A stretch of DNA of 64,000 nucleotides, taken from an uncultured Actinomycetes bacterium (GTDB taxonomy: Bacteria; Actinomycetota; UBA4738; HRBIN12). The stretch spans positions 1,433,478-1,497,477 of the forward strand of contig CAVRAV010000001.1 in assembly GCA_963719165.1 (NCBI GenBank), in the 5' to 3' direction. Numbering within the stretch: the first letter of the stretch is position 1; the number at the start of each line of letters is the position of its first letter. The position numbers and the translations under genes were made by a program. This document shows positions 1 to 64,000 of this stretch, piece by piece. Below the pieces are notes generated by a model. That model was not told the origin of the DNA, did not search any database, and saw nothing but the letters and a program-made list of their open reading frames with translations.

Positions 1-884
1 CCGCTCGTCGGCCGCCGGAACGTAGGCACCGTGCATCAACGCGGCCAAGGCGGCCGCGCCCCCGGGCTCGGCGACCAACCGCAGCTCGCGCCAGAGGGCG
101 CGTTGGGCCTCGCGGATGGCCGCGTCTGGCACCAGGGCCACCCGCTCGACGTAGGCGCGCGCGGATCCGAAGGCGATCGTCCCCACGCGGCGGACGCCCA
201 GGGAGTCCGCGGCGATCGAGTCCACCGTCACATCCACGGGCGCGCCCGCCGCGAGCGCGGCGTCGAGGCACCGCGATCCCTCCGGTTCCACGGCGATCAC
301 GCGAACGTCGCCCCGAAGCCACGCCGCGATCCCACCCACGAGCGCGCCGCCGCCGCAGGCCACGATCACGGTGTCGGCGTCGGGCGCCTGCCGCGCGAGC
401 TCGATCCCGATCGTGCCCTGGCCGGCGACCACCTCCGGCTGGTCGAAGGGGTGCATCGCGAGGGCCCCGGTCTCCGCCTGGTGGGCACCCGCCGTCGCCG
501 AGGCGTCGTCGTAGTACCCCGGCACGACGTGCACCGCGGCGCCCAGCGCCCGGACCCGGTCGATCTTGGACGCAGGCGAGGTGGAGGGCACGAAGATCTC
601 GGCGGTGTATCCCAGACGCCGGCAGGCGTAGGCCACCGCCAGGCCGAAGTTCCCGCCGCTCGCTGCGACGACCCCGGCCGGCGGGACGTCGGAGGCCAGC
701 AGCTTGCTGAAGGCTCCTCGCGGCTTGAACGATCCCGTGTGCTGAAGCAGCTCGAGCTTGAGGGTCAGCGCCACGTCCATGCCGAACGCCCCGGCGCCGG
801 TCCGGATCACGGGCGTCGTGCGCACGTGCGGCGCGATACGTTCGCGCGCGGCCTCGATCGCGTCCCGCGACGGAACCACGCCGG
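1..884 (-). CDS. PLP-dependent threonine/serine dehydratase family protein, C-terminal end runs off the window
   Basis: Minus-strand translation gives MVGAGVVPSRDAIEAARERIAPHVRTTPV...HTGSFKPRGAFSKL...SGGNFG, a Trp-synthase-beta fold with the lysine-PLP motif SFKxRG. The ATG is the reverse complement of cat at 882-884. It is not in the supplied ORF track because it is truncated by the window edge. Confidence 0.6.
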
Positions 885-896
885 CGCCGACCATCG

Positions 897-1754
897 TTAC
901 CGTTCCCGCGCCGCACGGAAGAGGGCGCGCAACTCGGCCTCGGGCGCGGTCTCCACGTCGATGCCCCGTTCGGCCGCCATCTCCGTGAACCGTTCGTAAC
1001 GCACCGCGAACGTTCCCACGGTCCGTCGCAGGGCGCTCTCCGCATCGACGCCGCGCTTGCGCGCCACGGCCACCGCCGCGAACAAGACGTCGCCGAGCTC
1101 GGCCTCGGCTTCTTCGGCGCCCTGAGCACGCCCGAGCTCGTCGACTTCTTCGCGCAGCGCCTCCATGGCACCGTCCACGCTGCGCCACTCGAACCCCCAC
1201 CCAGCGGCGCGGCGCTGGACCTTGGCGGCGCGCGCGAGCGCCGGCAGGGTGGCCGGGATGTCGTCGTTCACGCCCTTGCGACCGCCCGACTCGGCCGCCT
1301 TGAGTTTCTCCCAGTTCACGAGGACCTCGTCGGCGTCCGCCACGTCGACGGTGCCGAACACGTGGGGGTGCCGGTAGACGAGCTTGTCGACGAGCCCGCG
1401 CGCCACGTCGTCGACGTCCCAGCGACCCTCGGAGGCCGCGATCTGCGCGTGGAAGACGACCTGCAGCAGGACGTCCCCGAGCTCGTCGCGGATGGCCTCG
1501 TCGTCCTCGGCCTCGACCGCTTCGATGAGCTCGTGCGTCTCCTCGAGGAGGTGCGGGGCGAGGGTCCTGTGGGTCTGCTCGGCGTCCCACGGGCAGCCGC
1601 CCGGCCCGCGCAAGCGGGCCATCACCCTCACCAGATCGAGCAGGCGCCGCCCCTCTTGAGACGAAGGGACCGGGCCCTCGCCGACCCGGGGCTCGGCGTT
1701 CGGGCCTCCGGCGGCCGGCGGCCTGTCGTCGGGGTGGCCGGACGCCTCGGTCAC
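897..1754 (-). CDS. mazG: nucleoside triphosphate pyrophosphohydrolase MazG
   Basis: Has the MARLRGPGGCPWDAEQTHRTL...EETHELIEAVE motif and a tandem MazG domain. The GTG start overlaps the upstream gene stop as GTGA. Confidence 0.85.
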   Translation of the reverse strand: MTEASGHPDDRPPAAGGPNAEPRVGEGPVPSSQEGRRLLDLVRVMARLRGPGGCPWDAEQTHRTLAPHLLEETHELIEAVEAEDDEAIRDELGDVLLQVVFHAQIAASEGRWDVDDVARGLVDKLVYRHPHVFGTVDVADADEVLVNWEKLKAAESGGRKGVNDDIPATLPALARAAKVQRRAAGWGFEWRSVDGAMEALREEVDELGRAQGAEEAEAELGDVLFAAVAVARKRGVDAESALRRTVGTFAVRYERFTEMAAERGIDVETAPEAELRALFRAARER

Positions 1755-2800
1755 GGCGTGGGACTGATGGCGGCGCTCGGGACGTCCGTCGCCGAGCCGG
1801 TGGCGCTCGGGTCCGTGCTCGTGACCGCGACCACCGTCAGGGTCGGGATGTCATAGCGACCGTACTTCGGGTTCACCTCGACGCCTTGGTCCTGCGCCTG
1901 CTTGGTGAGCCAGTCGTTGAAGATCTTGGAGGCCCCGCTTTGGACGAGCTGCGACTTGGCTTTGTCGAACGGCGTGACGGTCTTGTCGAGCAGCTTGATC
2001 ACGTGCCATCCGTACTGGGTCTTGACCGGCTTGGAGACCTCGCCGACCGCCAGAGCGGCGGCGGCCTGTCCGAACTCGGCCACATAGCCCGAGGCCGGGG
2101 ACGAGGGGAGCTTCCCCCCGTTCGTCTTGGCGCTCGGGTCGATGGACACGTCGTTGGCAAGGGCGGCGAAGTCGGCGTCGGTGAAGCCCGGCGCGGTGAC
2201 CTTCTTGTAGACGGCCTGCGCCTCCGCCTGGGTCTTCACGAGGATGTGCTCTACCTCGACGTTCGTGAAGTCGAGGATCTGCTGCTGATACAGGGCCCTC
2301 AGCTGCGCGTCGGTCGACCCGGCCTCGCCGAGCTTCTTCTGGACGTCCTGGAAGAGCAGGACCTCGCGTCCCAATTCGTTGAGGTCGTCGCGTGAGAGGC
2401 CGCTCGACTGGAGCTGCTGGTCCACCTTGTCCGCCCCCAACTGCTGGTCGAGGCTCGCGATGATGGCGGTGAGCGCCTGATCGGTCACGGTAACGTCGTT
2501 CTGGTCGGCGAACTCGCGCACGAAGGCGCCCTGGATCAGGTTGGAGAGCGCGAACCGGTTGCACGCCGCCTCGGCGGACTCCCCCGCCGTCGGCTGGCCG
2601 CATCCGCTCTGATTCAGCGCCCCGATGAAGGTGAACAGCTTCGCCTCGTGGGCCACCTGCTCGTCCGTGATCTGCGTGGATCCGGCGGTCGCGGCCGTCG
2701 TGCCGCTGACAGCCCCGTCGCCCTTGCTGCAGGCAGAGAAGAACAGGGCCGGCACGACGATCGCGGACACGACGATGAGGCGGTTCGTTCGGGGATGCAC
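1751..2800 (-). CDS. parvulin-type peptidyl-prolyl cis-trans isomerase lipoprotein (SurA/PrsA-like)
   Basis: Parvulin motif YGWHVIKL near the C-terminus. Lipoprotein signal MHPRTNRLIVVSAIVVPALFFSAC if the GTG at 2800 is the start. The longest ORF extends to a GTG at 2845. Confidence 0.7.
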   Translation of the reverse strand: MHPRTNRLIVVSAIVVPALFFSACSKGDGAVSGTTAATAGSTQITDEQVAHEAKLFTFIGALNQSGCGQPTAGESAEAACNRFALSNLIQGAFVREFADQNDVTVTDQALTAIIASLDQQLGADKVDQQLQSSGLSRDDLNELGREVLLFQDVQKKLGEAGSTDAQLRALYQQQILDFTNVEVEHILVKTQAEAQAVYKKVTAPGFTDADFAALANDVSIDPSAKTNGGKLPSSPASGYVAEFGQAAAALAVGEVSKPVKTQYGWHVIKLLDKTVTPFDKAKSQLVQSGASKIFNDWLTKQAQDQGVEVNPKYGRYDIPTLTVVAVTSTDPSATGSATDVPSAAISPTP

Positions 2801-2852
2801 GGCAACGAGTTTACGTGAAGCCCACGCCCGGGCCCCCACCGTCACAGAACCG

Positions 2853-5800
2853 TCACGAGACCGGTTCGTCGTCCCCCTTGACCGCTTCCAGTAGCCACCG
2901 CTCGACGAAGCGCACGAGGTCCGTGCCGAAGACGCGCTCCGGCACGAGGTTCAGCGTGTGCGTCTCCTCATGGTAGGTGGCCTTGAAGACGCGTTCCTCG
3001 AGGTCGAAGCGCAGCTCGGGCGGGATCGCCACCGGGCTCAGCCGGACCTGGTCGCGGTACGTCGCTACGTCCTCGATGCCCAGCGCGCGGGCCGTGACCC
3101 GCAGGGAGGCGATCGCGAACAAGGTCTCCACCTGTTGGGGAAGCGCGCCGTAGCGGTCCACGGTCTGCGCGCGGATCTCCTCGAGAGCCGCATGGTCGGC
3201 GGCGAGAGAGATACGGCGGTAGAGCTCCAGGCGCAGCGCCTCCTGAGCGACCCACCCCGGAGGGATGTATGCCTTCACCGGCAGGTCGATACGCAGTTCC
3301 TTGTCCTGGGGGATCTCCTCGCCCTTCATCTCCGCCATGGATTCCTGGAGGATCCGCGCGTACGCATCGAAGCCCACCGCCGCGATGTGACCGTGCTGCT
3401 CGGCGCCCAGGATGTTCCCCGCGCCGCGGATCTCCAGGTCCCGCAGCGCGATCTGGAACCCGCTGCCCAGCGCCTGATGCTTGCTGATCGTGGCGAGCCG
3501 TTCGCGGGCCTCGTCCGTCATCTCGCGCTGCGGTGGGAAGAAGAGGTAGGCGAAGGCCCGCTCCGTCGAGCGGCCCACGCGTCCCCGCAGCTGGTACATC
3601 TGCGCCAGTCCGAGCCGATGCGCGGAGTCGACGATGAGGGTGTTCGCGTTCGGCACGTCGAGGCCCGATTCGATGATGGTGGAACACACGAGGATGTCGG
3701 CGTCTCGGTCCCAGAACCGCATCATCTGGGCCTCGAGGACGTCTTCGTCCATCTTGCCGTGCGCCACGACCACCCGGACGCCGGGCAGCTGGTCCTGGAG
3801 CCAGGCAGCCTGGCGATCGATGGTGGCCACGCGGTTGTGCACCCAGAAGACCTGTCCCTCACGCAGGAGCTCGCGGCGGATCGCACCGAGCGCGAGCCCC
3901 TCGTCGTAGGCGCCCACGTAGGTGAGGACCGGTTGACGGTCCTCCGGCGGGGTATCGATCGTCGACATCTCCCGGATGCCCGTGAGGGCCATCTCGAGCG
4001 TGCGCGGGATCGGCGTGGCGGTCATGGTGAGCACGTCCACGCTCGCGCGGAATTGCTTCAGTCGTTCCTTGTGCCCGACCCCGAAGCGTTGCTCCTCATC
4101 CACGACCAGGAGCCCGAGGTCCTCGAACGCCATGTCCTTGCCGAGGAGCCGGTGGGTACCGATCACCACGTCCACCTTGCCCGCCACCACCTCGGCGACG
4201 ATCGCCTTCTGCTCGGTGGGGCTCACGAATCGGCTGAGCATCTTCACCGTCACCGGGAACGGGGCGAATCGCTCGCTGAAGGTGATGAAGTGCTGCTCGG
4301 CCAGGAGGGTGGTGGGGACCAGCACGGCGACCTGCTTGCCCTCCATCACGGCCTTGAACGCCGCTCGCAGCGCGATCTCTGTCTTGCCGAAACCCACGTC
4401 GCCGCAGATCAGCCGGTCCATGGGCCGCGGCCGTTCCATGTCGCGCTTGACCTCGTCGATGGCCGTGACCTGGTCCCCGGTCTCCTCGTGCGGGAAGGCG
4501 TCTTCGAGCTCCGCCTGCCAGGGGGTGTCGGGCCCGAACGCATGGCCGGGCACCGCCATGCGCACCGTGTAGAGGCGGACGAGCTCGCCGGCCATGTCCT
4601 TCACGGCCTTCTTGACCTTGGCCGTCGCGCGCGTCCAGTCCGAGCCTCCCATGCGATGCACGCGCGGGTGATCGCCGCCCACGTAGCGGGCCACCATCCC
4701 CACCTGGTCCGACGGCACGAACAGCCTGTCCCCCGCCGCGTATTCGAGGATCAGGTAGTCGCGCTCGGCGCCGGCGAGCTCCCTGTGGGTGATCCCCACG
4801 TAGGTGCCCACGCCGTGGATCCGGTGCACCGCGTAGTCGCCCGGCTCCAGCTCATCCGCGATCGACTCGGTCCGCCGGCTCGTGAAGCGCGGTGCCGTTC
4901 GGGTGTGGCGTCGCGAACCGAACAGGTCCTCCTCCGTGGCGACCGCGAGCCGCTCGGCCGGGAACACGAACCCTCGCGTCAGCGGGGCCTCCACCGTCTC
5001 AACCTTTGCGTCCGCGACGACCTCGCTCACCCTGGCGAGCGAGCCGTGGCCCCGAGCGGACAGCACGAGCCGGTACCCCTGCGCGGAGAGCTCCGTGAGG
5101 CGCGCGGCGAGCTCCTGCGGGTTCCCCTGTGCCGTTCCCCAGTGATCGAGGCCGAGGTCCACGCCCTCGGTGAACTCGGTCAGCCTGAGTTGCACGCGAT
5201 CGCCCAGCGCCTCCTCGAGGGGATGGAGGGCCCGCGCCGCAGGCCAGGCGATGGCGTCGGCGAGCGCCTCCCCTTCCTCGTGCGCTTGACGGGCCCGGTC
5301 CAGGGTCCGGTGTGCCTGTGTGACGACCGTCCACGCGCCGTCGGGGAGCAGCTCCGCGGGGGTCGGCAGATGGTCGAACAGGAACGGGGCGAGCGTCTCG
5401 GCCCCCTCAACGAAGAGGCCGTCGGCGAGGCGCTGGAGCTGGTCGGCGAAACGCTCGGCGTGCACGGACGCGGCTTCCCCCGCCCGCGCGCGAAGCGCAT
5501 CGTCCGGGATCAGCTCGCGCACGGGCGGGACATCGACCCGGGCGATCTTCTCGGTGGACAGCTGCGTCGAGGGGACGAACGCGCGCAGGGACTCGATCTC
5601 ATCACCCCAGTACTCCAGCCGAACGGGCCGGCGCGCCGTTCCCGGGAACACGTCCATAACGCCGCCGCGCACGGCGAACTCTCCCCGGTGTTCCACCACG
5701 TCGGCGCGCGCGTAGCCGAGGTCCACCAGCGTGCCGGCGAGGGCGTCCGGAGGCAGTTCGCGGCCAGCCTCGAGCACGAGCGACTCGACGGTGCCGAGCG

Positions 5801-6188
5801 TGGGGATGACACCCTGCATCGCCGCGAGCGCGGGCGCGACCAGGACGAACGCTCCCTCGGCCGCGCGCAGGCGCTCGAGCGCGCTCGCGCGGCGAGCGGC
5901 CACTTCGGGCGCGGGCGAGATGCCTTCGTACGGGAGAGCCTCCCAGGCGGGGAGATGCGCCACCGACGCCGGGCCGAGGTAAGCGACGAGGTCGGCCGCC
6001 AACGATTCCGCCTCATGGGGGCCGGGTGTCACCGCGAGGACCGGCGCCTCGAGCGCCACGGCAACGGCGGCCGTCACCAGATCCTCGGCGGCCTGGGCCC
6101 GGGCCACGACGGGGCGCGCCCGCTCGAGCAGCAAGCGCTCGAACGGCTCCGACGCAACCATGGCGTCGACGATCTCCCGCAGGCTCAC
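2853..6188 (-). CDS. mfd: transcription-repair coupling factor Mfd
   Basis: 1111 aa with UvrB-homology, RNAP-interacting, DEAD/DEAH helicase (GFGKTE, DEEQRFG) and TRG motifs. Confidence 0.95.
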   Translation of the reverse strand: MSLREIVDAMVASEPFERLLLERARPVVARAQAAEDLVTAAVAVALEAPVLAVTPGPHEAESLAADLVAYLGPASVAHLPAWEALPYEGISPAPEVAARRASALERLRAAEGAFVLVAPALAAMQGVIPTLGTVESLVLEAGRELPPDALAGTLVDLGYARADVVEHRGEFAVRGGVMDVFPGTARRPVRLEYWGDEIESLRAFVPSTQLSTEKIARVDVPPVRELIPDDALRARAGEAASVHAERFADQLQRLADGLFVEGAETLAPFLFDHLPTPAELLPDGAWTVVTQAHRTLDRARQAHEEGEALADAIAWPAARALHPLEEALGDRVQLRLTEFTEGVDLGLDHWGTAQGNPQELAARLTELSAQGYRLVLSARGHGSLARVSEVVADAKVETVEAPLTRGFVFPAERLAVATEEDLFGSRRHTRTAPRFTSRRTESIADELEPGDYAVHRIHGVGTYVGITHRELAGAERDYLILEYAAGDRLFVPSDQVGMVARYVGGDHPRVHRMGGSDWTRATAKVKKAVKDMAGELVRLYTVRMAVPGHAFGPDTPWQAELEDAFPHEETGDQVTAIDEVKRDMERPRPMDRLICGDVGFGKTEIALRAAFKAVMEGKQVAVLVPTTLLAEQHFITFSERFAPFPVTVKMLSRFVSPTEQKAIVAEVVAGKVDVVIGTHRLLGKDMAFEDLGLLVVDEEQRFGVGHKERLKQFRASVDVLTMTATPIPRTLEMALTGIREMSTIDTPPEDRQPVLTYVGAYDEGLALGAIRRELLREGQVFWVHNRVATIDRQAAWLQDQLPGVRVVVAHGKMDEDVLEAQMMRFWDRDADILVCSTIIESGLDVPNANTLIVDSAHRLGLAQMYQLRGRVGRSTERAFAYLFFPPQREMTDEARERLATISKHQALGSGFQIALRDLEIRGAGNILGAEQHGHIAAVGFDAYARILQESMAEMKGEEIPQDKELRIDLPVKAYIPPGWVAQEALRLELYRRISLAADHAALEEIRAQTVDRYGALPQQVETLFAIASLRVTARALGIEDVATYRDQVRLSPVAIPPELRFDLEERVFKATYHEETHTLNLVPERVFGTDLVRFVERWLLEAVKGDDEPVS

Positions 6189-6214
6189 CCGACCTCCCGA
6201 ACATGCACGAAGAG

Positions 6215-6235
6215 CCCCGCCGCGGTGCGGCGGGG
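6215..6235 (-). terminator. GC-rich hairpin (CCCCGCCGC ggtg GCGGCGGGG) between pth and mfd, a possible terminator or attenuator
   Basis: Perfect 9-bp inverted repeat with a 4-nt loop, read directly from the sequence. It has no clear U-tract, so function is uncertain. Confidence 0.2.
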
Positions 6236-6317
6236 CGAAATCACACCCATCCTACCGGCGACCGACCGGATGGGTGGCTCCGACGTTCGGCCCAGACCCT
6301 CGGTTCGTCGCTAGGTT

Positions 6318-6899
6318 TCAGGCGCCCGGCCCGGAGCCGTTGTATCGATCCTGGGTCGCCTCGAGGCCGTCGGCGATCAGGGAGCGAACGGCGTCGGCCG
6401 CGTGCTCGGCGAGGATCGCGAGGTCGGTCTGAAGGCGCTTGGGGGTTGGCTCCAGTACGAAATCCGCCGGGTCCTGGCGCCCGGGCGGTCGCCCGATCCC
6501 CACGCGCACCCGAGAGAAGTCACCCGTGCCGAGGGCCTGCTGCAGCGAACGCAGGCCGTTGTGACCGCCGTTGCCACCGCCCGCTTTCACACGCAGGGTG
6601 TCGGGCGGGATGTCGAGCTCGTCGTGCACGGCCACGATCTGCCCTGCGACGATCCCGTGCTTCTTGGCCAGGCTCGCGTAGGACGGGCCCGACTCGTTCA
6701 TGAACCGGGTCGAGCGCGCCAACAGGACCCGTTCGCCGGCCTCATGCGTCTCCGCGACCTCGACCGGCAGGAAGCGTGACTTGCGGAACCGGGCACCGTC
6801 GTCGCGCGCCAGCGCCGCGATCACCAGACGGCCGATGTTGTGGCGGGAGGTCGCGTACCGGTCGCCGGGGTTGCCGAGACCCGCGACGAGCCACGGCAT
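6318..6899 (-). CDS. pth: peptidyl-tRNA hydrolase
   Basis: Starts MPWLVAGLGNPG...SRHNIG...GGHNGL, typical of Pth. Confidence 0.95.
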   Translation of the reverse strand: MPWLVAGLGNPGDRYATSRHNIGRLVIAALARDDGARFRKSRFLPVEVAETHEAGERVLLARSTRFMNESGPSYASLAKKHGIVAGQIVAVHDELDIPPDTLRVKAGGGNGGHNGLRSLQQALGTGDFSRVRVGIGRPPGRQDPADFVLEPTPKRLQTDLAILAEHAADAVRSLIADGLEATQDRYNGSGPGA

Positions 6900-6902
6900 C
6901 GA

Positions 6903-7601
6903 TCAGGCCTCGTCCCCGCCCTCCTCGGGGGCGGGCGCCTCGTCGGCGCCCTCCTCCTCCGCGGCCTCGGGCTCTTCGCCCTCTTCCGCGGCGGGCACCG
7001 CCTCGACGCCCTCTTCGCCGGGAACGGAGAGGTCTGCCTCCACGCGCAGCACCGCGGGCGTGATGATCGACAGGACGGCGTCCTCCGGGCTCGTGACGAT
7101 CAGCACGCCATCGGGAGCCGCGAGGTCGCTCACGTGGACCATCCCGCCCAGCTCGATGTCGGTGACGTCCACCTCGATCTGATCGGGGACGTCCTGCGGG
7201 AAGCACTCCACGGTCACCTCGCGCAGGTGGTGCTCCACGACACCGCCCTCCTTCACGCCGGCGGCCTCGCCGGTCTCCACCACCGGCACGCTCGCCGTGA
7301 TGGTCTGGGTTCTGCTCACGGCAAGGAAGTCGATGTGCAGCAGGGTGTTGTGGACGTGGTCGCGCTGGATCTCCCGCGCCATGGCGAGATGGTCCTGCCC
7401 GTCGACGACGAGATCCACGAGCGCGTTCGAACCCGCGCCGCCGTGGAGGACGCGGAACATCTCGCGTGCGTCGACGGACAGCGCGACAGGGTCGACGCCC
7501 TGTCCGTAGAGCACGCCCGGGACCCGTCCGGCCGCGCGTAGCTTCCGCGCCACGCCCTTACCTGTGTCCTCACGTTTGTCTGCATGCAGCTTGGTTTCCA
7601 T
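6903..7601 (-). CDS. rplY: 50S ribosomal protein L25 / general stress protein Ctc
   Basis: Begins METKLHADKREDTGKGVARKLRAAGRVPGVLYG, the L25/Ctc N-domain, with an acidic C-terminal tail. Confidence 0.9.
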   Translation of the reverse strand: METKLHADKREDTGKGVARKLRAAGRVPGVLYGQGVDPVALSVDAREMFRVLHGGAGSNALVDLVVDGQDHLAMAREIQRDHVHNTLLHIDFLAVSRTQTITASVPVVETGEAAGVKEGGVVEHHLREVTVECFPQDVPDQIEVDVTDIELGGMVHVSDLAAPDGVLIVTSPEDAVLSIITPAVLRVEADLSVPGEEGVEAVPAAEEGEEPEAAEEEGADEAPAPEEGGDEA

Positions 7602-7693
7602 GGCGAACGGATCCTCGCGACGAAGGGGAACGCGCCGATTGTACGGAAAACCGGACCCATGCAGACCGGGATCGGGCCGGAGCCCCGATCGGC

Positions 7694-8674
7694 TCAGACC
7701 TGGTTGTGGCCGCCGAAGATCTCGCTAACGCTGGAGTCCTCGAAGACGGCTCGCAGGGCGCTCGCGATGAGCGGAGCGATGGACAGGACCCGCAGCTTGG
7801 CGAACGAACGCTCCTGCGGGATCGGCACCGTGTTCGTGACCACCACCTGCGAGATCGGGGCCTCCTCGAGGGCTTGGCGCGCCTTGCCGCTGAAGATCCC
7901 GTGCGTGGCGCCCACGAAGATGGGACCCGCTCCCTGGGCCGCCAGCGTCTGGGCGCCCTTGGCGACGGTCCCCGCCGTGTCGATCATGTCGTCGACGATC
8001 ACGCACGGACGACCCTCGACCTCGCCCACCACGGCCATCTCCTCGATCTTGTGCGCCTCCTTGCGCGAACGACGCTTATAGAGGAACGCGAGGTCGGCGT
8101 GCAGGTACTCGCGCAAGCGCTCGGCGGTCTTGATGCGGCCCGCGTCGGGGGCCACCACCACGAGATCGTCGCCGTGCAGGCCGACCTCGTCCTTCAGGTA
8201 GTGCGACAGGATCGGCAGCGCGGTCAGATGATCGAACGGGGCGTCGAAGAACCCCTGGATCTGGCCCGAGTGAAGGTCGACGCTCACGACCCGGTCGGCC
8301 CCGGCCGTGGTGAGGAGGTCGGCCACGAGCTTGGCGCTGATCGGCTCACGGGCCATCGCCTTCTTGTCCTGGCGCGAGTAGCCGTAGTAGGGGATCACCG
8401 CGCTGATCCGCTTGGCCGAGGCACGTTTCAGCGCGTCGATCATGATCAGCTGCTCCATGATGGCCTCGTTGAGCGGCTCATAGTGCGTCTGCACCACGAA
8501 GCAGTCCGCCCCACGCGCGCTCTCCTCGGCGCGGAAGTAGATCTCCCCGGAGGCGAATCGTCGCAGCTGGGCCTCGCTCACCGGGATGCCGAGGCAGTCG
8601 GCGATCTCGTGTCCTAGCGCGGGATGGATCGTGCCGGTGAACAGCATCATCCGCTTCTTCGTGATGATCTCCAC
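7694..8674 (-). CDS. prs: ribose-phosphate pyrophosphokinase
   Basis: Has the PRPP synthetase motifs (LFTGTIHPALGHEIADCLGI...; VDLHSGQIQGFF; DDMIDTAGT). Confidence 0.95.
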   Translation of the reverse strand: MEIITKKRMMLFTGTIHPALGHEIADCLGIPVSEAQLRRFASGEIYFRAEESARGADCFVVQTHYEPLNEAIMEQLIMIDALKRASAKRISAVIPYYGYSRQDKKAMAREPISAKLVADLLTTAGADRVVSVDLHSGQIQGFFDAPFDHLTALPILSHYLKDEVGLHGDDLVVVAPDAGRIKTAERLREYLHADLAFLYKRRSRKEAHKIEEMAVVGEVEGRPCVIVDDMIDTAGTVAKGAQTLAAQGAGPIFVGATHGIFSGKARQALEEAPISQVVVTNTVPIPQERSFAKLRVLSIAPLIASALRAVFEDSSVSEIFGGHNQV

Positions 8675-8683
8675 GGCGCTCTC

Positions 8684-10094
8684 CTAACCTCGCTCGGTCC
8701 GGGCGCGGTGCTCCGCGTCCTTGCGCTTGCGATACCCCTCGATCACCCGCTGCTCCCCGCGCTCGACCGCCAGGGCCCCCGGCGGCACGTCCTTCGAGAT
8801 CACGGACCCCGCCGCCGTGACGGCCTCGCGGCCCACGCGCACCGGCGCCACCAGGATGGTATCCGAACCCGTGCGGGCTCCGTCCTCGACGACCGTGCGG
8901 TGCTTGGCATAGCCGTCGTAGTTCGCGGTGATGTTTCCGGCCCCGATGTTCACACCGTCCCCGATGTCGGCGTCGCCCACGTACGACAGGTGCGGCACCT
9001 TCGATCCGCGGCCCACGCTCACGTTCTTCAGATCCACGAACGCCCCCACCTTGGCCTCGTCCGCTAAGACGACCCCGGGGCGCATGCGCACGAACGGTCC
9101 CACGGTCACGTCGCGACCCAGACGAGCACCCAGGAGCACGGCGAAGGTCACCTCGCTGCCGTCTCCCACCTCCGCGTCCACCAGCCGCGTCGACGGCCCG
9201 ATCGCGCAGCCGACCCCCACCCGCGTTCGGCCCTCGAGGAAGGACATCGGACGGATCACGGTGTCGGGTCCGATGGCCACGTCCACGTCGATGTACGTCG
9301 TGGCCGGGTCGATCAGCGTGACGCCGCCCGCGAGGTGCCCGGCGTTGATCCGACCGCGGACGACGCGCTCCACGGCGGCCAGCCCGGCGCGCGAGTTGAG
9401 CCCCATCGCGCCTCCCGTGTCCACCGGCACGACCGTGACCCTGAGGCCGTCGGCGAGCAGGAGCGGGATCACGCGATTCAGGTAGTACTCCCGCTGCCGG
9501 TTCTTGCGATCCAGCCGGGGAAGGGCACGGAAGAGCTCGGAGCGGCGAAACGCGAACAGCATGATCGAGACCTCGCGGATCGCCTGCACGTCCGGAGGCG
9601 CGTCCTCCTGCTCGACGATCTCGACCAGGCGGCGGCCCTCACGAACCACCCGGCCGTAGCCGCCCGGATCGTCCAACTCGGTGGCCGCGATGGTGGCGGC
9701 GACGCGCGAACGCCGATGCGAGGTGACGAGCGCCTTCACATCGTCCGCGGTCACCGGATCGAAGTCACCGCCCATCACGAGCACGTCGTCGACCCGGCCG
9801 ACCTTGGACCGGGCGACGCTGACGGCGTCGCCGGTGCCGAGCTGGCGGGGCTGCCGGACGAACACGGGGGCGGGCGAGAGCGTCCAGGAGCGCACCGCGG
9901 CCTCGACCTCGTCGGCGCCGTGGCCGACGACCACCACGACCTTCTTGGGTCGCGCCGCCATGCCGGCTTGCAACACGTGCCAGAGGGCGGGACGGCCGCA
10001 CACGGGTTGGAGGACCTTGGGTGTGGAGGACTTCAGGCGCTTGCCCCGGCCCGCGGCGAGTACCACGAGGGCCAGGGAGCGGGAGGACTTGGAC
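8684..10094 (-). CDS. glmU: bifunctional UDP-N-acetylglucosamine pyrophosphorylase / glucosamine-1-phosphate N-acetyltransferase GlmU
   Basis: LAAGRGKRLKS nucleotidyltransferase motif plus C-terminal left-handed beta-helix hexapeptide repeats. The longest ORF reaches 10267, but its first ~58 codons are low-complexity S/R/P. The GTG at 10094 (MLTEPTTSKSSRSLALVVLAAG) is the more plausible start. Confidence 0.88.
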
Positions 10095-10307
10095 GTCGTC
10101 GGCTCGGTCAACACGCTTCCCGGGTCGAGGGGTCCGTATCGTCCCACATCGACGAGGGGGCGGCGACCCACCGCACGGAAGGCGGAGAGCCTCGGCGGCG
10201 TCGCGGAGATGCTGGAGGAGCTTCGCCCCGCCGTGCGAGGAACGGACCACGCTGCCTTCGTGGACACGACGATCAGTCAGACGCGGCAGAAGCGCGTTCC
10301 AGCGTTG

Positions 10308-10378
10308 TTCCGGGGGGAGGGGTCGAACCTCCATCCCAGGCTCCAAAGGCCCGTGTCTTGCCGTTAGACCACCCCGGA
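10308..10378 (-). tRNA. tRNA-Gln (anticodon UUG)
   Basis: Manual cloverleaf fold: acceptor TCCGGGG/CCCCGGA, D-stem GTCT/AGAC, anticodon stem CGGGC/GCCTG, loop CTTTGGA (U33 then TTG), T-arm GGAGG-TTCGACC-CCTCC. CCA is not encoded. Confidence 0.75.
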
Positions 10379-10497
10379 TCGCCACACAGATTAGGCGCTC
10401 GGACGGCCCGAGCACGCGTGCGCGGCGGCGGGCCGAGGCATCCCTCCGCTCAACGGTCGCGCTGGGCACCACGCATCGACCCTGGCACGATGCGAGG

Positions 10498-11058
10498 ATG
10501 CTGCGAACGGCTCGGCGGGGCGACGGTACGGCTGGCTCTCGGATCTGGGGAGTCGTTGCCGCAACGATGCTGCTGGCGCTCCCGGCCTGTGTGTCGCTTT
10601 CGACAGGAACGACTTCTCCTTCGGCGGAGACCTCCGCGGACGCGAGCGCTCCCTCGACGGGCTCGTCCTCGGGACGCCTGCCGCCGGAACTTGCCCGGCG
10701 GACGCTCGCGTTCGCCGGGCGTGACGGCATCTACGTCGGGAGGGCCGACGGCTCGAGCCTTCGCGCGCTCACCCATGGCCCGGCTGAGAGCAACTGGCCC
10801 GAATGGTCGCCCGACGGAACCAAGATCGTCTACAGCTACCGAGGCGGCGAGCTCTGGCTCATGAACGCGGACGGTTCCGACGCCCGCTTCCTCGCTCGTG
10901 GAGGTGAGCCGTCCTGGTCGGGGGACGGACGGTGGATCGCCTTCGATTGCGCTCCCTCCTCGGACCCCGATGGCCAGATCTGCGCCATGCACCCGGACGG
11001 GACGGGGAGGGAGCCGATCCTCGATACACGCGGTTCGTTCCCGTCCTGGCGCCCGTGA
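10498..11058 (+). CDS. lipoprotein with TolB-like beta-propeller (PD40) repeats
   Basis: Lipobox LLALPAC, and WSPDGTKIVYS / SWSGDGRWIAF / MHPDGTG repeats. The ATG at 10498 lies inside the longer track ORF 10021-11058, whose 5' part overlaps the tRNA. Confidence 0.6.
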   Translation: MLRTARRGDGTAGSRIWGVVAATMLLALPACVSLSTGTTSPSAETSADASAPSTGSSSGRLPPELARRTLAFAGRDGIYVGRADGSSLRALTHGPAESNWPEWSPDGTKIVYSYRGGELWLMNADGSDARFLARGGEPSWSGDGRWIAFDCAPSSDPDGQICAMHPDGTGREPILDTRGSFPSWRP

Positions 11059-11095
11059 CGGGGGGCTCGTCGGGCCCCGTCTGCACCGGACCGAT

Positions 11096-11975
11096 TCAGA
11101 TCGGACGCGGCGCCGCGGGGGGGCCGCTGGTGACGAACGAACCTTCGACGGCGGTCGCCAGTTGGTCGGCATGGCCGAGGTGGCGCGCGAGCGCGACGAC
11201 GGTGGGACCGCTCCCCGTCATCACGGCGCCGAGGGCGCCCGCCTCGAGGAAGGCATCGACCGCACTCGCGATCTCCGGATGCCTCCCTGCGACGGGGCCC
11301 TGGAGATCGTTGAAGAGCGCGCTCCCGAGCAGGACGTCGTTGCCCGTCTCGGCCGCGGCGATCACGGCCCCGCCGTCGGGGCCGGTCCGGCTCGTCTCGT
11401 CCCACCAGTCGTACGCGTCCGGCGCGCGCACCGCGAACGGGAAAGGGCGCACCACCCACCACGTCGTGACGACGTGAACGGGTTCCACGCGCTCGCCCCT
11501 GCCGCTCACGTACACGGCGCCACCGGGCAGGAGCGCCGGGACGTCGGAGCCCGTCGTCGCGGCCACCTCGCGCAGCGCGACGGGGTCGAGGCCGCGGCCC
11601 CAGAGCTCGTTCAAGGCGCGCAGGACTGCCGCAGCGTCGGCGCTGCCTCCACCCATGCCCGCCGCCACCGGGATCCGTTTGTCGATCGCGACGGCCGCGC
11701 CCGGCGTGTCCCGACCCACCGCACGCGCCAGGGCGACGGCCGCTCGCATCGCGACGTTCTCCATCCCGTCGGGCACGGACGCCGAGGTGGGGCCGCGCAC
11801 CGACAGGGACCACGCATCGGCGCCGTCAACGGTGACGGCGTCCGCGAGCTCCAGGGGCAGCACCAGGCTCTCGACGTCGTGATAGCCGTCGGAGCGACGC
11901 CCGAGGACGCGCAGGAATACGTTCAGCTTCGCATGGGCGAGCGCGGTCACCGACCCGTGCCCGGCCTCGCTCACG
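11096..11975 (-). CDS. ispE: 4-diphosphocytidyl-2-C-methyl-D-erythritol kinase
   Basis: AHAKLNVFLRVLGRRSDGYH and KRIPVAAGMGGGSADAAA GHMP-kinase motifs. The GTG at 11975 overlaps the ksgA stop (GTGA). The track ORF extends to 12157 inside ksgA. Confidence 0.85.
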
Positions 11976-12927
11976 CCGGCATCTTCCGGGCGATCGCCGC
12001 GAAGGTCTCGAGCGAGAGCTCCTCCGCTCTCGCCGACGGGGCGACCCCACAGGAGTTCAGGACCTCGTCGGCTCGTTTCCCGTCCAGCCCGAGGCGACGG
12101 AGCGCGTTGCGCATCGTCTTGCGTCGCTCCGCGAAGCCTGCGTCTACCACGCGCCACAGCCGATCCTCGGACACGTCAACGGGCGGCGCCGACCGACGCT
12201 CGAAGCGCACCACCACCGACCCCACGCGCGGGCGTGGCCAGAAGACGGTGGGCGGCACCTTGCGCACCTTCGTCGCGATCGCCCGGTACGCCACCCGCAC
12301 GCTCACCGCGCCGTATGCGTCCTCCCCCGGCGCGGCCACCAGGCGATCGCCCACCTCGCGCTGCACCATCACGACCGATCGACCCACCGTGGGAAGGGTC
12401 TCGAGCACCGTGAGCACCATCGGAACCGAGATGTTGTAGGGGAGGTTCGCGCAGAGCGTCCACGGCGCTCCCTCCATCGTGGCTGCGAGATCCATCCGGA
12501 GGGCGTCGCCGTGGCGCACCGTTACGCTCGGGTGAGACGCCACCACCTCGTTCAGCGCCGGGATCAGCGCCCGATCGAACTCGACCGCGAGCACGCGGTT
12601 GGCCCGCGCGGCGACGAGCGCGAGCGTGAGCGACCCGAACCCGGCACCGACCTCGAGGACCAGAGATCCCGGCCCGACCTCCGCGTCGCTCGCGATGGCC
12701 CGGGCGAGGTTGGGATCGATCAGGAAGTTCTGGCCGAGCGCCTTGGAGGGGCGGATGCCATACCGGCGGGCGAGCTCCCGGATGTCGGTCGCCCCGAGCG
12801 TCGTCGGGGCGGATCGCTCACCAGCTGAGGCGGACGTGGAGGACGCCGGCGCCGAGGGGCGAGAGGGCGGCGAACGCCTCGGGCGAGAGGTCGATGATCT
12901 TGCCGGGGGAGAACGGTCCTCGGTCAT
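11971..12927 (-). CDS. rsmA: 16S rRNA (adenine1518/1519-N6)-dimethyltransferase KsgA/RsmA
   Basis: LGQNFLIDPNL...VLEVGAGFGSLT...NLPYNIS motifs. No in-frame start lies after the upstream gene stop. The ATG at 12927 gives a low-complexity N-extension overlapping the upstream gene by ~110 nt. Confidence 0.8.
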   Translation of the reverse strand: MTEDRSPPARSSTSRPRRSPPSRPSAPASSTSASAGERSAPTTLGATDIRELARRYGIRPSKALGQNFLIDPNLARAIASDAEVGPGSLVLEVGAGFGSLTLALVAARANRVLAVEFDRALIPALNEVVASHPSVTVRHGDALRMDLAATMEGAPWTLCANLPYNISVPMVLTVLETLPTVGRSVVMVQREVGDRLVAAPGEDAYGAVSVRVAYRAIATKVRKVPPTVFWPRPRVGSVVVRFERRSAPPVDVSEDRLWRVVDAGFAERRKTMRNALRRLGLDGKRADEVLNSCGVAPSARAEELSLETFAAIARKMPA

Positions 12928-13912
12928 CGATGACCACGGTAACGGAGCGCCCGCTCACGAGGTCCGTGACGGTGACGCGGGTGCCGAAGGGGAGGCTCGG
13001 GTGTGCCGCGGTGAGGCCGCTCCACGGCGGGTCGTACCAGGTGGCCAGCCCCGCCTGCGCGCGGCCGTCGGCGCCGGGCACGCGGGTCGTGCCCCCGTAC
13101 ATCGACTCGGGGCCCGAGACGACACGACGCGGCTCCGGCGCCCGCTCGACCCACCGGCCGATGAGCTCGCGCCGCGTGACCTCGCCGTTGATCTCCGTGA
13201 TCCGGTACGTGGCGCGGCCCACACCGTCACGACCCTCGGACAGCACTCGGCTGCGCCCGGGCGTCATGGTGTCCTTGAAGGTGGTGAGCGTGCGGAAAGG
13301 CACCGTCGTCGCCTCGAGTCGCGTGAGGATCTCCACGCGATCCACGTGCACGATGGAGCCGTCGTGAAGGGGGGTGCTGGGTGATGGCTCGACGCGGTCG
13401 TTCGCATCCGGCGTGATCCCCATGGCCGTAAGGAGTGCTCCGACCGTGTCCGCGTTGGTCAGGACGTCGTGTACCTTCCCCGACACGACGGCCTGCACGG
13501 ACACGGCCGGAGACGTACCGGCGCTCGATGCGGAACCCGAAGACTCGACGAGCCGGTCCGCGTCAGGAGACACCGACCTCGGGCTCGTCCCGTCCACCAC
13601 CCAGACCCCCACACCTGAGGGATCGGGCTCGACCGTGGGGCGATAGGAGAACGGACCCTCGGGCGCCGGACTCACCACCACGGTCATGCCGTCGGCCAGC
13701 GCCGTGGCGGGTGACGGCTCGACGAGGATCGCGGCATCGAGCGAGATGCCCTCGCCCGTGAGCAGCTCCCCGACGTTGGTCGACGTCGTACGAACGGCCT
13801 CCCGCTTGCCGTCCACCACCAGCGTGACGTGCTTGACCAACGCGAACTGCACGACGCCCGCGACGAGCAGCACGCCGACCGCGAGGGTCGTGCCTTGCAC
13901 AGCGCGGCGCAT
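12818..13912 (-). CDS. RpfB-architecture cell-wall protein: signal/TM, DUF348, G5 domain and a C-terminal RlpA-like double-psi beta-barrel (3D) domain
   Basis: Begins MRRAVQGTTLAVGVLLVAGVV (the ATG at 13912 is internal to the 585-aa track ORF, whose first 221 codons are R-rich junk). Has a G5 region GRSRVLSEGRDGVGRATYRITEINGE. The C-terminus ATWYDPPWSGLTAAHPSLPFGTRVTVTDLVSGRSVTVVIDDRGPF matches the RlpA/MltA 3D fold rather than the Rpf lysozyme-like domain. Confidence 0.75.
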   Translation of the reverse strand: MRRAVQGTTLAVGVLLVAGVVQFALVKHVTLVVDGKREAVRTTSTNVGELLTGEGISLDAAILVEPSPATALADGMTVVVSPAPEGPFSYRPTVEPDPSGVGVWVVDGTSPRSVSPDADRLVESSGSASSAGTSPAVSVQAVVSGKVHDVLTNADTVGALLTAMGITPDANDRVEPSPSTPLHDGSIVHVDRVEILTRLEATTVPFRTLTTFKDTMTPGRSRVLSEGRDGVGRATYRITEINGEVTRRELIGRWVERAPEPRRVVSGPESMYGGTTRVPGADGRAQAGLATWYDPPWSGLTAAHPSLPFGTRVTVTDLVSGRSVTVVIDDRGPFSPGKIIDLSPEAFAALSPLGAGVLHVRLSW

Positions 13913-14085
13913 CCGCAACCTGCGGAGCCGCCTAGGACGTGGTGCCAACCTTCCTCCAAGTTCTCGAGGAAGGCTTCGCGGGGAAGCGGCTTGAACCGGA
14001 TCGAAGCCTTCAAGCGCACGGGGGCGGAACCTTAGCAAACCCTCAACCCTCACTGCAACCTTGAGGCCGAACAGATGTTCGAGGG
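13913..14085 (-). ncRNA. structured 5' leader of the rpfB-like/ksgA/ispE operon (candidate regulatory RNA)
   Basis: The 173-nt untranslated leader contains two perfect hairpins on the mRNA strand. One is GCTTGAA...TTCAAGC. The other, CCTTCCTC...GAGGAAGG, sequesters a GGAGGAAGG element. Confidence 0.3.
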
Positions 14086-14907
14086 CTAGCGGAGCCCGGG
14101 GAACGCCTCGCGTGCGTTCGCGGCGGTGGCCGCGACGAGATCGTCCACGTCGACATCGCGTGCGCGGGCGATCGCCTCGGCGATGATCGTGATGTTCGCC
14201 GGCTCGTTGTCGCTGCCGCGGAGTTTCTGCGGGGCGAGGAACGGTGAGTCGGTCTCGGTGAGGATGCGGTCCAGGGGCAGGGCGGCGGCCGCCTGTCGGA
14301 AGTGCTCGTTCTTCGGGTACGTGATGTTGCCCGCGAAACTCACCCAGTAACCGCGCTCGGCGCACTCGCGCGCCAGCCCGACGTCGCCGCTGAAGCAGTG
14401 GATCACCACACGTTCGGCGGAGCCCTCTTCCAGCGCCCGCAGCGTCTGGGGCCACGCATCGCGGATATGTACCACCATGGGTTTCGCCGTCTCGTTCGAC
14501 AAGGCGATGTGGGTCTTCAGGCACCGAAGCTGATCCTCGACGGGCGAACGCATCCGGAAGAAGTCGAGACCGCACTCCCCCACCGCGATCACGCGCGGGT
14601 CGCCCAGCAGTTCTTCGATCCGCGCGGCGGCCGCCTGATCGAAGGTCGCGGCGTCGTGCGGATGCATGCCGGCCGTGGCGAACACTCCCTCCAGCCGCTC
14701 TGCCAGCCCGAGCGATCGAGCGCTCGTGGACGGGTCCACGCCCACGCAGATGATCCGGTCGACGCCCGCCTCGTTCGCGGCCTCGACCACATCTGCAGGT
14801 TCGTGCTCGAGGAGGAACAGGTGGCAGTGGGTGTCCACCGCCCCGCTCTGCACCGACACTTCAGGGTTCTGGTCGCTCACGATCGGCGAGCTTACCGCGG
14901 TCTCCAC
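14086..14907 (-). CDS. tatD: TatD family metal-dependent deoxyribonuclease
   Basis: AVDTHCHL...GECGLDF...DSPF TIM-barrel hydrolase motifs. Confidence 0.85.
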   Translation of the reverse strand: METAVSSPIVSDQNPEVSVQSGAVDTHCHLFLLEHEPADVVEAANEAGVDRIICVGVDPSTSARSLGLAERLEGVFATAGMHPHDAATFDQAAAARIEELLGDPRVIAVGECGLDFFRMRSPVEDQLRCLKTHIALSNETAKPMVVHIRDAWPQTLRALEEGSAERVVIHCFSGDVGLARECAERGYWVSFAGNITYPKNEHFRQAAAALPLDRILTETDSPFLAPQKLRGSDNEPANITIIAEAIARARDVDVDDLVAATAANAREAFPGLR

Positions 14908-14997
14908 ATGGGGTCGACCGGGGGAGCTTCACGTGAAACATGGATCTGGGAAGCCTCACCCCCGAGTGAAGGCGCGGTGGAAAACGCCGAACGCAGG

Positions 14998-16572
14998 CTA
15001 GTCCGCGTCCACGCGGGGAAACAGGGACGCTCCTTTGGTCGTGAGCGTCCCGGGACGCAGTCCGCCCCACGCCGTCGAGGCGGGCAGATGCTGTCCCTCG
15101 AGGGAGCCCGTCTGGCCGAGTTGCTCCCACAGGCGCGCCGCCGCGGAGGGCATGACCGGCTGGATCAAGATCGCGAGGCAGCGCAGCGTCTCCGCGGCGG
15201 CGTAGAGGATCCCCGCCAGCTCTCGGCCGCGACCCGGGTCATTCGCCACGGCCCAGGGAGCCCGCTCCACCAGGTACTGGTTCGCGCGGCCGACGATCTC
15301 CCACACGGCCGTGAGGGCCGGTTGGAGTTGCACGGCGAGCATCGCCTCGTCGTAGCGGGCGGTCACGTCCTCGATGATGGTGGGGAGGTCGGAGGCCTCC
15401 GCGCGATCGTCTCCGGGGTCGGGTACCTCGCCGTCGTAGTTCGACGAGAGCATGGCGAGCACCCGGGCGGCGAGGTTGCCGAGGCCGTTGGCGAGGTCGG
15501 CGTTGTGACGATCGACCATGGACTCCCAGCTGAAGTTCCCGTCCTCGCCGAAGCGCATCTCGCGCATGAAGTAGTAGCGGTAGGAGTCCACGCCGAAGCG
15601 CTCCAGCAGGTCGGCCGGGTGGATCCCCGTGAGGTTCGTCTTGGACATCTTCTTGCCACCGACCGTGAGGTAGCCGTGTGCCCAGACCTGCTTCGGCAGC
15701 GGAACGCCGGCGGCCATGAGCATGGCCGGCCAGTAGACCGCGTGGAACCGGATGATGTCTTTGCCGATCATGTGGATGTCCACGGGCCACATCCGGTCGA
15801 AGCGCTGGGGGTCCGAGGCGTAGCCCGCCGCCGTGATGTAGTTGGTGAGCGCGTCGAACCAGACGTAGGTCACGTGCGCGTCGTCCCACGGGAGTGGCAC
15901 GCCCCAACTCAGGGTGGTCCGGCTGATCGAGAAGTCCTGCAGACCGCCCTCGAGGAGGCTGAGGATCTCGTTGCGCCGGGTCCCGGGCTCGATCGCCCCG
16001 GGGTGCTCCGTGTAGTGGGCGAGGAGCCGGTCGCGGTACGCCGACAACCGGAAGAAGTAGTTCTCCTCCGTCACGTGTTCCACCGGACGCTCGTGGATCG
16101 GGCAGAGCCCGCCCTCCAGCAGGTCTCCCTCGGTGTAGTAGGCCTCGCACGATACGCAGTAGAGCCCCTCGTAGGAACCGAGGTAGATGTCGTCCCGCCC
16201 GTTGCCGTGGACGGCCTCCAGGAGCTTGGCGACCGCCGCGTAGTGACGCGGCTCGGTGGTGCGGATGTAGTCGTCGTAGCCGATATCGAGGCGCGCCCAG
16301 ACCTCCCGCCACTGCGCCTCCATCGCGTCCACCCACGCGCGAGGATCGGTCCCGGCGGCCTCGGCCGCCCGCTGGATCTTCAGGCCGTGTTCATCCGTAC
16401 CCGTGAGATGGAAGACGTTCTCCCCGCGCAGCCGGTGGTAGCGAGCGACGAGGTCCGTCGCCACGGCGTCATACGCGTGGCCGATGTGGGGCGCATCGTT
16501 GACGTAGTAGATCGGGGTGGTGATGTAGAAGACGTCGCGACCCATGACCGGCATCTTACCGACGCCAGGCAT
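14998..16572 (-). CDS. metG: methionine--tRNA ligase
   Basis: FYITTPIYYVNDAPHIGHAY (HIGH) and KMSKT motifs. Confidence 0.95.
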   Translation of the reverse strand: MPGVGKMPVMGRDVFYITTPIYYVNDAPHIGHAYDAVATDLVARYHRLRGENVFHLTGTDEHGLKIQRAAEAAGTDPRAWVDAMEAQWREVWARLDIGYDDYIRTTEPRHYAAVAKLLEAVHGNGRDDIYLGSYEGLYCVSCEAYYTEGDLLEGGLCPIHERPVEHVTEENYFFRLSAYRDRLLAHYTEHPGAIEPGTRRNEILSLLEGGLQDFSISRTTLSWGVPLPWDDAHVTYVWFDALTNYITAAGYASDPQRFDRMWPVDIHMIGKDIIRFHAVYWPAMLMAAGVPLPKQVWAHGYLTVGGKKMSKTNLTGIHPADLLERFGVDSYRYYFMREMRFGEDGNFSWESMVDRHNADLANGLGNLAARVLAMLSSNYDGEVPDPGDDRAEASDLPTIIEDVTARYDEAMLAVQLQPALTAVWEIVGRANQYLVERAPWAVANDPGRGRELAGILYAAAETLRCLAILIQPVMPSAAARLWEQLGQTGSLEGQHLPASTAWGGLRPGTLTTKGASLFPRVDAD

Positions 16573-16586
16573 GACCTCCGAGCGCC

Positions 16587-16607
16587 ACTAGTCTATATCA
16601 GACTAGT
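16587..16607. promoter_or_regulatory. perfect AT-containing palindrome ACTAGTCT-atatc-AGACTAGT, 15-35 bp upstream of the metG start; candidate operator
   Basis: 8-bp perfect inverted repeat with a 5-nt spacer, in the only AT-rich patch of the rsmI-metG intergenic region. Confidence 0.3.
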
Positions 16608-16635
16608 CACGAACCCTCGACCTCGGAAGCCAGGC

Positions 16636-17460
16636 TCAACCGATGAGCCGCGCGTACAGATCGTTCGCGGACCCGCCGCGCCGCTCGGCCACCGCGCGGG
16701 CCGCGTCGCGCTTGCGCATGCCGGCGGCGACGAGCGAACGCGCCTCGGCCAACGACCCCTCGAGGTCGACGCCGGCAGTCCCGGTATCGCCTTCCACCAC
16801 GAGGACCATCTCGCCCTTGAGTGTCGCGTCGTCGAGCCGGCCGAGCACCTCGGACACGCGGCCGCGCAGTACCTCCTCGTGGCGCTTGGTGAGCTCGCGC
16901 GCGAGTGCCACGCGGCGGTCTCCCATGGCGTCGAGGAGGGCGTCGAGGAGGGCGTGCACGCGTCGGGGCGACTCGAAGAACACCAACGTGCGATCGTCGT
17001 GGCATAGCTCCCCCAGGCGCCGGGCCCGCTCGCCGGGCTTCTTGGACACGAACCCCTCGAAGGCGAAGCGATCCGTGGGCAGGCCCGAGACGACGAGCGC
17101 CGCCAGCGCCGCCGAGGGACCCGGCACGACCCGGACCTCGATGTCGTGCTCCACCGCGGCTCGCACGATCCGATATCCGGGATCGGACACGCTCGGCATG
17201 CCGCCGTCGGTCACGAGCGCCACCTGTGCTCCCTCGCGCAGACGCTCCACCAACTCCACGGTTCGCTCGCGTTCGTTGCCTTCGAAATAGGAGACGAGCT
17301 GCGGCCGTGGCCGCAGGCCGATGGACTCCAGCAGGCGGCCGGTCCGCCGCGTGTCCTCGGCCGCGATCAGGTCCGCCGACGCGAGGGTCGCCCGGGCACG
17401 ATCGGTGAGGTCGCCGAGGTTCCCGATCGGGGTTCCGACCAGCCAGAGGATGCCCGCCAT
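16636..17460 (-). CDS. rsmI: 16S rRNA (cytidine1402-2'-O)-methyltransferase RsmI
   Basis: Starts MAGILWLVGTPIGNLGDLTDRA, a tetrapyrrole-methylase-fold RsmI. Confidence 0.9.
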   Translation of the reverse strand: MAGILWLVGTPIGNLGDLTDRARATLASADLIAAEDTRRTGRLLESIGLRPRPQLVSYFEGNERERTVELVERLREGAQVALVTDGGMPSVSDPGYRIVRAAVEHDIEVRVVPGPSAALAALVVSGLPTDRFAFEGFVSKKPGERARRLGELCHDDRTLVFFESPRRVHALLDALLDAMGDRRVALARELTKRHEEVLRGRVSEVLGRLDDATLKGEMVLVVEGDTGTAGVDLEGSLAEARSLVAAGMRKRDAARAVAERRGGSANDLYARLIG

Positions 17461-17542
17461 CCCCCGATGGTCCCAGGCGTCGCGTGCGTTCGGACGCGGC
17501 CGACGAGCCTTCGGCGCTGTCGCGCCCCGCTACCATCTGGCG

Positions 17543-19078
17543 GTGTCCCCGGTCCTGGCGCGCCTCAACCGCCCACTCGTCGCGATCCTCGCGGTCGCCG
17601 CTATCGCCGGTGGCATCCGCTTCTTCCATCTGACGCACCCGCCGGGTTTCGTGTTCGACGAGATCTACTACCCGAAGGCGGCCTGCATCTACGTCGGGTC
17701 CTCCAACGCCACGTGCCACGTCGCCTCGAGCGACGAGAAGTACTGGCGCACGAACCAATGGGACGTGGGCTCGTGGGTCCATCCGCCCTTGGGCAAGTGG
17801 ACGATCGCGATGGGGATCAAGGCGTTCGGGATGAACGAGTTCGGCTACCGATCCATGTCGGCGCTGGCGGGCACGCTCGTCGCCGTGATGGTGGCGCTCA
17901 TGGCGCAGCTGCTGTGGCGCCGACCCATCTGGACGTTCGTGGCCGGACTCCTGATGTCGATCGAGCACCTCAACGTCGTGATGTCGCGCACGGGCCTGCT
18001 CGACATCCACCTCGAGTTCTGGGTCGTCCTGGGGTTCCTGTGCGTGCTCTTGGATCGGCGGTGGATCGGGCGCGAGACGCCTCCACCGCGGGTCCCGCTC
18101 GCCGTCACGGACGTCGGCGGCGTCACGACGATGGTGATGCCGCGCTGGACGAAGGTGCCCTCTCCCCTGTGGCGGCCCTGGCGCTTCGCCGCCGGCGCGG
18201 CGTTCGGCGCGGCCTGCGCCGTGAAGTGGTCGGGGATCGCCGCCCTCGCCGGCGCCGTCATGCTCACCTACATCTGGGAGACCACGCGCCGGCACCGTGA
18301 CGACACATCGCTCCCGCGCGCCCTCGCGAAGGCGTTCGCGTTGGAGACCTTCGGGATGGTGCTGGCCTTCTTGGTGGTGCCCGTCGCCGTGTACCTGCTC
18401 ACGTGGCTCCCCTGGTTCCACCACTTCGGCTGGAGCCTCTCGGGCTTCTGGCAACACCACCTGGAGATGTGGCGCTACCACGCCGGGCTCAAAGCGACCG
18501 CCCTGGACAGCGCCACGCACACGTACACGCCGACCCATCCCTATTACTCGCGGCCGTGGACGTGGCTGCCCATGACCCGCCCGGTCAGCTTCTACGTGCA
18601 GAACGCCGGAAACGACGTCTCGCAGATCATCGCGATCGGAAGCCCCGTCATCTTCTGGGGCAGCATCCTCGCGCTGCCCTACGCGGCGTTCCGCTGGCGC
18701 CGCAGGCGCGACTGGCGTGCGGGCTACGTCCTGGTCCCGTTCCTGGCCCAGTACCTGTCGTGGTTCGCCGTGAGCCGGCCCCAGTTCTTCTTTTACGTCC
18801 TGCCGTGCACGCCGTTCATGGTGCTCGCGGTGGCGATGCTCGTGCGGGACCTGGCCGGGGCACGGATCGTCGTTCGCGACAAGGAAACGGGGGCGGTGGC
18901 GACGAACCCGGACACGGGGAAGCCGGCGATCTCCGTTCGCCGGCCCTACCGTTGGATCGCGTGGGCCATCGTGTTGGGCGCCGTGGGTCTGTTCGTGTGG
19001 TTCTGGCCGGTGCTCACGGCCGGCAGGCTCCCCAACACGCTGTGGCGCGCCCGCGTGTGGTTCCGCGGATGGATCTGA
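17543..19078 (+). CDS. protein O-mannosyltransferase (GT39/PMT family)
   Basis: FDEIYYPKAA motif (the DE loop motif of PMTs) and ~10 TM segments, divergent from rsmI. GTG at 17543 is the proposed start. The track ORF begins at 17321, overlapping rsmI. Confidence 0.8.
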   Translation: MSPVLARLNRPLVAILAVAAIAGGIRFFHLTHPPGFVFDEIYYPKAACIYVGSSNATCHVASSDEKYWRTNQWDVGSWVHPPLGKWTIAMGIKAFGMNEFGYRSMSALAGTLVAVMVALMAQLLWRRPIWTFVAGLLMSIEHLNVVMSRTGLLDIHLEFWVVLGFLCVLLDRRWIGRETPPPRVPLAVTDVGGVTTMVMPRWTKVPSPLWRPWRFAAGAAFGAACAVKWSGIAALAGAVMLTYIWETTRRHRDDTSLPRALAKAFALETFGMVLAFLVVPVAVYLLTWLPWFHHFGWSLSGFWQHHLEMWRYHAGLKATALDSATHTYTPTHPYYSRPWTWLPMTRPVSFYVQNAGNDVSQIIAIGSPVIFWGSILALPYAAFRWRRRRDWRAGYVLVPFLAQYLSWFAVSRPQFFFYVLPCTPFMVLAVAMLVRDLAGARIVVRDKETGAVATNPDTGKPAISVRRPYRWIAWAIVLGAVGLFVWFWPVLTAGRLPNTLWRARVWFRGWI

Positions 19079-19122
19079 ACGGACCCCCCGCAGGCGGGCG
19101 AACGGACCCCGGATACGCGAAA

Positions 19123-19150
19123 CCCCGGCGCTCGCCGGGGCTCGGTCTTG
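19123..19150. terminator. bidirectional hairpin CCCCGGCG-ctc-CGCCGGGG between the convergent PMT and CPBP genes
   Basis: 8-bp GC stem read from the sequence, followed by CTCGGTCTTG. Confidence 0.3.
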
Positions 19151-19231
19151 ATGGGATATCCCAACTACGAGCATACCGTCGCACGCCCACATCGCAAGGC
19201 CGCGGCGCCGAGCGTCACCGAACGTTCACAA

Positions 19232-19993
19232 CTACGAGAACCCCGGCAGGTGGCGGCGGAACAGCAGGAACCCGACGCCGGCGCCGACGTCGAGCAGGAG
19301 ATGGGCGACCACGAAGGGCCACGTGCGCCGCCACCGAAGGAAGAGGAACCCGAACAGCAACCCCATGAGGAGGTTCCCCATGAACCCGCCCCACCCCTGG
19401 TAGAGGTGGTAGCTCCCGCGCAGGAGGGCCGCCCCCGTCACGGCGGCCACGGCGGACCATCGGAGCTGCTGCAAGCGGGTCACGAGGTAGCCGAGCACGA
19501 TGATCTCCTCGAGCAGGGCGGCCGCGGCGGCATTGAGCAGAAGTGCGGGAACGGTCCACCAGTGCCCCAGGGGCGGCACGGGCACCACGAACCGATTCAC
19601 GCCGAGCGCCACCGCCCCGAGGTAGATCGCGAGCCCGCCCGCGGCCACGACGGCGAACAAGATGAGTCCGCGCCCGATGTCCTGGCGGGGTCGATCCGCT
19701 CCGAGGCCGATGGCGCCGATCCCCTCGCCGTCGCGCCGGACGATATGGAGGACGAGGTAGACGGGGGCGAGGCCGAACACGAAGCCCAGGATCTGCTTGA
19801 GGAACTCGTTGCTCTGGTTCCCCGCCGCCACGTAGACCCCGCGCAAGGGCGCGGAGAGCAGGTCGAGGATCGCGTACACCGCGCTCGCGAGCACCGAGAG
19901 CATGAGCACGACGAGCACCTCTTCGGCGAGCGTGCGCGGATCGGCGGGCGCCGGCGGGACGGGAGGAAGGGTCCTGCGGTCGGACAGACGCAT
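19232..19993 (-). CDS. CPBP family intramembrane metalloprotease (CAAX protease/Abi-like)
   Basis: Multi-TM protein with EEIIVLGYL, FVVAH and HLLLD motifs. The ATG at 19993 (MRLSDRR) lies inside the longer track ORF, whose first 166 codons are P/R/S-rich. Confidence 0.7.
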   Translation of the reverse strand: MRLSDRRTLPPVPPAPADPRTLAEEVLVVLMLSVLASAVYAILDLLSAPLRGVYVAAGNQSNEFLKQILGFVFGLAPVYLVLHIVRRDGEGIGAIGLGADRPRQDIGRGLILFAVVAAGGLAIYLGAVALGVNRFVVPVPPLGHWWTVPALLLNAAAAALLEEIIVLGYLVTRLQQLRWSAVAAVTGAALLRGSYHLYQGWGGFMGNLLMGLLFGFLFLRWRRTWPFVVAHLLLDVGAGVGFLLFRRHLPGFS

Positions 19994-20031
19994 CCCGCAA
20001 CGGTACGTCACGTCGGTATCGTGAGTGCGCG

Positions 20032-20295
20032 ATGACCGCCGGGAAAGCCCCCTTCGATCCAGAGACCCTCGAGGTCGGCGGTCGATACCGGGTGGACTAC
20101 CGCCACGATCGGTTGCGCCGGACGTTCCGAGCCGAAGGGACCTACCTCGGCACAGGCGACGGCGCGGCCGAGGACGGAACGCCCGTGCGTGTGCTTCGGC
20201 TCGAGGTGAAACCCCGGTTCGGCCGGTCGTCCGTGCAGAACGTCGACCCCAGCACCGTGGTGGACGTGTTGGACCTCGATGAGGAGTCCGACTAG
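20032..20295 (+). CDS. small hypothetical protein (87 aa) with an acidic C-terminus
   Basis: High third-position GC. The stop lies 2 nt before the start of the downstream oxidoreductase. No family recognised. Confidence 0.45.
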   Translation: MTAGKAPFDPETLEVGGRYRVDYRHDRLRRTFRAEGTYLGTGDGAAEDGTPVRVLRLEVKPRFGRSSVQNVDPSTVVDVLDLDEESD

Positions 20296-20297
20296 GA

Positions 20298-21515
20298 ATG
20301 CGGGAGCGTGCAGACCTGGTGATCGTCGGGGCGGGCACGCTCGGCGGCTGGTCCTCGGTCTTCGCCGCAGAGTTCGGCGTCGGTAACGTGATGGTGATCG
20401 AGCGCGAGACGGCCGGGCTCGGTGCCTCGGGCCGGGCGGCCGGCATGGTCCGCTCGCAGGGTGGCGCGCCCGACACCGTGCGACTCGGCACATGGTCGAT
20501 CGACTTCTACCGCAAGCAGCCGGAGCGCTACGCCGCGACCTCGGGGTTCGAAAGCGCGGGCTACGTGATACTCGCCTCGACGGTCGCCGACGAGCGCGCG
20601 GCACGAGAGCGGATCGCGATGCAGCACGAGGTCGGCCTCGATGTCCGCTGGGTCGATGCCGAGGAGGCCCGCGGCCTGAGCCCATCGCTCGGGCAGGACG
20701 GGTACCGGGGCGGTTCCTACGTCGCCATGGACGGCTGGATCGATCCGCCCCGCAACGTCCGCGCCTACCTACGTGCGATGCACGACGCCTCCGTCGTGCT
20801 GCGCGAGGGCGTGACGTTCCTCGGCCTGCGCACGCGCGCGGTCCGAGGAGGTGGCCGCGCGGTGACCGGCGTGGTGACGAGCTCCGGGACGGTGAGCACC
20901 CCGCGGGTGATCCTGACGGGAGGACCGGCGCTCCAGGCGGTCGCCGACGCCGCGGGGGCCCGCGCCCTCGTGGGGTACGCCCGCCATCAGGTGGTGGTCA
21001 CCGAGCCGCACGAGGCGCTCGCGACCGACCGGTTCGGCGCCATGGTCTTCGATATCCACGCGGGTATCTACTGGCGACCTGAAGAAGGCGGCATCCTCTG
21101 GGGCATGTCGAACCCGCAGGAGCTCCCCGGCCCGGGGCGGGCGATCGATTGGGACTACCTGCGGAAGATGCGGCGCCGGCTGAACCGACTCGTCCCGCTC
21201 ACCGCGGCATTGGGGATCAAGAAGGCATGGGCCGCCACCATCGAGTACACCCCCGATCACCTGCCGCTGCTGGGTCCGCTCGTGCTCCGCGACGGGAACG
21301 AACTCGGTGGCGTCACGATCGCGAGCGCCTGCGGGCACGGGATGATGTGGGGGCCGGCGGTGGCTCGCATCGCCGTGGACCACGCGATGGGCGTAGCGAC
21401 GGACGTCATCGAGCACGCTGAGCACTTCCGGATGGATCGTTTCGACGAGCACGGCCGCTCGCCGTTCATCGATCCGGTGGCGCTCCCCTTCCCGGTCCAG
21501 ATCGCAGGCGTCTGA
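20298..21515 (+). CDS. FAD-dependent oxidoreductase (DAO family; sarcosine oxidase beta / glycine oxidase-like)
   Basis: VIVGAGTLGGWSS Rossmann motif and length typical of the DAO family. Confidence 0.8.
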   Translation: MRERADLVIVGAGTLGGWSSVFAAEFGVGNVMVIERETAGLGASGRAAGMVRSQGGAPDTVRLGTWSIDFYRKQPERYAATSGFESAGYVILASTVADERAARERIAMQHEVGLDVRWVDAEEARGLSPSLGQDGYRGGSYVAMDGWIDPPRNVRAYLRAMHDASVVLREGVTFLGLRTRAVRGGGRAVTGVVTSSGTVSTPRVILTGGPALQAVADAAGARALVGYARHQVVVTEPHEALATDRFGAMVFDIHAGIYWRPEEGGILWGMSNPQELPGPGRAIDWDYLRKMRRRLNRLVPLTAALGIKKAWAATIEYTPDHLPLLGPLVLRDGNELGGVTIASACGHGMMWGPAVARIAVDHAMGVATDVIEHAEHFRMDRFDEHGRSPFIDPVALPFPVQIAGV

Positions 21516-21534
21516 GGCGAGCGGGCTCGAGCAG

Positions 21535-22008
21535 TCACCAGCCCGTGCCGGCGCACTGGGCGGCCGAGGCAGCGTCGACCTTGCCGTAGGTCACCGATCC
21601 GGCGTTCAACGCGGCGCATAGCGGGCCGGTGCCGCCCTTGGTCACGAAGACCACGGTCGCCGGTCCGAGGCCGCGGACGCTGACGCTTCCCGTGGTGGCG
21701 AGGCCGGCCGCATCGAACCGCGCCTGCGGGTCGAACTGCGCGGCCTGTGCGACCCCGTAGCCCAGCAGCGTGCCCTGTTCCGCGTACCAGGTCTGGGCGC
21801 CCACCAGCGCGTTCTTGAGTGAGAGCTCGGCCGACACGTCGTTGGTCCGCCCGATCGCGTCGATACCCGTCTGTGCGGAATCGACTTCCTTGCGGGAGAG
21901 GAATACGTAGGGGACCGCGGCGAAGGCGCCTACCACGACCAGGATCACGACCCAGCCGATCATGCTCAGCTCGCCGGCCTCGCCCCGGAACCTGATCGGG
22001 CGTTCCAT
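21535..22008 (-). CDS. single-pass membrane protein with a pilin-like alpha-beta motif and a C-terminal Cys pair
   Basis: TM MIGWVVILVVVGAFAAV, then SAELSLKNALVGAQTWYAEQGT, then C...C...W at the C-terminus. The start could be 22008 or the internal ATG at 21963. Paralogous to the 42837-43334 ORF. Confidence 0.5.
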   Translation of the reverse strand: MERPIRFRGEAGELSMIGWVVILVVVGAFAAVPYVFLSRKEVDSAQTGIDAIGRTNDVSAELSLKNALVGAQTWYAEQGTLLGYGVAQAAQFDPQARFDAAGLATTGSVSVRGLGPATVVFVTKGGTGPLCAALNAGSVTYGKVDAASAAQCAGTGW

Positions 22009-22059
22009 AGGGACGCCATCGGCGCGTCCCCGGCGCAGCTGTAGGGGGTTTTCGTGTCC

Positions 22060-22293
22060 TCAGAGGAGCAGCACGGGGCAGGTCAGCGTGCGGGTGATGC
22101 CCTCGAGCCCCTGCATGGGCATCACGGTGGCCTTCGCCAGGATGTCGAGGTCGGCGGCCTCGACGCGTGCCACCACGTCGTATGGCCCGGTGACCGGGTC
22201 GACCGCGACGACGCCGTCGATCCCCCGGATCTGTTCGGTGACCTGCGCCGCCTTGCCCACTTCGGTTTGGATGAGGATGTAGGCGTTCACCAT
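22060..22293 (-). CDS. stand-alone Lrp/AsnC ligand-binding (RAM) domain protein
   Basis: 77 aa. The pattern AYILIQTEVGKA...GIDGVVAVDPVTGPYDVVARVEAADLD...GLEGITRTLT matches the AsnC-type effector domain without an HTH. Confidence 0.75.
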   Translation of the reverse strand: MVNAYILIQTEVGKAAQVTEQIRGIDGVVAVDPVTGPYDVVARVEAADLDILAKATVMPMQGLEGITRTLTCPVLLL

Positions 22294-22362
22294 CTGCCGC
22301 TCCCTCTTTCGGCTGGCTACGCTCGCCAGGTCGTGCCCCGGGTCGCCGGCATCCTCGGCGGC

Positions 22363-22899
22363 CTAGCTCTTCGCCTTCCCGCTCAAGATGTCTTTGACCC
22401 TGTCGAAGAAGCCCCCCGTCGCGTCCTTGGCCTTGTCGGTCGCCGGACCAACCGCGTCCTTCGCTTTGAGCGCGGCGTCGCCCGTGGCGCCGAGCGCCTT
22501 GCTCGCGAGACCGCCCGCCGTGTCCACGGCCTTGCTCGTGATCGGGGCCGCCTTGTCCACCAGGCCGCTCGCCGTTCCCTTCGCCTTCTCAACCACGGGC
22601 GCGGCCTTGTCGGCCAAGGTTCCCGCCGCGTCCTTGGCCTTGTCGGCCGCGCTCTGTGCGCCGTCCCCCGTCTTGTCGGTCGCCGCTTGGGCGGCGTCGT
22701 TCGCCTTGTCGGCCGCGCCCTGGGCCGCATCCTTCGCCTTGTCCGCCGCGCCCTGGGTCGCATCGGCGGCCTTGTCGGCCGCGCCCTGGGCGGCGTCCTT
22801 CGCCTTGTCCGCCGCGCCCTGGGTCGCATCGGCGGCCTTGTCCGCCGCGCCCTGGGCGGCGTCCTTCGCCTTGTCGGCGGCGCTCTGTTCGTCGCTCAT
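22363..22899 (-). CDS. LEA-like 11-mer repeat protein (Ala/Lys/Asp amphipathic repeats)
   Basis: Repeats AADKAKDAAQG / AADKAADATQG. The ATG at 22899 (MSDEQSAADKAKD) is chosen over the track start at 22959. Confidence 0.65.
   Translation of the reverse strand: MSDEQSAADKAKDAAQGAADKAADATQGAADKAKDAAQGAADKAADATQGAADKAKDAAQGAADKANDAAQAATDKTGDGAQSAADKAKDAAGTLADKAAPVVEKAKGTASGLVDKAAPITSKAVDTAGGLASKALGATGDAALKAKDAVGPATDKAKDATGGFFDRVKDILSGKAKS
22684..22881 (-). repeat. three near-identical tandem 66-bp coding repeats (22-aa unit) inside the LEA-like gene
   Basis: Visible directly as a repeated GCCTTGTCCGCCGCGCCCTGGGTCGCATCGGCGGCCTTGTCGGCCGCGCCCTGGGCGGCGTCCTTC block. Confidence 0.7.
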
Positions 22900-23068
22900 C
22901 GTTGCTCCTTCACGAGTCGTGGGACCCCCCATCGTTCCGGGACCGGTGGATAACGGCAAACCTGCAGGTCAGGAGGCTAGTTCGAGGGCTCCGAGAGCGC
23001 GGGGATCGAGTGGTTCGCCGAGATGCGCGAAGTTGTCCGCTTATGATCGTTCTGCAACACTTCCGCGC

Positions 23069-24383
23069 ATGGCCAAGGTCACCATCATCGGCGCCGGCAG
23101 CGTCGAGTTCACCCGCAACATCGTGGCGGATCTCGCCTCCTACGAGGAACTGCACGGGACCCTGGAGATCGCGCTTCACGACATCGACGAGGAACGACTC
23201 GCCACGGCCGAACGAGCGGCACGACGTCTCGTCGAGCAGGTGGGCGCCGGGTACGACGTGGCGGCGTTCTTCGACCGTCGCGCCGCCTTCGACGGCGCCG
23301 ACTACCTGATCAACGAGATCCAGGTGGGCGGCTTCGCGGCGACCCTGACAGACTTCGAGGTGCCCAAGACCTACGGCGTGCGGCAGACGATCGCGGACAC
23401 CATCGGGATCGGCGGCATCATGCGCGGGCTCCGGACCATCCCGGTGATGGCGGCGATGGCCGACGACATGGCGGCGCTCTGCCCGCACGGCCTCCTGCTC
23501 AACTACACCAACCCCATGGCGATGGTCCCGTGGGGGATCTGGGCGGGATCGGCGTTCCCCGCCGAGCGCACGATCGGCGTCTGCCACAGCGTGCGCGACA
23601 CGCATCGGTTCCTGGCCGAGACGGTGGGCGTCGCCGAGGAGGATATCTCGTTCATCACCGCAGGCTTCAACCACCAGTGCTTCGTGTACCGGTTCGAAGA
23701 TCGCCACACGGGCGAGGATCTCTACCCCCGCCTGCGGGCGAAGATCGACGCGGACCGAAGAGGGGCTCGGCCGTCGCGTTCGCGTTGAGTTGTTCCGGCG
23801 GTTCGGCTTCTTCCCGACCGAATCCTCCGAGCACTCCGCGGAATACGTCCCATGGCTCCTGCACCACGACGACCAGGTGACGCACTTCCGCAGCGAGATC
23901 GACGAGTACCTGCGACGCAGCGAGGAGAACCTCCGCGAGTTCGACGAGCTTCGAGCCAAGCTCGATACGGGCGAGGAGCTTGAGATCGAGCTCAACAGCG
24001 AGCTTGCGTCCGAGATCGTGCGCGCCGTGGAGTCGGGAGTCGCGCGCGAGGTCTACGGGAACGTGCGCAACGCCGGCCTGATCGAAGGCCTCCCGGAGGA
24101 CGCGTGCGTCGAGGTCCCGTGCGTCGCCGGCAAGAACGGCGTTCTCCCCACCCGCGTGGGGCGTCTGCCGCTCCAGACGCTCGCACTCAACCGCACCTTC
24201 TTGAACGTGGTGGAGCTCACGGTGCACGCGGCGCTGGAACAGCGCCGCGACCTCGTCTACGCCGCCGCGCTCCTGGATCCGAACACGGCGGCGACCCTTG
24301 CCTCGGGCCAGATCGTGGCGATGTGCGACGACCTGATCGCGGCCCACGGCGACCTCATGCCCGAGGGCATCGCCAAGGGCTAG
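23069..24383 (+). pseudogene. glycoside hydrolase family 4 (NAD/Mn-dependent alpha-glucosidase/alpha-galactosidase-like) with an apparent -1/+2 frameshift near 23753-23760
   Basis: N-part MAKVTIIGAGSVEFTRNI...CHSV (23069-23788) and C-part FRRFGFFPTESSEHSAEYVPW... (TTG at 23790 to 24383) are both clearly GH4 but in different frames. Reading the C frame upstream gives ...EEGLGRRVRVELFRRFGFF, so the junction is at gacgcggaccgaagagggg. Confidence 0.6.
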
Positions 24384-25252
24384 CGATCCGCCGCGGCCCG
24401 TTCGCGGATACCGGCGAGGCCCGACGCGACGAACCGATCCTCTCCCGTGTCGAGGCCGTGAGCGACCTCGTGCCAGGGCATGAACAGGAACGAGAAGTGC
24501 GCCCTGCCGTGGAAGCCCGCATCGGGCGGCCCGCCGTACGCGGCGAGGGCGCGTTCCCCGGCGCCGGGGCGCGCGCCGAGGAACCAGGCGAAGTCCCAAG
24601 CGGGATCCCCGATCCCGGCCTCCTCCCAGTCGATCACGCCCGCGAGATCGCCCGACGGGCTCACGAGCACGTGCTCGGGGCCGAGGTCGCCGTGCGTCAC
24701 GCACGTCGCGAAGCGCCAGAGGGCGTCGTCGCCGAGGTAGGCGGCGAAGCTGCTCGCGAACGACGAACGTTCGTCCGGGCGCAGCAACGGGAAGACCCGC
24801 TCGCGCATCATCGCCAGCTCTGCGCGCCGCTCTTCGCGCAGGACCTCCGCCGGCCTGGCGCGCAGCCCCAGGTATTCGGGAGGAACCAGGTGGAGGTCGT
24901 AGAGGAACCGACCCAGCCGTTCGGGCCAGACCCCTTCCTCGCCCGCGTCGGCGACCGAACGTCCTTCGAGCTTGCGGTACCCCATGACCACCGGATCGAG
25001 CGACACGAGCTCGGGTTCGGGCACCGTGCCGCTCACCTCCGCCGCGATCTCCGGGAGCATGTCGATCTGCCCGCGCAGCGTCGCTTCGGCCGCCTCCCCC
25101 AGCGGGAACTGCAGGATCCAAACGTCGTTGACCTCGTACGTGGAGCAGGTCCAGCCCTCGCCGACCGGCGAGAAGGTCGCGATCCTCCCGAGCTCGGGGA
25201 ACCGAGCCTCCGCGAACGCCCGGTGCTCGGCAACGCGCGCCGCCTCGCTCAT
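24380..25252 (-). CDS. phosphotransferase enzyme family protein (APH/choline-kinase-like small-molecule kinase)
   Basis: HGDLGPEHVLV and IDWEEAGIGDPAWDFA (Brenner and DFG-like) motifs. The ATG at 25252 overlaps the upstream MFS stop (ATGA). Confidence 0.75.
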   Translation of the reverse strand: MSEAARVAEHRAFAEARFPELGRIATFSPVGEGWTCSTYEVNDVWILQFPLGEAAEATLRGQIDMLPEIAAEVSGTVPEPELVSLDPVVMGYRKLEGRSVADAGEEGVWPERLGRFLYDLHLVPPEYLGLRARPAEVLREERRAELAMMRERVFPLLRPDERSSFASSFAAYLGDDALWRFATCVTHGDLGPEHVLVSPSGDLAGVIDWEEAGIGDPAWDFAWFLGARPGAGERALAAYGGPPDAGFHGRAHFSFLFMPWHEVAHGLDTGEDRFVASGLAGIRERAAADR

Positions 25253-26490
25253 CCGAGCGGCTCCGGCGGCGAGAACGAGGGATCGGCCGGGACGTCGTCG
25301 GCGCCGGGGCGATCGAGCTCGGGGACGGCGAGCGCGAACCAGGCGACCGCGGCCCCGGCCAGCGCGAGCGCCGAGGCCCCCGTGTACAAGACCACGGGAC
25401 CCGCGTGTTGGTACACGAAGCCGCCGACCCCGGCGCCGAGGATGGGGCCGAGCCCGAACCCTACCGCCTGAGCGATGGAGTTCCCGGTCGAGTAGAGCGA
25501 GGACGGCAGGAGCCGGCCCACCACCACCACGCCGGTCGTGAACAGGAGGCTGAAGGCCAGCCCCTCGAAGACCGACAGCAGCGAGACGATGGTGGGGTCG
25601 TCGATGAGCCCCCATAAGAGGAAGCCCGTCGCGTAGACCAAGGCGCCGAGCACGTAGACCTTGCGCAGGCCGAAGCGTGCGTGCAGCCGGGAGCTGTAAC
25701 GCATCGTCGGGACCTCGATGAGGCCGCCGGCCGCGGTGCCGATCCCCACGAGCAGCGGGCCGCCGCCCTCGCTCACGATCTTGAGCGCGATGAAGTTCCA
25801 CGCGGCGTTGAAGCCGGTCCACACGAGGAACAGCGCCGCGAGGTACCCCCACAGCCGCGGCGCCGCGCGGAAGGCCGCGCCCACGGCGCCGAGCCGCCCG
25901 TCGCCCGAGCTCACGTGACGCGGGAGGTCCCGGCGCACGGTGAAGGACCACGCGAGCACCACGGCGCTCGACATCGAGAAGAACGGCATCGCCCAGCTCA
26001 CTCCCCACGCGCGCAGCAACGCGCCGAACGCGAGGCAGCCGACCGCATAGCTCAGGCTCTCCCAGGCTCGGATGCGGCCGTAGTCCGACATGCGCGCGTC
26101 GCCGAGGTGCTCGAGGGCGATGGCGTCCACGTTGGGTCCGAACGTCACCATGCTCCCGGCCAGCAGGAAGCCCACCACCGCCACCGACATCACGCCGTGG
26201 GCCGTCGTCATGACGAGCGAGAACAGGCACGCCCCCGCCACACCGATCTGCAACGTGGTCCTGCGGCCGAGGGTGGCGTCCGCGAGTTGTCCCCACAGGG
26301 GGTTCAGCAATACCCGCGCGAGCGCCATCGCCGCGATGACGAGGCCGATGTCGCTCCCGCTCAGGCCCTTGCTCTGATCGAGGTAGAGCGCGAGGAACGG
26401 GAAGAACGCGGCGATCACGAACCCCGACGTCAGGAAGAGGCCCTGCACCGCCACCGAGGGCGACGGGCGACGGTCTACGCGCCCACTCAC
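25249..26490 (-). CDS. MFS transporter
   Basis: 12 predicted TM segments. The proposed GTG at 26490 overlaps the amidohydrolase stop (GTGA). The track ORF extends further, to 26823. Confidence 0.8.
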   Translation of the reverse strand: MSGRVDRRPSPSVAVQGLFLTSGFVIAAFFPFLALYLDQSKGLSGSDIGLVIAAMALARVLLNPLWGQLADATLGRRTTLQIGVAGACLFSLVMTTAHGVMSVAVVGFLLAGSMVTFGPNVDAIALEHLGDARMSDYGRIRAWESLSYAVGCLAFGALLRAWGVSWAMPFFSMSSAVVLAWSFTVRRDLPRHVSSGDGRLGAVGAAFRAAPRLWGYLAALFLVWTGFNAAWNFIALKIVSEGGGPLLVGIGTAAGGLIEVPTMRYSSRLHARFGLRKVYVLGALVYATGFLLWGLIDDPTIVSLLSVFEGLAFSLLFTTGVVVVGRLLPSSLYSTGNSIAQAVGFGLGPILGAGVGGFVYQHAGPVVLYTGASALALAGAAVAWFALAVPELDRPGADDVPADPSFSPPEPLG

Positions 26491-27566
26491 CGGCCGAGCC
26501 CCGGCACCAGCCGGAGCGCGTTCTCCGCGTAAACCTTCCGCAGTACTTCGGCAGGCAGGTCGAGTCCCGAGATCGCCCATCGGCCCTGAGGCGGGACGTC
26601 GTCGGACGCGTACGCGAAGTGTTCGTCGTCGGTCTCGAGGAAGCGGAAATGCGTGATGTAGGTCTCCCGGTCCGGGGGGGATGCGTCCGTGCCGAACAGG
26701 ATACGGTCGGGGTGGCGCTCGAAGAGCCGACGAGCGGCGCGCGGCTGGCGACCGAGCTCCGCGATGCGCGCGGCGATGTCGACGTGAAAGTTGGGGTGGG
26801 CGTCGAGCATGCGCGCGACCCACGCCAGATCCTCCACGTACCCGCCGACATGTGCGCCGATGAACGTGGTGCGGGGGTGGCGCGCCACGAGGGATCCCAG
26901 CGCATCCACGATCGTCCGGAACGCCGGGAACCGGCTGCGGTCACCGAACCACCAGTCGGGATGCTCCGCGAGTTCCTCGAGGCGCTCGTTCGTCTCGTCG
27001 AGCGGCTGGAAGAACGCCGCCGGGTCGCCCACGTGGATCAAGACCGGTACCTCGGCCTCGGCCGCCGCGAGCCATAGGGGGTCGAGACGCTCGTCGTCGG
27101 GCATCACCAGAGCGCCGGCCTCATCGCGCACATGCAGGCCGAGGATCTTCCACACTTTCATCCCTCGGGCGCCGCGGTCGACGGCCTCGTGGAGCTGTGC
27201 GGCCATCCGCGACGCGAACGCGCCGCCGCGCGCAGGCTCGTCCCAATCCACCTGGCAGAAGGTGACGAACCGCCCGGGGTGAGCCCGGTCGTACCGCGCG
27301 AGGTTCGCCTCCAGTTCCCCGGCGCGGCCGTCCAGATTCACGATGCTCCGAACGCCGCAGGCGTCCATCAGCTCGACGAGGGCCCCCACGTCGGGCGCGC
27401 CCCAGCCCTCGCTCAGCCACCGTCCGAGGTGGTTGTGCGCGTCCACGACCGGGAACGCCGCCCGCTTCACGCCGTGCGTCGGGAGCTGGAGCGTTGAGCG
27501 CGGGCGATAGTCCCGCAGCGGGAGGTCGCGCAGCCGCTGCGGGAATGACGGGTCGTCGCGATCCAT
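26487..27566 (-). CDS. amidohydrolase family protein (TIM-barrel metal-dependent hydrolase, amidohydrolase-2-like)
   Basis: PVVDAHNHLG metal-binding start, then HVGD and the distal D/H residues. Confidence 0.8.
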   Translation of the reverse strand: MDRDDPSFPQRLRDLPLRDYRPRSTLQLPTHGVKRAAFPVVDAHNHLGRWLSEGWGAPDVGALVELMDACGVRSIVNLDGRAGELEANLARYDRAHPGRFVTFCQVDWDEPARGGAFASRMAAQLHEAVDRGARGMKVWKILGLHVRDEAGALVMPDDERLDPLWLAAAEAEVPVLIHVGDPAAFFQPLDETNERLEELAEHPDWWFGDRSRFPAFRTIVDALGSLVARHPRTTFIGAHVGGYVEDLAWVARMLDAHPNFHVDIAARIAELGRQPRAARRLFERHPDRILFGTDASPPDRETYITHFRFLETDDEHFAYASDDVPPQGRWAISGLDLPAEVLRKVYAENALRLVPGLGR

Positions 27567-27577
27567 CGACGCGGCCC

Positions 27578-28354
27578 TCAGACCGTGGAGACCTCGACCC
27601 CGGCATCGCGCAGGCCGGCCACGCCGCTCGGGTCGGCATCCACGTCGGTGATCAATTCGTGCACGCGGTCGACCCCGCAGATCTGTGCGAACGCCACCCT
27701 GCCGATCTTGGACGAATCCGCCACGACGACCACGCGGCGCGCGCGCTCGATCAGGGCGAGATCGGTGTGCGCCTCCACCTCGTGGTGGGTCGTGAGCCCG
27801 GCCCCGGCGGAGATGCCATCGGTCCCGAGGAAGACCACGTCGAGGTTCAGGCCGGCGAGGGATCGCTCGGCGAGCGGCCCGACGAGCTCATAGGACTCCG
27901 GCCGAGCGTAGCCGCCCGTCACCACGAGTTTCAGGTTCGGCCTGATCGCCAGCTCGCTTGCGATGTTCAGCGCGTTCGTGACCACCGTGAGCCGCTCACG
28001 GTCGATCACGGCGCGCGCGACCTCGGTGGTGGTGGTACCGCCCGTGAGACCGATGGCTCCCCCGTCGGCGACCAGGCGGGCGGCGGCCGACGCGATGCGG
28101 CGCTTCTCGTCTTGGTGCCGCGCGGACTTGTAGCGGAGGGGAAGTTCGTACAGCACGCCCTGGGCGACCGCGCCACCGTGCGTGCGCGCCAAGAGCTTCT
28201 GCTGCTCCAACAGCTCGAGGTCCCGGCGGACGGTGGCCGCGCTCACGCACAGCGTGGCCACGAGCTCCGTGACCCCTACCGTGCCGTCGGCGGAGAGTTC
28301 CTCGAGGATCGCGCTCAGCCGCTCGGCCTGTCGCATGCGCAGGAGTATAGGCAT
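27578..28354 (-). CDS. DeoR/GlpR family transcriptional regulator
   Basis: N-terminal HTH (RLSAILEELSADGTVGVTELVATLCVSAATVRRDL) plus a DeoR C-terminal sugar-phosphate sensor domain. Confidence 0.85.
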   Translation of the reverse strand: MPILLRMRQAERLSAILEELSADGTVGVTELVATLCVSAATVRRDLELLEQQKLLARTHGGAVAQGVLYELPLRYKSARHQDEKRRIASAAARLVADGGAIGLTGGTTTTEVARAVIDRERLTVVTNALNIASELAIRPNLKLVVTGGYARPESYELVGPLAERSLAGLNLDVVFLGTDGISAGAGLTTHHEVEAHTDLALIERARRVVVVADSSKIGRVAFAQICGVDRVHELITDVDADPSGVAGLRDAGVEVSTV

Positions 28355-28464
28355 GCGTGATCGTTCTGGGTTGCGTGGATGCTCGTTCTTGCTCTATCGT
28401 GCGCATTTCCGAGCGTAATCGCGCGAAGGAGCGGTGGGAACCACATGCGAGCGAACGGGACCGA
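28355..28464. promoter_or_regulatory. divergent deoR/SIS promoter region with two copies of a GATCGTTCT-type motif (candidate DeoR operators)
   Basis: GTGATCGTTCTGG at 28366-28378 and GATGCTCGTTCTTG at 28388-28401. The identical 11-mer TGATCGTTCTG recurs at 23044-23054, just upstream of the GH4 start. Confidence 0.4.
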
Positions 28465-29334
28465 ATGAACGACATCGAGCGGGAGATCGCGAGCCAGCCG
28501 TCGAGCTGGACGCGCGCCGCATCGATCACATCGGCCTCGCTGCCCGCTCGGGGAGAACGCGTCATCGCGGCGGGCTGCGGCACGTCGTTGTTCATGGCCC
28601 AGGCGTACGCGGGGCTGCGCGAGTCGCGCGGCCTGGGCGAGACGGATGCGGTTGCGGCCTCGGAGTTTCACACGGGACGCACCTACGATCGCGCGGTGCT
28701 CATCTCGCGCAGCGGCACCACCACCGAGATGGCGAGGCTCGCCGAGGACCTGCGCGGGAACACGCCCACGGTGGCGCTCTGCGCGGTGTCCGATGCCCCG
28801 GTCCCCGAGGCGTCCGCCGAGTTCATCTCCCTGGCGTTCGCGGACGAGCGCTCCGTCGTTCAGACGCGCTTCGCGACCACCGCGCTCGCCCTGCTGCGGG
28901 CGCACCTGGGCGAGGACCTCGGGCCGGCCGTCGCGGACGCCGAGCGAGCCCTCGCGGCGCCGCTCCCCGTCGACGTCGACGGGCTCGATCACTTCGTGTT
29001 CCTGGGGCACGGATGGACGAACGGACTCGCCAACGAGGCTGCGCTGAAGCTCCGAGAGGCGGCCCAGGCGCACACGGAGTCCTACCCGGCCATGGAGTAC
29101 CGACACGGTCCCATCAGCCTCGTGGGATCCCACAGCCTGGTGTGGCTCCTCGGCACGCCCGACCCGACGGTGGCCGCCGACGTGCGCGCCGCCGGGGCCT
29201 CGGTGCGCGAGGCCGAGCTCGATCCCATGGCCGAACTCATCCTGATCCAACGCGTGGCGGTGGCGCTGGCCGCGGCCCGCGGGCTCGACCCGGACCATCC
29301 TCGCAACCTGACCCGATCGGTGGTGCTCTCGTGA
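28465..29334 (+). CDS. double-SIS domain sugar-phosphate isomerase/deaminase/deglycase (AgaS / FrlB / GlmS-C-like)
   Basis: IAAGCGTSLFMAQ...LISRSGTTTE (first SIS) and FVFLGHGWTNGLANEAALKLRE (second SIS). The ATG at 28465 is internal to the track ORF. Confidence 0.8.
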   Translation: MNDIEREIASQPSSWTRAASITSASLPARGERVIAAGCGTSLFMAQAYAGLRESRGLGETDAVAASEFHTGRTYDRAVLISRSGTTTEMARLAEDLRGNTPTVALCAVSDAPVPEASAEFISLAFADERSVVQTRFATTALALLRAHLGEDLGPAVADAERALAAPLPVDVDGLDHFVFLGHGWTNGLANEAALKLREAAQAHTESYPAMEYRHGPISLVGSHSLVWLLGTPDPTVAADVRAAGASVREAELDPMAELILIQRVAVALAAARGLDPDHPRNLTRSVVLS

Positions 29335-29360
29335 CCGCCCCGAAGACCTGGAGGTTCTCG

Positions 29361-30686
29361 ATGAAGCGCACGGTGTTCGCCCTCTTCGCAACGTTCGCGG
29401 TGCTCGCGGCGGCATGCACGAGCGGGGGCTCCGACCAGCCGTCAGGCGGCGCTTCGGCGGGTCCCACCGAGATCACGTTGTGGCACGGGTACGGCATCGC
29501 CGGCAAGCCTTTGCCCGGCGGCGTCGTGAACTACGAGGCCAAGTCGATGGACGACCTGATCACGGAGTTCAACTCGACGCATCCGGACATCAAGGTGAAC
29601 AACGTCTACTGCTGCACCAACGACAAGGCGCTCGACAAGCTCACCGTGGCGCTCCAGGGCGGCCAGCAGCCGGACATCACCTACCAGTACGGGACTTCGC
29701 TCCCGCAGATCGCGAACGCCCCCAACGTCATGGACCTCACCGACCGCGTCACCGACCCCGCCTTCGGATGGGACGACTTCTTCCCCGGCGCCCGGGAATC
29801 CTCCACGGTGGACGGTCGTGTGCTCGGCGTCCCGGCCCTCATCGACGACCTCGCCATCGTCTACAACAAGAAGCTCTTCGCGGACGCGGGCATCGCCGAG
29901 CCGACGGTGGACTGGACCTGGGACGACTTCCGAGCGGCCGCGAAGGCGCTCACCGACCCGGCCCAGAAGCGGTTCGGCTGGGCGTTCCCGATCGATGCGT
30001 CGGAGGACACCACGTGGCACTTCGACGCCATGTTGTGGGAGGCCGGAGGGGACATCCTCAACGCGGACAACACGCAGGCGGTCTTCAACCAGGCGCCCGG
30101 CGTGACCGCCCTCGCGATGCTGCGCGACATGGCGGTCACGGACAAGAGCGTGTACCTCGACCCGCAGAACACCGGCAAGATCGACGACCTCTTCAACACC
30201 GGGTCGATCGGCATGCTCGTCACGGGGCCGTGGGCGCTCTCGGCCTATCCCGACGTCAACTACGGCGTGCAGATCATGCCCTCGTTCCCGGGTGGGAACC
30301 ACCAAACGATCAGCGGCCCGGACATGTGGGTGCTCTTCGACAACGGGCAGCAGCGCGCGGATGCGTCCTGGGAGTTCATCAGCTGGTTGACCCAGAAGCA
30401 GCAGATCCAACAGGACGCCATGACGTCGGGTCACCTGCCCACCAAGGCCTCTGTGCTGAAGATCCCCGGCTTCACCAAGGCGTTCAACGACAAGTACCCC
30501 GGCAACGGCTTGTTCGCGGAGAACCTGAACAACGTACTGAAGGCGCGACCCGTGCTGGCCTCCTACGACCAGATCTCCCGTGCCATGGCGGACGCGGTCG
30601 TCTCCGTGCTGATCGACGACAAGGATCCCCAACAGGCGCTGAACGACGCGGCTCAACAGGTGAACGACATCCTGGCTTCGTCCTAG
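29361..30686 (+). CDS. ABC transporter substrate-binding lipoprotein (family-1 sugar-binding)
   Basis: Lipobox LAAACTSGG. Typical carbohydrate SBP length and motifs. Confidence 0.85.
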   Translation: MKRTVFALFATFAVLAAACTSGGSDQPSGGASAGPTEITLWHGYGIAGKPLPGGVVNYEAKSMDDLITEFNSTHPDIKVNNVYCCTNDKALDKLTVALQGGQQPDITYQYGTSLPQIANAPNVMDLTDRVTDPAFGWDDFFPGARESSTVDGRVLGVPALIDDLAIVYNKKLFADAGIAEPTVDWTWDDFRAAAKALTDPAQKRFGWAFPIDASEDTTWHFDAMLWEAGGDILNADNTQAVFNQAPGVTALAMLRDMAVTDKSVYLDPQNTGKIDDLFNTGSIGMLVTGPWALSAYPDVNYGVQIMPSFPGGNHQTISGPDMWVLFDNGQQRADASWEFISWLTQKQQIQQDAMTSGHLPTKASVLKIPGFTKAFNDKYPGNGLFAENLNNVLKARPVLASYDQISRAMADAVVSVLIDDKDPQQALNDAAQQVNDILASS

Positions 30687-30713
30687 GCGGGTCGGCGGAG
30701 GAAGGAGCGGACG

Positions 30714-31613
30714 ATCGGGACCTTCCGGCGGTTCCTGGCGTCCGACCACGCGGCGGGATGGGCGTTCATCCTGCCGTCGGTCGTGTTGATCTTGCTGTTC
30801 GCCCTGTTCCCGATCGGCTGGGGATTCGTGCTGTCGTTCCAGAAGGCCTCGCTGCTGAACCCCGTGCGCCCATTCGTGGGCACGGAGAACTACCAGAAGC
30901 TGTTCACGGACCCCTTCGTCAAGAAGGCCGTGACGAACACGCTGATCTACACGGCGCTGTTCGTCCCGAGCTCGCTGATCCTCGCGCTCGGCGTGGCCTC
31001 CGCCCTGAACCGCAGGATCCGGTTCATCCGCTTCTACCGCCTCGCCGTGTTCGTGCCCGTGGTCGCGTCGACGATCGCCACCGGGATCATGTTCCTGTGG
31101 CTCTTGGACAAGGACTTCGGCCTCGCGAACTGGGCGCTCGGCAAGGTCGGCCTCGGACCGTTCGGGTTCTTCTCCTCGCCGTCACAGGCGCTGCCCTCGC
31201 TCGTCGTGATGACGGTGTGGGGTTGGCTGGGGTTCGACACGATCGTGTACCTCGCGGCGCTCCAGGGCGTCCCTGCCGAGCTCTTGGAGGCCGCGGCCAT
31301 CGACGGAGCGGGCCGCTGGAGCACGTTTCGCAACGTGACGCTCCCGCTGCTCGGGCCGGCCTCGCTCCTGCTCATCGTGTGGTCGACGATCTCCGCGCTC
31401 CAGCTGTTCGACGAGGTGTATTTCGTGACCAAAGGGGGGCCGCTGCACGCGACCGACGTCGTCGTGTACCGGATCTTCATCATGGCCTTCCAGAGCGGAC
31501 TGCCGCTCGCCGGACGAGGTGCGGCGCTCGCGTACCTGCTGTTCGTGGCCATCTTCGTGCTCACGCTGGGCCAGTTCTGGATGGGCAACCGGGTGGTGCA
31601 CTACCAGGCATGA
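30714..31613 (+). CDS. ABC transporter permease (MalF/UgpA-type)
   Basis: EAAxIDGA permease signature. The frame is open from 30687 after a GGAGGAAGGAG Shine-Dalgarno. The first canonical start is GTG at 30783, but this would cut off the cytoplasmic N-tail and TM1, so the start is uncertain (ATC at 30714 or CTG). Confidence 0.75.
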   Translation: MGTFRRFLASDHAAGWAFILPSVVLILLFALFPIGWGFVLSFQKASLLNPVRPFVGTENYQKLFTDPFVKKAVTNTLIYTALFVPSSLILALGVASALNRRIRFIRFYRLAVFVPVVASTIATGIMFLWLLDKDFGLANWALGKVGLGPFGFFSSPSQALPSLVVMTVWGWLGFDTIVYLAALQGVPAELLEAAAIDGAGRWSTFRNVTLPLLGPASLLLIVWSTISALQLFDEVYFVTKGGPLHATDVVVYRIFIMAFQSGLPLAGRGAALAYLLFVAIFVLTLGQFWMGNRVVHYQA

Positions 31614-32494
31614 GCGCCACGGCGATCGATCCACGCACCCTCCCCGGCGAGACCGGGATGGTGGAGCCGCGTCGCCTCGCGTGGCTCCCGTTCAGCCCGT
31701 GGCACCTCCTGCTGTTCCCCATGGCGTTGGTGATGCTCGTGCCCCTCGTGTGGATGGTGGTGACGTCCCTGGAGACCCTGAGCCAGACGCGCCACTTCCC
31801 GCCGATCCTGTGGCCGGGCTCGTTCCAGTGGTCGAACTACCCGGCCGCGCTGCGCTCCGCTCCGTTCGGCAGGTGGTTCTGGAACACCACCGTCGTGACG
31901 TGCGTGGTGGTTGCGAGCAACTTGCTGCTGTGCTCACTGGCCGCCTACGCCTTCGCGCGCATGGAGTTCCTCGGCAAGAAGGTCGTGTACTTCCTGCTGC
32001 TGGCCACGCTGATGGTACCCCTGCAGGTGATCTTGATCCCGACGTTCCTGATCGTGAAGCAACTCGGCCTGGTCAACCACCTCGGGGCGCTGATCGTGCC
32101 GAACCTCGCGAACGTCTTCGGCATCTTCATGCTCACGCAGTTCTTCCGGACCCTTCCCATCGAGCTAGAGGAGGCCGCGCGGATCGACGGCGCCGGGCGG
32201 CTCAAGATCTTCTTCACCATCGTGGTGCCGTTGTCCACCGCGGCGCTCGCGACGCTCGCCGTGATCCAGTTCATGTGGACCTGGAACGACTTCCTGTGGC
32301 CGCTCGTGACGATCTTCAATGAGCAGGCCTACACGCTGCAGCTCGGGTTGCAGAGCTTCCAGGGGTCGCACACCACCGAGTGGAACCTGCTGATGGCCGG
32401 CAACGTGATGAGCATGATCCCGATGCTCGTGCTCTTCGTGGCGGCGCAACGTTGGTTCGTGCGCGGGATCGCGACCCAGGGCCTGAAGGGATGA
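31610..32494 (+). CDS. ABC transporter permease (MalG/UgpE-type)
   Basis: EAARIDGAGRLKIF signature. The ATG overlaps the upstream stop (ATGA). Confidence 0.85.
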   Translation: MSATAIDPRTLPGETGMVEPRRLAWLPFSPWHLLLFPMALVMLVPLVWMVVTSLETLSQTRHFPPILWPGSFQWSNYPAALRSAPFGRWFWNTTVVTCVVVASNLLLCSLAAYAFARMEFLGKKVVYFLLLATLMVPLQVILIPTFLIVKQLGLVNHLGALIVPNLANVFGIFMLTQFFRTLPIELEEAARIDGAGRLKIFFTIVVPLSTAALATLAVIQFMWTWNDFLWPLVTIFNEQAYTLQLGLQSFQGSHTTEWNLLMAGNVMSMIPMLVLFVAAQRWFVRGIATQGLKG

Positions 32495-32524
32495 CGCGCC
32501 GATGAGGACGCGAGGGACGGCGCC

Positions 32525-33649
32525 GTGGCGAACGTAGCGTTCGAGCACGTGAACAAGGTCTATCCCGGACCCACCGTGGCCGTGGAGGACCTCACGCTCG
32601 AGGTCGGCGATGGGGAGTTCCTGATCCTGGTCGGACCCTCAGGCTGCGGCAAGTCCACGGCACTCCGCATGGTCGCCGGCTTGGAGAAGATCTCGAGTGG
32701 AACCGTCTACGTAGACGGCCGCTCGATCAACGACGTGCCCCCCAAAGACCGCGACATCGCGATGGTGTTCCAGAACTACGCCCTCTACCCGCACATGACG
32801 GTGGAGCGGAACCTCGCTTTCGGACTGCGGCAGCGTAAGACCCCGCGCGCCGAGGTCGCTCGACGGGTCGGCGAGGTGAGCGCCACACTCGGGCTCGAGG
32901 AGTTGATGAAGCGCCGGCCCGGCCAGCTCTCGGGTGGGCAGCGCCAGCGTGTCGCGATGGGCCGAGCCCTCGTGCGCGAGCCGAAAGCGTTCCTGCTCGA
33001 CGAACCATTGTCCAACCTCGACGCGAAGCTCCGGGTTCAGATGCGGGCCGAGCTGAAGAAGCTGCACCACCGGCTGGGCATCACCACGATCTACGTCACG
33101 CACGATCAGGTCGAGGCGATGACCCTCGGCGAGCGCATCGCGGTCATGAGCGCGGGACGGTTGCAGCAGATCGGCGTTCCCCAAGACGTCTACGACCGGC
33201 CGGGCAACGTGTTCGTAGCGGGCTTCATCGGCTCCCCTCCGATGAACCTGTTCCAGGGTGCGGCGACCGAGGGCGTCGTGCAGGTGGGGTCGTTCGCGTT
33301 CGAGCGTTCAGGCGTGCGGGACGGCCCGGTCACCGTGGGCGTGCGGCCGGAGGCCTTCCACCCGGCCGCCGCAGACGCCGACGGGCGACCGCGGATCGAG
33401 GCGCTGATCGATGTCGTGGAACCCCTGGGCGACGAGGTCCTGGTGCACGGGACCGTCGATGCTCGTGCGGCGCAGAGCGGCGCCGAGGAGGAGGACGCGA
33501 TGCTGCTCGCCGACACCGGCACCCGGGCTGCGGTGACGGTGCGGCTGGATCCGGGCATGCGACCCGAGCCGGGGGACCGCATGCCGCTCGTGGCCGAGCC
33601 CTCCGCCATCCACCTCTTCGATGTGGAACACGGCGATCGCCTGGGCTGA
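32525..33649 (+). CDS. ABC transporter ATP-binding protein (MalK/MsiK-like)
   Basis: GPSGCGKST Walker A, LSGGQRQRVA signature, and a TOBE C-domain. Confidence 0.9.
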   Translation: MANVAFEHVNKVYPGPTVAVEDLTLEVGDGEFLILVGPSGCGKSTALRMVAGLEKISSGTVYVDGRSINDVPPKDRDIAMVFQNYALYPHMTVERNLAFGLRQRKTPRAEVARRVGEVSATLGLEELMKRRPGQLSGGQRQRVAMGRALVREPKAFLLDEPLSNLDAKLRVQMRAELKKLHHRLGITTIYVTHDQVEAMTLGERIAVMSAGRLQQIGVPQDVYDRPGNVFVAGFIGSPPMNLFQGAATEGVVQVGSFAFERSGVRDGPVTVGVRPEAFHPAAADADGRPRIEALIDVVEPLGDEVLVHGTVDARAAQSGAEEEDAMLLADTGTRAAVTVRLDPGMRPEPGDRMPLVAEPSAIHLFDVEHGDRLG

Positions 33650-33657
33650 TCGTCGCG

Positions 33658-34161
33658 CTAGAGGTCAAGGTACATGCTCAGGGTGAGGACATCGGATCCC
33701 TCCCGGAGCGGCTCGCGATCGTCCTCGTCGAGGGTGAACCCGGCCGATCCGTAGAGGCGACGCGCCGCCGTGTTCCCCTCGGCGATGCGAAGGACCACGC
33801 GCGATGCGCCGCGTTCACGCGCCCAGCCCACCACCGCCTCGACGAGGGCGCGGCCGAGACCGTTCCCCCTCGCCCGGGGTGCCACCCACATCGCGAAGAG
33901 GTTCGCCGCGAGCGGGTCCTCCCCGAAGATCGCGCCGGTGGCGAGGCCGGTGAACGCCGCGTCCGGAACGGGCTCGATCACGAACGTCACGAGGTCCGCT
34001 CCCCACCCCTCCCCCGTGGCCCAGCCTTCCCACCGCCATCGCGGCTGCCCTTCGGTGGCCTCGAGCGTGGACGCGAACGCGTCGGGTGCGTCGCGCAGGG
34101 CGGACAGACGGACGTCCCGCAATCGCTCCCAATCCTGCGGGAGGGCCGCGCGCAGCGTCAC
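33658..34161 (-). CDS. GNAT family N-acetyltransferase
   Basis: VAPRARGNGLGRALV acetyl-CoA motif. The GTG at 34161 overlaps the upstream stop (GTGA). Confidence 0.7.
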   Translation of the reverse strand: MTLRAALPQDWERLRDVRLSALRDAPDAFASTLEATEGQPRWRWEGWATGEGWGADLVTFVIEPVPDAAFTGLATGAIFGEDPLAANLFAMWVAPRARGNGLGRALVEAVVGWARERGASRVVLRIAEGNTAARRLYGSAGFTLDEDDREPLREGSDVLTLSMYLDL

Positions 34162-35153
34162 GAGATGACCCGGACCTCGGCCCGTGCGGCCAGGGCCTCG
34201 GCGCGACCCCGATCCAGACGCCCGGCACCCGGTACCTCGGCGTTCGCGGTAGCGGCCCCCAGCGCGAGCCTGAGCGCACGTGCCCAATCGGCGTCGAGTC
34301 CGGCGGCGAGTCCGGCGGCGAGTCCGGCGTCGAGTCCGGCGGCGAGCCCGGCGTCGAGTCCGACGGCGAGCCCGGCGAGGAAGGCGTCGCCGCTTCCCAC
34401 CGGGTAGCGTCCTCGCACGTAGAGCGTTCCCTCGAAGAGCGTTCCGTCGGGAGTGATGACGACGACGCCGTCCGCCCCGCGCGTGACGATGCCGGCATGG
34501 CCCTCGCCGCCCGCGAGGGCGCGCAACTTCTGCGCCGCCGCGAGCGCGTCGTCGCGGTGCGCGGTGGGAACACCGAGCAACTCGCTCGCTTCGGCGGCGT
34601 TCACCTTCACGACGTCCGGCTCGGCCTCGAGGGCAAGGCGGAGCCGGTCGCCCTCCGAGTCGAGCGCCACCCGCACGCCTGCGGCGCGGGCCTCGGCGAC
34701 AACCGAGCGGTACCCGTCGCCCGGGGTGCCCCGCGGCGTCGATCCGCTGATCGTGAGCCATCCGCCGGGAACCCATGCGTTCGCGGCGGCGTCGACGAGC
34801 TCCACCCACGCGGCCTCCGGAACCTCCGACCCATGCTCGTAGAACTCCGTGAGCCCTCCCGTCTCCCGATCTGCCACGCTCAGCGACGACCGGTTCTCGC
34901 CATGGGTCCACACGCACTCGCACGGGACCCCTTCTGCGCTCAACATGTCCGTGAGCCACTGGCCCGTGTGCCCACGCATCAGGGCGACCGCCCGGACCTC
35001 GGCACCCAAGGCGCTCGCGGCCCGCGCCACGTTCAGCCCCTTGCCGCCCGCGACATCCACGAAGCCCGTCGGACGGTGGATGGCTCCGCGCACCAACCGG
35101 TCGATCTCGAACAGCTTGTCGACCGACGGGTTCGCCGCGAGGCAGACGATCAC
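34158..35153 (-). CDS. 1-phosphofructokinase family hexose-phosphate kinase (FruK/LacC/tagatose-6-P kinase-like, PfkB superfamily)
   Basis: N-terminal IVCLAANPSVDKLFEIDRLVRGAIHR and C-terminal GSGDAF. The ATG overlaps the upstream stop (ATGA). Confidence 0.8.
   Translation of the reverse strand: MIVCLAANPSVDKLFEIDRLVRGAIHRPTGFVDVAGGKGLNVARAASALGAEVRAVALMRGHTGQWLTDMLSAEGVPCECVWTHGENRSSLSVADRETGGLTEFYEHGSEVPEAAWVELVDAAANAWVPGGWLTISGSTPRGTPGDGYRSVVAEARAAGVRVALDSEGDRLRLALEAEPDVVKVNAAEASELLGVPTAHRDDALAAAQKLRALAGGEGHAGIVTRGADGVVVITPDGTLFEGTLYVRGRYPVGSGDAFLAGLAVGLDAGLAAGLDAGLAAGLAAGLDADWARALRLALGAATANAEVPGAGRLDRGRAEALAARAEVRVIS
34291..34378 (-). repeat. in-frame tandem 12-nt coding repeat (GAGTCCGGCGGC/GAGTCCGGCGTC, ~7 units) encoding (AGLD/AGLA)n in the kinase
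   Basis: Visible directly. The protein reads GLAVGLDAGLAAGLDAGLAAGLAAGLDAD. Confidence 0.7.
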
Positions 35154-36088
35154 GCGGCGGATCCTCGCTCGAGCGTTTCGAGGACTTCATCCATGGACGG
35201 CTGCCCTTCGGTGCCGCCCGGGGTGCGTGTCGAGAGCACGCCGCAGGCGTTGCCGATCTCCAAGCAGCGCCGCAGCGGCATGTCGGCGAGCCACGCGGCC
35301 AGGAAGGCGGCGTCGAACGAATCACCCGCTCCGGTCGTGTCGAGGACGCGGCCCGGCATCGCGCGGACGACCGCCGTCTCACCCGTCGTGGATGCCATCG
35401 CGCCGTCCGGCCCTCGCTTCACTACGACCATCGATGCCATAGCGCGCAGCCGCCCCATGGCGTCGTTGAGATCGGAGATGTGCGCGATGCTCATCGCCTC
35501 CATCGCGTTGGGCAGGAACACGTCGACCCGCGGGAGCAGCGCGTTCAACCCGGCGTCCCATCCGCCGTCGGGATCCCAGTTCGGATCCAACGATGTGCTT
35601 CCGCCGCTCGCGTGCACGGCGTCGAAGATCTCTGGGAGATCCGGCTGGAGCGCCCGCTGGAGGAAGTACGAGCTGACGTGGACGTGGCGAGCGGACGCCA
35701 ACAGCTCCGGGTCGATGAGCTCGGCACGGAGGTCCGCCGCGGTGCCGATCGCCGTGAGCATGGCCCGGTCGCCGGGGAGCGAGAAGACCACGGTGAGCCC
35801 CGACGGCCGCACGGGGTCCGTGATCAGCCCGCGGGTGTTCACGCCGTGGCGCGTGAGCTCCTCGCGGAGGTACCGGCCGAAGAGGTCGTCGCCGACCACC
35901 CCGCAGATCGCCACGCGCAGGCCCAGTCTCGCGGCACCGCAAGCGAGGATGGCCCCGGAGCCTCCCACGGTGAGGGTGGCCTCCTCGACGATGCGCTCGG
36001 CCTGACCGAACGCGGGCACGACCTCGCCGCCGCGCAGCACCAGATCCGGGTTCGCGTCGCCCAGAACCAGCAGGTCGAAATCCACCAC
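35150..36088 (-). CDS. PfkB family carbohydrate kinase (ribokinase/fructokinase/ketohexokinase-like)
   Basis: Two-glycine motif and C-terminal TTGAGDSF. GTG start at 36088. Confidence 0.8.
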   Translation of the reverse strand: MVDFDLLVLGDANPDLVLRGGEVVPAFGQAERIVEEATLTVGGSGAILACGAARLGLRVAICGVVGDDLFGRYLREELTRHGVNTRGLITDPVRPSGLTVVFSLPGDRAMLTAIGTAADLRAELIDPELLASARHVHVSSYFLQRALQPDLPEIFDAVHASGGSTSLDPNWDPDGGWDAGLNALLPRVDVFLPNAMEAMSIAHISDLNDAMGRLRAMASMVVVKRGPDGAMASTTGETAVVRAMPGRVLDTTGAGDSFDAAFLAAWLADMPLRRCLEIGNACGVLSTRTPGGTEGQPSMDEVLETLERGSAA

Positions 36089-36175
36089 GTTCCGAGCCTA
36101 CCCGCGAGATCCGTTCAGCGGCAGAGGCAGACGGGCATGGATCATGCGTTGGGCATCCGTCGCTACCATCGACGG

Positions 36176-37042
36176 ATGCGAAGGCGTCCGGAGATCGAGC
36201 TGGCCCACGGCGATATCACCGCACAGAACGTGGACGCGATCGTGAACGCGGCGAACACCGAACTCGTGCCCGGCGGTGGCGTCGACGGAGCCATCGCGCG
36301 CGCGGCCGGGCCGGGGGCGCTCGCCGAGCGTCTTGCCATCGCGCAGGAGCGCGGCCACCCGCCGCTCGCCACCGGTGAGGCCATCGCCACGAGTGGGGGC
36401 GATCTTCCCGCCCGCTGGATCATCCACACCGCCGGTCCGGTCTACTCCGGAACCGAACGCGATCGGGGGTTGCTCACGGCAAGTCACCGGTCCTGCCTGC
36501 GCGTGGCGGATGAACTGGGCGCCCGGGTCGTCGCTTTCCCCGCCATCTCGACGGGCGTCTACGGCTACCCGCTCGAGCTCGCTGCGCCGATCGCGATCGG
36601 CGCCGTGCTAGAAGCCGAGACGGCGGTTCGGCGGGTCCGCTTCGTCTTGTTCGACACGGTCGCCCTGGAGGCGTTTCGGACCTCGCTGGTAGCATCCGGA
36701 ACTGCGATGGGCGACGAACTCTCCAGCGTCAAGGGCGTCTACGACCGGCTGGGTCAGATCCAGCTGGTGGACTGTCGCGAGCCGTACGAATGGGAAGCGG
36801 GGCGCGTGAAGGGCGCCGTCCACATCCCCCTCAACGACATCATGGCCGGAGCAGGCAAGGACCTGGACAAGAATAGGTCCGTGGCCGTGATCTGCCGTTC
36901 CGGCAACCGCAGCGAGCTCGCCACGATGATGCTGCAAGCGCGAGGGTTCGAGGCGCACAACGTCGAAGGCGGGATGGAGGCGTGGGCCGCAGAGGGCCTT
37001 CCCTTCGAAGCCGCGGACGGCTCGCCGGGAAGCGTGGCCTGA
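36176..37042 (+). CDS. macro domain (O-acetyl-ADP-ribose deacetylase-like) fused to a single-domain rhodanese sulfurtransferase
   Basis: Macro: GDITAQNVDAIVNAANTELVPGGGVDGAIARAAG...IIHTAGPVY...AFPAISTGVYGYP. Rhodanese: IQLVDCREPYEWEAGRVKGAVHIPL...VAVICRSGNRSE with the catalytic Cys. A single continuous frame. The ATG could be 36137 or 36176. Confidence 0.75.
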   Translation: MRRRPEIELAHGDITAQNVDAIVNAANTELVPGGGVDGAIARAAGPGALAERLAIAQERGHPPLATGEAIATSGGDLPARWIIHTAGPVYSGTERDRGLLTASHRSCLRVADELGARVVAFPAISTGVYGYPLELAAPIAIGAVLEAETAVRRVRFVLFDTVALEAFRTSLVASGTAMGDELSSVKGVYDRLGQIQLVDCREPYEWEAGRVKGAVHIPLNDIMAGAGKDLDKNRSVAVICRSGNRSELATMMLQARGFEAHNVEGGMEAWAAEGLPFEAADGSPGSVA

Positions 37043-37049
37043 GCACTCC

Positions 37050-37481
37050 TCAGGCGCGGAACCGCCGGTAGACGGGCGTGTCCCCTTCGTACGTCGTGGC
37101 CACCGCTTCCGTGACGTCGCACACGTAGAAGGCCAGCGGGTACGAGGCCGAGAAAGGACGTGCCTGCGCCGCCGGCTCGTCCGGCTGGACACGCAGCATC
37201 GTCCCCCGCACCATGAACTCGCCCCCGGTGCCCTCGTGGTTGTCCATGGGCGTGTGCAGCGCGTACCGCCCGTCGCGCGCGATCTCCGCGACCTTGGGAC
37301 TTCCGGCCCGGCAGCAGATGGCGAGCTGCCCGCCGCCGAACCACGGAGACACCGGGTGCACGCGGGGCGCGCCGTCGCGCCGCAGCGTCGCATGGAAGAC
37401 GACCGCGCCTCCGATCCGGTCGCGACCGAACGCCGCCAGCTCGGGTGCGGCCGCCTCGAAGGCCTCCCAGGTCATCCCCAT
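37050..37481 (-). CDS. pyridoxamine 5'-phosphate oxidase-like FMN-binding split-barrel protein
   Basis: MGMTWEAFEAAAPELAAF...HPVSPWF pattern. The ATG at 37481 is internal to the track ORF. Confidence 0.55.
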   Translation of the reverse strand: MGMTWEAFEAAAPELAAFGRDRIGGAVVFHATLRRDGAPRVHPVSPWFGGGQLAICCRAGSPKVAEIARDGRYALHTPMDNHEGTGGEFMVRGTMLRVQPDEPAAQARPFSASYPLAFYVCDVTEAVATTYEGDTPVYRRFRA

Positions 37482-37551
37482 CGGGGCATCGTACGTCTGA
37501 GGCCGGGCTTCCTCGTCTCGGCCCGGGGGACTTCGAGCGCATACTGCACGC

Positions 37552-38616
37552 ATGCGCCGCTCGCGTCCCGCGTTCGCCGTCACCGTCTCCGCCGTTGTCG
37601 CCTTGGTGGTCGCCGTCGTCCTCGGGAGCGGCTCACAGGTGGCGGGGGCCGCCCTGCCGCCTCGCATCTCCTACGACACCAACGCGGGTTCGCTCCGGGC
37701 GGCCGCGCTCGACGGCGTCGTCACCGCGGCATGGGCGCACCGGTCGCCGTACGGATCCATGAGTGGCGGGATCGTCGCTGCCGCGCGGCCCGGGGCACAC
37801 GGCGGGAGCAGGGTGATGGGATCCGATGCTGCGACCGGCGCCACGACGTTCACGATCCGCGACGCGTTCTTCCCGCTCATCGGCCGCCACGGATCTCGCG
37901 TCGTGTTCCTGCCCGACGCGAACGCGTCGGGGCCCGGCGACCGCGACAACGCGCTCAACTCCGTCTGGCTGCACGACGTCGTGGCCGGCACCGATCGCCG
38001 GCTGATCCGCTTCAGGGACTCCGACCGTGTCCCCCTGAACCTCGCGATCTCCCCCTCCGGGCGCGTCGTCGCGATCACGCACGGCAACGACCAGGACCTG
38101 TTCGCGTGGGATATCTGGACCGCGCGCACCGACCGGCACCGCGTGCGGCGACTCACCCACGATGGCAACTCGCTGTACCCGTCCTTCGCCCCCTCGGGCT
38201 CGAGGATCGCGTTCACGAGGAAGGACGGTCAGAAAGCCTGCAGCGGGTCAGTCTGGGTGATGGCGTCGGACGGTTCGCGCGCGCGGAGGATCGTGCCCGC
38301 CACATGCACGCGAACGCTGCTGCGTCCCGTGTGGCTGGACCCGAAGACGCTCGTCGCATGGAGCTGGGGCCGCCGTGGCGTGAAGGGGCTCGTCACCGTC
38401 GACGTGCCAACCGGCGCGGTCGCTCCGCTCGTCAAGGGTAGGGTTATGGACTACAGCGTCTCGCGCACCCTTGGGCAGATGGCGATCCGCTTCCGCGGCG
38501 GCGCCGTCTCGCTCGTGGACCTCCGCTCGCACCCGTACGCGATCACGCCGCTCCCGGGATCCGAGCCCAACGGGTTCCGCGTCTTCGTCTCGGGCGCGCT
38601 CGAGCTCGCCTACTGA
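37552..38616 (+). CDS. secreted protein with TolB-like beta-propeller (PD40) repeats
   Basis: Signal peptide, then ISPSGRVVAIT and PSFAPSGSRIAFT repeats. Confidence 0.55.
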   Translation: MRRSRPAFAVTVSAVVALVVAVVLGSGSQVAGAALPPRISYDTNAGSLRAAALDGVVTAAWAHRSPYGSMSGGIVAAARPGAHGGSRVMGSDAATGATTFTIRDAFFPLIGRHGSRVVFLPDANASGPGDRDNALNSVWLHDVVAGTDRRLIRFRDSDRVPLNLAISPSGRVVAITHGNDQDLFAWDIWTARTDRHRVRRLTHDGNSLYPSFAPSGSRIAFTRKDGQKACSGSVWVMASDGSRARRIVPATCTRTLLRPVWLDPKTLVAWSWGRRGVKGLVTVDVPTGAVAPLVKGRVMDYSVSRTLGQMAIRFRGGAVSLVDLRSHPYAITPLPGSEPNGFRVFVSGALELAY

Positions 38617-39779
38617 ACCAGCGAGCGCAGGCGTTCGCCGGCGGCCTCGAGGGTCTCCAGCCGCTTGCAGAACGCGAACCGCACGAGGTGGGCACCGTCC
38701 TGCGGCCGTGAGACGAAGGACGAGCCGGGCACGGTGGCGACACCGACGCGCTCCACGAGCCGATGCGCGGTCTGCACGTCGTCGCCGAGCCCCAGGTGGG
38801 TGCAGTCCGCCATCACGTAGTACGCGCCCGCCGGCGGCCGCGCCGCGAACCCGGTCTCCTCGAGGATCCGCATCATGACGTCGCGTCGCTCCAGATAGCT
38901 CGCCGCCATCGCGAGGAAGTAGGCGGGTGGCAGCTCGAGGGCGTCGATGCCCGCCATCTGCAGGGGCGCGGCCGCTGCCACGGTGAGGAAGTCGTGCACC
39001 GATCGGATCCCCGCCATCAACGGGGCCGTCGCCACGGCCCACCCCACGCGCCAGCCGGTGACCGCGTACGTCTTCGACAGCGCGCTGATCGTGATCGTCC
39101 GCTCCTCCATCCCAGGGATCGTGGCGATCGGTACGTGCGCCGCGCCGTCGTAGCGGATGTGCTCGTAGATCTCGTCGGTGATGGCGACCACGTCGAACCG
39201 CGCGCACAGCGCGGCGATCGCTTCGAGCTCGGCGCGCGTGAACACCTTGCCGGTGGGGTTGTTGGGCGTGTTGATGACGACCGCGCGCGTGCGCTCGTTG
39301 AACGCCGCGCGCAGCCCCGCCTCGTCGAAGGACCAGTCGGGGGCACGCAACCTCACGTAACGTGGGACGGCGCCGGCGAGGATCGCGTCGGGTCCGTAGT
39401 TCTCGTAGAAGGGCTCGAACAGCACGACCTCGTCGCCGGGGTCGAGCACGCCGAGGAACGCTGCGATCATGGCCTCGGTGGACCCGCACGTCACGCAGAC
39501 CTCGGTGTCGGGATCCACGGCCATGCCGTAGTCGCGCGCGTATGCGGCGGCGATCGCTCGGCGGAACGCCGGAACGCCCCAGGTCACCGGGTACTGGTTG
39601 TGGTCCTCGGCGATGGCCCGTCCGGCTGCGTCCTTGATCGCCTGCGGGGCCGGGAAGTCGGGGAAGCCCTGGCCCAGGTTGATCGCTCCGTGCTCGTCGG
39701 CGAGCCGGGTCATGTCGCGGATCACGGACTCGGTGAACGACGATGCCTTGACCGAGGAGCGAAGCTTGGAGACATCCAT
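38610..39779 (-). CDS. PLP-dependent aminotransferase class I/II (kynurenine/aspartate aminotransferase-like)
   Basis: INLGQGFPDFP...NNPTGKVF...SALSKTYAVTGWRVG. The ATG at 39779 (MDVSKLRSS) is internal to the track ORF. Confidence 0.8.
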   Translation of the reverse strand: MDVSKLRSSVKASSFTESVIRDMTRLADEHGAINLGQGFPDFPAPQAIKDAAGRAIAEDHNQYPVTWGVPAFRRAIAAAYARDYGMAVDPDTEVCVTCGSTEAMIAAFLGVLDPGDEVVLFEPFYENYGPDAILAGAVPRYVRLRAPDWSFDEAGLRAAFNERTRAVVINTPNNPTGKVFTRAELEAIAALCARFDVVAITDEIYEHIRYDGAAHVPIATIPGMEERTITISALSKTYAVTGWRVGWAVATAPLMAGIRSVHDFLTVAAAAPLQMAGIDALELPPAYFLAMAASYLERRDVMMRILEETGFAARPPAGAYYVMADCTHLGLGDDVQTAHRLVERVGVATVPGSSFVSRPQDGAHLVRFAFCKRLETLEAAGERLRSLVQ

Positions 39780-39804
39780 CTGCCGCGGATGATACCGACC
39801 GCGC

Positions 39805-40671
39805 CTACAGACGGCTGCGCAGACCCCACAGTTCCGGGAAGAACCGCTTGTCGAGCGTGGAGCGCAGGTAACCCACGCCGCTGCTGCCCCCGGTCCCGCG
39901 CTTCGCCCCGATCTCACGCTCGACCATCAAGACGTGCAGGGAGCGCCATTGCGCCACGGCCTCGTCGTGATCGAGCAGCCCCTCGCTCACGGCGAAGAGC
40001 GGGGGGTGCTCGCGCGCCATCCTCACGAGCGAGCCCTCCCGCACCGCCTCGTCGTCGGCGGGCATCGGCAGCCCGGAACGTTCCAGCAGGGCCCGGAACC
40101 CGTCCCATAGCGTGGGTTCGTCAAGCCGGCGCCGCAGCCGCTCGCGCTCTTCGGGCGCCGCGGCGAGATCCTCGAGGAAGCGTGCGTCCTTCAGCCCGCT
40201 GATGAACTCCATCTCACGGAACTGGGCGGACTGGAAGCCGCTCGCCGGCGTGAGCAACTCCCGGAACTCGAGGAAGTCCTGCGGGGTCATCGTCTCCAAC
40301 ACCTGGATGTGCTCGATCAGCACCCGCTCGATCGCGTGGACGCGCACGAGGTAGTGACGGGCGCGTTCGGCCTCGCCCTCGGTCATGAGATCGCGCACCG
40401 AACCGAGCTCGAACAGCACCTGCTTGAACCACAGCTCGTACGCTTGGTGCACGACGATGAACAGCAACTCGTCGTGCACCGGCGGTTCGGACCGCAGCTG
40501 CTGGAGCTCGAGCAATCCCGGGATGTGGAGGTACGAGGCGTAGGTGACGTCGCTCTCCGCGACGTCCGCGAGGCGTCCGAACCGTCGTTCCTGCGCCCCC
40601 GCGTCCTCCGCCATGGCGCGACGGTAGGGTCCATCGCCCGGCACCGTCAACACCGGGCGGGCGACGCTCAA
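39805..40671 (-). CDS. kynA: tryptophan 2,3-dioxygenase
   Basis: YASYLHIPGLLELQ...HQAYELWFKQ...TGGSSGVGYLRSTLDKRFFPELW heme-TDO motifs. The start may be 40671 or 40614. Confidence 0.85.
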   Translation of the reverse strand: MSVARPVLTVPGDGPYRRAMAEDAGAQERRFGRLADVAESDVTYASYLHIPGLLELQQLRSEPPVHDELLFIVVHQAYELWFKQVLFELGSVRDLMTEGEAERARHYLVRVHAIERVLIEHIQVLETMTPQDFLEFRELLTPASGFQSAQFREMEFISGLKDARFLEDLAAAPEERERLRRRLDEPTLWDGFRALLERSGLPMPADDEAVREGSLVRMAREHPPLFAVSEGLLDHDEAVAQWRSLHVLMVEREIGAKRGTGGSSGVGYLRSTLDKRFFPELWGLRSRL

Positions 40672-40723
40672 GAGAGCTCGGCGTCGCGCGAGCGCCGCGG
40701 TGCGGTGCGGTGCGGTGCGACCT

Positions 40724-42151
40724 TTAGCGCGAGCGGGCGTGGAACGAACGCGCCATCCGCAGGACGCTCGGTGGCAAGGGACCGACGCCCCCGAACGCGC
40801 CGGAGGCCATCGCCGCCATCAACCCGCCCGTGGAGCCCGGATCACCCAGGGATGCGTCCATCGCCCGCCGGGCCTGCAGCCCCGAGACGATGGCCCCGAA
40901 TCCCGTTGGGGCCGCGGCTGCGAACGGCCCCACGCCGAACGCAGGCCGCTTCCCGTAGGGCGACGGATCGACCTCGCCCGGGTCCGGGCCCGGGAGGACC
41001 AGGACGGCGTTCGTGACGGGCCGCTCTCCGGAGCGGTCCGAAGGATGAGACACGATGCCCTGTCCCTGCACCCACATCGTGGCGCCGCCGCCGCCGTCGA
41101 GGTTGACCGCGTACGTCGCGCCCCGACTCATCATGAAGTGCGCGAAGCCGCTGAGCGTCATGCCTACCGAGCTGTGTGACCGCCCGTCCACGACCGCCAG
41201 GATGACCCTGCCGTCCGACGTGACGCCGATGCCCGTGCGCGGGTTCCTCGAGCAGAAGTACGAGTGGCACCTGGATGGAGCGACGGCCCTGCCCTTGTCC
41301 ACCAGCAGCGGCATCCCGCCCACGGAGTCCATGACCCCGGCCCAGCCGAACGACCAGGTGAGCCGGATCATCTCACGCCGGTGCACGCCCTGCAGCTCTC
41401 TGGCGCCCCGCCCCCTAAGTCCCGCCGACAGCACCACCGTGCCGGGCCGGACTTGCAGCACGCTCGTGGCGCAGCGTGCGCGATCGACGACGTAATCCCG
41501 GCTCACGCCCCGGCGATTCGCGGTCCATCGGAGCGTGCCGGCGACCTTCAACCTTACCGAGCACGCGTCGCGCGGCGGATGTTCGGCCGAGCCGCCGTAG
41601 GAGGTGTACCCCACGATGTCCGAGCCCGCCGGATGCCCCGTGTTGAACTCCGACACGGCGAACCGCGCCTTCGTGTCGAGGTTCCGGCCGGAGACACGCG
41701 CTTGCTGCGCGCCCACGTACTCCGACGACTCGTCGTGGGAGATGGCGAAGCTCGCGCCGTTCTGCATGCCCAGTTGACGCAGGGTGCCGTCCTCCGCGAA
41801 CGGATGCAGCGGGCGGCCTGGGGCGATGGTGAAATCGCCGTTGATCGCGGCGATCGCCTGGTGCGCGGCCCCGATCGCGCTCGTGCGCGCGTAGTTCCCC
41901 ATCGCCCCCGCCGCGGTCGCGACGTCGATGGTCACGGGTTTGGACGGGTCGACCGTCAGGACGTACGCGCGGTTCGGCCCCGTCGGGTCCACGATGCGCG
42001 TCAGCTTGAGGCCGGGCGCGATCTTCTGGGTCGTGGAGCTGCGCCCCGCGGCGGGACCCGCGCTGCCGGTGGCCGGTGACACGGCCACGGAGGCCAGGAC
42101 GGCCGCAGCGAGCATCAGGCTCCCAGCGGCCGTCCGACGCATGCCTCGCAT
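40724..42151 (-). CDS. secreted phosphodiester glycosidase family protein (DUF2233)
   Basis: Signal peptide, and an NLDGGGGATMWV motif characteristic of the uncovering-enzyme-like domain. Confidence 0.65.
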   Translation of the reverse strand: MRGMRRTAAGSLMLAAAVLASVAVSPATGSAGPAAGRSSTTQKIAPGLKLTRIVDPTGPNRAYVLTVDPSKPVTIDVATAAGAMGNYARTSAIGAAHQAIAAINGDFTIAPGRPLHPFAEDGTLRQLGMQNGASFAISHDESSEYVGAQQARVSGRNLDTKARFAVSEFNTGHPAGSDIVGYTSYGGSAEHPPRDACSVRLKVAGTLRWTANRRGVSRDYVVDRARCATSVLQVRPGTVVLSAGLRGRGARELQGVHRREMIRLTWSFGWAGVMDSVGGMPLLVDKGRAVAPSRCHSYFCSRNPRTGIGVTSDGRVILAVVDGRSHSSVGMTLSGFAHFMMSRGATYAVNLDGGGGATMWVQGQGIVSHPSDRSGERPVTNAVLVLPGPDPGEVDPSPYGKRPAFGVGPFAAAAPTGFGAIVSGLQARRAMDASLGDPGSTGGLMAAMASGAFGGVGPLPPSVLRMARSFHARSR

Positions 42152-42215
42152 GGACTAGTCATCGGTCGGGGTCCGCAGTTCCTTGAACGGCCCATACGCG
42201 TTGTACGGTAGAGTG

Positions 42216-42250
42216 TTCCGGCTTTTCCTTGACGTCGGGCGCCCGTCCCC
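42216..42250 (+). promoter_or_regulatory. putative sigma-70-type promoter for the RDD gene (TTGACG, 17 nt, TACGGT)
   Basis: -35/-10-like hexamers with canonical spacing, ~40 nt upstream of the TTG start and a GGAGG Shine-Dalgarno. Confidence 0.25.
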
Positions 42251-42289
42251 CTACGGTCGGACCCTTACCCCTCGAACGGAGGTTCCCGG

Positions 42290-42862
42290 TTGCGCTACGT
42301 CGGCGTCGGTCGTCGCTTCTTCGCGACGGTGATCGATTGGATCTTCGCGCTGCTGTGGATCATCCCGCTCAACGAGATCACCAAGGTCGTCACGCACGAC
42401 CCGGGCGGCGCCACGCTCACGAGCTACCGGTTCGAGCTCACCGGATGGCGATTCGTGGCGGCGGCGCTCATCACGCTGTTCTATTACGTGCTGCTCGAAG
42501 GGCTCCTCGGCGCGACGGTCGGCAAGTTCCTCCTCGGACTGCGCGTGGTGCGCATGGACGGGACCAAGATGGGGTGGGGAGGCTCCGTCGTCCGCAACGT
42601 GCTGCGGGTCGTGGACCTGTTCCCGTTCGTGATCCCGTACCTGCTGGGATCGGTGATGATCTGGACGGGCGGCTCCCAGAAGCAGCGCATCGGCGATCGA
42701 GCCGCCGACACGGTGGTGGTCCGCAGCAACGAACCACCGGCGACGGCGCGGGAGTCCTCCGTCCCGGCCGCGCCGGGCGCCGCGCCGCAAGGCCCGCCAC
42801 CGTTGCCGCCTCCGCCGCCCGGAGGCGACGACCCCGCTACCAGCGATCGTCCTTGGATGTGA
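42290..42862 (+). CDS. RDD family membrane protein
   Basis: RRFFATVIDWIFALL RDD signature, 3 TM, and a Pro-rich C-terminal tail. TTG start. Confidence 0.75.
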   Translation: MRYVGVGRRFFATVIDWIFALLWIIPLNEITKVVTHDPGGATLTSYRFELTGWRFVAAALITLFYYVLLEGLLGATVGKFLLGLRVVRMDGTKMGWGGSVVRNVLRVVDLFPFVIPYLLGSVMIWTGGSQKQRIGDRAADTVVVRSNEPPATARESSVPAAPGAAPQGPPPLPPPPPGGDDPATSDRPWM

Positions 42863-43334
42863 GCGCTTGCCTCGCCGTGCATTCGGTGCCGACCCCGTAG
42901 AGCGGGTCCTGTGCGCCGGCGACGAGCTTCAGGTAGAAGCACGCGCCTTCGCGCACCTGAACGGCCGCGGCCCACGTGACGCCGTTGGCGTACACGCTCA
43001 CCTCGCCGAGCCTCGAGGACGACGTGTCCGCATCCACGTAGGTCACGCCGGCACCGGGCTCCGACGAGCCGGCCAGCCCTGCGGCGTCGGCGCTCGCGAA
43101 CGAACCCGTCTCCGCGAAGACCTGTTCGGATGACGCCTGCGCCACCCGGAGGTCGTGCTGAGCGTTGCCGATGTCGTTGGGGATCGACCGGTTCGCGAAG
43201 ATCTCGACCAACAAGAAGACGCACGAGAGCCCGAGCACGCCGACCACGAGGGGGAACCCGTGCCTACGGCGGGGCTGTGGGATCCCGTCCAGCTCCCGCT
43301 CGTACGCCTCGAGGATCTCGTCGTCGTCCTGCAC
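42837..43334 (-). CDS. single-pass membrane protein with a pilin-like motif and C-terminal Cys pair (paralog of 21535-22008)
   Basis: Leader MQDDDEILEAYERELDGIPQPRRRHG followed by FPLVVGVLGLSCVFLLVEIF (reminiscent of a type-IV prepilin G/F junction). Then NDIGNAQHDLRVAQASSEQVFAETGS and C...C...W. Confidence 0.5.
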   Translation of the reverse strand: MQDDDEILEAYERELDGIPQPRRRHGFPLVVGVLGLSCVFLLVEIFANRSIPNDIGNAQHDLRVAQASSEQVFAETGSFASADAAGLAGSSEPGAGVTYVDADTSSSRLGEVSVYANGVTWAAAVQVREGACFYLKLVAGAQDPLYGVGTECTARQALTSKDDRW

Positions 43335-43359
43335 CCCGCCAGCCTACTCGCGACCCCGC

Positions 43360-44566
43360 TCAGGCGCCGAGCACGCGTCCGAGGTGCTCGAGGCTCTCCA
43401 GGTTGTGGCCTGAGAGGAACACGTCCACGCTCGGGCAGCGCGGCCGCCATCCCGCGCGCGAGCGGCTCGTAACGTGGCGAACCCTTGAGCGGGTTCACCC
43501 ACACGACGCGGTAGGCGAGCCGGCGCAGACGCGCCATCTGCAGGCGCAACTGCTCCGGATCGCCGCGCTCCAGGCCGTCGGAGCACAGGACCACCACGGC
43601 GCCGCGGAGCGCCGCGCGCTGGCTCCATCCGTCGATGAGCGCCTTCAGCGATTCCCCGATCCGGGTGCCGCCCTCCCAGTCCTGCACGCGCTCGCCGATC
43701 TCACGCAGCGCGCGGTCGGGATCGTGCGTGCGCAGGATCCTCGTGACGCGCGTGAGCCGAGTCCCGAAGCAGAAGGTCTCCACGCGTCGCCCCGCGAGCA
43801 TCGCGGCGTACGCGAACTGCATCAGCGCCCGCGAGTACGGGGCCATGGAGCCGCTGATGTCGAGGATGAGCACCAACGGGCGGCGGCGCGTCCCGCGCGT
43901 GCGCCAGGCCCGGTCGAACGGTTCACCCTGGGTCCTCAGGGATCGCCGAAGGGTGCGCCGCAGGTCGAACGTGGCACCCTTGGAGGCGGGACGAGTGCGT
44001 CGGGTCCGCTCGACCGGGACGCTGATGCTGAGGCGGCGGATCAAGGCCGCCACCCGCCGGCGCTCGTCGTCGGTGAGATCGCCGAAGGACTTGTGCCGCA
44101 GGACCTCGGACCCGCTCGCCACGATCCTGATCGCGGTGAGCTCTTCCGCCTCCTCCTGCTCAGCCTCCGCGTCCTCGTCGTCGAGGCCGTGCCACTCCGC
44201 CGCCAGAGTGCCCGCGTCGACCTCCAGCCGCGCGAGCGCGGCCGCCTCGTCGGTCACCGGCGGCGACGTGCCCACGCCGGGGATCGTGAGCTCGACGGTG
44301 AGCTCCTCGGTCTCGTGCAGCGAGTCCCACCATCGCGCGAACGCTTCGTCGAACTGCTCGAGGTCCTCGCGGCGGCCGATGAGTGTGGTCCGGGCCGCCC
44401 AGTAGAGCGCGTCGCGATCCACGAACCCCAGGGCCGCCACGGCGCGCACGAAGGTGAGGATCCGGCCGGTGCCAACCGAGAGGCCACGCGCGCGAAGATC
44501 GCGACCGAGTCCTACGAGCGGGGAGATCGGCCCCGCGACCGCGCCCGGGCCGATCGGCTCAGGCAT
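43360..44566 (-). CDS. VWA domain-containing CoxE-like protein, with an apparent 1-nt frameshift near 43440
   Basis: PLVLILDISGSM MIDAS and ...YEPLARGMAAALP. The expected C-terminus VDVFLSGHNLESLEHLGRVLGA-stop is readable in the +1 frame, ending at 43360. The unshifted ORF instead continues as R/S-rich junk to 43043, overlapping the downstream gene. Confidence 0.6.
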
Positions 44567-45437
44567 CGCCGCCGACCACGTCGGCGAGGCGAGCGAGCAC
44601 CAGCTCCTGGTCCTCGTGGTCCTTCACCACGGCGCCGAGCGTGTCGGCGGCCACGGCAGGCCCGAGCCGGGCGGCCCCGAGGAAGGCCAGGGCGTTGGCC
44701 CAATCGATCGTCTCGGCCACGCCTGGGAGCTTCGCGAGGTCCATCTCGCGCAGCCGGGCGACCGCCGAGGCCACGTCGCGGGCGAGGGTCTCGTCCACGT
44801 GCGGGGCGCGGGCGCGCACGATCTGGATCTCGCGGTCGAGGGCGGGATGGTCGATCCAGTGGTAGAGGCACCGACGCTTCAGCGCGTCGTGCAGCTCGCG
44901 CGTGCGGTTGGACGTGACGATCACCGCGGGCGGGGTCTCGGCCGCGACGCGACCCACCTCGGGGATCGATACGGCGAACTCGGACAGGATCTCCAACAGG
45001 AACGCCTCGAACTCGTCGTCGGCGCGGTCGAGCTCGTCCACGAGCAGGACGGCTCGGTCCCCCGCCTTCAGGGCGGCCAGCAGCGGCCGCTCCACGAGGA
45101 AGTCCTCGCCGAAGAGATCCTCAACGTGCGTGGCCGCGTCGGCCGCGTCCATCGCCCGCACGGCGATGAGCTGCCGCGAGTAGTTCCACTCGTACAAGGC
45201 CTGCGACGCGTCGATGCCCTCGTAGCACTGCAGCCGGATCAGCTCGCGATCGAGCAGCGTGGACAGCACCTTGGCGACCTCGGTCTTGCCGACGCCGGCC
45301 TCCCCCTCTAGCAGCAAGGGCTTGCCGAGGGAGAGGGAGAGGAAGATCGCGGTGGCCAGGCCCCGGTCGGCGAGGTACGCGTGCTCGCCGAGGGCGGCCC
45401 CGAGGTCGTCGACCGAGGTGTAGGCGAACCCAGGCAT
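44559..45437 (-). CDS. MoxR family AAA+ ATPase (CoxD-like)
   Basis: GEAGVGKTE Walker A, LLVDELDRADDE Walker B, and a C-terminal lid. The ATG at 45437 is internal to the long track ORF. Confidence 0.85.
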   Translation of the reverse strand: MPGFAYTSVDDLGAALGEHAYLADRGLATAIFLSLSLGKPLLLEGEAGVGKTEVAKVLSTLLDRELIRLQCYEGIDASQALYEWNYSRQLIAVRAMDAADAATHVEDLFGEDFLVERPLLAALKAGDRAVLLVDELDRADDEFEAFLLEILSEFAVSIPEVGRVAAETPPAVIVTSNRTRELHDALKRRCLYHWIDHPALDREIQIVRARAPHVDETLARDVASAVARLREMDLAKLPGVAETIDWANALAFLGAARLGPAVAADTLGAVVKDHEDQELVLARLADVVGGDA

Positions 45438-45478
45438 GGCGCACAGCGTATCCGAGCGGCGCGGCAGGAGCGGGCGGC

Positions 45479-46366
45479 TCAGAGGCCTTGTTCGCGCTGG
45501 GCGGCCGGGGCCACAGTGACGGGCGGGATGCGGATCCCCCGCTCGGTGATGGCCGCGCCGATGCGCTCGCGGAGTTGGCGTTCGATCTCGCTGCGCTGCG
45601 CGGGTCGCGTCTCGGCGATCACGCGGATCACCTGCGCGGTGTCGGTCGTCTGCGTGACGCCGAGGATCTCCGGCTCCTTGCGCAGCCCGCTGTGGAACGG
45701 CTCGAGGTCCACGACGGATCCGAAGACGTCTTGCAGCGCCTCGCGCACCTTCTCCGGATCCTCGTCGATGGCCACGCGAACGTCGACGATCGCTCGCCCC
45801 CACCCGCGGGTGCGGTTGCTCGTGATCTGGATCAGCCCGTTCGGGACGACGCTCAACGTGCCGTCGAAGTGGCGCACCGCGGTCACGCGCAACGTCAGAC
45901 CCTCGATCGTGCCCGACACCTGGCCACCCTCGGTCTCCAGATCCACGAGGTCGCCGACATCGAACTGACCCTCCAGCAGGATGAAGAGGCCGGTGATGGT
46001 GTCGCGCACCAGGGACTGGGCGCCGAAGCCCAGCGCCACGCCCGCGATCCCCGCGCTGGCGACCAACGCGCCCACGCTCACCCCGAAGCCCTGCAGGATC
46101 GTGATCGCGACGGTGAACCACACGATCACCGCGACGGTGGCCACCACGAGGCTCGCGACGGTGGCGGAGCGCCGCGCCTTGCGCCCTTCCAGGTCGCCCG
46201 CGGACTGGGCCCGCCGATGCAGGCGCCGCGCGTACCGCCTGCCCACGACGGACACGAGCAAGCCGAAGACGACGAGGGCCAGGCACAACAGAGCGAACCG
46301 GAACCATTCGGCGCTGGTTCGATCGGGAAGGATCGCTGCGAGGATGCGGGTCACCGGCCCATCCAA
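45479..46366 (-). CDS. mechanosensitive ion channel family protein (MscS-like)
   Basis: 3 TM plus a beta-domain: GTIEGLTLRVTAVRHFDGTLSVVPNG. Confidence 0.85.
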   Translation of the reverse strand: MDGPVTRILAAILPDRTSAEWFRFALLCLALVVFGLLVSVVGRRYARRLHRRAQSAGDLEGRKARRSATVASLVVATVAVIVWFTVAITILQGFGVSVGALVASAGIAGVALGFGAQSLVRDTITGLFILLEGQFDVGDLVDLETEGGQVSGTIEGLTLRVTAVRHFDGTLSVVPNGLIQITSNRTRGWGRAIVDVRVAIDEDPEKVREALQDVFGSVVDLEPFHSGLRKEPEILGVTQTTDTAQVIRVIAETRPAQRSEIERQLRERIGAAITERGIRIPPVTVAPAAQREQGL

Positions 46367-46518
46367 CTAGGGGAACCACCTCCCGTCAAAGACCGACCCG
46401 AAGGGAGAAGGGGGAAGCCGCATGGCGGCCGCGTAGCCGGGACAGAGCGCACATGGAGTAGGAGCACGAGGCTCGACGATCAACGAGAGACTCGACGACG
46501 CGATCACACGTTTCGACC

Positions 46519-46821
46519 ATGTCGGCAACCTTTCCTCCTGTGGTGCACGATGCGGCGATGCAGGTGAGCGATGCCGAGGGGCTCGAACGAACCTACCGAG
46601 ACCAGGCTCCGGCGCTCTGGCGCTCACTCGTCGCGTACACCGGGGACCGGGATATCGCGAGCGACGCTGTGGCCGAGGCCTTCGCCCAGGCGATCCGTGC
46701 CGGTGGTGGGATCCGCGACCGCGAGCGATGGTCTGGAAGGCTCCTCTTCAGCCGCGAATCTCGACACCAGACATGCGTCGCCCGTGGGTCCCTGCGAGAC
46801 GGGGTCAGGCTACCGCCTTGA
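46519..46821 (+). pseudogene. ECF sigma-70 factor N-terminal (region 2) fragment
   Basis: ERTYRDQAPALWRSLVAYTGDRDIASDAVAEAFAQAIRAGGGIRDRERW matches sigma-70 r2. The sequence then diverges, and the reading frame runs into the convergent hydrolase gene. Confidence 0.45.
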
Positions 46822-47659
46822 GGAACTGTGTCCATCGATCCCGGTCGACGAAGCCGTAGTGCCCCGCCCCGGGCCAAACATGCCCTGTGCCATGAGGGAG
46901 CTCCTCGGCCACCCGCTTGGGCATCTCCGGGGAGACGATGTCGTCGGCGTCTCCATAGAAGACGTCGAAGGGCTGCTTCACGTCCTGGAGCCCGAATCCC
47001 CAATCCCATAAGGCCAGCGTCATCTCGTAGGTGCCCTCGCCGTGCTGTTGCATGCCCTGCTCGAAACTGGCTTCGAACATCTCGCGTTGGGCCGGATCGT
47101 CGAGCATCGTGGCGGCATCTGAGGGGTCGTCCTCGGTGACGGATTCCACGTAGCTGGGAACGTCCTTCAGGATCTTCCTCGACTCGCTCTTGTTGGCCCA
47201 TCGCAAGAGGTGGTGGAGCCTGTGGATCTTGGCGATCTGCTTGAGGTCCTTCATCACGAGCTGTTTCCGCATGAACGCGTCGTCGAAATCCCCTACCGGT
47301 GAGGCCAGCACCCCCCGAGAGACGCGATCGGGCAGGTGGTACGCGACGGCGAGGGCGTGCGGTGCGCCTCCCGAATGGCCCGCGACGACGAAGCCTTCGA
47401 GGCGTACGTGATCGGCCAACTGCTCGATATCCGGACCCCAGTCCACGATCTTGCGACCCGGCTGAGGCGAGGAACCGCCAACGCCGGGTTGGTCGGGAGC
47501 GATGAGCCGCACGCCCAGCGAAGCGGTCAGTCGCTCGTCTGGATTGCGGATAAGGCGCGAGTCGCCGAAACCGTGCGTGAAGATGATCGGCGTTCCCGCA
47601 GGATCGCCGTACTCATCGTAGGCGAGCGTCCGGCCATCGGCGAGCTCCATCGTTTCCAT
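46805..47659 (-). CDS. alpha/beta hydrolase fold protein
   Basis: HGFGDS...GHSGGAP nucleophile elbow. Noticeably lower GC and different codon usage than the flanks. Confidence 0.8.
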   Translation of the reverse strand: METMELADGRTLAYDEYGDPAGTPIIFTHGFGDSRLIRNPDERLTASLGVRLIAPDQPGVGGSSPQPGRKIVDWGPDIEQLADHVRLEGFVVAGHSGGAPHALAVAYHLPDRVSRGVLASPVGDFDDAFMRKQLVMKDLKQIAKIHRLHHLLRWANKSESRKILKDVPSYVESVTEDDPSDAATMLDDPAQREMFEASFEQGMQQHGEGTYEMTLALWDWGFGLQDVKQPFDVFYGDADDIVSPEMPKRVAEELPHGTGHVWPGAGHYGFVDRDRWTQFLKAVA

Positions 47660-48025
47660 CTAAGCTCCTCCCACCGACTCGAGGTTGCGGGATCACGGAC
47701 GGAGCATCCGATCCAGCATAGGCGAGAGTAGTCGTGCACAGCCCTCGCATCGCGGCCACGTATGTGGGGGCAACCGCCACGATCACGGCCATGATCACGC
47801 CGACCGTCCTCGCCCACACGGCTCCGGAAAGGACCCCGAACCCAGCGAGCAGGATGATCAACCCCAGCGCCATGTGGATCCATCCCCAAGCCGACGTGTT
47901 GAAGTGGAACACATAGTTTGGGGTCACCGCGTAGAAGTCCTTCTTGAAGAGGCGATCATCCGCAGCGAGGACGGCAAGCTCAAGACGGTGACCAACACCC
48001 ACGCCGTCGGGGCGGGCAGCGCGGC

Positions 48026-48318
48026 ATGTTCTGGGGGTTGCTCTTCGGGATCTTGGTCTTCATCCCGTTCCTGGGGATGGCCGTGGGGGCGGGCATGGGC
48101 GCGCTGATGGGCAAGATGGGCAAGACCGGCATGGACAAGCATTCCAAGACCAGGTCCGGGAGATGTTGCAGCCCGGTACCTCCGCGCTGTTCATCGTCTT
48201 CGAGAAGGTCACCGCCGACAAGGCGCTCGACGCCCTGTCGAAGTTCGGCGGTACCGTCCTGAAGACCTCGCTGTCGGACGAGGCCGCCGCGGAGATCAAC
48301 AAGGAACTGCACGGCTAA
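48026..48318 (+). pseudogene. DUF1269-like small membrane protein gene, frameshifted at ...gacaagcattccaag...
   Basis: MFWGLLFGILVFIPFLGMAVGAGMGALMGKMGKTGMDKH in one frame. It continues as FQDQVREMLQPGTSALFIVFEKVTADKALDALSKFGGTVLKTSLSDEAAAEINKELHG in the +1 frame. Upstream remnants (...EEAIIRSEDGKLKTVTNTHAVGAG) are in a third frame. Confidence 0.45.
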
Positions 48319-48446
48319 CTCGACCCCCAAAGGTCCTCCGCATCGGCTAGCGAGAAGATCCCGGCGCCGACCATCGCCCGACACCGATGAACGCGGCTTG
48401 GCGGACGGTGTAGCGCCGCTCGGCCGGCGAGGAGGTGGAGGTCGAT

Positions 48447-51206
48447 TCAGCCACCGTCGTTCACCGCCACGAGGCTGCCGGCTGCCTCCCGTTTTCGCGA
48501 CCGGGCCAACCGGACGGTCTTGTCGATCCAGACGATCCCCGGAGCGATCAACGACAGCAGCAACACGGTGCCCCATTGCTTCCCCGAGAGCGATACCGTG
48601 TCGAGCAAGCGTTGGAGCATGCCCAGCTCGACGGCCGCCCACGTGAGCGCCCACCCCAGGATGATCCACCCGAAGTACGGGAAGATCGGTGACGACCACA
48701 CGGGCTCCCGCTCCCTCCGCATCACCACCCCGAAGTTCACCGCGCTCATGGCCACGATGGCGAAGGCCATCGTCATCGATATCGAGGGGAGCGTGGTGCT
48801 CGGCTCGTCGGGCCCCCACTCGAGCACCGCGAGCGCACTGGCCGCGACCGCGAAGCCACTGATCGCCCATCGCACGATCTGTGGGCCGGTGACGATCTTC
48901 GTCCCGGGCCTGCGTGGTGGTCGCTGCATGACGCTGGGATCGGGGACGTCGGCGATGAACCCGATCACGACGGTGACGACGACGAAGAACTTGCAGAACA
49001 ACAGCTGCATCGGGAACAGCGCGACGCCGCCGTTGATGTTGAGGATCGTGGCGAGCAGCATCAGCTGCAGCACCGACGAGAGGATCGTGAGCTGCAGTTT
49101 CACGTACGACGTGATCCGCCGGTAGATGTCCCGGCCCAGGTCGATCGCCTTGACGAGCGTGGCGAAGTTGTCGTCGGTGAGCACGATCTTCGCGGCTTGC
49201 TGCGTCACCTCCGAGCCGCTCCCCATCGCCACGCCGATGTCCGCCTGCTTGAGGGCCGCGGCGTCGTTCACGGCGTCCCCGGTCATCGCGACCACGTTGC
49301 CCGCCTCCTGCATCAGGCGAGCGAGCCGGACCTTATCCTCGGGGGCCACTCGCCCGAAGACGTGGAGCTCCGGGAGGCGCTCGACGACCTCGGCGTCCGG
49401 GAGGTGCGACAGGTCGGTCCCCGTGATCACGCCGGGCCCGAGACCGAGCTGATCGGCGATCGCGCGCGCCGTGACCGTGTGGTCGCCCGTGATCATCCGG
49501 ACGTCGACGCCGGCGCTCAGGGCGATCCGCACCGCATCCTTGGCCTCCGCGCGGAGGGGGTCGATGATCCCGACCAGCGCGACCAGGACCAGGTCCGAGA
49601 CGGCTTCCATCGGGTCGTCGATCGCCGCCGTCATCGCCGAGTCGTCGAGGTCGCGGGCGGCGAACGCGAGCACACGCAGCCCCCGCTCCGAGAGCTGCTG
49701 GTTCGCGGCAAGGATCTCGTCGCGGACCTCGTCGATCGGGGTCGTCTCCCCGTGCCAGAGCGCCCGGTCGCACCGCTCGATGACGACGTCGGGCGCGCCC
49801 TTGACGCTCATGAAGTGTGGGTGCTGGATGATTCCGCTCACGAGATGCTCCGGGACGTCGTGGAGCGTGGCCATGAACTTGTATCGGGAATCGAACGGCA
49901 CCTCCGCGCGGCGCGGGATCGTCCGCCGCGTCTCCTCCGCGTCGACCCCGGTCTTGGCGGCGAGCACCACGAGGGCGGCCTCCGTGGGGTCGCCGATGAT
50001 CGATCCGTCGTCCGCCACGGTCGCGTCCGTGCACAGGCACAGGCCGAGCGACAGTCGCCGGAAGTCCGGCGATGGCTGGCCTCCCGCTGCGAGGACCGCA
50101 CCCGTCTTCTGGTAGCCGCCGCCCTCGATCGTGTACCAGTCGCCCCCGGTGAGCATCGAGGTGGCCGTCATCGCGTTCATCGTGAGCGTCCCGGTCTTGT
50201 CGCTGTTGATGACGGTCGTGCCGCCGAGCGTCTCGACGTCGGTCAGCGTCTTGACGACCGCCTTCGACTCGGCCAGGCGTTGCGCACCCGACGACAGCAT
50301 CGCCTGCACGAACGTGGGGAGTCCGACCGGGATCGATGCGATCGCGGTCGAGATGCACAGCAGCAGCAGGGTGTCTCGATCCTGGCCCCGCGCGATGCCC
50401 ACGATCGCGATCACCGCCACGGCCGACCAGGCGAGGACGCCGAAGACCTTGGTCAGTCCGTCCAGCTCCCGCTGGAGCGGGGAGCGTGAGCGCTTCGTCG
50501 CGCTGACCATGTCCGCGATGCGGCCCATCTGCGTCGACTGTCCGGTCGCCGTGACGATGGTGGAGGCGGAGCCGCGGGTGACCTGCGTGTTCTGGAACAC
50601 CATGTCCGTGCGGTCGCCGAGGGCGACGTCGTCGCCGGCGATCGGGGTCGTGTCCTTGGGCACGGGTGCGCTCTCCCCGGTGAGGGCCGCTTCCTGGACC
50701 TCGACCGTCGCCGCGGAGACGAGCCGCCCGTCGGCCGGAACCAGATCACCAGCCTCGAGCAGCACGACGTCGCCCGGCACGAGCTCCCGGGAGTCGATCT
50801 CCTCGGTGCCGGCCGATCGCCGGACGCGGGCGTGAGGCACCTGGAGCTGCGAGAGTGCCTCGACGCTGGCTCGGGCCTTCAGCTCCTGGCTCGACCCCAT
50901 GATGACGTTGAACGACACGAGACCGAGCACGAAGAGCCCGGTGGCCACCTGACCGATCACGAAGCTGGCCACGGCGACGATCAACAACATGATGTTCATG
51001 GGGTTCGAGAGCTGCCCGCGCGCCACTGCCCAGACGCTCGGCGCCGGCTCCGTCGGCAGCTCGTTGGGCCCGTACGTGGCGCGTCGTCGCGCGACCTCCT
51101 CGGCGTTCAGCCCTCGTTCGGGATCCGTCACCAACCGTGTGGCTACCTCGGCTGCCGAAAGGGCATGCCAAGGGATGCGTTCCGACGCTTCCTCGGTCCT
51201 GCTCAT
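48447..51206 (-). CDS. cation-transporting P-type ATPase (P2-type, Ca2+/Mg2+-ATPase-like)
   Basis: DKTGTLT phosphorylation site, TGDAVNDAAALKQADIGVAMG hinge, 10 TM. 919 aa. Confidence 0.95.
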   Translation of the reverse strand: MSRTEEASERIPWHALSAAEVATRLVTDPERGLNAEEVARRRATYGPNELPTEPAPSVWAVARGQLSNPMNIMLLIVAVASFVIGQVATGLFVLGLVSFNVIMGSSQELKARASVEALSQLQVPHARVRRSAGTEEIDSRELVPGDVVLLEAGDLVPADGRLVSAATVEVQEAALTGESAPVPKDTTPIAGDDVALGDRTDMVFQNTQVTRGSASTIVTATGQSTQMGRIADMVSATKRSRSPLQRELDGLTKVFGVLAWSAVAVIAIVGIARGQDRDTLLLLCISTAIASIPVGLPTFVQAMLSSGAQRLAESKAVVKTLTDVETLGGTTVINSDKTGTLTMNAMTATSMLTGGDWYTIEGGGYQKTGAVLAAGGQPSPDFRRLSLGLCLCTDATVADDGSIIGDPTEAALVVLAAKTGVDAEETRRTIPRRAEVPFDSRYKFMATLHDVPEHLVSGIIQHPHFMSVKGAPDVVIERCDRALWHGETTPIDEVRDEILAANQQLSERGLRVLAFAARDLDDSAMTAAIDDPMEAVSDLVLVALVGIIDPLRAEAKDAVRIALSAGVDVRMITGDHTVTARAIADQLGLGPGVITGTDLSHLPDAEVVERLPELHVFGRVAPEDKVRLARLMQEAGNVVAMTGDAVNDAAALKQADIGVAMGSGSEVTQQAAKIVLTDDNFATLVKAIDLGRDIYRRITSYVKLQLTILSSVLQLMLLATILNINGGVALFPMQLLFCKFFVVVTVVIGFIADVPDPSVMQRPPRRPGTKIVTGPQIVRWAISGFAVAASALAVLEWGPDEPSTTLPSISMTMAFAIVAMSAVNFGVVMRREREPVWSSPIFPYFGWIILGWALTWAAVELGMLQRLLDTVSLSGKQWGTVLLLSLIAPGIVWIDKTVRLARSRKREAAGSLVAVNDGG

Positions 51207-51451
51207 CTCTCTGTCCTCCGTGCGGATCGGTCGACGAGTTCATCCTCACGCGGCCTGGGTACATCTGTCCGGGTGAGGTACTCGTAGCGACGCTTGACGA
51301 ACAAGCCCTGGTCCATCCGTCGGGAACGTATCGAGTCTGCCCACGCCACCGCAAACGGAGCCGAAGCGCATTCACGGCGCTGGTGCTCCTCGCGTTCGCG
51401 ATTGGGCGCGGCATAGAGTGGCAACGTCGTTTCAAGGGAAGGGAGGTACCC

Positions 51452-51877
51452 ATGAACGTTCAGGATGGGATCGGAAGCGCGCCTGGGGTGGATGCGGGCC
51501 GTCGACCGTTCGGCCAGCTCGTGGCATCGGTCGTCGGCGGGTTCGGCACCCTCGCACGCCAGCACCTCGATCTGGCCAAGATCGAGGCTGCGGAGGCCGC
51601 AGCGGTCCGAGGCAAGGGTGCCGGGATGATGGCGGGGGCGGCGGTCGCCGCGATGTACGCGGTCGGTTTCATCGCCGCCGCAGGGGCGGCCGCGCTCGCC
51701 TTGGTGTTGCCGGTGTGGGCGGCCATCCTGATCGTGGCCGCCGTAATGCTCGTCGTCGCGTGGGTGCTCGTGATGCTCGGGCGTCGCACGATCAAGTCAG
51801 CTCCCGCGCCGAGCGAGCGAACCCAGGAAAGCCTGAAGGAGGACATTCGATGGCTGAAGCAGCAGATCAAAAGGTGA
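51452..51877 (+). CDS. Holin-X / phage holin family protein (DUF1469-like, actinobacterial)
   Basis: LARQHLDLAKIEAAEAAAVRGKGAGMMAGAAVAAMYAVGFIAAAGAAALALVLPVWAAILIVAAVMLVVAWVLVMLGRR, then SLKEDIRWLKQQ. This matches the Holin-X architecture: amphipathic helix, two TM, coiled C-terminus. Confidence 0.7.
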   Translation: MNVQDGIGSAPGVDAGRRPFGQLVASVVGGFGTLARQHLDLAKIEAAEAAAVRGKGAGMMAGAAVAAMYAVGFIAAAGAAALALVLPVWAAILIVAAVMLVVAWVLVMLGRRTIKSAPAPSERTQESLKEDIRWLKQQIKR

Positions 51878-52092
51878 CGGAGATCGGCGACAGCCGGCGT
51901 CAGCTCGAGACCGACCTCGTCGAGCTCGAGGCGCGTCTGCCGACCTCGCTGCGGTCGTCGAAAGCCATGGCCGGCCTCCTCGTGGGCAGTGGCGCCGTCG
52001 CCGCACTGGTCCTGCGCAAGCGCCGCTCGAAGCGCTCGGCCTCGCCTCCCGCCGCCGAGGTCGTGGTACGCATCGTGCGCGACGACCTCTAG
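51850..52092 (+). CDS. DUF3618-like small protein, the usual Holin-X partner
   Basis: MAEAADQKVTEIGDSRRQLETDLVELEARL..., then a TM segment AMAGLLVGSGAVAALVL and a basic tail. Overlaps the holin 3' end. Confidence 0.55.
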   Translation: MAEAADQKVTEIGDSRRQLETDLVELEARLPTSLRSSKAMAGLLVGSGAVAALVLRKRRSKRSASPPAAEVVVRIVRDDL

Positions 52093-52264
52093 CCCCGCGG
52101 CCGTCGCCTCGGCGCTGAAGGACTGCTCCGCGTCGTGGGAGTGAGGCTCGTCAGAACGGCGTCCGGACATGCTGCAAGGGCAGATCCTGAACGGCTTCCG
52201 CCGGACGTGGTGGCTACACTAGGCCGTCCTCGGCGATGTCCCCGGCCTCCCGGGCTTCCACGAC

Positions 52265-52651
52265 ATGGCGAGCCATCCCGACGCCGCGGCGTCCCCCGGG
52301 CTCGTGCCGTTCCGGTTCGATGCGCCGCTGATCTTCGCGAACGCACGAACCTTCAGCGAGCAGATCCGTGAGCTCGCGAACGGACCGGGGGTCCGTTGGA
52401 TCGTGATCGCCGCAGAGCCGATCACGGATGTCGACACCACCGCCGCCGATATACTCGAGGACCTCGACGAGTGGTTGAATGCCCATGGCATCTCCCTCGT
52501 CTTCGCGGAGATGAAGGACCCGGTACGCGGCAAGATCACCCGGTACGAGCTCACTCGGACGATCGATCCGACCCACTTCGACCCCACGATCCACGCCGTC
52601 GTGACCGCCTACTACGACCTGGATGTCGGGACGCCCGATCCCGCGCCCTGA
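52265..52651 (+). pseudogene. SulP-type STAS domain remnant (C-terminal fragment of a sulfate permease family transporter), or a stand-alone STAS protein
   Basis: LVPFRFDAPLIFANARTFSEQIREL...WIVIAAEPITDVDTTAADILEDLDEWLNAHGISLVFAEMKDPVRGKITRYEL matches the SulP C-terminal STAS. No transmembrane part is present upstream. Confidence 0.5.
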
Positions 52652-52964
52652 CGGGTAGCCATCCGCCGATCGGTCCGCCGCCGCCTGCACTACCCGAAGC
52701 CAGGTGCGTGGTCCCCCTCGGAGCCGCGACTCCGTCTCATCGCCCACTCGTCAGATGGATGGCGACGTCGAACACTCGAGTCAACGTCGTCCTTCCCGCG
52801 CGATCACCGGGCCCGAGGTTCGGTCCAGCCTCATCTATGGCTGAGTCCACCGGGGAACGTAGACGGTCCGTCTGTGCATCGCAAGAGCGGGTAGCCGACC
52901 CACCCGTCATGCCGGTCCCCCGAAGCCAGCTCGATGCTCACTACACTCAAGGAGACAAAGCGAG

Positions 52965-53432
52965 GTGTTCTCCATGGGGTCGAACGTTCAGGCGGATGTG
53001 CCGATGAGGCCGGATGTGGCGACGTACCCCGGCAGGATACTCGCGGCGATCTCGGCCGGCATCGCGTTCGTCATGGTCGTCGTCTATCTCCTCGTGATCC
53101 GAAGCCAGGGCGACGGCATGGGCATTCGCGTGTTCGTGGTTTCGTCCTGCATCGCAGCCGCCGGCGCGTGCGCAGCGGGGGCGTCTTGGTCCTCCTCCCC
53201 GCAACGTCGACTCGTATTGATGGCTGCGGCGGCGGGAGGGCTGATATCGCTCGGCATCATCGGGATGTGGTCCATCGGGTTCCCCCTGTTCGTCGCCGGG
53301 GTACTGATGACGGTCGGGTCGCTGCGGATGGCACCTTCGGTAGAACGCTCACGAGGCTCCCGTCTCCGGGCACTGGTAGCCGGAATCATGGCGTTCCTGC
53401 TGCCCGTGGCGATCCTGTTCACTCCCCGCTAG
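52965..53432 (+). CDS. hypothetical 4-TM membrane protein
   Basis: Hydrophobic segments with coherent codon usage. No family recognised. Confidence 0.45.
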   Translation: MFSMGSNVQADVPMRPDVATYPGRILAAISAGIAFVMVVVYLLVIRSQGDGMGIRVFVVSSCIAAAGACAAGASWSSSPQRRLVLMAAAAGGLISLGIIGMWSIGFPLFVAGVLMTVGSLRMAPSVERSRGSRLRALVAGIMAFLLPVAILFTPR

Positions 53433-53719
53433 ACCCGCATCCCTGGTCGGTGAGCCTTCGGATCGATCGACTCTGAGGCCCTCGCAGGTGCTAGGCCATC
53501 GGGTTCCCGCTCCGTGGGGGCGACGCAGACGCTACGGCTCAGCCGGGACCGTGCGTTAACGGCGGCGGTCCGCACACGAGCGAATCGGGTCCTCGGTAGG
53601 CAGGGGCAGGTGCGCAGGCTCGGAGGCCGACCGGGATGATCAACCGGTATCGCGCCTCACCGACGTGGTAGTTCAACGCGACACCCTCGAACGTGCCCCG
53701 CCCGCCGCCCTCCGCTACC

Positions 53720-54140
53720 AGCCCGATGAATAGCTGTAAGGGATGCGGCTCCGCGTGTCCGCCTGGGGGCACGGGGAACCCCTCGAGCGGCTCATAGGGT
53801 TGGGGAACGGTGGCGGGTACGTTGCCGCGCCATCTCTCTTATCGATCGAGCGTCCCTCGAAGAACGCGACAACGGTACCGACGAGGTGAATCTGATCGGT
53901 GCTGTTCACCAATTCCACGGAGTCGAGAACCGCGTCTTCGTCGCCACGGTTGCGATCATGACGTCTGAGAACGTGAATGGGTGCCTGGTGGAGACCAACC
54001 TGGACGTCGCGTAGGCGTCCGCCCGGGCTCCTTCGCTCGCGGCGAGAGGGCCCGTTCCGCTCGACGACGAGCAGCTGATCGGAAGCAGGGCCAACAGCAC
54101 CCAAACGACCAGGGCGTGTTGGCGTTCATGACCCATTCGG
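53720..54140 (-). pseudogene. possible lipoprotein gene remnant split over two frames
   Basis: Frame 1: MGHERQHALVVWVLLALLPISCSSSSGTGP... (a lipobox). Frame 2: ...DAVLDSVELVNSTDQIHLVGTVVAFFEGRSIDKRDG. Confidence 0.25.
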
Positions 54141-54596
54141 CTTCCGCTTGTTCCCGCTCGGATCGGTCCGCGGGACACGGACGATCTAGTAGAAGTCCTC
54201 TCCATCGGCGGATTCAAACACGCGGAACTCGGGCCCGTTCACCCGCCGAATCACGGTCGCGCTCCTCACAGCCAGGAGTCAGGGACATCGAACAGACGCG
54301 CCACTGACCGACAAGGATCGAGGAGAGCGGCGAGCCTGGGGCCGCAGCTATCATGGTCGCGATGAGCATCAGCATGCATGCGAGCATCCTGCCGCGCACC
54401 GATCTGGCCAGGGCGGCCGCACCCTCGGCCTCCTCGCTACCAAGGGCGCCCTCGAGGGCCAACGAGGAGCGAGGCCGTCGTCGTCCAGGGAGCGCATGGA
54501 GCAGGCGTGGGGTTCGCCCACTGCGCCGGCCGCGACCGCGCCGGCAGCCTGAGCCGCGTCAACGAGCGCGGTAACGTCCGAAGGAGGCGCCTCGAG

Positions 54597-55090
54597 ATGG
54601 CTGAGAAGAAGCCAGCGAAGAAGACCGCCGCACGGAAGTCAACGAAGCGCACCACCGCCACCACCAAGAAATCGGCGGGATTCTCGGACGAAGAACGAGC
54701 GGCGATGAAGGCTCGTGCCCAGGAGATGAAGGCGGAAGCGCGCGCCAAGAAGAACCGGGGGGAGGGGAACGCGCCGCGGTCGCGGCGATCGCCGCGATGT
54801 CGGAACCGGATCGCTCCATGGCCAAGCGGCTCCATGCGATCGTCCAATCCAGCGCGCCCGACCTCTGGCCGAAGACCTGGTACGGGATGCCGGCGTATGC
54901 CAAGGACGGCAAGGTCGTCTGCTTCTTCAAGAGCGCCGAGAAGTTCAGCTCGCGCTACGCGACGTTCGGCTTCGAGGAGGCGGCCAACCTCGACGAGGGC
55001 GCGATGTGGCCGACCTCCTATGCGCTGAAGGAGCTGACCGCAACCGATGAGAAGAAGATCGCCGCCCTCATAAAGAAGGCGGCGAGCTAA
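54597..55090 (+). pseudogene. DUF1801 domain protein gene with a Lys-rich N-terminus, frameshifted inside a G6 homopolymer (~54755-54760)
   Basis: [25 protein letters not shown]...AKKNRGEG in the first frame. It continues in the +2 frame as ...[88 protein letters not shown]. Confidence 0.55.
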
Positions 55091-55225
55091 GCCCCAGCTC
55101 CTGAACCTGCACGGCGCTCCGCTGCCCACGACCGAGCTGCTTCGCTCCCGCTCGGTGCTCGGCAGGTCCGTGCCCTACCCCGGGCGGCCTGTTTCCCGTC
55201 CGGCGGTGGCGGCCTCCGTCGCTTC

Positions 55226-55870
55226 CTACCGGGTTCTCTCGGGGAGCGTCGAGGCGCCGACGTTGGCATCGAGCCAGGCACGGAGCGGCCTCGATGCCTT
55301 GAGGAACTCCACCACCCTGTCCTTCGCCCGGGCGGTCCCGAGCCAGGCGCCCACCGGCCACGAACGCCACGCGACGATGCCCTTGTACCGCAGGAGCTCG
55401 ACCCGCGGGTGGTCCTTCGCGTAACCGCGCGGTGCCGTCTTCAACTCGCCGTGCGCCATGATCTCCGCGTCCGAGGCCCGCGCCTTCGCGACCACCGACG
55501 CCAGCTTCTTACCGGATCGATCGTCGTCCACAGCCTCCCGGTAACGCTCGAGCTGATCGGGAGCCATCTCCCACATGCCGCATCCGGCCGCGAGTCCGCG
55601 TGCATCGAGCTGGACGTAGCCCTCGCCGAGCATGGCCGCGATGTTCGTCTTGTACGGCGACTTGTCGCGGCTGAACCGCAGGTCCCGGTAGGGCCGGAAG
55701 ATGCGGCCCTCGCCCCACTGGGATTCCAGGTCGGCGAGCAACGCCTCCATCGGCGCGCGCACCGCGGTCTCGTACACATCCTTGTGCCGTTGCCAGTACG
55801 GCTTGGAGTTGTCGGCTTCGAGACCCTCGAAGAACTCGAGGGCCTCGGCGGGCCAGCCCCTGAACGCCAT
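55226..55870 (-). CDS. DUF2461 (TIGR02453) family protein
   Basis: FFEGLEADNSKPYW...RIFRPYRDLRFSRDKSPYKT hallmark. Confidence 0.75.
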   Translation of the reverse strand: MAFRGWPAEALEFFEGLEADNSKPYWQRHKDVYETAVRAPMEALLADLESQWGEGRIFRPYRDLRFSRDKSPYKTNIAAMLGEGYVQLDARGLAAGCGMWEMAPDQLERYREAVDDDRSGKKLASVVAKARASDAEIMAHGELKTAPRGYAKDHPRVELLRYKGIVAWRSWPVGAWLGTARAKDRVVEFLKASRPLRAWLDANVGASTLPERTR

Positions 55871-55871
55871 C

Positions 55872-56936
55872 TCAGCCCGCCTTGGCGAACGCGCGCAGGC
55901 TCGCCTTGAGTTGCGAGCCGCTCAGCGCGATCGCGCCGGAGTCGAAGTTCACCGTCACCGTCCCCGCCGACCATGCCTCGGGAGTCTTCGTCTTGATGCA
56001 ATGACGCCCGTGGTGGACCGACGAGGCCCCGTCGGTGAACCGCAACGTTCCTGAGGCGAGCGGCGCCATGTCGGCGGCCTTCACGAGGAATCCCGTGGGC
56101 GTCTTCCGCGCCGGGCGCCCGACGGCCGAGGCCGTCATGCTGTGATCCACGGTTGCCGGTGCGATCCGCTCCACCTGCTCGAACCCGACGGAACCCGCTC
56201 CGAGGGGAGCGAAGACGGTGGCAAGCTGCCCCGCGTCCTGCGCCCTGAACGTCGAGCCGCGGAAGCACCCATGGGGCCGCGGCGACTCGTTGGGGCATCG
56301 CTTGCCCGATAGGAAGAACCGTCCGGCCTGACCCTTCATCGACGTGGCGGCCAGGTCGGGCAGGGTCCCTTCGTTCGGGGTGAACGACAACGTGCCCGTG
56401 AGGGTGCCTCGGCGAACGATCGTCGATTGGAGGACTTCGTGCGTCTTGGGGCAGCGGTACGAGTGCGTGCGGGCGGGTTGGTTCCCGGCGAACGTGAGGT
56501 CGATCTGACCGAACGGGCCGAGGCCCGAGCCGGTGCGCAGGCGCGCCTTGTGCAGGCGGGCGCCCACCCGGAGCGCGCCGGCCGGGAGCTGGAAGAACCA
56601 GGTGTGGGCCTGATACCCGTTGGTCACCTGTTGGTAACCCGACACGATGACGATCGTCCCGCCGCGCACGTCGCCGGCGCCCACCTGCCACCGGTAGGGG
56701 GACCCCGGCATCTTGAACATGCCACCGACACCCACCTGTGTGGTGGGCCTGCCGCGCGAGGCTCGCGTGAGCATGCGCACGCGATCGAGCGGAAGGGCCC
56801 GAGCGTGCCGCGCCACCCGGTGGATGGCCGCGGTCCGAGGCGCTGCCAACGGAGGCGACGCGACCGCAGACGCGGAGCCGAGGACGACCACGAGCGTCGA
56901 GCAAATCACGACCAGTCGGTGCGCACGTAGCTCCAT
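55872..56936 (-). CDS. secreted hypothetical protein
   Basis: N-terminal signal peptide and Cys pairs. No family recognised. Its stop is 2 nt from the DUF2461 start. Confidence 0.5.
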   Translation of the reverse strand: MELRAHRLVVICSTLVVVLGSASAVASPPLAAPRTAAIHRVARHARALPLDRVRMLTRASRGRPTTQVGVGGMFKMPGSPYRWQVGAGDVRGGTIVIVSGYQQVTNGYQAHTWFFQLPAGALRVGARLHKARLRTGSGLGPFGQIDLTFAGNQPARTHSYRCPKTHEVLQSTIVRRGTLTGTLSFTPNEGTLPDLAATSMKGQAGRFFLSGKRCPNESPRPHGCFRGSTFRAQDAGQLATVFAPLGAGSVGFEQVERIAPATVDHSMTASAVGRPARKTPTGFLVKAADMAPLASGTLRFTDGASSVHHGRHCIKTKTPEAWSAGTVTVNFDSGAIALSGSQLKASLRAFAKAG

Positions 56937-57020
56937 GGGTGAGACGGTAGCTCGCCGGCCTCGCCCTCACAAGGGAGCCCTGGCCTCCGGCGCGCCCGGC
57001 CGACCTGGGAGCATGGCGAC

Positions 57021-58073
57021 GTGACCCGGCGTCCCCACGACCCCGCCATCCGCCTGCTTCGACAACGCCTCACGAGCCAGCTGCTGGCCGGCCCTCGAGC
57101 GCGCGACCCCCTCGACGTGGTCGAGCGGCTCCTAGCGGTGCAGGGACAAGACGCCCGCGGGGCGCGGCTCGCGATCCGGTCCCGCTCGCGGGGGCTGACC
57201 GCCGGCGACGTCGATCGCGCGCTCACCCAAGATCGGTCCATGCTCATCACCTGGCTGAACCGCGGCACCCTGCATCTGGTGCGCACCCAGGACTACCACT
57301 GGCTCCACGCGCTCACCACGCCCCAGCTCGCCACGGGGAACGCCCGCCGCTTGCGCCAAGAGGGAGTCTCCGAGCGCGACGCCGACCGAGCCGTCCGTGC
57401 GATCGTTCGAGGCCTCGAGGCCGACGGGCCGCTCACGCGCTCCGAACTCGGCGAGCGCGTGAGCGCCACCAACGTGCGGACCCAGGGCCAGGCGCTGATC
57501 CACATCCTCCTGCTCGCGAGCCTGCGCGGCCTGATCGTGCGCGGTCCCATGGTGGGCTCCCATCACGCGTACGTGCTCACCGCGGATTGGCTGAGGCCCG
57601 CACCCGCGGTCGATGGTGAGCGGGCGACCGCCGAGCTCGCCCGTCGGTTCCTGATCGGCCACGGACCCGCAGACGATCGCGACCTCGCTCGCTGGTCCGG
57701 ACTCACCCTGGGCCGGGCGCGAGCCGGCATGCGCGCGATCGCGACGGAGCTGAAGGAGCGCCCCGACGGTCTCGTGCAGCTCACGAAGCGACCGCGAACG
57801 GCCGCCTTGCCCGGACCCACGCTGCTGGGCTCGTTCGATCCGGTGCTGCTGGGGTGGACCTCGCGCGAACCCATCCTCGGGGCGGCCACGCACATCGTCA
57901 CCAGCAACGGGATGTTCCGCCCCTTCGCCATGATCGAGGGAATGGCCGCGGCGACATGGACCCTGCCCGGCGGCGAAGTGAAGCTCGACCCGCTTCGCGA
58001 CCTCACGCCGCGCGAGCGCGACGCGCTCGATCGCGACGGTCGCGACGTGAGGCGCTTCCTCCGGGCGACCTGA
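57021..58073 (+). CDS. winged-helix DNA glycosylase of the YcaQ/AlkZ (HTH_42) family
   Basis: Length ~350 aa, LAVQGQDARGA (a Q-x-Q-type catalytic motif as in AlkZ), multiple WH repeats, and a C-terminal KLDPLRDLTPRERDALDRD. GTG start. Confidence 0.65.
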   Translation: MTRRPHDPAIRLLRQRLTSQLLAGPRARDPLDVVERLLAVQGQDARGARLAIRSRSRGLTAGDVDRALTQDRSMLITWLNRGTLHLVRTQDYHWLHALTTPQLATGNARRLRQEGVSERDADRAVRAIVRGLEADGPLTRSELGERVSATNVRTQGQALIHILLLASLRGLIVRGPMVGSHHAYVLTADWLRPAPAVDGERATAELARRFLIGHGPADDRDLARWSGLTLGRARAGMRAIATELKERPDGLVQLTKRPRTAALPGPTLLGSFDPVLLGWTSREPILGAATHIVTSNGMFRPFAMIEGMAAATWTLPGGEVKLDPLRDLTPRERDALDRDGRDVRRFLRAT

Positions 58074-59868
58074 GCCCCTTCCCGCTCGAGAGCGCCGGGC
58101 TTCCGCCGACGCTGCGGTACAACAAGACGCCACCGATCCGCCGCGGATGCGCGCCGAGCGCGGCGTCGAGGAACGGGGCCCAGGTGCGAACGGATCCCGT
58201 CATCACCACGATCGCCCCCACGTGGTGCTGTCGGAGCCAGAGCCGGAACCGATCGGGCGCGGGCGGGAGCCGGCCCGTCTGCACGCCCTGCCACAGGCGG
58301 TCGGCCTCGAAGGCCTCGGGCTCCGGCCCCGTATGGCCCTGGGGCATCGAGAAGGCGAACCCGCTCTGCTCCTGCAGCACCATCTCCAGGCCGCGACTCC
58401 TGCGGTCGTGCACGATCAGGATCGTCTCGTTCGGCGTCAACACCCGGCGGTACAGCCCGGCCGAGAAGAACCGCGGCGCGTCGATGGGTCGGTGCAGGCC
58501 CGCCTCGTGCACGTTCGGGATCAGCAGGAGGACGCCGAGTCCCACCGAGCCCCAGCGCACCGTCGAGTCGAACGCGCTCTTCGTGGGCCGCGGCCTCGAC
58601 AACCATCGAGCCACGATCAGGGCGACCCCGAGCCACATGTACATCGTCAACCGGTCGGGCAGGACGTTCATCAGGATCGGCGCGCGGGCCGGAACCGACC
58701 ACGGCATTGGGATCGTCCGGTGCGGGCCCACGAACAACACCGCCCCCATCGACAGGACGGCAGCGAGGGCTACGAAGGCGAACAGCCAGCGGGTGACCCG
58801 CTCACGACGCCCCGCGATGAACGCGGCGGCAAGGACGAGGAGCAACACGGGGCCGAGGTAGGCGCCGTCCTCGCTCACGTTCGTGGGAAAGCGATCCGTC
58901 AGCCGCGCGAACGCGGCGCCGCCCACCAAGGTGCCGTGGCGCGGGATCAGGAAACTGAGCAGATCGCTCGATGACCCGTCGATCCCGCGGATCGGCCCAG
59001 AAGGCAGTCCCGCCGCCGCGTACCAGAGATAGGGCGCGAGCACCGCGGCGGCCGCACCGCAGGCCACGATCGTGGGCCCCGCGGCGGTCCGCAGGAGCGG
59101 CCGCGTCGACGGCATCGCCAGGTAGGCCGTCAGCGCCGCCATGCCCGCGAACATCGTCATGCTCGCGAAGACCTCCGTCGAGATGGAGAACTCCGCGACC
59201 AAGACGGCGGTGAGCAGCAGCACGTACGACCGCCTCGAGAGGCGGCCGTGGACGTATCGCAACACGAGGTAGGCGGCCAGCGGCACGGGAAAGACGAGGA
59301 ACAGGTTCATGTGCCCGCGCATCTCCGCGAATTGGTAGGTCGAGAAACCGAACACGACGCCGCCCATGACGGCGGGCCAGAAACGACGCGTGACCTCGCG
59401 ACACAGGAGGTACGCGGCCCACGTGGCGAGCGCGGGCGAAGCGACCGCGATCGCGTTGGACGTGGCCACGGCGCCGAACGTCGCCGTGAGCGGCCACGCG
59501 GCGAGCGAGGGGCCGGGCAGCCCGGTGACCCACGCCATGTTCACGCCGGTGGGCGCCCATACGAGCGTGGGGTGGAACGGATTCAGTCCCGCGGCGATGG
59601 CGTGGGGCCACCAGGCCAGATCCCAGACGTAGAGCTTCGCGTCCGCGCTCCCCTGCCCCACGAACGACGTCGAGAAGCGCCCGAGGATGGGCACGGCGTA
59701 CAACAGGAACGAGCCGACGACGGCGCCACCGAAGACGCACCACGCGCGTCCGACGGAGCCCAGCGCGACGAACCACCGGTGCCGGGGAACGGGTGGCGCG
59801 CCCACCATGCCGTCGTCCACCCGAAGCGCCGGTGCCGGACCTGCGAACTGGGGGAAGCCGGGCGGCAC
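58003..59868 (-). CDS. large polytopic membrane protein (GT-C-like / YfhO-like fold?)
   Basis: About 12 predicted TM segments. No specific family recognised. The 3' end overlaps the convergent glycosylase gene by 70 nt, and the last ~40 codons are R-rich. Confidence 0.5.
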   Translation of the reverse strand: MPPGFPQFAGPAPALRVDDGMVGAPPVPRHRWFVALGSVGRAWCVFGGAVVGSFLLYAVPILGRFSTSFVGQGSADAKLYVWDLAWWPHAIAAGLNPFHPTLVWAPTGVNMAWVTGLPGPSLAAWPLTATFGAVATSNAIAVASPALATWAAYLLCREVTRRFWPAVMGGVVFGFSTYQFAEMRGHMNLFLVFPVPLAAYLVLRYVHGRLSRRSYVLLLTAVLVAEFSISTEVFASMTMFAGMAALTAYLAMPSTRPLLRTAAGPTIVACGAAAAVLAPYLWYAAAGLPSGPIRGIDGSSSDLLSFLIPRHGTLVGGAAFARLTDRFPTNVSEDGAYLGPVLLLVLAAAFIAGRRERVTRWLFAFVALAAVLSMGAVLFVGPHRTIPMPWSVPARAPILMNVLPDRLTMYMWLGVALIVARWLSRPRPTKSAFDSTVRWGSVGLGVLLLIPNVHEAGLHRPIDAPRFFSAGLYRRVLTPNETILIVHDRRSRGLEMVLQEQSGFAFSMPQGHTGPEPEAFEADRLWQGVQTGRLPPAPDRFRLWLRQHHVGAIVVMTGSVRTWAPFLDAALGAHPRRIGGVLLYRSVGGSPALSSGKGLRSPGGSASRRDRRDRARRARAA

Positions 59869-60001
59869 CTCTTCACCGTCGCACCAGGTCCTCGATCGCG
59901 CAAGGGACGCTTGGGGGGCAAAGGATCAACCGCCGTCCGACCGATGCCTAGGACTTCGGACCGCACCCGGTGGCGCGTGTCGCCACCGGGGCGCCCCACC
60001 G

Positions 60002-61567
60002 TCAGGGTCCGTAGATCGGGATCAGCGGCGTCCGCAGCCGTGGACCCTGCCGCAGCGCGCGCTCGGACTCCGGGGCGGGTTTCGTCAACGGCTTGCACTT
60101 CACGTCCGCGCCGTACCCGGGCTGGCGGGGCGGCAGCGTTCCGTTGGCCAGGAACGCGGCGATCTTGTTGTCGACGCATCCGTTGCCGTAGAGCGACCCG
60201 GCATGCGTCGTGCCGCCGGGCTCCGCGATCAGGCTCGACGCGGGGAACAGATGGCGCACGTACAGGCTGCCGGGGTACGGCGTGGCGGCATCGAGCGTCT
60301 CGTCGATCAGGAGCACCCGTGCTCCCCCGCCGTCGATCGTCGTCGGGGTACCCGCGGACGCGGGCCAGTAGAGACACGGGCCGTTGAACCACGCGTTGCC
60401 CCACGTCTCGAACGGCGCCTTCGCGTACGTTGCCCAGTTGTCCTGGCGCCAGGTGCTCCACGCGGTCGGCCACTGGACGTCCGTGCACTCGACCGCGGCG
60501 TAGACCGCGAACCCGTTGTCATCACCCGGTCCGTCGGCCCACTGGTACGCACCGATGAGCTTCTGGACGTCGTGGTGATGGACCCAGCTGGAGAACACGT
60601 CCGCGAGGTAGGTCCACACCTGCTGGTAGTACCCGGCGTAGAGGATCGCGTCGTTCCACTCGTCCGGACCTACGACGCCGCCCGCCGGCTTCCGCGTGAG
60701 GTGCCGGGACACGGCGTAGTACCGCTTCTCGACCGCCGTGCCAGTCTTGCCCAGCCGGTAGACGCGATGGTACTTCGCGACCCACCGGAACCAGATCTCG
60801 ATGGTGCGTTGGAACGCGATGTCCTGGTCGAGGTTCGCCTCGTACCAGACCCTGCGCGGGTCCACGTTCGAGTCGAACACCGCGCGACGGATCCTCCCGG
60901 GGAACACGCTGGCGTAGACCTGACCGAGGTACGTCCCGTACGAGAAGCCGAAGTAGTTGATCCTGGCGACGCCGAGCGCCTGGCGGATCCTGTCCATGTC
61001 CTTCGCGGCGTCGATCGTGGTCATGTGCGGGAGCAGCGCCGCCGCCTTCGCCTGGCATGCGTTCGCGTACTTCTGGGATCGGCCTCGCCACCGCTTGACC
61101 AGGGCGTGCGTCCGGGGGACGTACGGCGGCCGGTCGCCGTGGAAGTAGTTCGGCAGGCACGACAGGGAGGGCTCGCTCGAGCCCACACCGCGGGGGTCGA
61201 AGCCGATCCAGTCATAGGCGTCGCCCGCGTGACGGGGGACGTAGCCCCCGAGGGTTGCGAGCCCCAGGCCAGACCCCCCGGGCCCGCCGGGGTTGACGAG
61301 CATGACGCCCTGGTACTTGGCGTCCGGCGTCGTGTGCTTGATGCGGGACAGCGCGATCTGGATCTGGGTCCCGCCCGGGTTGGCGTAGTCGAGCGGAACG
61401 TCCAACATCGAGCACCGCGCGCCGGCCCTGCGCAGGGACACGTCGTCGCATCGCCCCCACACGACGGCCGCGCGCGGCGCCTTCGGCGCCGCCCCCGCGG
61501 GCGCGATGGCGGCGACGGCGGTGCCGATCAGCGCCGCGGCCGTGATGACAGCTGCGAGCTTCCTCAT
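60002..61567 (-). CDS. secreted alpha/beta hydrolase, tripeptidyl-aminopeptidase-like (peptidase S33 family)
   Basis: Signal peptide, GFSYGTYLG nucleophile elbow, and a TAP-like C-terminal domain. Confidence 0.75.
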   Translation of the reverse strand: MRKLAAVITAAALIGTAVAAIAPAGAAPKAPRAAVVWGRCDDVSLRRAGARCSMLDVPLDYANPGGTQIQIALSRIKHTTPDAKYQGVMLVNPGGPGGSGLGLATLGGYVPRHAGDAYDWIGFDPRGVGSSEPSLSCLPNYFHGDRPPYVPRTHALVKRWRGRSQKYANACQAKAAALLPHMTTIDAAKDMDRIRQALGVARINYFGFSYGTYLGQVYASVFPGRIRRAVFDSNVDPRRVWYEANLDQDIAFQRTIEIWFRWVAKYHRVYRLGKTGTAVEKRYYAVSRHLTRKPAGGVVGPDEWNDAILYAGYYQQVWTYLADVFSSWVHHHDVQKLIGAYQWADGPGDDNGFAVYAAVECTDVQWPTAWSTWRQDNWATYAKAPFETWGNAWFNGPCLYWPASAGTPTTIDGGGARVLLIDETLDAATPYPGSLYVRHLFPASSLIAEPGGTTHAGSLYGNGCVDNKIAAFLANGTLPPRQPGYGADVKCKPLTKPAPESERALRQGPRLRTPLIPIYGP

Positions 61568-61617
61568 CCAAGTCCTCCCCCGTTGACGGATCTGGGCGCG
61601 AGTCCGGGCTCGCTCGT

Positions 61618-62442
61618 TCAGCCCCCCATCGCCTCCTCCAGGGCTCGGCGCACGAGCACCCTGGAAAGCTCCCGGCGGTACTCCGCGCTCCCGAACGCGT
61701 CGGACGGAGGGGCGGCGCCCTCGTCCGCCCGCAGGGAGGCGGTGGCCGGGTCCGCGCCCCCGGCGAGCGCCTCCTCCACGCCGGCCGCCCGCAGCGGTAT
61801 CTCGCCCATGTTCGTGAGCGCCACGGTGGCGCCGCCGTTGCGCTGGATCGCGGCCACGCCCACCAGCGCCCAGTCCTGCGCCCGCCGGTGGAACTTCAGG
61901 TAGCTCCAGCCTGCGCTCGTCTTGGGGATCCGCACCTCGGTGAGCACTTCATTCGCCGCGAGGTCGGCCGTGAACAGTCCTTGGAAGAAGTCGCGTGCGT
62001 TCACCGTGCGCGAGCCGCCGCCCGCGCCCCGGATCGCGAGGTCGGCCCCGAGGGCCACCAGCACGGTGGGCAGGTCGGAGGCCGGGTCCGCGTGGGCCAC
62101 CGAACCGCCGATCGTTCCCATGTGACGGACCTGCGGGTCGCCGATCTGACCTGCCGTGTCGGCCACGATGGGGCAGGCGGTCTGGACGAGCTCGCTGTTC
62201 GCCACGTCGTGGTGGCGCGTCAACGCGCCGATCGCCACGACGTCGCCGTCCTCGCGGATGTACGACAGGTCGGAGAGCCGGCCGATGTCAACCAGCAGAT
62301 CGGGCCGCGCCAGGCGGAAGCGCATCAGCGGGAGGAGCGAATGCCCACCCGCGAGGATCTTGGCGTCCTCGCTGGTGCCCAGCAGCTCGATGGCGTGGTC
62401 GATGCTCTCCGCCCTGGCGTACTCGAACGGCGCGGGGATCAT
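61618..62442 (-). CDS. xanthine dehydrogenase/CO dehydrogenase family FAD-binding subunit (CoxM-like)
   Basis: FEYARAESIDHAIELL...AGGHSLLPLM...GTIGGSVAHADPASD (FAD-binding PCMH domain). Confidence 0.85.
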   Translation of the reverse strand: MIPAPFEYARAESIDHAIELLGTSEDAKILAGGHSLLPLMRFRLARPDLLVDIGRLSDLSYIREDGDVVAIGALTRHHDVANSELVQTACPIVADTAGQIGDPQVRHMGTIGGSVAHADPASDLPTVLVALGADLAIRGAGGGSRTVNARDFFQGLFTADLAANEVLTEVRIPKTSAGWSYLKFHRRAQDWALVGVAAIQRNGGATVALTNMGEIPLRAAGVEEALAGGADPATASLRADEGAAPPSDAFGSAEYRRELSRVLVRRALEEAMGG

Positions 62443-64000
62443 GCCGCACCTCCCTTCGCGTCCTGGATGGCTCGCCAGACGCGTTCGGGCGACGCAGGCT
62501 TGCCGATCTCCGTGACGCCGAGGTGGCCGATGGCATCGAGGACCGCGTTGACGACCGCGGGCGGGGCGGCGATCGTCCCGGCCTCACCGATGCCCTTGAC
62601 CCCCAGCGGATTGGTCGTGGACGGCGTCTCCTGGCTGGTGTCCGTGACGAGCCGCGGGATCTCGGTGGCCGAAGGCACGAGGTACTGCGTCATGGAGGAC
62701 GTGATGAGGTTGCCGCTCTCGTCGTAGATTGCCTCCTCATAGAGCGCCTCGGCGATGCCCTGGGCCACCCCCCCGTGCACCTGACCCTCCACGATCATCG
62801 GGTTGATGACCGTGCCGCAGTCGTCGACGGCCACGTACTTCACGATCTCGGTCTTGCCCGTCTCCGTGTCGACCTCCACGACGCAGACGTGCGCACCCGC
62901 CGGCCAGGTGAAGTTGGGGGGGTCGAACACGGCCGTTGCGTTCAGGTTGGGCTCGGTCCCCGCGGGGAGGTCGTGGGCGTGCCACGCGGTCAGGGCGATC
63001 TCCGGGATGGTCTTGGCCTTGTCGGGCGCGCCCTGCACCCGCCAGCTGTGCTCCGCCCACTCGAGGTCGTCCTCGCTGACCTCCAATTCGTGCGCGGCGA
63101 TCGTGCGTGCCTTCTCCTTGATCTTCTCCATCGCGAAGTACAGCGAGGCGCCCCCAACGCTCACCGAGCGCGAACCGTAGGTGTCCATGCCGAGCGGCGT
63201 GATCATGGTGTCGCCGTGCAGGACCTCGATGTCGTCGGGCGTCACGCCCAGGCCGTCGGCCACGATCTGCGACCAGCTGGTCTCGTGGCCCTGGCCGTGC
63301 GGCGAGGTCCCCGTCTTCACGATCACCTTCCCGGTAGGCAGGCATTCGATCGTGGCGCCGTCCCAGCCGCCGGCCGCGTAGCGCAGCGCACCCAGGATGT
63401 TCGACGGCGCGAGGCCGCACATCTCGATGTACGTGCACAGCCCGATCCCGAGCTGGACGGTGTCGTTCCGGTCGCGGCGGGCGGCCTGGTCCTTGCGCAG
63501 TTCCTCGTAGCCGCTGAGCTCGAGCGCCTTGTCCAGCAACGGCTCGTAGTTGCCCGAGTCCACGTTGAGCCCGCACACGGACGTGGTGGACTCATCGAAC
63601 GGCGGGTGCAGGTTCATGCGGCGCACGTCGGCGGGGTCCTTGCCCACCCGCCGCGCGAACGCGTCGACGATCCGCTCGAGCACGTAGGTGGCTTCGGGAC
63701 GGCCCGCGCCCCGGTAGGCGTCCGTGGGCGTGCAGTTCGTGAGGATCCCCCGGAACTCGAAGTGGTAGGTCTCGGGGGCGTACGGGCCCATGTAGACCCA
63801 GCCGCCGAGCTCGGGGATGCCGGGCGTGAGCAGCTGGTAGTAGGCGCCCATGTCGGCGATCTCCACGAACTTCACACCGAGGATCTTTCCGTCCTCGGTG
63901 CCCGCGATGGTGCATTCGTGCGTGACGCCGCGGCCGTGCGTGGTGGCGACGTAGTTCTCGCTGCGCTCCTCGATCCACTTCACGGGCATGCCGAGTTCCT
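62439..64000 (-). CDS. xanthine dehydrogenase/CO dehydrogenase family molybdopterin-binding large subunit (CoxL-like), N-terminus beyond the window
   Basis: C-terminal MoCo-binding domains of the aldehyde oxidase/xanthine dehydrogenase family. The frame is open to the window edge. The ATGA overlap with coxM is conserved. Confidence 0.85.
   Translation of the reverse strand, partial: ELGMPVKWIEERSENYVATTHGRGVTHECTIAGTEDGKILGVKFVEIADMGAYYQLLTPGIPELGGWVYMGPYAPETYHFEFRGILTNCTPTDAYRGAGRPEATYVLERIVDAFARRVGKDPADVRRMNLHPPFDESTTSVCGLNVDSGNYEPLLDKALELSGYEELRKDQAARRDRNDTVQLGIGLCTYIEMCGLAPSNILGALRYAAGGWDGATIECLPTGKVIVKTGTSPHGQGHETSWSQIVADGLGVTPDDIEVLHGDTMITPLGMDTYGSRSVSVGGASLYFAMEKIKEKARTIAAHELEVSEDDLEWAEHSWRVQGAPDKAKTIPEIALTAWHAHDLPAGTEPNLNATAVFDPPNFTWPAGAHVCVVEVDTETGKTEIVKYVAVDDCGTVINPMIVEGQVHGGVAQGIAEALYEEAIYDESGNLITSSMTQYLVPSATEIPRLVTDTSQETPSTTNPLGVKGIGEAGTIAAPPAVVNAVLDAIGHLGVTEIGKPASPERVWRAIQDAKGGAA

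Follow-up and report, generated by a model that had tools for sequence, protein, structure and literature searches.

A DUF348-G5 protein with a C-terminal RlpA-type double-psi beta-barrel at the rpfB position of uncultured Actinomycetota

The gene situated between tatD and rsmA/ksgA in the 64-kb stretch of DNA analysed here (the window) codes for a protein with the DUF348 and G5 modules of RpfB, ending in a compact double-psi beta-barrel of the RlpA type (DPBB_1). A large group of uncultured Actinomycetota carries the gene in this form as a rule, and domain exchanges of this kind are known, so that the case is ordinary. The best overall explanation, to which we assign a probability of roughly 0.7, is that the gene codes for an anchored peptidoglycan-remodelling protein with a lytic transglycosylase barrel, preceded by a hairpin leader and co-expressed with rsmA and ispE. 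The gene and the parts of its product are as follows, with residues numbered from ATG 13912:

12818..13948, minus strand: whole gene as re-annotated from the open reading frame and its translation, with a TTG start at 13948-13946 and the stop codon at 12820-12818
13832..13888, minus strand: hydrophobic N-terminal helix, residues ca. 9-27, after an Arg-rich tail, from the sequence
13667..13834, minus strand: DUF348 module 1 (beta-grasp), residues ca. 27-82, PF03990 with its best stretch at 29-68
13505..13666, minus strand: linker, residues ca. 83-136, predicted to be disordered, with conserved VGVWV and LVESSxSASSAGTSP motifs
13340..13504, minus strand: DUF348 module 2, residues ca. 137-191, second PF03990 stretch, aligning to the RpfB structure 5E27
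13109..13336, minus strand: G5 domain, residues ca. 193-268, Pfam PF07501 at residues 200-268 (E 9.2e-12)
12821..13060, minus strand: compact RlpA-type double-psi beta-barrel (DPBB_1), residues ca. 285-364, from Pfam, 4AVR, AF2 and Foldseek
13040-13042, minus strand: codon of Thr291
12890-12892, minus strand: codon of Asp341
12925..12927, minus strand: ATG start codon of rsmA/ksgA, within the GAT-GAC codons of the invariant I-D-D-R-G-P-F motif

The frame 12818-13912 on the minus strand translates without interruption into 364 aa. However, translation probably starts at TTG 13948-13946, 36 nt upstream of ATG 13912, producing a protein of 376 aa; we moved the start because an invariant GGAGGAAGG lies directly before this TTG and because ATG 13912 is not conserved. 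The TTG right after GGAGGAAGG was invariant in 27/27 aligned sequences, and three loci (L001, L003 and L004) contain ATC in place of ATG 13912. Among metagenome relatives (80 loci), the codon following GGAGGAAGG alternates between ATG, GTG and TTG, and two homologues of 376 aa (P0008 and P0015) are 12 residues longer at the N-terminus than the product from the ATG of the window.

The hydrophobic helix, predicted by AF2 at residues 2-25, is a probable signal-anchor, which would place the rest of the protein outside the membrane; its predicted presence is also what suggests export. There is no Cys in the whole protein and thus no lipobox. As the earlier note proposed, the DUF348 and G5 modules of RpfB are present: Pfam DUF348 (PF03990) matched in two stretches (E 5.4e-17), besides the G5 match, and the DUF348/G5 structure of RpfB, 5E27, was matched over residues 135-252 (E 5e-5). 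In the AF2 model, module 1 forms strands and a helix (block-mean pLDDT 67-79), and the block means reached 78-88 in module 2 and 78-94 in the G5 region. Residues 84-133 of the linker had a pLDDT below 50, and alignment A1 shows invariant columns in the linker at V101, G102, V103, W104 and A128.

The C-terminus had been likened in the earlier note to an RlpA/3D barrel, and only the first half of this comparison stands. Pfam DPBB_1 (PF03330) matched residues 300-361 (E 5.9e-16, 58.9 bits versus a cut-off of 28.8), but neither 3D (PF06725) nor the Transglycosylas/Rpf domain (PF06737) matched this protein at E<=1; Pfam found no SPOR domain in it either. The best NCBIfam match was rlpA (TIGR00413, 61.5 bits, below its cut-off of 82.15), with weak matches to Papain_Inhib and EXLX1. 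A tblastn search with 13 Rpf-type C-termini retrieved nothing in the 64-kb window, and no other Rpf, 3D or DPBB domains were found in it. The barrel shares 53-55% identity with small RlpA-family proteins from proteobacteria and matches in sequence PDB entry 4AVR, PA4485 from P. aeruginosa (E 5e-14), with IIDLS aligning with IIDVS. Alignment A2 also shows that a segment of ca. 13 residues typical of canonical RlpA domains (GRRTASGExxDxNA) is deleted in the barrel. Because the full-length AF2 model, built on 22 sequences, resolved the barrel poorly (block-mean pLDDT 36-62), it was re-modelled as a single domain with 142 sequences, reaching a pLDDT of 93.5. In a Foldseek search with this model the closest fold was that of PA4485 (4AVR, TM 0.83, rmsd 1.5, 41% identity in the structural alignment); after it and a phage hub protein came a loosenin, a papain inhibitor and expansins.

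Across 22 members of the family, D341, D330 and D317 do not vary, and position 291 is either Thr or Ser. An hhalign comparison of the barrel with the 3D family (E 6.6e-4) paired ATWY (T291) with ATAYT and IIDLS (D341) with IDL; of the three Asp positions of the 3D motif, the first is occupied here by His304, the second is D330 and the third D341. DPBB_1 and 3D are thus only distant relatives. An orienting Thr and a catalytic Asp have been described in YuiC (T91/D162) and MltA (T99/D308) (PMC4499186), and in our reading they are located within the ATAYT and IDL motifs; the mapping of the putative catalytic residues T291 and D341 combines these published residues with the hhalign result. We propose that the barrel is most likely a lytic transglycosylase in which Asp341, oriented by Thr291, would cut the MurNAc-GlcNAc bond and produce a 1,6-anhydroMurNAc terminus, in the manner of RlpA, MltA and YuiC. 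The order of parts, from the Arg-rich tail and single transmembrane helix through two DUF348 modules and G5 to the compact barrel, would fit a membrane-anchored, extracytoplasmic peptidoglycan remodeller that corresponds by position to RpfB of actinobacteria and YabE/SpsB of firmicutes, and whose DUF348/G5 part would keep the enzyme attached to the wall. RlpA from P. aeruginosa has been described as a lytic transglycosylase that acts on peptide-free glycan strands (PMC6895207). We found no published activity for any DUF348-G5-DPBB_1 protein in the literature.

A muralytic role for the barrel has to be weighed against a non-enzymatic one, either in peptidoglycan binding and wall loosening, as in expansins and loosenin, or akin to a protease inhibitor; the protein would then serve as a scaffold or adhesin bringing in partner hydrolases, for which the recruitment of RipA by RpfB is a model. 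The TASGE-containing segment missing from the barrel is conserved in both RlpA and 3D enzymes, which speaks against a lytic transglycosylase, as do His304 in place of the first Asp of the 3D motif and the TIGR00413 score below its cut-off, and loosenin, expansins and the papain inhibitor, which follow in the Foldseek results and are echoed by the weak Papain_Inhib and EXLX1 matches, are not described as glycosidases. To our knowledge, no lytic activity is detectable for E. coli RlpA or for expansins. Nevertheless, the nearest relatives in sequence are RlpA-family proteins, Thr/Ser at position 291 and D341 are conserved together with the DRGPF and IIDLS motifs, and the homologous slot is elsewhere always occupied by a muralytic domain (Rpf, 3D, SLT or NlpC/P60, in the relatives scanned and in PMC1084345). 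We thus consider a non-enzymatic barrel unlikely. The chance that the architecture is an artefact, whether through chimeric assembly, through fusion by a frameshift or because the gene is a pseudogene, is practically negligible. In some homologues from long-read MAGs, frameshifts do separate the DUF348 part and the DPBB part into two genes, but the frame in the window is unbroken, the sequence stays strongly conserved where the domains join and the full-length architecture recurs in the 120 homologues listed and in 79 independent genome loci; we therefore rejected this explanation on the intact frame and the recurrence. We also considered stand-alone DPBB paralogues of 87-141 aa (ca. 80% identical); the one that was checked (P0122, from locus L080), situated on a megabase-long MAG contig, is a piece of the same gene cut off by a frameshift.

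All the genes of the locus are on the minus strand, with tatD (14086-14907), metG and rsmI upstream, and rsmA/ksgA (11971-12927), ispE and glmU downstream; pmt is also near. The gene is therefore in the slot of rpfB, as the earlier note had it, and the order rsmI-metG-tatD-gene-rsmA is retained at 79 genome loci from species-level MAGs, with ispE downstream in 76 of them. Nearly all of the 120 best homologues listed are annotated with the three families DUF348, G5 and DPBB_1. The relatives found in the genome scan and through cluster names are all MAGs named "Actinomycetota/Actinomycetes bacterium", with no cultured relative among them. Distant members of the DPBB type likewise adjoin rsmA, and one locus of this type shows a firmicute-like order, rsmA-veg-ispE-glmU-prs. 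A scan of the 145 nearest N-terminal relatives identified DPBB_1 in 49, Rpf in 23 and 3D in 22.

The suggestion of a domain swap is appropriate relative to mycobacterial RpfB, although not as something unusual, because the arrangement is standard in a large family and the concept has been published. The exchange of catalytic domains at this locus, between RpfB and YabE, was described in 2005 as "non-orthologous domain displacement" (PMC1084345), and the DUF348-G5-DPBB_1 architecture in 2010, for PPA2239 from Cutibacterium acnes (PMC3224659). Ravagnani et al. left open the direction of the exchange between RpfB and YabE (PMC1084345), and it is possible, with somewhat less than an even chance in our estimate, that a DPBB fold between tatD and ksgA, as in YabE, is the older state and that Rpf replaced it later in Mycobacteriales, Streptomyces and relatives. 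The predominance of DPBB_1 among the N-terminal relatives agrees with this history, as do the distant homology of DPBB_1 and 3D, with matching catalytic positions, and the locus with the firmicute-like order. On the other hand, the barrel is far nearer to proteobacterial RlpA than to the 3D domain of YabE, so it is not simply a diverged 3D domain, and one displacement or more must still have occurred. This alternative bears on the history alone and does not conflict with the lytic mechanism that we propose.

The open reading frame of rsmA shares 110 nt with the DUF348-G5-DPBB_1 gene. Of 72 resolved sequences (the window and 71 loci), 57 have a start codon at exactly this distance, 110 nt, ahead of the stop of the upstream gene, and where Asp is encoded at the embedded rsmA start the codon is GAT in 43/45 cases, versus 21% gene-wide. 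In M. tuberculosis, rpfB, ksgA and ispE form an operon with overlapping reading frames (PMC6009663). Co-expression with ksgA/ispE, anticipated in the earlier note, is supported by this operon and by the conserved overlap; with ispE as the next gene, wall cutting, 16S rRNA maturation and isoprenoid supply would be expressed together.

The spacer between tatD and the gene contains several conserved elements:

14068..14081, minus strand: palindrome CGAAC-N4-GTTCG, the sole exact match in the 64 kb
14029..14058, minus strand: promoter-like block, TTGCAG, 18-nt spacer and TAAGGT, from conservation
13972..14008, minus strand: leader hairpin P1, GGCTTCG (14008-14002) with CGAAGCC (13978-13972), from RNAalifold
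13966..13973, minus strand: anti-Shine-Dalgarno segment CCTTCCTC, 5′ arm of leader hairpin P2, from the consensus fold
13949..13957, minus strand: Shine-Dalgarno sequence GGAGGAAGG, 3′ arm of P2, invariant in alignments A6 and A7

Hairpin P1, with a conserved GCCGCTTCCCC within its loop, is paired in 99.3% of cells across 107 sequences, with compensatory changes from UA to CG in nine of them, and its covariation score was reached by none of 500 shuffles. In the consensus fold the Shine-Dalgarno sequence pairs with 13966-13971, closing a P2 loop whose length ranges among the relatives from 4 nt to over 30 nt; the invariance of this hairpin, which is partly built in by the selection of sequences, is such that it cannot yield covariation. 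Upstream, the sequence GTTGAGGGTTTG between TTGCAG and TAAGGT is nearly invariant, and the two hexamers are putatively an actinobacterial -35 and an extended -10. A consensus scan of positions 12700-14200 with an E. coli-type model called neither promoter nor intrinsic terminator, so that the promoter assignment is based on conservation. The gene might be driven from its own promoter-like region downstream of tatD, with a leader hairpin that pairs its ribosome binding site.

The palindrome is situated ca. 9 nt upstream of the -35-like hexamer and, with its flanks (TCGAAC-ATCT-GTTCGG), agrees at 11 of 12 positions with the LexA consensus, TCGAAC(N4)GTTCGA (PMC3381160). It is kept in most of 48 aligned loci, with a variable central N4, and is absent in three (L076-L078). 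The paper on the LexA regulon of M. tuberculosis does not include rpfB, Rv1009, Rv1008 or tatD, nor does that on LexA of S. venezuelae include rpf, ksgA or rsmA. A ydaO/c-di-AMP riboswitch is found upstream of rpfA; here, a known riboswitch of this or another type was ruled out, since a search of Rfam 15 found nothing above the gathering threshold anywhere in the window, and nothing at E<=10 within 13850-14150. In our view, the hairpin sequestering the Shine-Dalgarno sequence, the LexA-box-like palindrome and the rsmA start inside the DDRGPF codons are of more interest than the domain swap itself.

A more ambitious interpretation, which we hold as doubtful, is that the spacer constitutes an undescribed regulatory unit, made up of an operator of the LexA type, a promoter whose spacer is invariant and a leader RNA of two hairpins, the second of which locks the Shine-Dalgarno sequence until opened by a signal. 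Together with the 110-nt overlap, this unit would tie the cleavage of peptidoglycan to 16S rRNA maturation and to isoprenoid supply in a large uncultured actinobacterial lineage, with a compact barrel in the role that Rpf has elsewhere. If true, candidate signals for opening the hairpin would be a ligand, temperature, a protein or an sRNA.

Some DUF348-G5-DPBB_1 proteins are automatically named "resuscitation-promoting factor RpfB" even though they lack the Rpf domain; Rpf-dependent resuscitation deduced from such labels in uncultured Actinomycetota would therefore be wrong. Besides Rpf and 3D, the RlpA-type DPBB would be a third common catalytic option for a scaffold and a locus conserved across Gram-positive phyla, which strengthens the case that what this slot requires is a cutter of glycan strands coupled to rsmA/ispE, whatever its fold. 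How this coupling may be enforced can be approached through two small, testable leads, the leader RNA and the embedded rsmA start.

RpfB from M. tuberculosis (Rv1009) is encoded in the same slot (tatD-[gene]-ksgA-ispE), in the neighbourhood of pmt and rsmI, and shares DUF348 and G5 modules, although it contains three DUF348 modules instead of two and a lysozyme-like Rpf domain (PF06737) instead of an RlpA-type DPBB. RpfB is extracytoplasmic, as proposed here, and its reading frame overlaps ksgA in an operon (PMC6009663); the protein from the window, having no Cys, is not a lipoprotein. YabE/SpsB, from Bacillus subtilis and other Firmicutes, combine the DUF348-G5 scaffold with a double-psi-barrel muralytic domain at the tatD...ksgA locus (PMC1084345, PMC4499186), but this domain is of the 3D/MltA type (PF06725), with three conserved Asp, whereas the protein described here contains DPBB_1 with His304 at the position of the first Asp; also, unlike in the yabE locus, rnmV is absent from the interval between the gene and ksgA. 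RlpA from P. aeruginosa and the stand-alone PA4485 (4AVR) belong to the DPBB_1 family and share the DRGPF and IIDLS motifs; compared with RlpA, the protein has neither SPOR nor lipobox, lacks the TASGE segment of ca. 13 residues and carries its barrel fused to DUF348/G5. The leader resembles the 5′-UTR switch of M. tuberculosis rpfB in being structured and in that it would co-regulate ksgA and ispE (PMC6009663). However, that element is a transcriptional terminator/antiterminator switch reported as specific to pathogenic mycobacteria (PMC6009663), and the leader described here consists of two hairpins that would sequester the Shine-Dalgarno sequence, with no Rfam match and no terminator-like site. 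The closest published member of the same family, compared by its description, is PPA2239, which together with its homologue from P. granulosum is a secreted protein described with the identical architecture of DUF348, G5 and a C-terminal DPBB_1 (PMC3224659, PMC3848858).

The gene in the rpfB slot is an uninterrupted open frame on the minus strand, ending at 12818, and its product was found in Pfam to contain two DUF348 stretches (E 5.4e-17), a G5 domain (residues 200–268, E 9.2e-12; numbering from ATG 13912) and, at the C-terminus, the RlpA-type double-psi beta-barrel DPBB_1 (residues 300–361, E 5.9e-16; scoring 58.9 bits where the cut-off is 28.8). Neither the Rpf (PF06737) nor the 3D (PF06725) domain matched at E ≤ 1, and the top NCBIfam match was rlpA (TIGR00413; 61.5 bits, below its cut-off of 82.15). 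Upstream on the same strand lie rsmI, metG and tatD, with a divergent pmt upstream of rsmI, and downstream rsmA/ksgA, ispE and glmU, which is also the order around M. tuberculosis rpfB (Rv1002c–Rv1011). The Pfam domains and the neighbouring genes thus confirm what an earlier note had observed, i.e. the RpfB modules DUF348 and G5 at the rpfB position, with an RlpA-like barrel in place of the Rpf domain; its interpretation was essentially right, except that the C-terminus, also likened there to a 3D domain, is not matched by that family. Neither of the outcomes that the note had named as refuting it, a Pfam hit to Rpf or a lack of DPBB at the C-terminus, was observed. A search of the 64-kb window found no Rpf protein elsewhere in it. 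Between the two DUF348 modules, a linker (residues 83–136; 13505–13666, minus strand) is predicted to be disordered, yet VGVWV is invariant there and a LVESSxSASSAGTSP stretch is conserved; the linker could represent a third DUF348 that has degenerated, or else serve as an interaction motif. The features of the locus are:

10308–10378, minus strand: tRNA gene between glmU and ispE
12818–12927, minus strand: overlap of rsmA with the main gene, 110 nt, out of frame
12927–12925, minus strand: ATG start of rsmA/ksgA within the DPBB coding region, at codons GAT-GAC of the invariant IDDRGPF
13000–13040, minus strand: compact-barrel site (residues 292–303), the TASGE-type segment being replaced by WYDPPWSG, invariant in the clade
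13946–13948, minus strand: probable true start TTG, lying 12 codons 5′ of the ATG first proposed
13946–14008, minus strand: conserved 5′ leader with two hairpins, predicted by RNAalifold
14029–14058, minus strand: promoter-like block, TTGCAG, 18 nt, TAAGGT
14068–14081: palindrome CGAAC-N4-GTTCG, with flanks TCGAAC-ATCT-GTTCGG

Also near glmU and ispE, a plus-strand ORF within 10021–11058 encodes repeated motifs, among them WSPDGTKIVYS and WSGDGRWIAF, presumably of the TolB/PD40 beta-propeller type.

The Pfam families of the protein are common to the best 120 homologues listed (53–95% identity), one record lacking G5. Their names include 'YabE (DUF348 family)', 'rare lipoprotein A', 'ubiquitin-like domain-containing protein' and 'RpfB', the last of which is wrong for such homologues. 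The JGI label 'resuscitation-promoting factor RpfB', found on the Rpf-less members P0070, P0110, P0116, P0270 and P0307, is misleading and was apparently assigned from the N-terminal modules. A scan with one genome per species identified 79 loci, nearly all from uncultured Actinomycetota MAGs, with the gene adjacent to rsmA in every one, tatD and metG upstream wherever the contig extends, and ispE downstream in 76. An exhaustive search with the N-terminal scaffold alone retrieved 2311 relatives; among the 145 scannable of the 150 nearest representatives, the C-terminal domain was DPBB_1 in 49, Rpf in 23, 3D in 22, SLT in two, and NlpC/P60 and polysaccharide deacetylase in one each. Where the C-terminus is intact, the nearest representatives are without exception of the DPBB type, almost all in its compact form. 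Two distant DPBB-type members adjoin rsmA, and in one of these cases tatD, rsmI and pmt are also close by; a third is situated elsewhere in its genome. In locus L172 (4001–9077), the distant DPBB-type protein P0317, labelled Actinomycetota, has no tatD upstream and is followed by rsmA-veg-ispE-glmU-prs, an order typical of Bacillus. A typical actinobacterial gene-rsmA arrangement also occurs in a MAG labelled Planctomycetaceae (L032), probably a mis-binned contig. The protein collection lists short 'DPBB-only' proteins (P0121–P0167, ca. 80% identity); one of them, P0122 (L080, 2255–3318), was rejected as a separate gene, being a frameshift fragment of the main gene; the MAG contig that carries it is megabase-long, and its annotation splits the DUF348 and DPBB parts into two genes.

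In sequence searches, the crystal structure of RpfB (5E27) matched the central part of the protein, and the stand-alone DPBB protein PA4485 (4AVR, E 5e-14) its C-terminal domain. Used as a separate query, the barrel showed 53–55% identity to small proteobacterial RlpA-family proteins, relative to which the whole family lacks ca. 13 residues ('GRRTASGExxDxNA') between WY and TAAH. Nearly all DUF348-G5-DPBB_1 proteins have a compact barrel, in which the TASGE-containing segment that RlpA and 3D enzymes conserve is missing; among DPBB-type representatives with the motif recovered, only P0279 and P0342 have it in full. A full-length model was poor over this region; modelling the domain separately, from 142 sequences, gave pLDDT 93.5 and pTM 0.84, with 4AVR as the best structural match (TM 0.83, rmsd 1.5 Å). 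The barrel is thus complete, though compact. Profile comparison gave a weak match (E 6.6e-4) to the 3D domains of YabE-type relatives, pairing ATWY with ATAYT, AAHP with AVDP, DRGP with DTGG and IIDLS with IDL. We read the orienting Thr and catalytic Asp of YuiC (T91/D162) and MltA (T99/D308) (PMC4499186) as falling in the ATAYT and IDL motifs, and on that reading Thr291 and Asp341 would occupy the corresponding positions; among 22 family members, D341 never varies and residue 291 is always Thr or Ser. This placement and conservation make a lytic-transglycosylase mechanism the best-supported prediction for the barrel, although its structural neighbours, which after 4AVR are, in order, a cyanophage hub protein, loosenin, papain inhibitor and expansins, include non-catalytic DPBB proteins.

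The spacer between tatD and the gene is conserved far above the level of the proteins. An invariant GGAGGAAGG is directly followed by the in-frame TTG, and across 80 metagenome loci the codon 3′ of GGAGGAAGG is by turns ATG, GTG or TTG; ATG 13912 is ATC in close relatives. The extent first proposed, 12818–13912, thus holds for the stop codon and not for the start, and the gene probably spans 12818–13948. The TTG start would add MAPRPRRLRRLR, giving the protein an Arg-rich tail ahead of its predicted membrane helix.

Hairpin P1 of the leader (GGCUUCG/CGAAGCC; 14008–14002 with 13978–13972) had 99.3% of its cells paired over 107 sequences, nine of them with a compensatory UA-to-CG change; slid controls paired at most 73%, and none of 500 shuffles reached its covariation score. 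In P2, CCUUCCUC pairs with the Shine-Dalgarno sequence, the arms being CCTTCCTC (13973–13966) and GGAGGAAGG (13957–13949) around a loop of 4 to more than 30 nt. The sequences were chosen by patterns that fix the Shine-Dalgarno side, so the independent evidence comes from P1. In matching metagenome loci with long enough flanks, the motif sits between tatD and the gene family, with tatD upstream in 61/61 and the gene start no more than 120 nt away in 68/75; it had no Rfam match. The promoter-like block was not called by an E. coli-consensus scan, and its spacer, GTTGAGGGTTTG, a GAGGGTT direct repeat, hardly varies among relatives. Promoter spacers are not usually so constrained, and this one may correspond to a second, putative protein-binding site. 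The palindrome matches the actinobacterial LexA/SOS-box consensus, TCGAAC(N4)GTTCGA (PMC3381160), and is a candidate site from its sequence; its core occurs exactly only once in the window, and among relatives the arms are retained while the centre varies, with the palindrome missing from three loci (L076–L078). Two papers on LexA regulons, one for M. tuberculosis and one for S. venezuelae, do not name rpfB.

Upstream of the conserved core of rsmA, ATG 12927 is the only start codon available to that gene. Of 72 resolved sequences (the window and 71 loci), 57 have a start codon at exactly the equivalent place, with a strong bias to the rare codons GAT (43/45 Asp cases, against 21% gene-wide) and AAT (13/26 Asn cases, against 6.7%) and, once, an AGT that gives a GTG start. 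In most loci without the embedded start, stops interrupt the overlap and an alternative start lies just 3′ of the stop codon. Together, these patterns argue for selection on the long out-of-frame overlap and for a predicted obligatory co-transcription.

This embedded start and the regulatory leader deserve more attention than the domain exchange, which is ordinary and largely foreseen in the literature, where we found no discussion of a DPBB_1 variant at the tatD-ksgA slot as such. RpfB and YabE share a common domain structure and the tatD...ksgA context, with an MltA-like Sps/3D domain replacing Rpf in YabE, termed 'non-orthologous domain displacement' (Ravagnani et al., 2005, PMC1084345). 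In M. tuberculosis, rpfB-ksgA-ispE form an operon with overlapping ORFs (PMC6009663), and the secreted Cutibacterium acnes protein PPA2239 has exactly the same DUF348-G5-DPBB_1 architecture (PMC3224659; PMC3848858); the gene therefore belongs to a known kind.

Follow-up and report, generated by a model that had tools for sequence, protein, structure and literature searches.

A regulated gene cluster for sugar utilisation

The locus studied here raises the question of which sugar its carrier takes up and degrades. It lies in a 64,000-nucleotide stretch of DNA (hereafter, the window), and the original prediction left two answers side by side, an aga-like use of galactosamine via tagatose-6-phosphate and an frl-like use of Amadori compounds, while allowing for an unusual substrate. 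Our analyses favour the former and speak against the latter.

Gene calling by third-position GC frame analysis combined with Pfam and NCBIfam scans recovered all the genes first listed between 23069 and 36088 (Table 1). The limits of the cluster coincide with gene ends, namely the starts of the GH4 gene (23069) and of the gene for the second PfkB-type kinase, PfkB2 (36088). Since L081, a 92%-identical relative, has the identical gene set in identical order, and since the core genes recur across dozens of loci in a comparison sample of related loci, 80 from genomes and 80 from metagenomes, this grouping is not due to chance: the region is a real, regulator-controlled gene cluster for sugar utilisation in a soil actinobacterium. 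The conserved core comprises a MelA-type GH4, a DeoR/AgaR-like repressor, a double-SIS protein of ~290 aa, an ABC importer (solute-binding protein, SBP, and two permeases), a 1-PFK/LacC-like kinase and PfkB2, and is found in distant lineages, among them Trebonia and Solirubrobacterales; loci of the Trebonia type have the core minus GH4 as one operon (SBP-P1-P2-SIS-PFK-aldolase-DeoR-PfkB2).

Table 1. Features of the cluster, in window coordinates
Feature	Position	Strand	Basis
Putative GH4 promoter	23033-23062	+	-35-like TTGTCC (23033), -10-like ACACTT (23057); inferred assignment
GH4 glycosidase, MelA-type alpha-galactosidase, frameshifted	23069-24383	+	Pfam Glyco_hydro_4 + Glyco_hydro_4C
APH-family small-molecule kinase, last gene of deoR operon	24380-25252	-	Pfam APH, 101 bits
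MFS transporter, MFS_1_like / sugar-efflux-like	25249-26490	-	Pfam MFS_1_like, 152 bits
Amidohydro_2 (PF04909) metal-dependent TIM-barrel hydrolase (AH2)	26487-27566	-	Pfam, 86.7 bits
DeoR-family repressor, AgaR-like	27578-28336	-	Pfam HTH_DeoR + DeoRC
Divergent deoR/SIS control region	28337-28464	.	Sequence + conserved motif layout in orthologous spacers
Double-SIS phosphosugar isomerase/deaminase, 289 aa	28465-29334	+	Pfam SIS, two stretches
Lipoprotein SBP of CUT1-type sugar ABC importer	29361-30686	+	Pfam SBP_bac_1 + SBP_bac_8
ABC permease 1	30714/30783-31613	+	Pfam BPD_transp_1
ABC permease 2	31610-32494	+	Pfam BPD_transp_1; UgpE/MalG similarity
ABC ATPase, MalK/UgpC/MsiK type	32525-33649	+	Pfam ABC_tran + TOBE_2
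GNAT N-acetyltransferase	33658-34161	-	Pfam Acetyltransf_1
1-PFK/LacC/PfkB-subfamily hexose-phosphate kinase	34158-35153	-	NCBIfam TIGR03168
Ribokinase-like PfkB kinase (PfkB2)	35150-36088	-	Pfam PfkB, 174 bits

Regulator and operator-like motif

The repressor shows 36.5% full-length identity to E. coli AgaR and has AgaR as its top NCBIfam match (206.5 bits, cut-off 260), in agreement with the aga-like reading. Its start at 28336 is backed by a TATACT box 7 nt upstream that is conserved in many loci. The deoR, AH2, MFS and APH genes follow one another with overlaps or with gaps of at most 11 nt, the APH start and the MFS stop overlapping by 4 nt. The control region shared with the divergent SIS operon contains the deoR -10 box (AGTATA, 28344-28349, read on the minus strand), the SIS-operon promoter elements (-35 TTGCGT at 28371, -10 TATCGT at 28395) and two operator-like repeats, TGATCGTTCTG (28358-28368) and TGCTCGTTCTT (28380-28390). 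The exact 11-mer TGATCGTTCTG is common to this region and the putative GH4 promoter, inside which it lies at 23044-23054; as the GH4 ATG comes 6 nt after the -10-like ACACTT, the GH4 mRNA may be leaderless. Across the related loci, TGNNCGTTC is five-fold denser in intergenic than in coding sequence (0.99 versus 0.20 per kb), with 22 matches in DeoR|SIS spacers and 19 instances upstream of GH4. This operator-like motif marks the GH4 and DeoR/SIS promoters, where we infer that it is bound by DeoR. A lack of co-regulation of the kinases had been named among the grounds for refutation. The common motif supports co-regulation of the GH4 and SIS-ABC/DeoR units; upstream of the kinase-GNAT operon none was found in the window or in L081, which counts against the galactosamine reading.

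A frameshifted MelA-type glycosidase and GH114 neighbours in sister loci

The GH4 glycosidase gene that had been predicted is present, although not intact. It is split across two ORFs (23069-23788 and 23790-24383), between which the two Pfam domains are divided, and its alignment with the intact 437-aa orthologue of L081 shows a single 1-base gap; the two frames thus result from one extra base (a +1 frameshift) near 23756. Removing base 23756 restores a 437-aa ORF with 95.9% identity to that of L081, the codon differences being 49 synonymous and 18 non-synonymous. This copy has been either recently disabled or mis-assembled.

The L081 orthologue passes the NCBIfam alpha-galactosidase model NF011657 (528.6 bits, cut-off 486), and GH4 shares 41-44% identity and the CHSV motif with E. 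coli MelA. It may remove galactose only, which would count against galactosamine: MelA-type GH4 enzymes are known as alpha-galactosidases, and we know of none described as galactosaminidases. The aga-like reading draws support both from this MelA-type character and from recurrent neighbours of GH4, the GH114 endo-alpha-1,4-polygalactosaminidases (PF03537), which 12 of 29 GH4 loci and one of 54 others have within 10 kb (Fisher p = 5e-6, for loci that are not independent and involve at least four different arrangements). The GH114 gene is placed inside the ABC-kinase operon in one locus (L027) and after SIS-aldolase-DeoR in another (L050), and SBP orthologues occur in loci bearing it. An independent metagenome scan by GH4 alignment provided 38 contigs, none shorter than 8 kb, encoding SIS (23), SBP (25), DeoR (24), the PFK-like kinase (14) and a class II aldolase (13); in eight of them GH114 immediately follows GH4 in the same orientation, and in two more it is within about 1 kb of GH4. 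We found no pathway downstream of GH114 described in the literature.

The double-SIS enzyme and the aga-like reading

More than 100 homologues likewise have about 290 aa, which confirms the length of the SIS protein. Its best PDB matches are the isomerase domains of GlmD, NagB-II and GlmS, and it retains the phosphate loop S-R-S-G-T-T and the GlmS catalytic residues Glu488 and His504, with Arg replacing Lys603. Clustering with GlmS-type amidotransferase domains had been named as grounds for refutation: by sequence, the protein does come closest to the GlmS isomerase half, yet, with 289 aa and no glutaminase domain, it is not a GlmS. Membership of the AgaS family was rejected (TIGR02815, 34 bits, cut-off 529), and the family profile scores 83 bits with GlmS, 37 with AgaS and 22 with FrlB. 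This greater proximity to the GlmS/GlmD isomerase type than to AgaS means that the enzyme may be specific for GlcN-6-P.

We predict instead a galactosamine-6-phosphate deaminase/isomerase, a functional analogue of AgaS, and the contexts of this SIS family elsewhere argue for the aga-like reading. Across 80 genomes, 14 loci are arranged as <DeoR >SIS >ROK >(NagA-like) >PFK-like >class II ketose-bisphosphate aldolase, and in about 37 loci the SIS gene is adjacent to or near such an aldolase gene. In aga pathways, an amino-sugar deacetylase and a SIS enzyme act first, followed by a dedicated kinase and an aldolase. By analogy with the canonical pathway (PMC5583593, PMC4694137), these operons of other actinobacteria are of the aga type, leading from GalNAc/GalN to tagatose-6-phosphate. 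The frl-like reading is not supported, since the SIS protein has no BLAST match to FrlB at E<1e-3 and a mere 22 bits for FrlB on its family profile, the FrlD model score (59.9) is far under the cut-off of 247 and the regulator is of DeoR and not GntR type, the likeness to frlBONM being limited to the SIS-SBP-permease-permease gene order.

Importer, kinases and accessory genes

The SBP carries an N-terminal lipobox (LAAAC), and its top PDB match (7bvt, E 1e-36) is an uncharacterised sugar SBP; the closest solved SBPs, of low similarity, bind alpha-glucan-type ligands or are uncharacterised, which counts against galactosamine. Permease 1 probably starts at a non-canonical ATC (30714), also present in L081 and aligned to an ATG in L008, since the in-frame sequence upstream of its first canonical start (GTG, 30783) matches orthologue N-termini. 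The ATPase passes the NCBIfam UgpC subfamily model (463 bits, cut-off 432).

The PFK-like kinase, with 207.9 bits on TIGR03168 (cut-off 216.4) and family profile scores of 217 for FruK and 199 for PfkB, is a predicted tagatose-6-phosphate kinase; in many loci its gene adjoins the SIS gene and that of the class II aldolase. PfkB2, a predicted free-sugar kinase, has no NCBIfam equivalog (top matches IolC, ribokinase and tagatose kinase) and ribokinases as best PDB matches, and it is confined to GH4-type loci (21-23 genomic, 15 metagenomic). Our working guess is a galactosamine 6-kinase; against it, we know of no precedent for a galactosamine kinase in the PfkB family. The GNAT gene, translationally coupled to the upstream kinase, is accessory, being found in only five related loci, with a different GNAT placed elsewhere in six others.

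The AH2 gene is kept beside deoR in 16-18 related loci. Its product is not the AgaA-like enzyme first suggested, since PF04909 is an ACMSD/LigI-type group and not one of NagA/AgaA-type deacetylases. It matches nothing in NCBIfam or, by sequence, in the PDB; H44, H46, H178, H239 and D294 are invariant in the family alignment, and its AF2 model (pLDDT 83.5) has ACMSD, IDCase and dihydroxybenzoate decarboxylases as top Foldseek PDB matches, with a TM-score of only about 0.5. The MFS protein, 413 aa long as in L081, scores far under the cut-off of the NCBIfam sugar efflux transporter model. The APH kinase is nearest to the APH(2'') type (best PDB matches APH(2'')-IIIa, E 3e-20), its orthologues in 13-17 related loci always standing beside the MFS gene. 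GalN/GalNAc acetylation or deacetylation, or export, are guesses for the GNAT, PF04909 and MFS proteins.

A predicted galactosamine pathway

Every step of the pathway that we propose relies on homology and gene context. Oligosaccharides would be imported by the lipoprotein SBP, the two permeases and the MalK-type ATPase, and the cytoplasmic NAD/Mn-type GH4 would remove alpha-galactosyl or alpha-galactosaminyl residues. Galactosamine would be phosphorylated by PfkB2 and perhaps also by the APH-type kinase, GalN-6-P would be deaminated and isomerised to tagatose-6-phosphate by the double-SIS enzyme, and the 1-PFK/LacC-like kinase would produce tagatose-1,6-bisphosphate for cleavage by an aldolase. 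Neither an aldolase nor a GH114 gene was found in the 64-kb window, which weighs against galactosamine, as does the GH4 frameshift; the aldolase would thus be encoded elsewhere or be the housekeeping Fba, and sister loci offer as candidates a class II GatY/KbaY-like enzyme or a DUF2090 protein. DeoR would repress GH4 and the divergent deoR-AH2-MFS-APH and SIS-ABC promoters through the TGNNCGTTC repeats until sugar phosphate accumulates.

With modest confidence, we thus read this cluster as a DeoR/AgaR-type-controlled locus for the catabolism of alpha-linked galacto-configured amino-sugar oligosaccharides via tagatose-6-phosphate, by what would be a variant of the galactosamine pathway already known. 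Its most likely substrates would be alpha-1,4-galactosamine/galactose oligomers from fungal galactosaminogalactan or bacterial Pel, most likely released by the GH114 endo-galactosaminidases that many sister loci encode.

Gene content and organization of the locus

Using third-position GC and frame to call genes along the window, which has ~70% G+C throughout, and Pfam and NCBIfam to identify their products, we recovered every gene of the original prediction. They form four transcription units, and the limits of the cluster, 23069 and 36088, are the start codons of its first and last gene (see table). Neighboring genes of the second unit are separated by an 11-nt gap or overlap by 4 nt, and those of the fourth share a GTGA overlap at each junction. 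The amidohydrolase turned out to be a PF04909 (Amidohydro_2) protein and not NagA/AgaA-like. The cluster is flanked by genes for Mfd, GlmU, MetRS, a PMT mannosyltransferase and similar housekeeping proteins, and Rfam detected no RNA families between positions 20000 and 39000. These housekeeping flanks, the uniform GC content and the synteny of the whole 21 kb with L081 (GCA_038249195.1), a 92%-identical relative with the same gene set and order, led us to reject a mobile "island": this is a chromosomal catabolic locus.

Features of the cluster and of its surroundings
Feature	Unit	Strand	Position
DAO-family FAD oxidase		+	20298-21515
GH4 glycosidase	1	+	23069-24383
APH-type kinase	2	-	25252-24380
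MFS transporter	2	-	26490-25249
PF04909 hydrolase	2	-	27566-26487
DeoR regulator (deoR)	2	-	28336-27578
Double-SIS enzyme	3	+	28465-29334
Solute-binding protein (SBP)	3	+	29361-30686
Permease 1	3	+	30714-31613
Permease 2	3	+	31610-32494
MalK/UgpC-type ATPase	3	+	32525-33649
GNAT acetyltransferase	4	-	34161-33658
PFK-like kinase (1-PFK/LacC/PfkB subfamily)	4	-	35153-34158
PfkB2 (ribokinase-like PfkB kinase)	4	-	36088-35150
Macro-rhodanese fusion		+	36137-37042
PLP aminotransferase			38610-39917
NAGPA-domain protein		-	40724-42151
ARAGORN "tRNA-???"		+	48393-48479
P-type ATPase		-	48447-51206

Several features lie around the cluster. Divergent from the kinase operon, a gene fuses a Macro domain (O-acetyl-ADP-ribose deacetylase-like) to a rhodanese; the two are separate adjoining genes in sister loci (e.g. 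L010:19405-20285), and the pair is syntenic with the cluster in ~11 loci, with no evident functional link to it. In 12–16 related loci, the gene for the DAO-family oxidase, whose matches to ThiO and sarcosine oxidase beta are weak, shows synteny with the cluster; neither an operator-like motif nor an operon link to the cluster was seen for it. Neither the gene of the NAGPA (phosphodiester glycosidase) domain protein nor that of the nearby PLP aminotransferase is conserved together with the cluster. The ARAGORN "tRNA-???" has a two-base anticodon and shares sequence with the P-type ATPase gene at the latter's 3′ end; we regard it as a probable false positive.

Two types of neighborhood around the SIS gene

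We gathered 80 genomic loci around homologues of the SIS enzyme (55–71% identical), called their genes and clustered the encoded proteins, which yielded two neighborhood types. Type A, found in Streptomyces, Kitasatospora, Longispora, Kutzneria and others, has the order <DeoR >SIS >ROK kinase >NagA-like deacetylase >PFK-like kinase >class II ketose-bisphosphate aldolase, complete in 14 loci and shortened elsewhere; a class II aldolase lies near the SIS gene in about 37 of the 80 loci. The NagA-like deacetylase, present in Streptomyces/Longispora-type loci, passes TIGR00221, and the aldolase passes TIGR00167, with the GatY and class II Fba models tying. By analogy, type A would follow the logic of the aga pathway, in which an N-acetylhexosamine is converted to its 6-phosphate, deacetylated, deaminated and isomerized to a ketose-6-P, and then turned into a ketose-1,6-bisphosphate and triose phosphates. 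Enzymes for fructose phosphates are already present in every cell, so that, from established pathway knowledge, a kinase and an aldolase dedicated to this route speak for tagatose phosphates and against fructose phosphates. Beside the Kitasatospora SIS-ROK-PFK-aldolase loci we also observed a gene for an 822-aa secreted-looking protein (L032:4903-7371; similar in L038 and L046), in which four ricin-B lectin repeats were identified but whose N-terminal 690 aa match nothing in Pfam or the PDB; it could be an unrecognized glycosidase for Gal/GalNAc glycans.

Type B, to which the window belongs, occurs in uncultured Actinomycetes MAGs, Solirubrobacterales and Trebonia, one of its carriers being the cultured strain Trebonia kvetii 15TR583 (L045). 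Its core comprises GH4, DeoR, the SIS enzyme, the SBP with two permeases, and both kinases, PFK-like and PfkB2; the ATPase is usually there as well. In the Trebonia-type order (<GH114 <GH4 >SBP >P1 >P2 >SIS >PFK >aldolase >DeoR >PfkB2), importer, SIS enzyme, both kinases and aldolase are found in one operon. The APH, MFS and PF04909 genes are confined to a closer clade of MAGs; 5 loci share the GNAT of the window, and 6 have a different one. Of the 29 sister GH4 loci, 14 carry an aldolase gene; in the 64-kb window, tblastn with aldolase (class II, family f5; DUF2090, family f18), GH114, ROK kinase and NagA-like queries returned no match, and L081 likewise has no aldolase. The window holds a less complete, possibly damaged example of the locus type. 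In many MAG loci a DUF2090 protein is encoded between the MFS gene and GH4 (stand-alone at L010:5234-6100, with equivalents in L001, L004, L006, L011, L012, L014, L025 and L052), in an APH-MFS operon divergent from GH4 over paired operator-like sites. The protein weakly resembles the aldolase portion of IolC, a bifunctional kinase/aldolase, as well as a LacD-like tagatose-1,6-diphosphate aldolase model, and is a candidate for the tagatose-bisphosphate aldolase. Near GH4 or the cluster, a gene triplet is also recurrent in sister loci, encoding an SDR that resembles glucose-1-dehydrogenase, an MBL-fold hydrolase that resembles UlaG lactonase and a Zn-dependent dehydrogenase (L016:5972-6724 and 15179-17019; L007, L017, L020, L023, L052, L056; metagenomic L091, L093, L094). 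This triplet, sometimes found without the SIS gene and absent from the window, may represent an alternative oxidative branch for the released sugar.

A galacto-type GH4 glycosidase associated with GH114 galactosaminidases

The GH4 gene of the window is split over two reading frames by one extra base near 23756, compared with the intact 437-aa orthologue of L081 (L081:4716-6029). Removing base 23756 restores a full open reading frame, whose product is 95.9% identical to the L081 protein. Codon differences between the two copies (49 synonymous, 18 non-synonymous) are similar to those of the neighboring genes; apart from the single frameshift, GH4 shows purifying selection. Because the rest of the gene keeps this pattern, the frameshift (23750-23760) would either have inactivated the gene very recently or be an artefact of assembly. 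The L081 orthologue passes the NCBIfam alpha-galactosidase model NF011657 (528.6 bits, cut-off 486), and the window GH4 is 41–44% identical over its full length to MelA, the NAD+/Mn2+-dependent GH4 enzyme of the E. coli melibiose operon. Both proteins carry IIGAGS, with the N-terminal GAGS nucleotide-binding motif, and CHSV, whose residues C172, H173, S174 and V175 are invariant across the GH4 family alignment. The alpha-galactosidase match, the identity with MelA and the CHSV motif together indicate a GH4 of the non-phospho, alpha-galacto type. However, MelA partners a melibiose permease, whereas the GH4 studied here has GH114 galactosaminidases and a predicted amino-sugar/tagatose pathway as its partners; its substrate could be alpha-galactosamine (GalN) or alpha-galactose in fragments of galactosaminogalactan (GAG).

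Two protein clusters encoded beside type B loci are GH114 (PF03537, E 4e-68 and 5e-31), with signal-peptide-like N-termini as read off the sequences. By tblastn, a GH114 gene lies within 10 kb in 12 of 29 GH4-type loci versus 1 of 54 others (Fisher p = 5e-6, a value that overstates independence, since the loci are related). It occurs in at least four arrangements: beside PfkB2, beside GH4, as a GH4-GH114 pair, and within the ABC-kinase operon of one locus (L027). The single exception lacking GH4, in Streptomyces diacarni (L050), has the order SIS-aldolase-DeoR-GH114-like. As an independent test, metagenome contigs were scanned with the GH4 protein alignment, giving 38 contigs of at least 8 kb. 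GH114 lies directly 3′ of GH4 on the same strand in 8 of them and within ~1 kb of GH4 in 2 more; the other partners recovered were SBP (25 contigs), DeoR (24), SIS (23), the PFK-like kinase (14), a class II aldolase (13) and PfkB2 (10).

GH114 cleaves alpha-1,4-linked galactosamine stretches of fungal GAG and related polymers, Pel being a similar bacterial polymer (PMC12054363). The endo-alpha-1,4-polygalactosaminidases of this family, known from Pseudomonas sp. 881 and from Aspergillus (Ega3) (PMC12054363), are recurrent neighbors or operon partners of the locus in sister genomes, and would make the proposed substrate, although the window itself has no GH114. As glycosidase, endo-enzyme and downstream chemistry all point to galacto-configured sugars, the best candidate substrate is alpha-1,4-GalN oligomers, with or without Gal and GalNAc.

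A putative route from galactosamine oligomers to tagatose-6-phosphate

In the route that we propose, the ABC system would import oligosaccharides, from which GH4 would release sugars by exo-cleavage, and PfkB2, possibly together with APH, would phosphorylate GalN. The SIS enzyme would then convert GalN-6-P into tagatose-6-P and ammonia, and the PFK-like kinase would produce tagatose-1,6-bisphosphate, to be cleaved by an aldolase encoded elsewhere; the AgaR-like DeoR protein would act as the repressor of the system. We infer all substrates in this scheme, as well as the direction of MFS transport and the roles of GNAT, APH and the PF04909 hydrolase, from family-level gene identities, conserved neighborhoods, the GH114 association and the distribution of operator-like motifs. 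We lean modestly towards the whole explanation, from GalN-oligomer uptake to tagatose-6-P, and with rather more assurance towards an aga-like amino-sugar/tagatose-6-P pathway as such; the specific polymer source is put forward tentatively, the balance being slightly on the doubtful side.

A scheme dispensing with the amino sugar would be plain alpha-galactoside use (melibiose, raffinose, galactinol type) via tagatose-6-P. GH4 would free galactose, PfkB2 would yield Gal-6-P, the SIS enzyme would be only a Gal-6-P/tagatose-6-P isomerase, and the PFK-like kinase and aldolase would finish the pathway. The galactosidase-model and MelA matches of GH4 would suit it, as would an importer of the oligosaccharide (CUT1) type, the lack of a NagA/AgaA deacetylase gene in the window and the historical naming of AgaS-like SIS proteins as tagatose-6-P ketose/aldose isomerases (PDB names). 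Yet galactose normally enters metabolism via the Leloir route in Actinobacteria, SIS orthologues 55–60% identical have a ROK kinase and a NagA-like deacetylase for neighbors, a setting that suggests an N-acetyl-amino-sugar phosphate, and the recurrent neighbors are GH114 galactosaminidases and not raffinose-type enzymes, all of which make this scheme improbable.

A separate family of SIS enzymes

The SIS enzyme, on which the proposed GalN-6-P deamination would depend, is a 289-aa double-SIS protein without the N-terminal glutaminase (GATase-2) domain of GlmS. Its start is backed by >100 homologues of about 290 aa, and searching the protein collection at E<=1e-10 gives 8,000 or more homologues for the family. 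Among solved structures it is nearest to GlmD, NagB-II and GlmS isomerase domains (PDB 2cb0, 2dec, 1j5x, 8eol). Glu488, His504 and Lys485 of GlmS and the S-R-S-G-T-T phosphate loop are kept, and the position of Lys603 is occupied by Arg in every family member examined. Compared with E. coli references, the family profile scores 83 bits on GlmS, 37 on AgaS and 21.8 on FrlB, the lowest of the three. The protein aligns to GlmS residues 289-608 only and is not itself a GlmS. On the AgaS family (TIGR02815 / cd05010) it reaches 34.1 bits against a cut-off of 529.2, and BLAST aligns only 83 aa of E. coli AgaS (E 4e-6); on the NCBIfam equivalogs it scores 68 against 580 for GlmD and 45 against 430 for NagB-II. 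FrlB of E. coli gave no BLAST match at E<1e-3; the "FrlB-like" label of the JGI automatic annotation is a COG-level name. Given this wide failure on the curated AgaS, GlmD and NagB-II models, we consider the enzyme, by sequence comparison, to be a separate family inside the GlmS-isomerase superfamily, AgaS-like in fold by homology but distinct from AgaS itself.

We also considered NagS (SCO4393), a MurQ-like SIS-domain GlcNAc-6-P dehydratase encoded within a 796-bp fragment with nagS-dmdR1 synteny (PMC12680351). This identity was rejected, since NagS is single-SIS, shorter, MurQ-related and found in another synteny (PMC12680351). No NagS structure is among the PDB matches of our SIS enzyme.

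The same relatives invite comparison with GlmD and NagB-II (Pyrococcus/Thermococcus chitin pathway; Shewanella SO3506), with which the SIS enzyme has in common the double-SIS architecture without glutaminase and the catalytic Glu and His. Were it a GlcN-6-P deaminase of this type yielding fructose-6-P, the locus would serve glucosamine or chitosan-oligomer (or GlcNAc-type) catabolism and the PFK-like kinase would be an extra 6-phosphofructokinase, in line with its near-equal scores on PfkB (Pfk-2) and FruK. We find this unlikely, because the enzyme is shorter and falls far below both cut-offs, a fructose-6-P route needs no dedicated kinase and aldolase, yet no genes accompany the SIS gene more consistently than these two, and the sole linked glycosidases are alpha-galacto-specific (GH4 of MelA type, GH114), with no beta-glucosaminidase or chitosanase. 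The genomic partners point instead to a galacto-configured substrate and tagatose-6-P as product.

Kinases and importer

Among the enzymes of the proposed tagatose route, the PFK-like kinase scores just under the cut-off of TIGR03168, the 1-PFK/LacC/PfkB subfamily (207.9 against 216.4 bits), and far under those of the LacC equivalogs (91–103 against 410–469); its family profile gives 217 bits on FruK and 199 on PfkB (Pfk-2). PfkB2 is a generic ribokinase-like protein matching no NCBIfam equivalog. FrlD of E. coli is the closest of the E. coli references compared (27% identity; profile 87 bits), but PfkB2 stays well below the cut-off of the FrlD model NF007321 (59.9 bits, with 247 required) and matches the IolC, ribokinase and tagatose-kinase models better.

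The SBP is a lipoprotein (lipobox LAAAC), and its PDB search, with only low-similarity alpha-glucan-type or uncharacterized binders, is uninformative on the ligand. Permease 1 has no ATG, GTG or TTG at the position of orthologue starts (30687-30790). An in-frame ATC, preceded by the ribosome-binding-like GGAGGAAGGAG, aligns there to the ATG of the L008 orthologue and is also present in L081, which suggests a genuine non-canonical ATC start.

Regulator and operator-like sites

AgaR is the best NCBIfam match of the DeoR regulator (206.5 bits, cut-off 260), with 36.5% identity to E. coli AgaR over 249 aa; its Pfam domains are HTH_DeoR and DeoRC, not those of a GntR-type protein such as FrlR. Across the 64 kb, the 11-mer TGATCGTTCTG is present exactly twice, 15 nt before the start of GH4 and in the deoR/SIS spacer, where a further copy, TGCTCGTTCTT, follows 22 nt further on. 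As the motif pattern was derived from these very sites, the chance estimate of the tool is no test and conservation was used instead: over the 29 loci of type B, the density of TGNNCGTTC is 0.99 per kb in intergenic regions versus 0.20 per kb in coding regions. The intergenic hits include 22 in DeoR|SIS spacers and 19 upstream of GH4, and sites are often paired or inverted and overlap -35/-10-like boxes. Because this common operator-like motif is conserved at their promoters, GH4, the deoR-PF04909-MFS-APH operon and the SIS-ABC operon look like one regulon. Upstream of the PfkB2-PFK-GNAT operon there is no convincing operator site, the window having a degenerate GAACG core and L081 none; the kinases would be linked to the cluster by conserved synteny and by their fusion into the SIS operon in other lineages. 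A TATACT box 7 nt before the deoR ATG (28337-28349), conserved in many orthologous spacers, suggests that the deoR mRNA is leaderless, and the GH4 mRNA may be leaderless too, with ACACTT 6 nt before its ATG.

Accessory genes

The best resistance model for APH is APH(2'')-IIIa, at 59 bits against a cut-off of 625, and the GNAT scores 26–30 bits on aminoglycoside (AAC) and streptothricin acetyltransferase models with cut-offs of 300–420; for both proteins, all curated aminoglycoside-resistance models remain far below cut-off. The PF04909 hydrolase keeps the metal ligands of the amidohydrolase superfamily. A PDB search with its sequence was empty, and Foldseek with its predicted structure (pLDDT 83.5) against the PDB gave distant decarboxylase and uncharacterized amidohydrolase matches (TM-score ~0.5).

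Such similarities allow the cluster to be seen as no single system at all, but as an importer and kinase module beside unrelated resistance-like genes (APH, GNAT, MFS) and a decaying glycosidase. APH is indeed nearest to APH(2'') aminoglycoside kinases, the MFS protein is efflux-pump-like, and the frameshift of GH4 and the patchy occurrence of the accessory genes, in 5 related loci for GNAT and in the closer clade only for APH, MFS and PF04909, would fit. That the APH, MFS and PF04909 genes are co-transcribed with deoR, that the APH-MFS-DUF2090 operon of sister loci faces GH4 across paired operator-like sites, that APH and GNAT score so poorly on resistance models and that GH4 shows purifying selection outside its single frameshift all speak against such an assembly, to which we give little credence.

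Comparison with known systems

The proposed route resembles most of all the aga pathway of E. coli, Shewanella and streptococci (AgaR, AgaS, AgaA, tagatose-6-P kinase, KbaY/KbaZ). Common to the two are a (here predicted) repressor of the DeoR family, a double-SIS enzyme placed as deaminase/isomerase and a hexose-phosphate kinase of PfkB type; sister loci, though not the window copy, add a class II GatY/KbaY-like aldolase. "GalN-only" aga variants without AgaA-type deacetylase have been described (PMC5583593), matching the absence of AgaA from the window. By contrast, the SIS enzyme belongs to another family, of about 290 aa and nearer the GlmS/GlmD isomerase type. Uptake would involve an ABC importer instead of a PTS, so that a separate cytoplasmic kinase is needed, and GH4 is part of the core, which argues for an oligosaccharide substrate. 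The system therefore works like the aga pathway but stands outside it in the strict sense, since its SIS enzyme fails as an AgaS, its importer is not a PTS, its core includes GH4, and the window copy lacks aldolase and AgaA. The LacABCD tagatose-6-P pathway of Gram-positive bacteria likewise employs a LacC-like kinase followed by a tagatose-bisphosphate aldolase, and the DUF2090 protein of some sister loci is weakly similar to the LacD-like model, but there entry is via the LacAB (RpiB-type) isomerase and a PTS, not via a SIS enzyme and an ABC importer.

The original prediction also noted that the SIS-SBP-permease-permease order mirrors B. subtilis frlBONM (deglycase-SBP-permease-permease), and this order does hold on the + strand, with a PfkB-family kinase near as in the frl operons (E. 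coli frlABCD-R, B. subtilis frlBONMD-R). Only gene order, however, resembles frl. Fructosyl-amine oxidases are members of the DAO superfamily, an oxidase of which is encoded nearby, and PfkB2 has FrlD as its nearest E. coli reference, but Amadori (fructosamine) use, with the SIS enzyme as fructosamine-6-P deglycase, PfkB2 as fructosamine 6-kinase and the ABC system importing glycated amino acids, is most improbable: the SIS enzyme has no detectable specific similarity to FrlB despite its JGI label, the kinase fails the FrlD model, the regulator is DeoR/AgaR-type instead of GntR-type, and nothing in such catabolism calls for GH4, GH114, the PFK-like kinase or the ketose-bisphosphate aldolase. 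The order "SIS + SBP + permeases" is thus not diagnostic of Amadori catabolism, a lesson for annotation.

Significance of the proposed galactosamine route

In the proposed galactosamine route the chemistry is familiar; the enzyme families filling its roles and the likely polymer source are not. In the biofilms of Aspergillus and of many bacteria, GAG and Pel are major adhesive polymers, and the polymer-cutting enzymes GH114, GH135 and GH166 are studied as anti-biofilm tools. The literature that we could search, whose coverage is incomplete, yielded no paper on this locus type, on a bacterial pathway that takes over after GH114, on a PfkB- or APH-type GalN kinase, or on how soil bacteria consume the products of GAG and Pel cleavage. 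It is a speculative possibility, and on balance an unlikely one, that the locus family constitutes a bacterial assimilation route for alpha-1,4-galactosaminide polymers (fungal GAG, Pel) after their cleavage by GH114. If true, it would include a new GH4 specificity, exo-alpha-galactosaminidase, a galactosamine kinase of PfkB type and a new family of GalN-6-P deaminases, the 290-aa double-SIS proteins, as a non-orthologous replacement of AgaS across Actinomycetota. APH- and GNAT-type enzymes would serve as catabolic steps on polycationic amino-sugar oligomers, a plausible natural reservoir for aminoglycoside-modifying enzymes. Should the proposed galactosamine route as such hold, a widespread actinobacterial locus would be the missing downstream pathway, the large SIS family would gain a function and lose its "FrlB-like" label, the substrate ranges of GH4 and PfkB proteins would be wider, and the locus would offer candidate binding proteins and enzymes to detect or degrade GAG and Pel polymers.

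Follow-up and report, generated by a model that had tools for sequence, protein, structure and literature searches.

Gene content and layout of the window

The window, that is, the whole 64-kb stretch of DNA analyzed here, has a GC content of about 70%. Genes were called from codon-position GC content and Pfam domains, and are listed with the regulatory elements discussed below in Table 1. At its center, deoR, which encodes a DeoR/GlpR-family regulator, is the first gene of a minus-strand unit deoR-amidohydrolase-MFS-APH-like kinase. It is transcribed divergently from a gene for a SIS-domain protein (sugar-phosphate isomerase/deaminase-like), which heads an ABC sugar transporter operon. We placed the deoR start at 28336 (MRQAER) and not at the upstream ATG 28354, because all orthologs begin with M/V-R-Q-(A/S)-(E/D)-R; the deoR/SIS intergenic region therefore spans 28337-28464.

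Upstream of this region lies a gene for a GH4 glycoside hydrolase, split by a frameshift near 23760-23765. Pfam assigns Glyco_hydro_4 to its first piece and Glyco_hydro_4C to its second, and a tblastn search with the intact 438-aa ortholog from locus L003 switches frame at 23760-23764. Owing to this frameshift, regulation of GH4 in the window may be vestigial. Two PfkB kinase genes are found beyond the transporter.

Table 1. Genes and predicted regulatory elements of the window.
Feature	Position	Strand	Remarks
Predicted GH4 −35, TTGTCC	23033-23038		overlapped by box A′
Box A′, TGTCCGCT	23034..23041	+	one mismatch from TGNNCGTT; starts 10 bp upstream of box B′
Box B′, exact 11-mer	23044..23054	+	core TGATCGTT at 23044-23051, −25 to −18 from ATG
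Predicted GH4 −10, AACACT	23056..23061	+	7 nt before ATG 23069
GH4 glycoside hydrolase (alpha-galactosidase-like)	23069..24383	+	pieces 23069-23788 and 23790-24383
APH-like kinase	24380 to about 25250	−	
MFS transporter	25249 to about 26400	−	
Amidohydro_2 (amidohydrolase)	26487-27566	−	
deoR, DeoR/GlpR-family regulator	27578..28336	−	252 aa; HTH_DeoR and DeoRC domains
Predicted deoR −10, TATACT	28344..28349	−	7 nt before deoR ATG 28336; CCTATACT conserved
Box B, TGATCGTTCTG	28358..28368	+	core TGATCGTT at 28358-28365; AACGATCA on the deoR strand
Predicted SIS −35, TTGCGT	28371..28376	+	GCAAY conserved on the deoR strand; 18-nt spacer to −10
Box A, TGCTCGTTC	28380..28388	+	core TGCTCGTT at 28380-28387; best conserved box
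Predicted SIS −10, TATCGT	28395..28400	+	aligns with ortholog hexamers
SIS-domain gene	28465..29334	+	heads ABC sugar transporter operon
ABC transporter, SBP	about 29400 to 30686	+	
ABC transporter, two permeases	to 32494	+	
ABC transporter, ATPase	32525-33649	+	
GNAT	33658 to about 34150	−	
PfkB2, PfkB kinase	34158-35153	−	
PfkB1, PfkB kinase	35150-36088	−	
Macro + rhodanese protein	about 36140-37042	+	

Two exact copies of an 11-mer

The initial annotation had reported an identical 11-mer in the deoR/SIS divergent promoter and upstream of GH4. We found exactly two exact copies of TGATCGTTCTG in the window, both on the plus strand. One of them was correctly placed, at 23044-23054, and ends 14 nt before the GH4 ATG; the other is real but lies at 28358-28368, since the reported position, 28368-28378, is 10 nt too high. 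Likewise, the additional copy GCTCGTTCT, reported at 28393-28401, exists 12 nt lower, at 28381-28389. It had been called degenerate, whereas TGCTCGTTC at 28380-28388 is a phylogenetically conserved candidate operator box and the best conserved of all.

A second exact copy of a pre-specified 11-mer is expected 0.01 times in 64 kb, as estimated from shuffled sequences; this pattern, however, was picked post hoc, after inspection. When one mismatch was allowed, the same two sites were still the only matches in the window, but 21 of 100 shuffles also gave at least two, and the one-mismatch test is therefore uninformative. Window-wide, the 7-mer TCGTTCT shows no enrichment (7 copies against 5.6 expected), and three of its seven copies lie within the deoR/SIS and GH4 promoters. 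Because the pattern was chosen after inspection and because 11-mers shared between GC-rich stretches are, by our own estimate, common, the evidence from the window alone is modest and merely suggestive. The signal reaches significance only with orthologous loci, and the 80 DeoR loci and seven metagenomic GH4 promoters described below make it strong.

The flanks of the two 11-mers share nothing, and we rejected a recent duplication or a mobile element as their source. The other matches to TGAACGTTC(A) in the window, at 19220, 51453, and 52982, were treated as unrelated, the variant AACGTTCA being present in none of the 68 operator instances collected from orthologs. The match at 19220 falls between two convergent gene ends, and that at 51452-51454 is a possible start codon of an ORF at 51137..51877.

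A conserved box in orthologous loci

A scan of one genome per species yielded 80 loci with DeoR orthologs (64-83% identity), all from uncultured Actinomycetota MAGs. Every locus was retrieved through DeoR and taken with about 10 kb on either side, 1.37 Mb in total. Gene order is strongly conserved: SIS-ABC is divergent from deoR-amidohydrolase-MFS-APH, GH4 is nearby, and PfkB1-PfkB2 lies beyond the transporter. In 58 of the 80 loci, SIS and deoR lie side by side and are transcribed divergently. A metagenome scan with a 20-nt GH4 promoter string added seven further GH4 promoters. The same scan also matched 11 contigs, there upstream of ORFs of four unrelated types, which is about chance level by our own estimate, and these matches were disregarded.

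Unbiased k-mer counts over 59 SIS-deoR intergenic regions placed the deoR −10 (CCTATACT), AACGAGCA, AACGCGCA, AACGATCA, AACGCTCA, and AACGTGCA at the top. With gapped k-mers, AACGnnCA ranked first upstream of deoR (43 of 80 regions; shuffle maximum, 22) and was among the top patterns upstream of GH4 (20 of 46; shuffle maximum, 17). The 68 instances together give R-A-A-C-G-[A27 C29 T12]-[G47 T17]-C-A, or TG[AC][AGT]CGTTY on the other strand, and TGATCGTTC and TGCTCGTTC of the window both match this consensus. The candidate operator unit, about 9-10 bp long and asymmetric, is accordingly written as RAACG[ACT][GT]CA, with the core AACG[ACT][GT]CA. A palindromic reading, TGAWCGWTCA, was rejected, as the position weights show the central variable positions to be [ACT][GT] and not W/W. 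At the sequence level, the motif part of the 11-mer is only about 8-9 nt long (TGNNCGTTY), and the last 2-3 nt fall outside it; in the GH4 copy, the trailing TG (23053-23054) coincides with the predicted extended −10 TG of the GH4 promoter.

In the 59 intergenic regions, the strict motif (AACGNNCA/TGNNCGTT) has a density of 14.6/kb, compared with 0.39/kb across the 1.37 Mb and 0.33/kb in the window, an enrichment of about 37-fold in the SIS/deoR intergenic region. We further compared 100-nt upstream sets with composition-matched shuffles, using AACG[ACT][GT]CA and its complement. There were 64 sites upstream of deoR and 64 upstream of SIS (1.1 expected in each case), and 21 sites upstream of GH4, in 19 of 47 regions (0.5 expected). 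PfkB1 had no site in 19 upstream regions (0.24 expected), and neither did PfkB2, the amidohydrolase, MFS, the permeases, APH, or macro (0.1-0.4 expected). Within ±10 kb of the 80 loci, sites are thus confined to the regions upstream of deoR, SIS, and GH4, and elsewhere in the 1.37 Mb, outside these three units, the motif is at chance level. The initial annotation had named frequent occurrence in coding regions genome-wide, or absence from orthologous promoters, as findings that would speak against a regulatory motif; in the ±10 kb loci we saw no such frequency outside these promoters, and the orthologous promoters do carry the motif.

The intergenic regions fell into 30 clusters at 75% identity, whose representatives are about 60% identical to each other. 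The strict motif was found in 20 of the 30 clusters and the one-mismatch form AWCGNNCA in 25, leaving five with neither. Upstream of GH4, 28 of the 47 regions had no match to AACG[ACT][GT]CA, and 17 of the 47 had no PWM match of at least 6 bits. In an alignment of 17 sequences, the conserved islands were the SIS start, the SIS −10, the box (with C.. and CA invariant), GCAA (the SIS −35), and CCTATACT.

Depending on the lineage, boxes stand singly, as direct repeats, or, in some lineages, as inverted pairs. Neighbouring boxes of the same orientation start 10 bp apart in nine cases, 22 bp apart in one (the window), and 33 bp apart in two; these spacings of 10, 22, and 33 bp imply that the boxes lie on one face of the helix. 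The motif is also present in rearranged loci, where SIS-ATPase-deoR-GH4 are co-directional.

A weaker site had also been proposed upstream of the kinase operon. The sequence GATCCGTTCAG is indeed found at 36108-36118 as given, but we rejected it as an operator: aligning it with the box needs an indel, its PWM score does not reach 6 bits, and relatives have no counterpart upstream of PfkB1 (none of 19 regions carries the motif). The PfkB kinases, though chromosomally linked, are outside the predicted regulon.

Position of the boxes in the deoR, SIS, and GH4 promoters

Leaderless genes are well established in actinobacteria. A TAnnnT-type hexamer precedes the start codon of deoR by 6-8 nt in 59 of 81 cases, and a TAnnnT or NAnnnT hexamer precedes that of SIS by the same distance in 60 of 76. 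For GH4, NAnnnT is found 6-7 nt before the start in 44 of 47 cases, as AACACT 21 times and as CAGACT eight times. Operon-internal genes rarely have such a hexamer (amidohydrolase, 0/25; ATPase, 2/54; permease, 0/44; MFS, 0/24). The deoR, SIS, and GH4 units are thus probably transcribed as leaderless mRNAs, with starts placed according to the conserved −10 hexamers. Scans of both regions for E. coli-type promoters and terminators found none. An Rfam covariance scan of 22000-37000 gave no match (E ≤ 1), and no structured RNA (riboswitch or leader) is involved.

In the deoR/SIS intergenic region, box A lies within the spacer of the predicted SIS promoter, 3 nt past the −35 and 7 nt ahead of the −10, or at about −29 to −22 of P_SIS if transcription starts as in relatives. 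Its AACG..CA columns are invariant or nearly so among the 17 aligned relatives. The core of box B lies at about −29 to −22 from the deoR ATG, 8 nt upstream of the deoR −10, and its start is 22 bp from that of box A in the same orientation, so that the two are direct repeats. Between them, the SIS −35 may serve at the same time as a third, degenerate repeat unit (CACGCAAC). Boxes equivalent to B (AACGNNCA) are found at −28 to −40 from the deoR start in many orthologs. Among the closest relatives, the stretch around box B varies in length and aligns poorly, and exact copies of the 11-mer differ between lineages. Second boxes comparable to B are AACGAGCAtgAACGCGCA in L008 and L010, similar tandems in L012-L015, L036, and L044, GTCGATCA in L002, and AACGTGCA in L019.

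In the GH4 promoter, box A′ overlaps the predicted −35, where relatives carry a perfect box: TGTGCGTT or TGCTCGTT occupies this position in L003, L011, L081, L085, L087, L089, L092, L093, and L094. In Gaiellales-type loci, a perfect box over the −35 (cTTGATCGTTt or cTTGCTCGTTt) stands 14 nt before AACACT, and all seven metagenomic GH4 promoters have the −35 box. The metagenomic locus L093 is the closest relative found, with a GH4 gene 85-87% identical to that of the window. Its promoter reads TGTGCGTTtcTGATCGTTctgcaacact, with two boxes 10 bp apart (TGTGCGTTtcTGATCGTTctg), and includes TGATCGTTCTG at the same place as in the window. Because L093 keeps both boxes while the sequence upstream of them has diverged from the window, we take the GH4 site to be real and part of a two-box array. 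Across lineages, the GH4 boxes vary in position. Perfect boxes are found at −37/−47 in several lineages, and L025 has TGCGCGTT 10 bp further upstream than the box of L003 and L011. The group of L012-L015, L044, and L065 carries an inverted pair, AACGCGCA-N6-TGCGCGTT, at −66/−52, and L007, L009, and L010 have a single box at about −65.

The regulator and the SIS protein

The regulator has an N-terminal HTH_DeoR domain (PF08220; E = 1e-15, residues 6-58) and a C-terminal DeoRC sugar-phosphate sensor domain (PF00455; E = 1.9e-49, residues 74-231), and its sole sequence match in the PDB is the deoxyribose operon repressor 7l6l. Among NCBIfam models, the best is AgaR (NF040755) with 206.5 bits, under the cutoff of 260, and GlpR_Halo scores nearly the same (196 bits); the regulator is therefore no AgaR equivalog. 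Nor does the SIS protein belong to the AgaS family, as it scores 34.9 bits against agaS_fam, for which the cutoff is 529.2; in NCBIfam it is nearer to the GlmS C-terminal region and to GlmD/NagB-II.

Loci that have kept the core motif show an almost unchanging recognition helix, VSAAT(V/I)RRD. In a small clade where it is VSEAT instead (L055, L061, L072, and L078), box 1 has diverged and gives no strict match; the box reads GATTCGAGCG in L055 and L061, and L072 and L078 have other variants. This covariation of helix and box may be taken as suggestive, though phylogeny confounds it.

Candidate operators of the adjacent DeoR-family regulator

DeoR-type regulators usually control neighbouring genes. 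Since the box lies inside promoters and is kept in dozens of related genomes, an ordinary repressor site for a local sugar regulon is the most likely reading. We consider it likely that the adjacent DeoR/GlpR-family (AgaR-like) repressor uses the boxes as its operators, with binding, repression, and effector predicted from sequence comparison. The initial annotation had proposed a shared regulon operator for this regulator; the orthologs bear out a common box in the deoR/SIS and GH4 promoters, the kinase site drops out, and binding by DeoR is what we infer.

The boxes sit inside three predicted core promoters, the regulator's own included, and this placement suggests a self-regulating repressor that blocks RNA polymerase. 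In such an arrangement, oligomeric DeoR on boxes A, B, A′, and B′ would block RNA polymerase at the SIS, deoR, and GH4 promoters and would repress its own promoter (autorepression) until a sugar phosphate of the pathway displaced it.

We also weighed whether the boxes could be operators of another transcription factor, for example, a global carbon regulator, with DeoR recognising something else. The link between DeoR and the box is one of guilt by association, and our survey was limited to ±10 kb around deoR, so that a wider regulon would go unseen. Nevertheless, the box is found in deoR's own promoter in most lineages, rearranged loci included, and occurs at chance level outside the three transcription units across the 1.37 Mb. 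The locus has no other regulator gene as a consistent neighbour. Further, the phased direct repeats are the architecture described for DeoR-family proteins, whose motifs are imperfect direct repeats with a period of 10-11 bp, one of them validated by EMSA (PMC3870299). We therefore regard another factor as rather unlikely.

Still less probable, in our judgment, is that what the promoters share is a feature of the core promoter itself, for example a −35-like TTGNNC or a spacer element belonging to a given sigma factor, instead of a binding site for a regulator. In its favor, the three promoters share an architecture and all seem leaderless, and many GH4 promoters have a TTGNNC, placed exactly 17 nt before the −10, that the box overlaps. 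A core promoter element, however, would not be expected to vary in orientation relative to transcription (TGNNCGTT in the P_SIS spacer, AACGNNCA in P_deoR) or in position (−18 to −66 from the start codon, in both orientations). The inverted pair at −66/−52 in the L007-L015 group is well upstream of the core promoter, tandem copies stand 10 bp apart elsewhere, and leaderless PfkB1 promoters have no box.

That the identical 11-mer is a functionless coincidence is hardly credible, despite its post hoc choice and the parts of it that are unenriched or outside the motif, because orthologous promoters from about 20-25 independent lineages carry the core, 40-60 times as often as shuffled sequences would, in clusters too far apart (about 60% identical) to be near-identical by shared ancestry, and because it is found at the same GH4 position in L093.

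For the DeoR repressor that we favor, the analysis yields an operator consensus open to testing, TG[AC][AGT]CGTTY with a phase of about 10-11 bp, together with a regulon of three promoters. The regulator, as yet uncharacterised, is conserved in many lineages of uncultured soil actinobacteria. The regulon would unite GH4, the SIS enzyme, the ABC transporter, the amidohydrolase, MFS, and the APH-like kinase, and would separate the PfkB kinases from them, which aids annotation of the pathway. As the mechanism is a standard local repressor-operator arrangement, its value lies in annotation and not in new concepts. More tentatively, and with considerable doubt, the locus may represent a compact, widely conserved regulon of uncultured soil Actinomycetota (annotated as Gaiellales, Thermoleophilia, or Actinomycetes) for an undescribed glycoside/amino-sugar catabolism. 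It would comprise GH4, a GlmD/NagB-II-like SIS protein, an ABC importer, Amidohydro_2, MFS, and an APH-like kinase, controlled by DeoR via phased 10-bp boxes in three leaderless promoters, with the PfkB kinases separate.

Comparison with known DeoR-type systems

The DeoR-family RhaR regulators, predicted from comparative genomics with validation in Chloroflexus aurantiacus, resemble the system described here in having imperfect direct-repeat operators with a 10-11 bp period in their own upstream regions and in local sugar regulons, and their operators, too, were derived by phylogenetic footprinting; they differ in the repeat unit (TCGAAA in Chloroflexus), in the pathway (rhamnose), and in lineage (PMC3870299). 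SugR of Corynebacterium glutamicum is likewise an actinobacterial DeoR-type repressor with two sites in a divergent intergenic region, where it interferes with both promoters, and sugar phosphates, fructose-1-phosphate among them, release it (PMC2222622). Unlike the box, its motif is a 21-bp AC-rich non-palindromic sequence (ACAAAC…AACA), and SugR acts pleiotropically on PTS genes at distant loci (PMC2222622), whereas the window locus is without PTS genes.

AgaR of the E. coli aga (N-acetylgalactosamine/galactosamine) regulon is also a self-regulating DeoR-type repressor of neighbouring operons; it represses agaS and agaZ, and one of its operons is headed by the SIS-domain gene agaS (PMC4694137). 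Both systems have several operator copies in their promoter regions. In contrast, the window regulator scores below the AgaR cutoff and its SIS protein is not of the AgaS family; uptake is by ABC transport instead of the PTS, and the window set adds GH4, the Amidohydro_2 protein, the MFS transporter, and the APH-like kinase. For the E. coli AgaR operator, Ray and Larson (2004) reportedly described a T-rich consensus (…TTTCRTTTY…), unlike TGNNCGTTY.

Predicted operator architecture differs between lineages

In one clade of the relatives' loci (L012-L015, L044 and L065), the box, which is the predicted DeoR operator unit, occurs as an inverted pair, AACGCGCA-N6-TGCGCGTT, about 50-66 nt upstream of GH4, whereas the other clades carry direct repeats of the box, implying that the operator architecture differs between lineages. 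Comparable inverted pairs are found at L051:1759-1781 and L065:14188-14209, each adjoining other genes.

We also compared the DeoR recognition helix (residues about 31-38) with box 1. In the subclade formed by L055, L061, L072 and L078, the helix reads VSEAT(V/A)RRD, replacing VSAAT(V/I)RRD, and box 1 of the same four loci has diverged so that it gives no match to the strict motif. The diverged box 1 is GATTCGAGCG in L055 and L061, and takes different variants in L072 and L078. Judged from the sequences, the VSEAT helix and the diverged box 1 may represent protein-DNA co-variation, which is confounded by phylogeny.

The window has three matches to the variant TGAACGTTC (see table), which does not occur among the operators of the orthologs. 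Of these matches, one falls where two convergent genes end, and another coincides with a possible start codon. The three matches are probably unrelated.

Start of deoR and the SIS 5' region

The longest-ORF start of deoR, ATG 28354 (MPILLR…), is not kept among the orthologs; the start in 58 of 58 orthologs corresponds to window ATG 28336 (MRQAER), and the "extra" codons between the two ATGs are the -10 box CCTATACT. On the SIS side, the ATG of the relatives stands only 7-8 nt past its -10 hexamer, from which we infer a leaderless SIS transcript in them. Compared with the relatives, about 57 additional nt precede SIS ATG 28465 in the window (28401-28464). Here, GAAGGAG together with a uORF overlapping the SIS start may provide a lineage-specific translational coupling.

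Features and motif-like matches in the window
Feature	Position	Strand	Remark
ORF for Ala/Lys/Asp-rich protein	22363-22900	minus	protein built from repeats like AADKAKDAAQGAADKAADATQG; the ORF lies on the upstream side of GH4 and is divergent to it
GAAGGAG	28425-28431		inside the extra stretch before SIS ATG
7-codon uORF	ATG 28445		TGA overlaps SIS ATG (ATGA)
TGAACGTTC match	19220-19228		
TGAACGTTC match	51453-51462		perfect palindrome TGAACGTTCA
TGAACGTTC match	52982-52990		

GH4 in the window and its promoter string in metagenomes

A frameshift at about 23760-23765, within …GACCGAAGAGGGGCTCGG…, divides the window GH4 (23069-24383) in two; the intact L003 ortholog (438 aa) matches it in frame +2 as far as 23764, and the frame +3 match begins at 23760. 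Unlike the split window gene, the GH4 orthologs are single ORFs. The split (23755-23790 region) means either that the gene is a pseudogene or that a G run was misassembled.

The 20-nt GH4 promoter/start string CTGCGACACTTCCGCGCATG is also present exactly where ORFs of four unrelated types begin, on metagenome contigs of lower GC (L082-L084, L086, L088, L090, L091 and L095-L098). By our own estimate, these unrelated occurrences are roughly as many as chance would give in a collection of that size.

Elsewhere in the window, at about 51200-55200, GC falls to 0.66-0.68, the third-codon-position GC signal is weak, and many short ORFs overlap.
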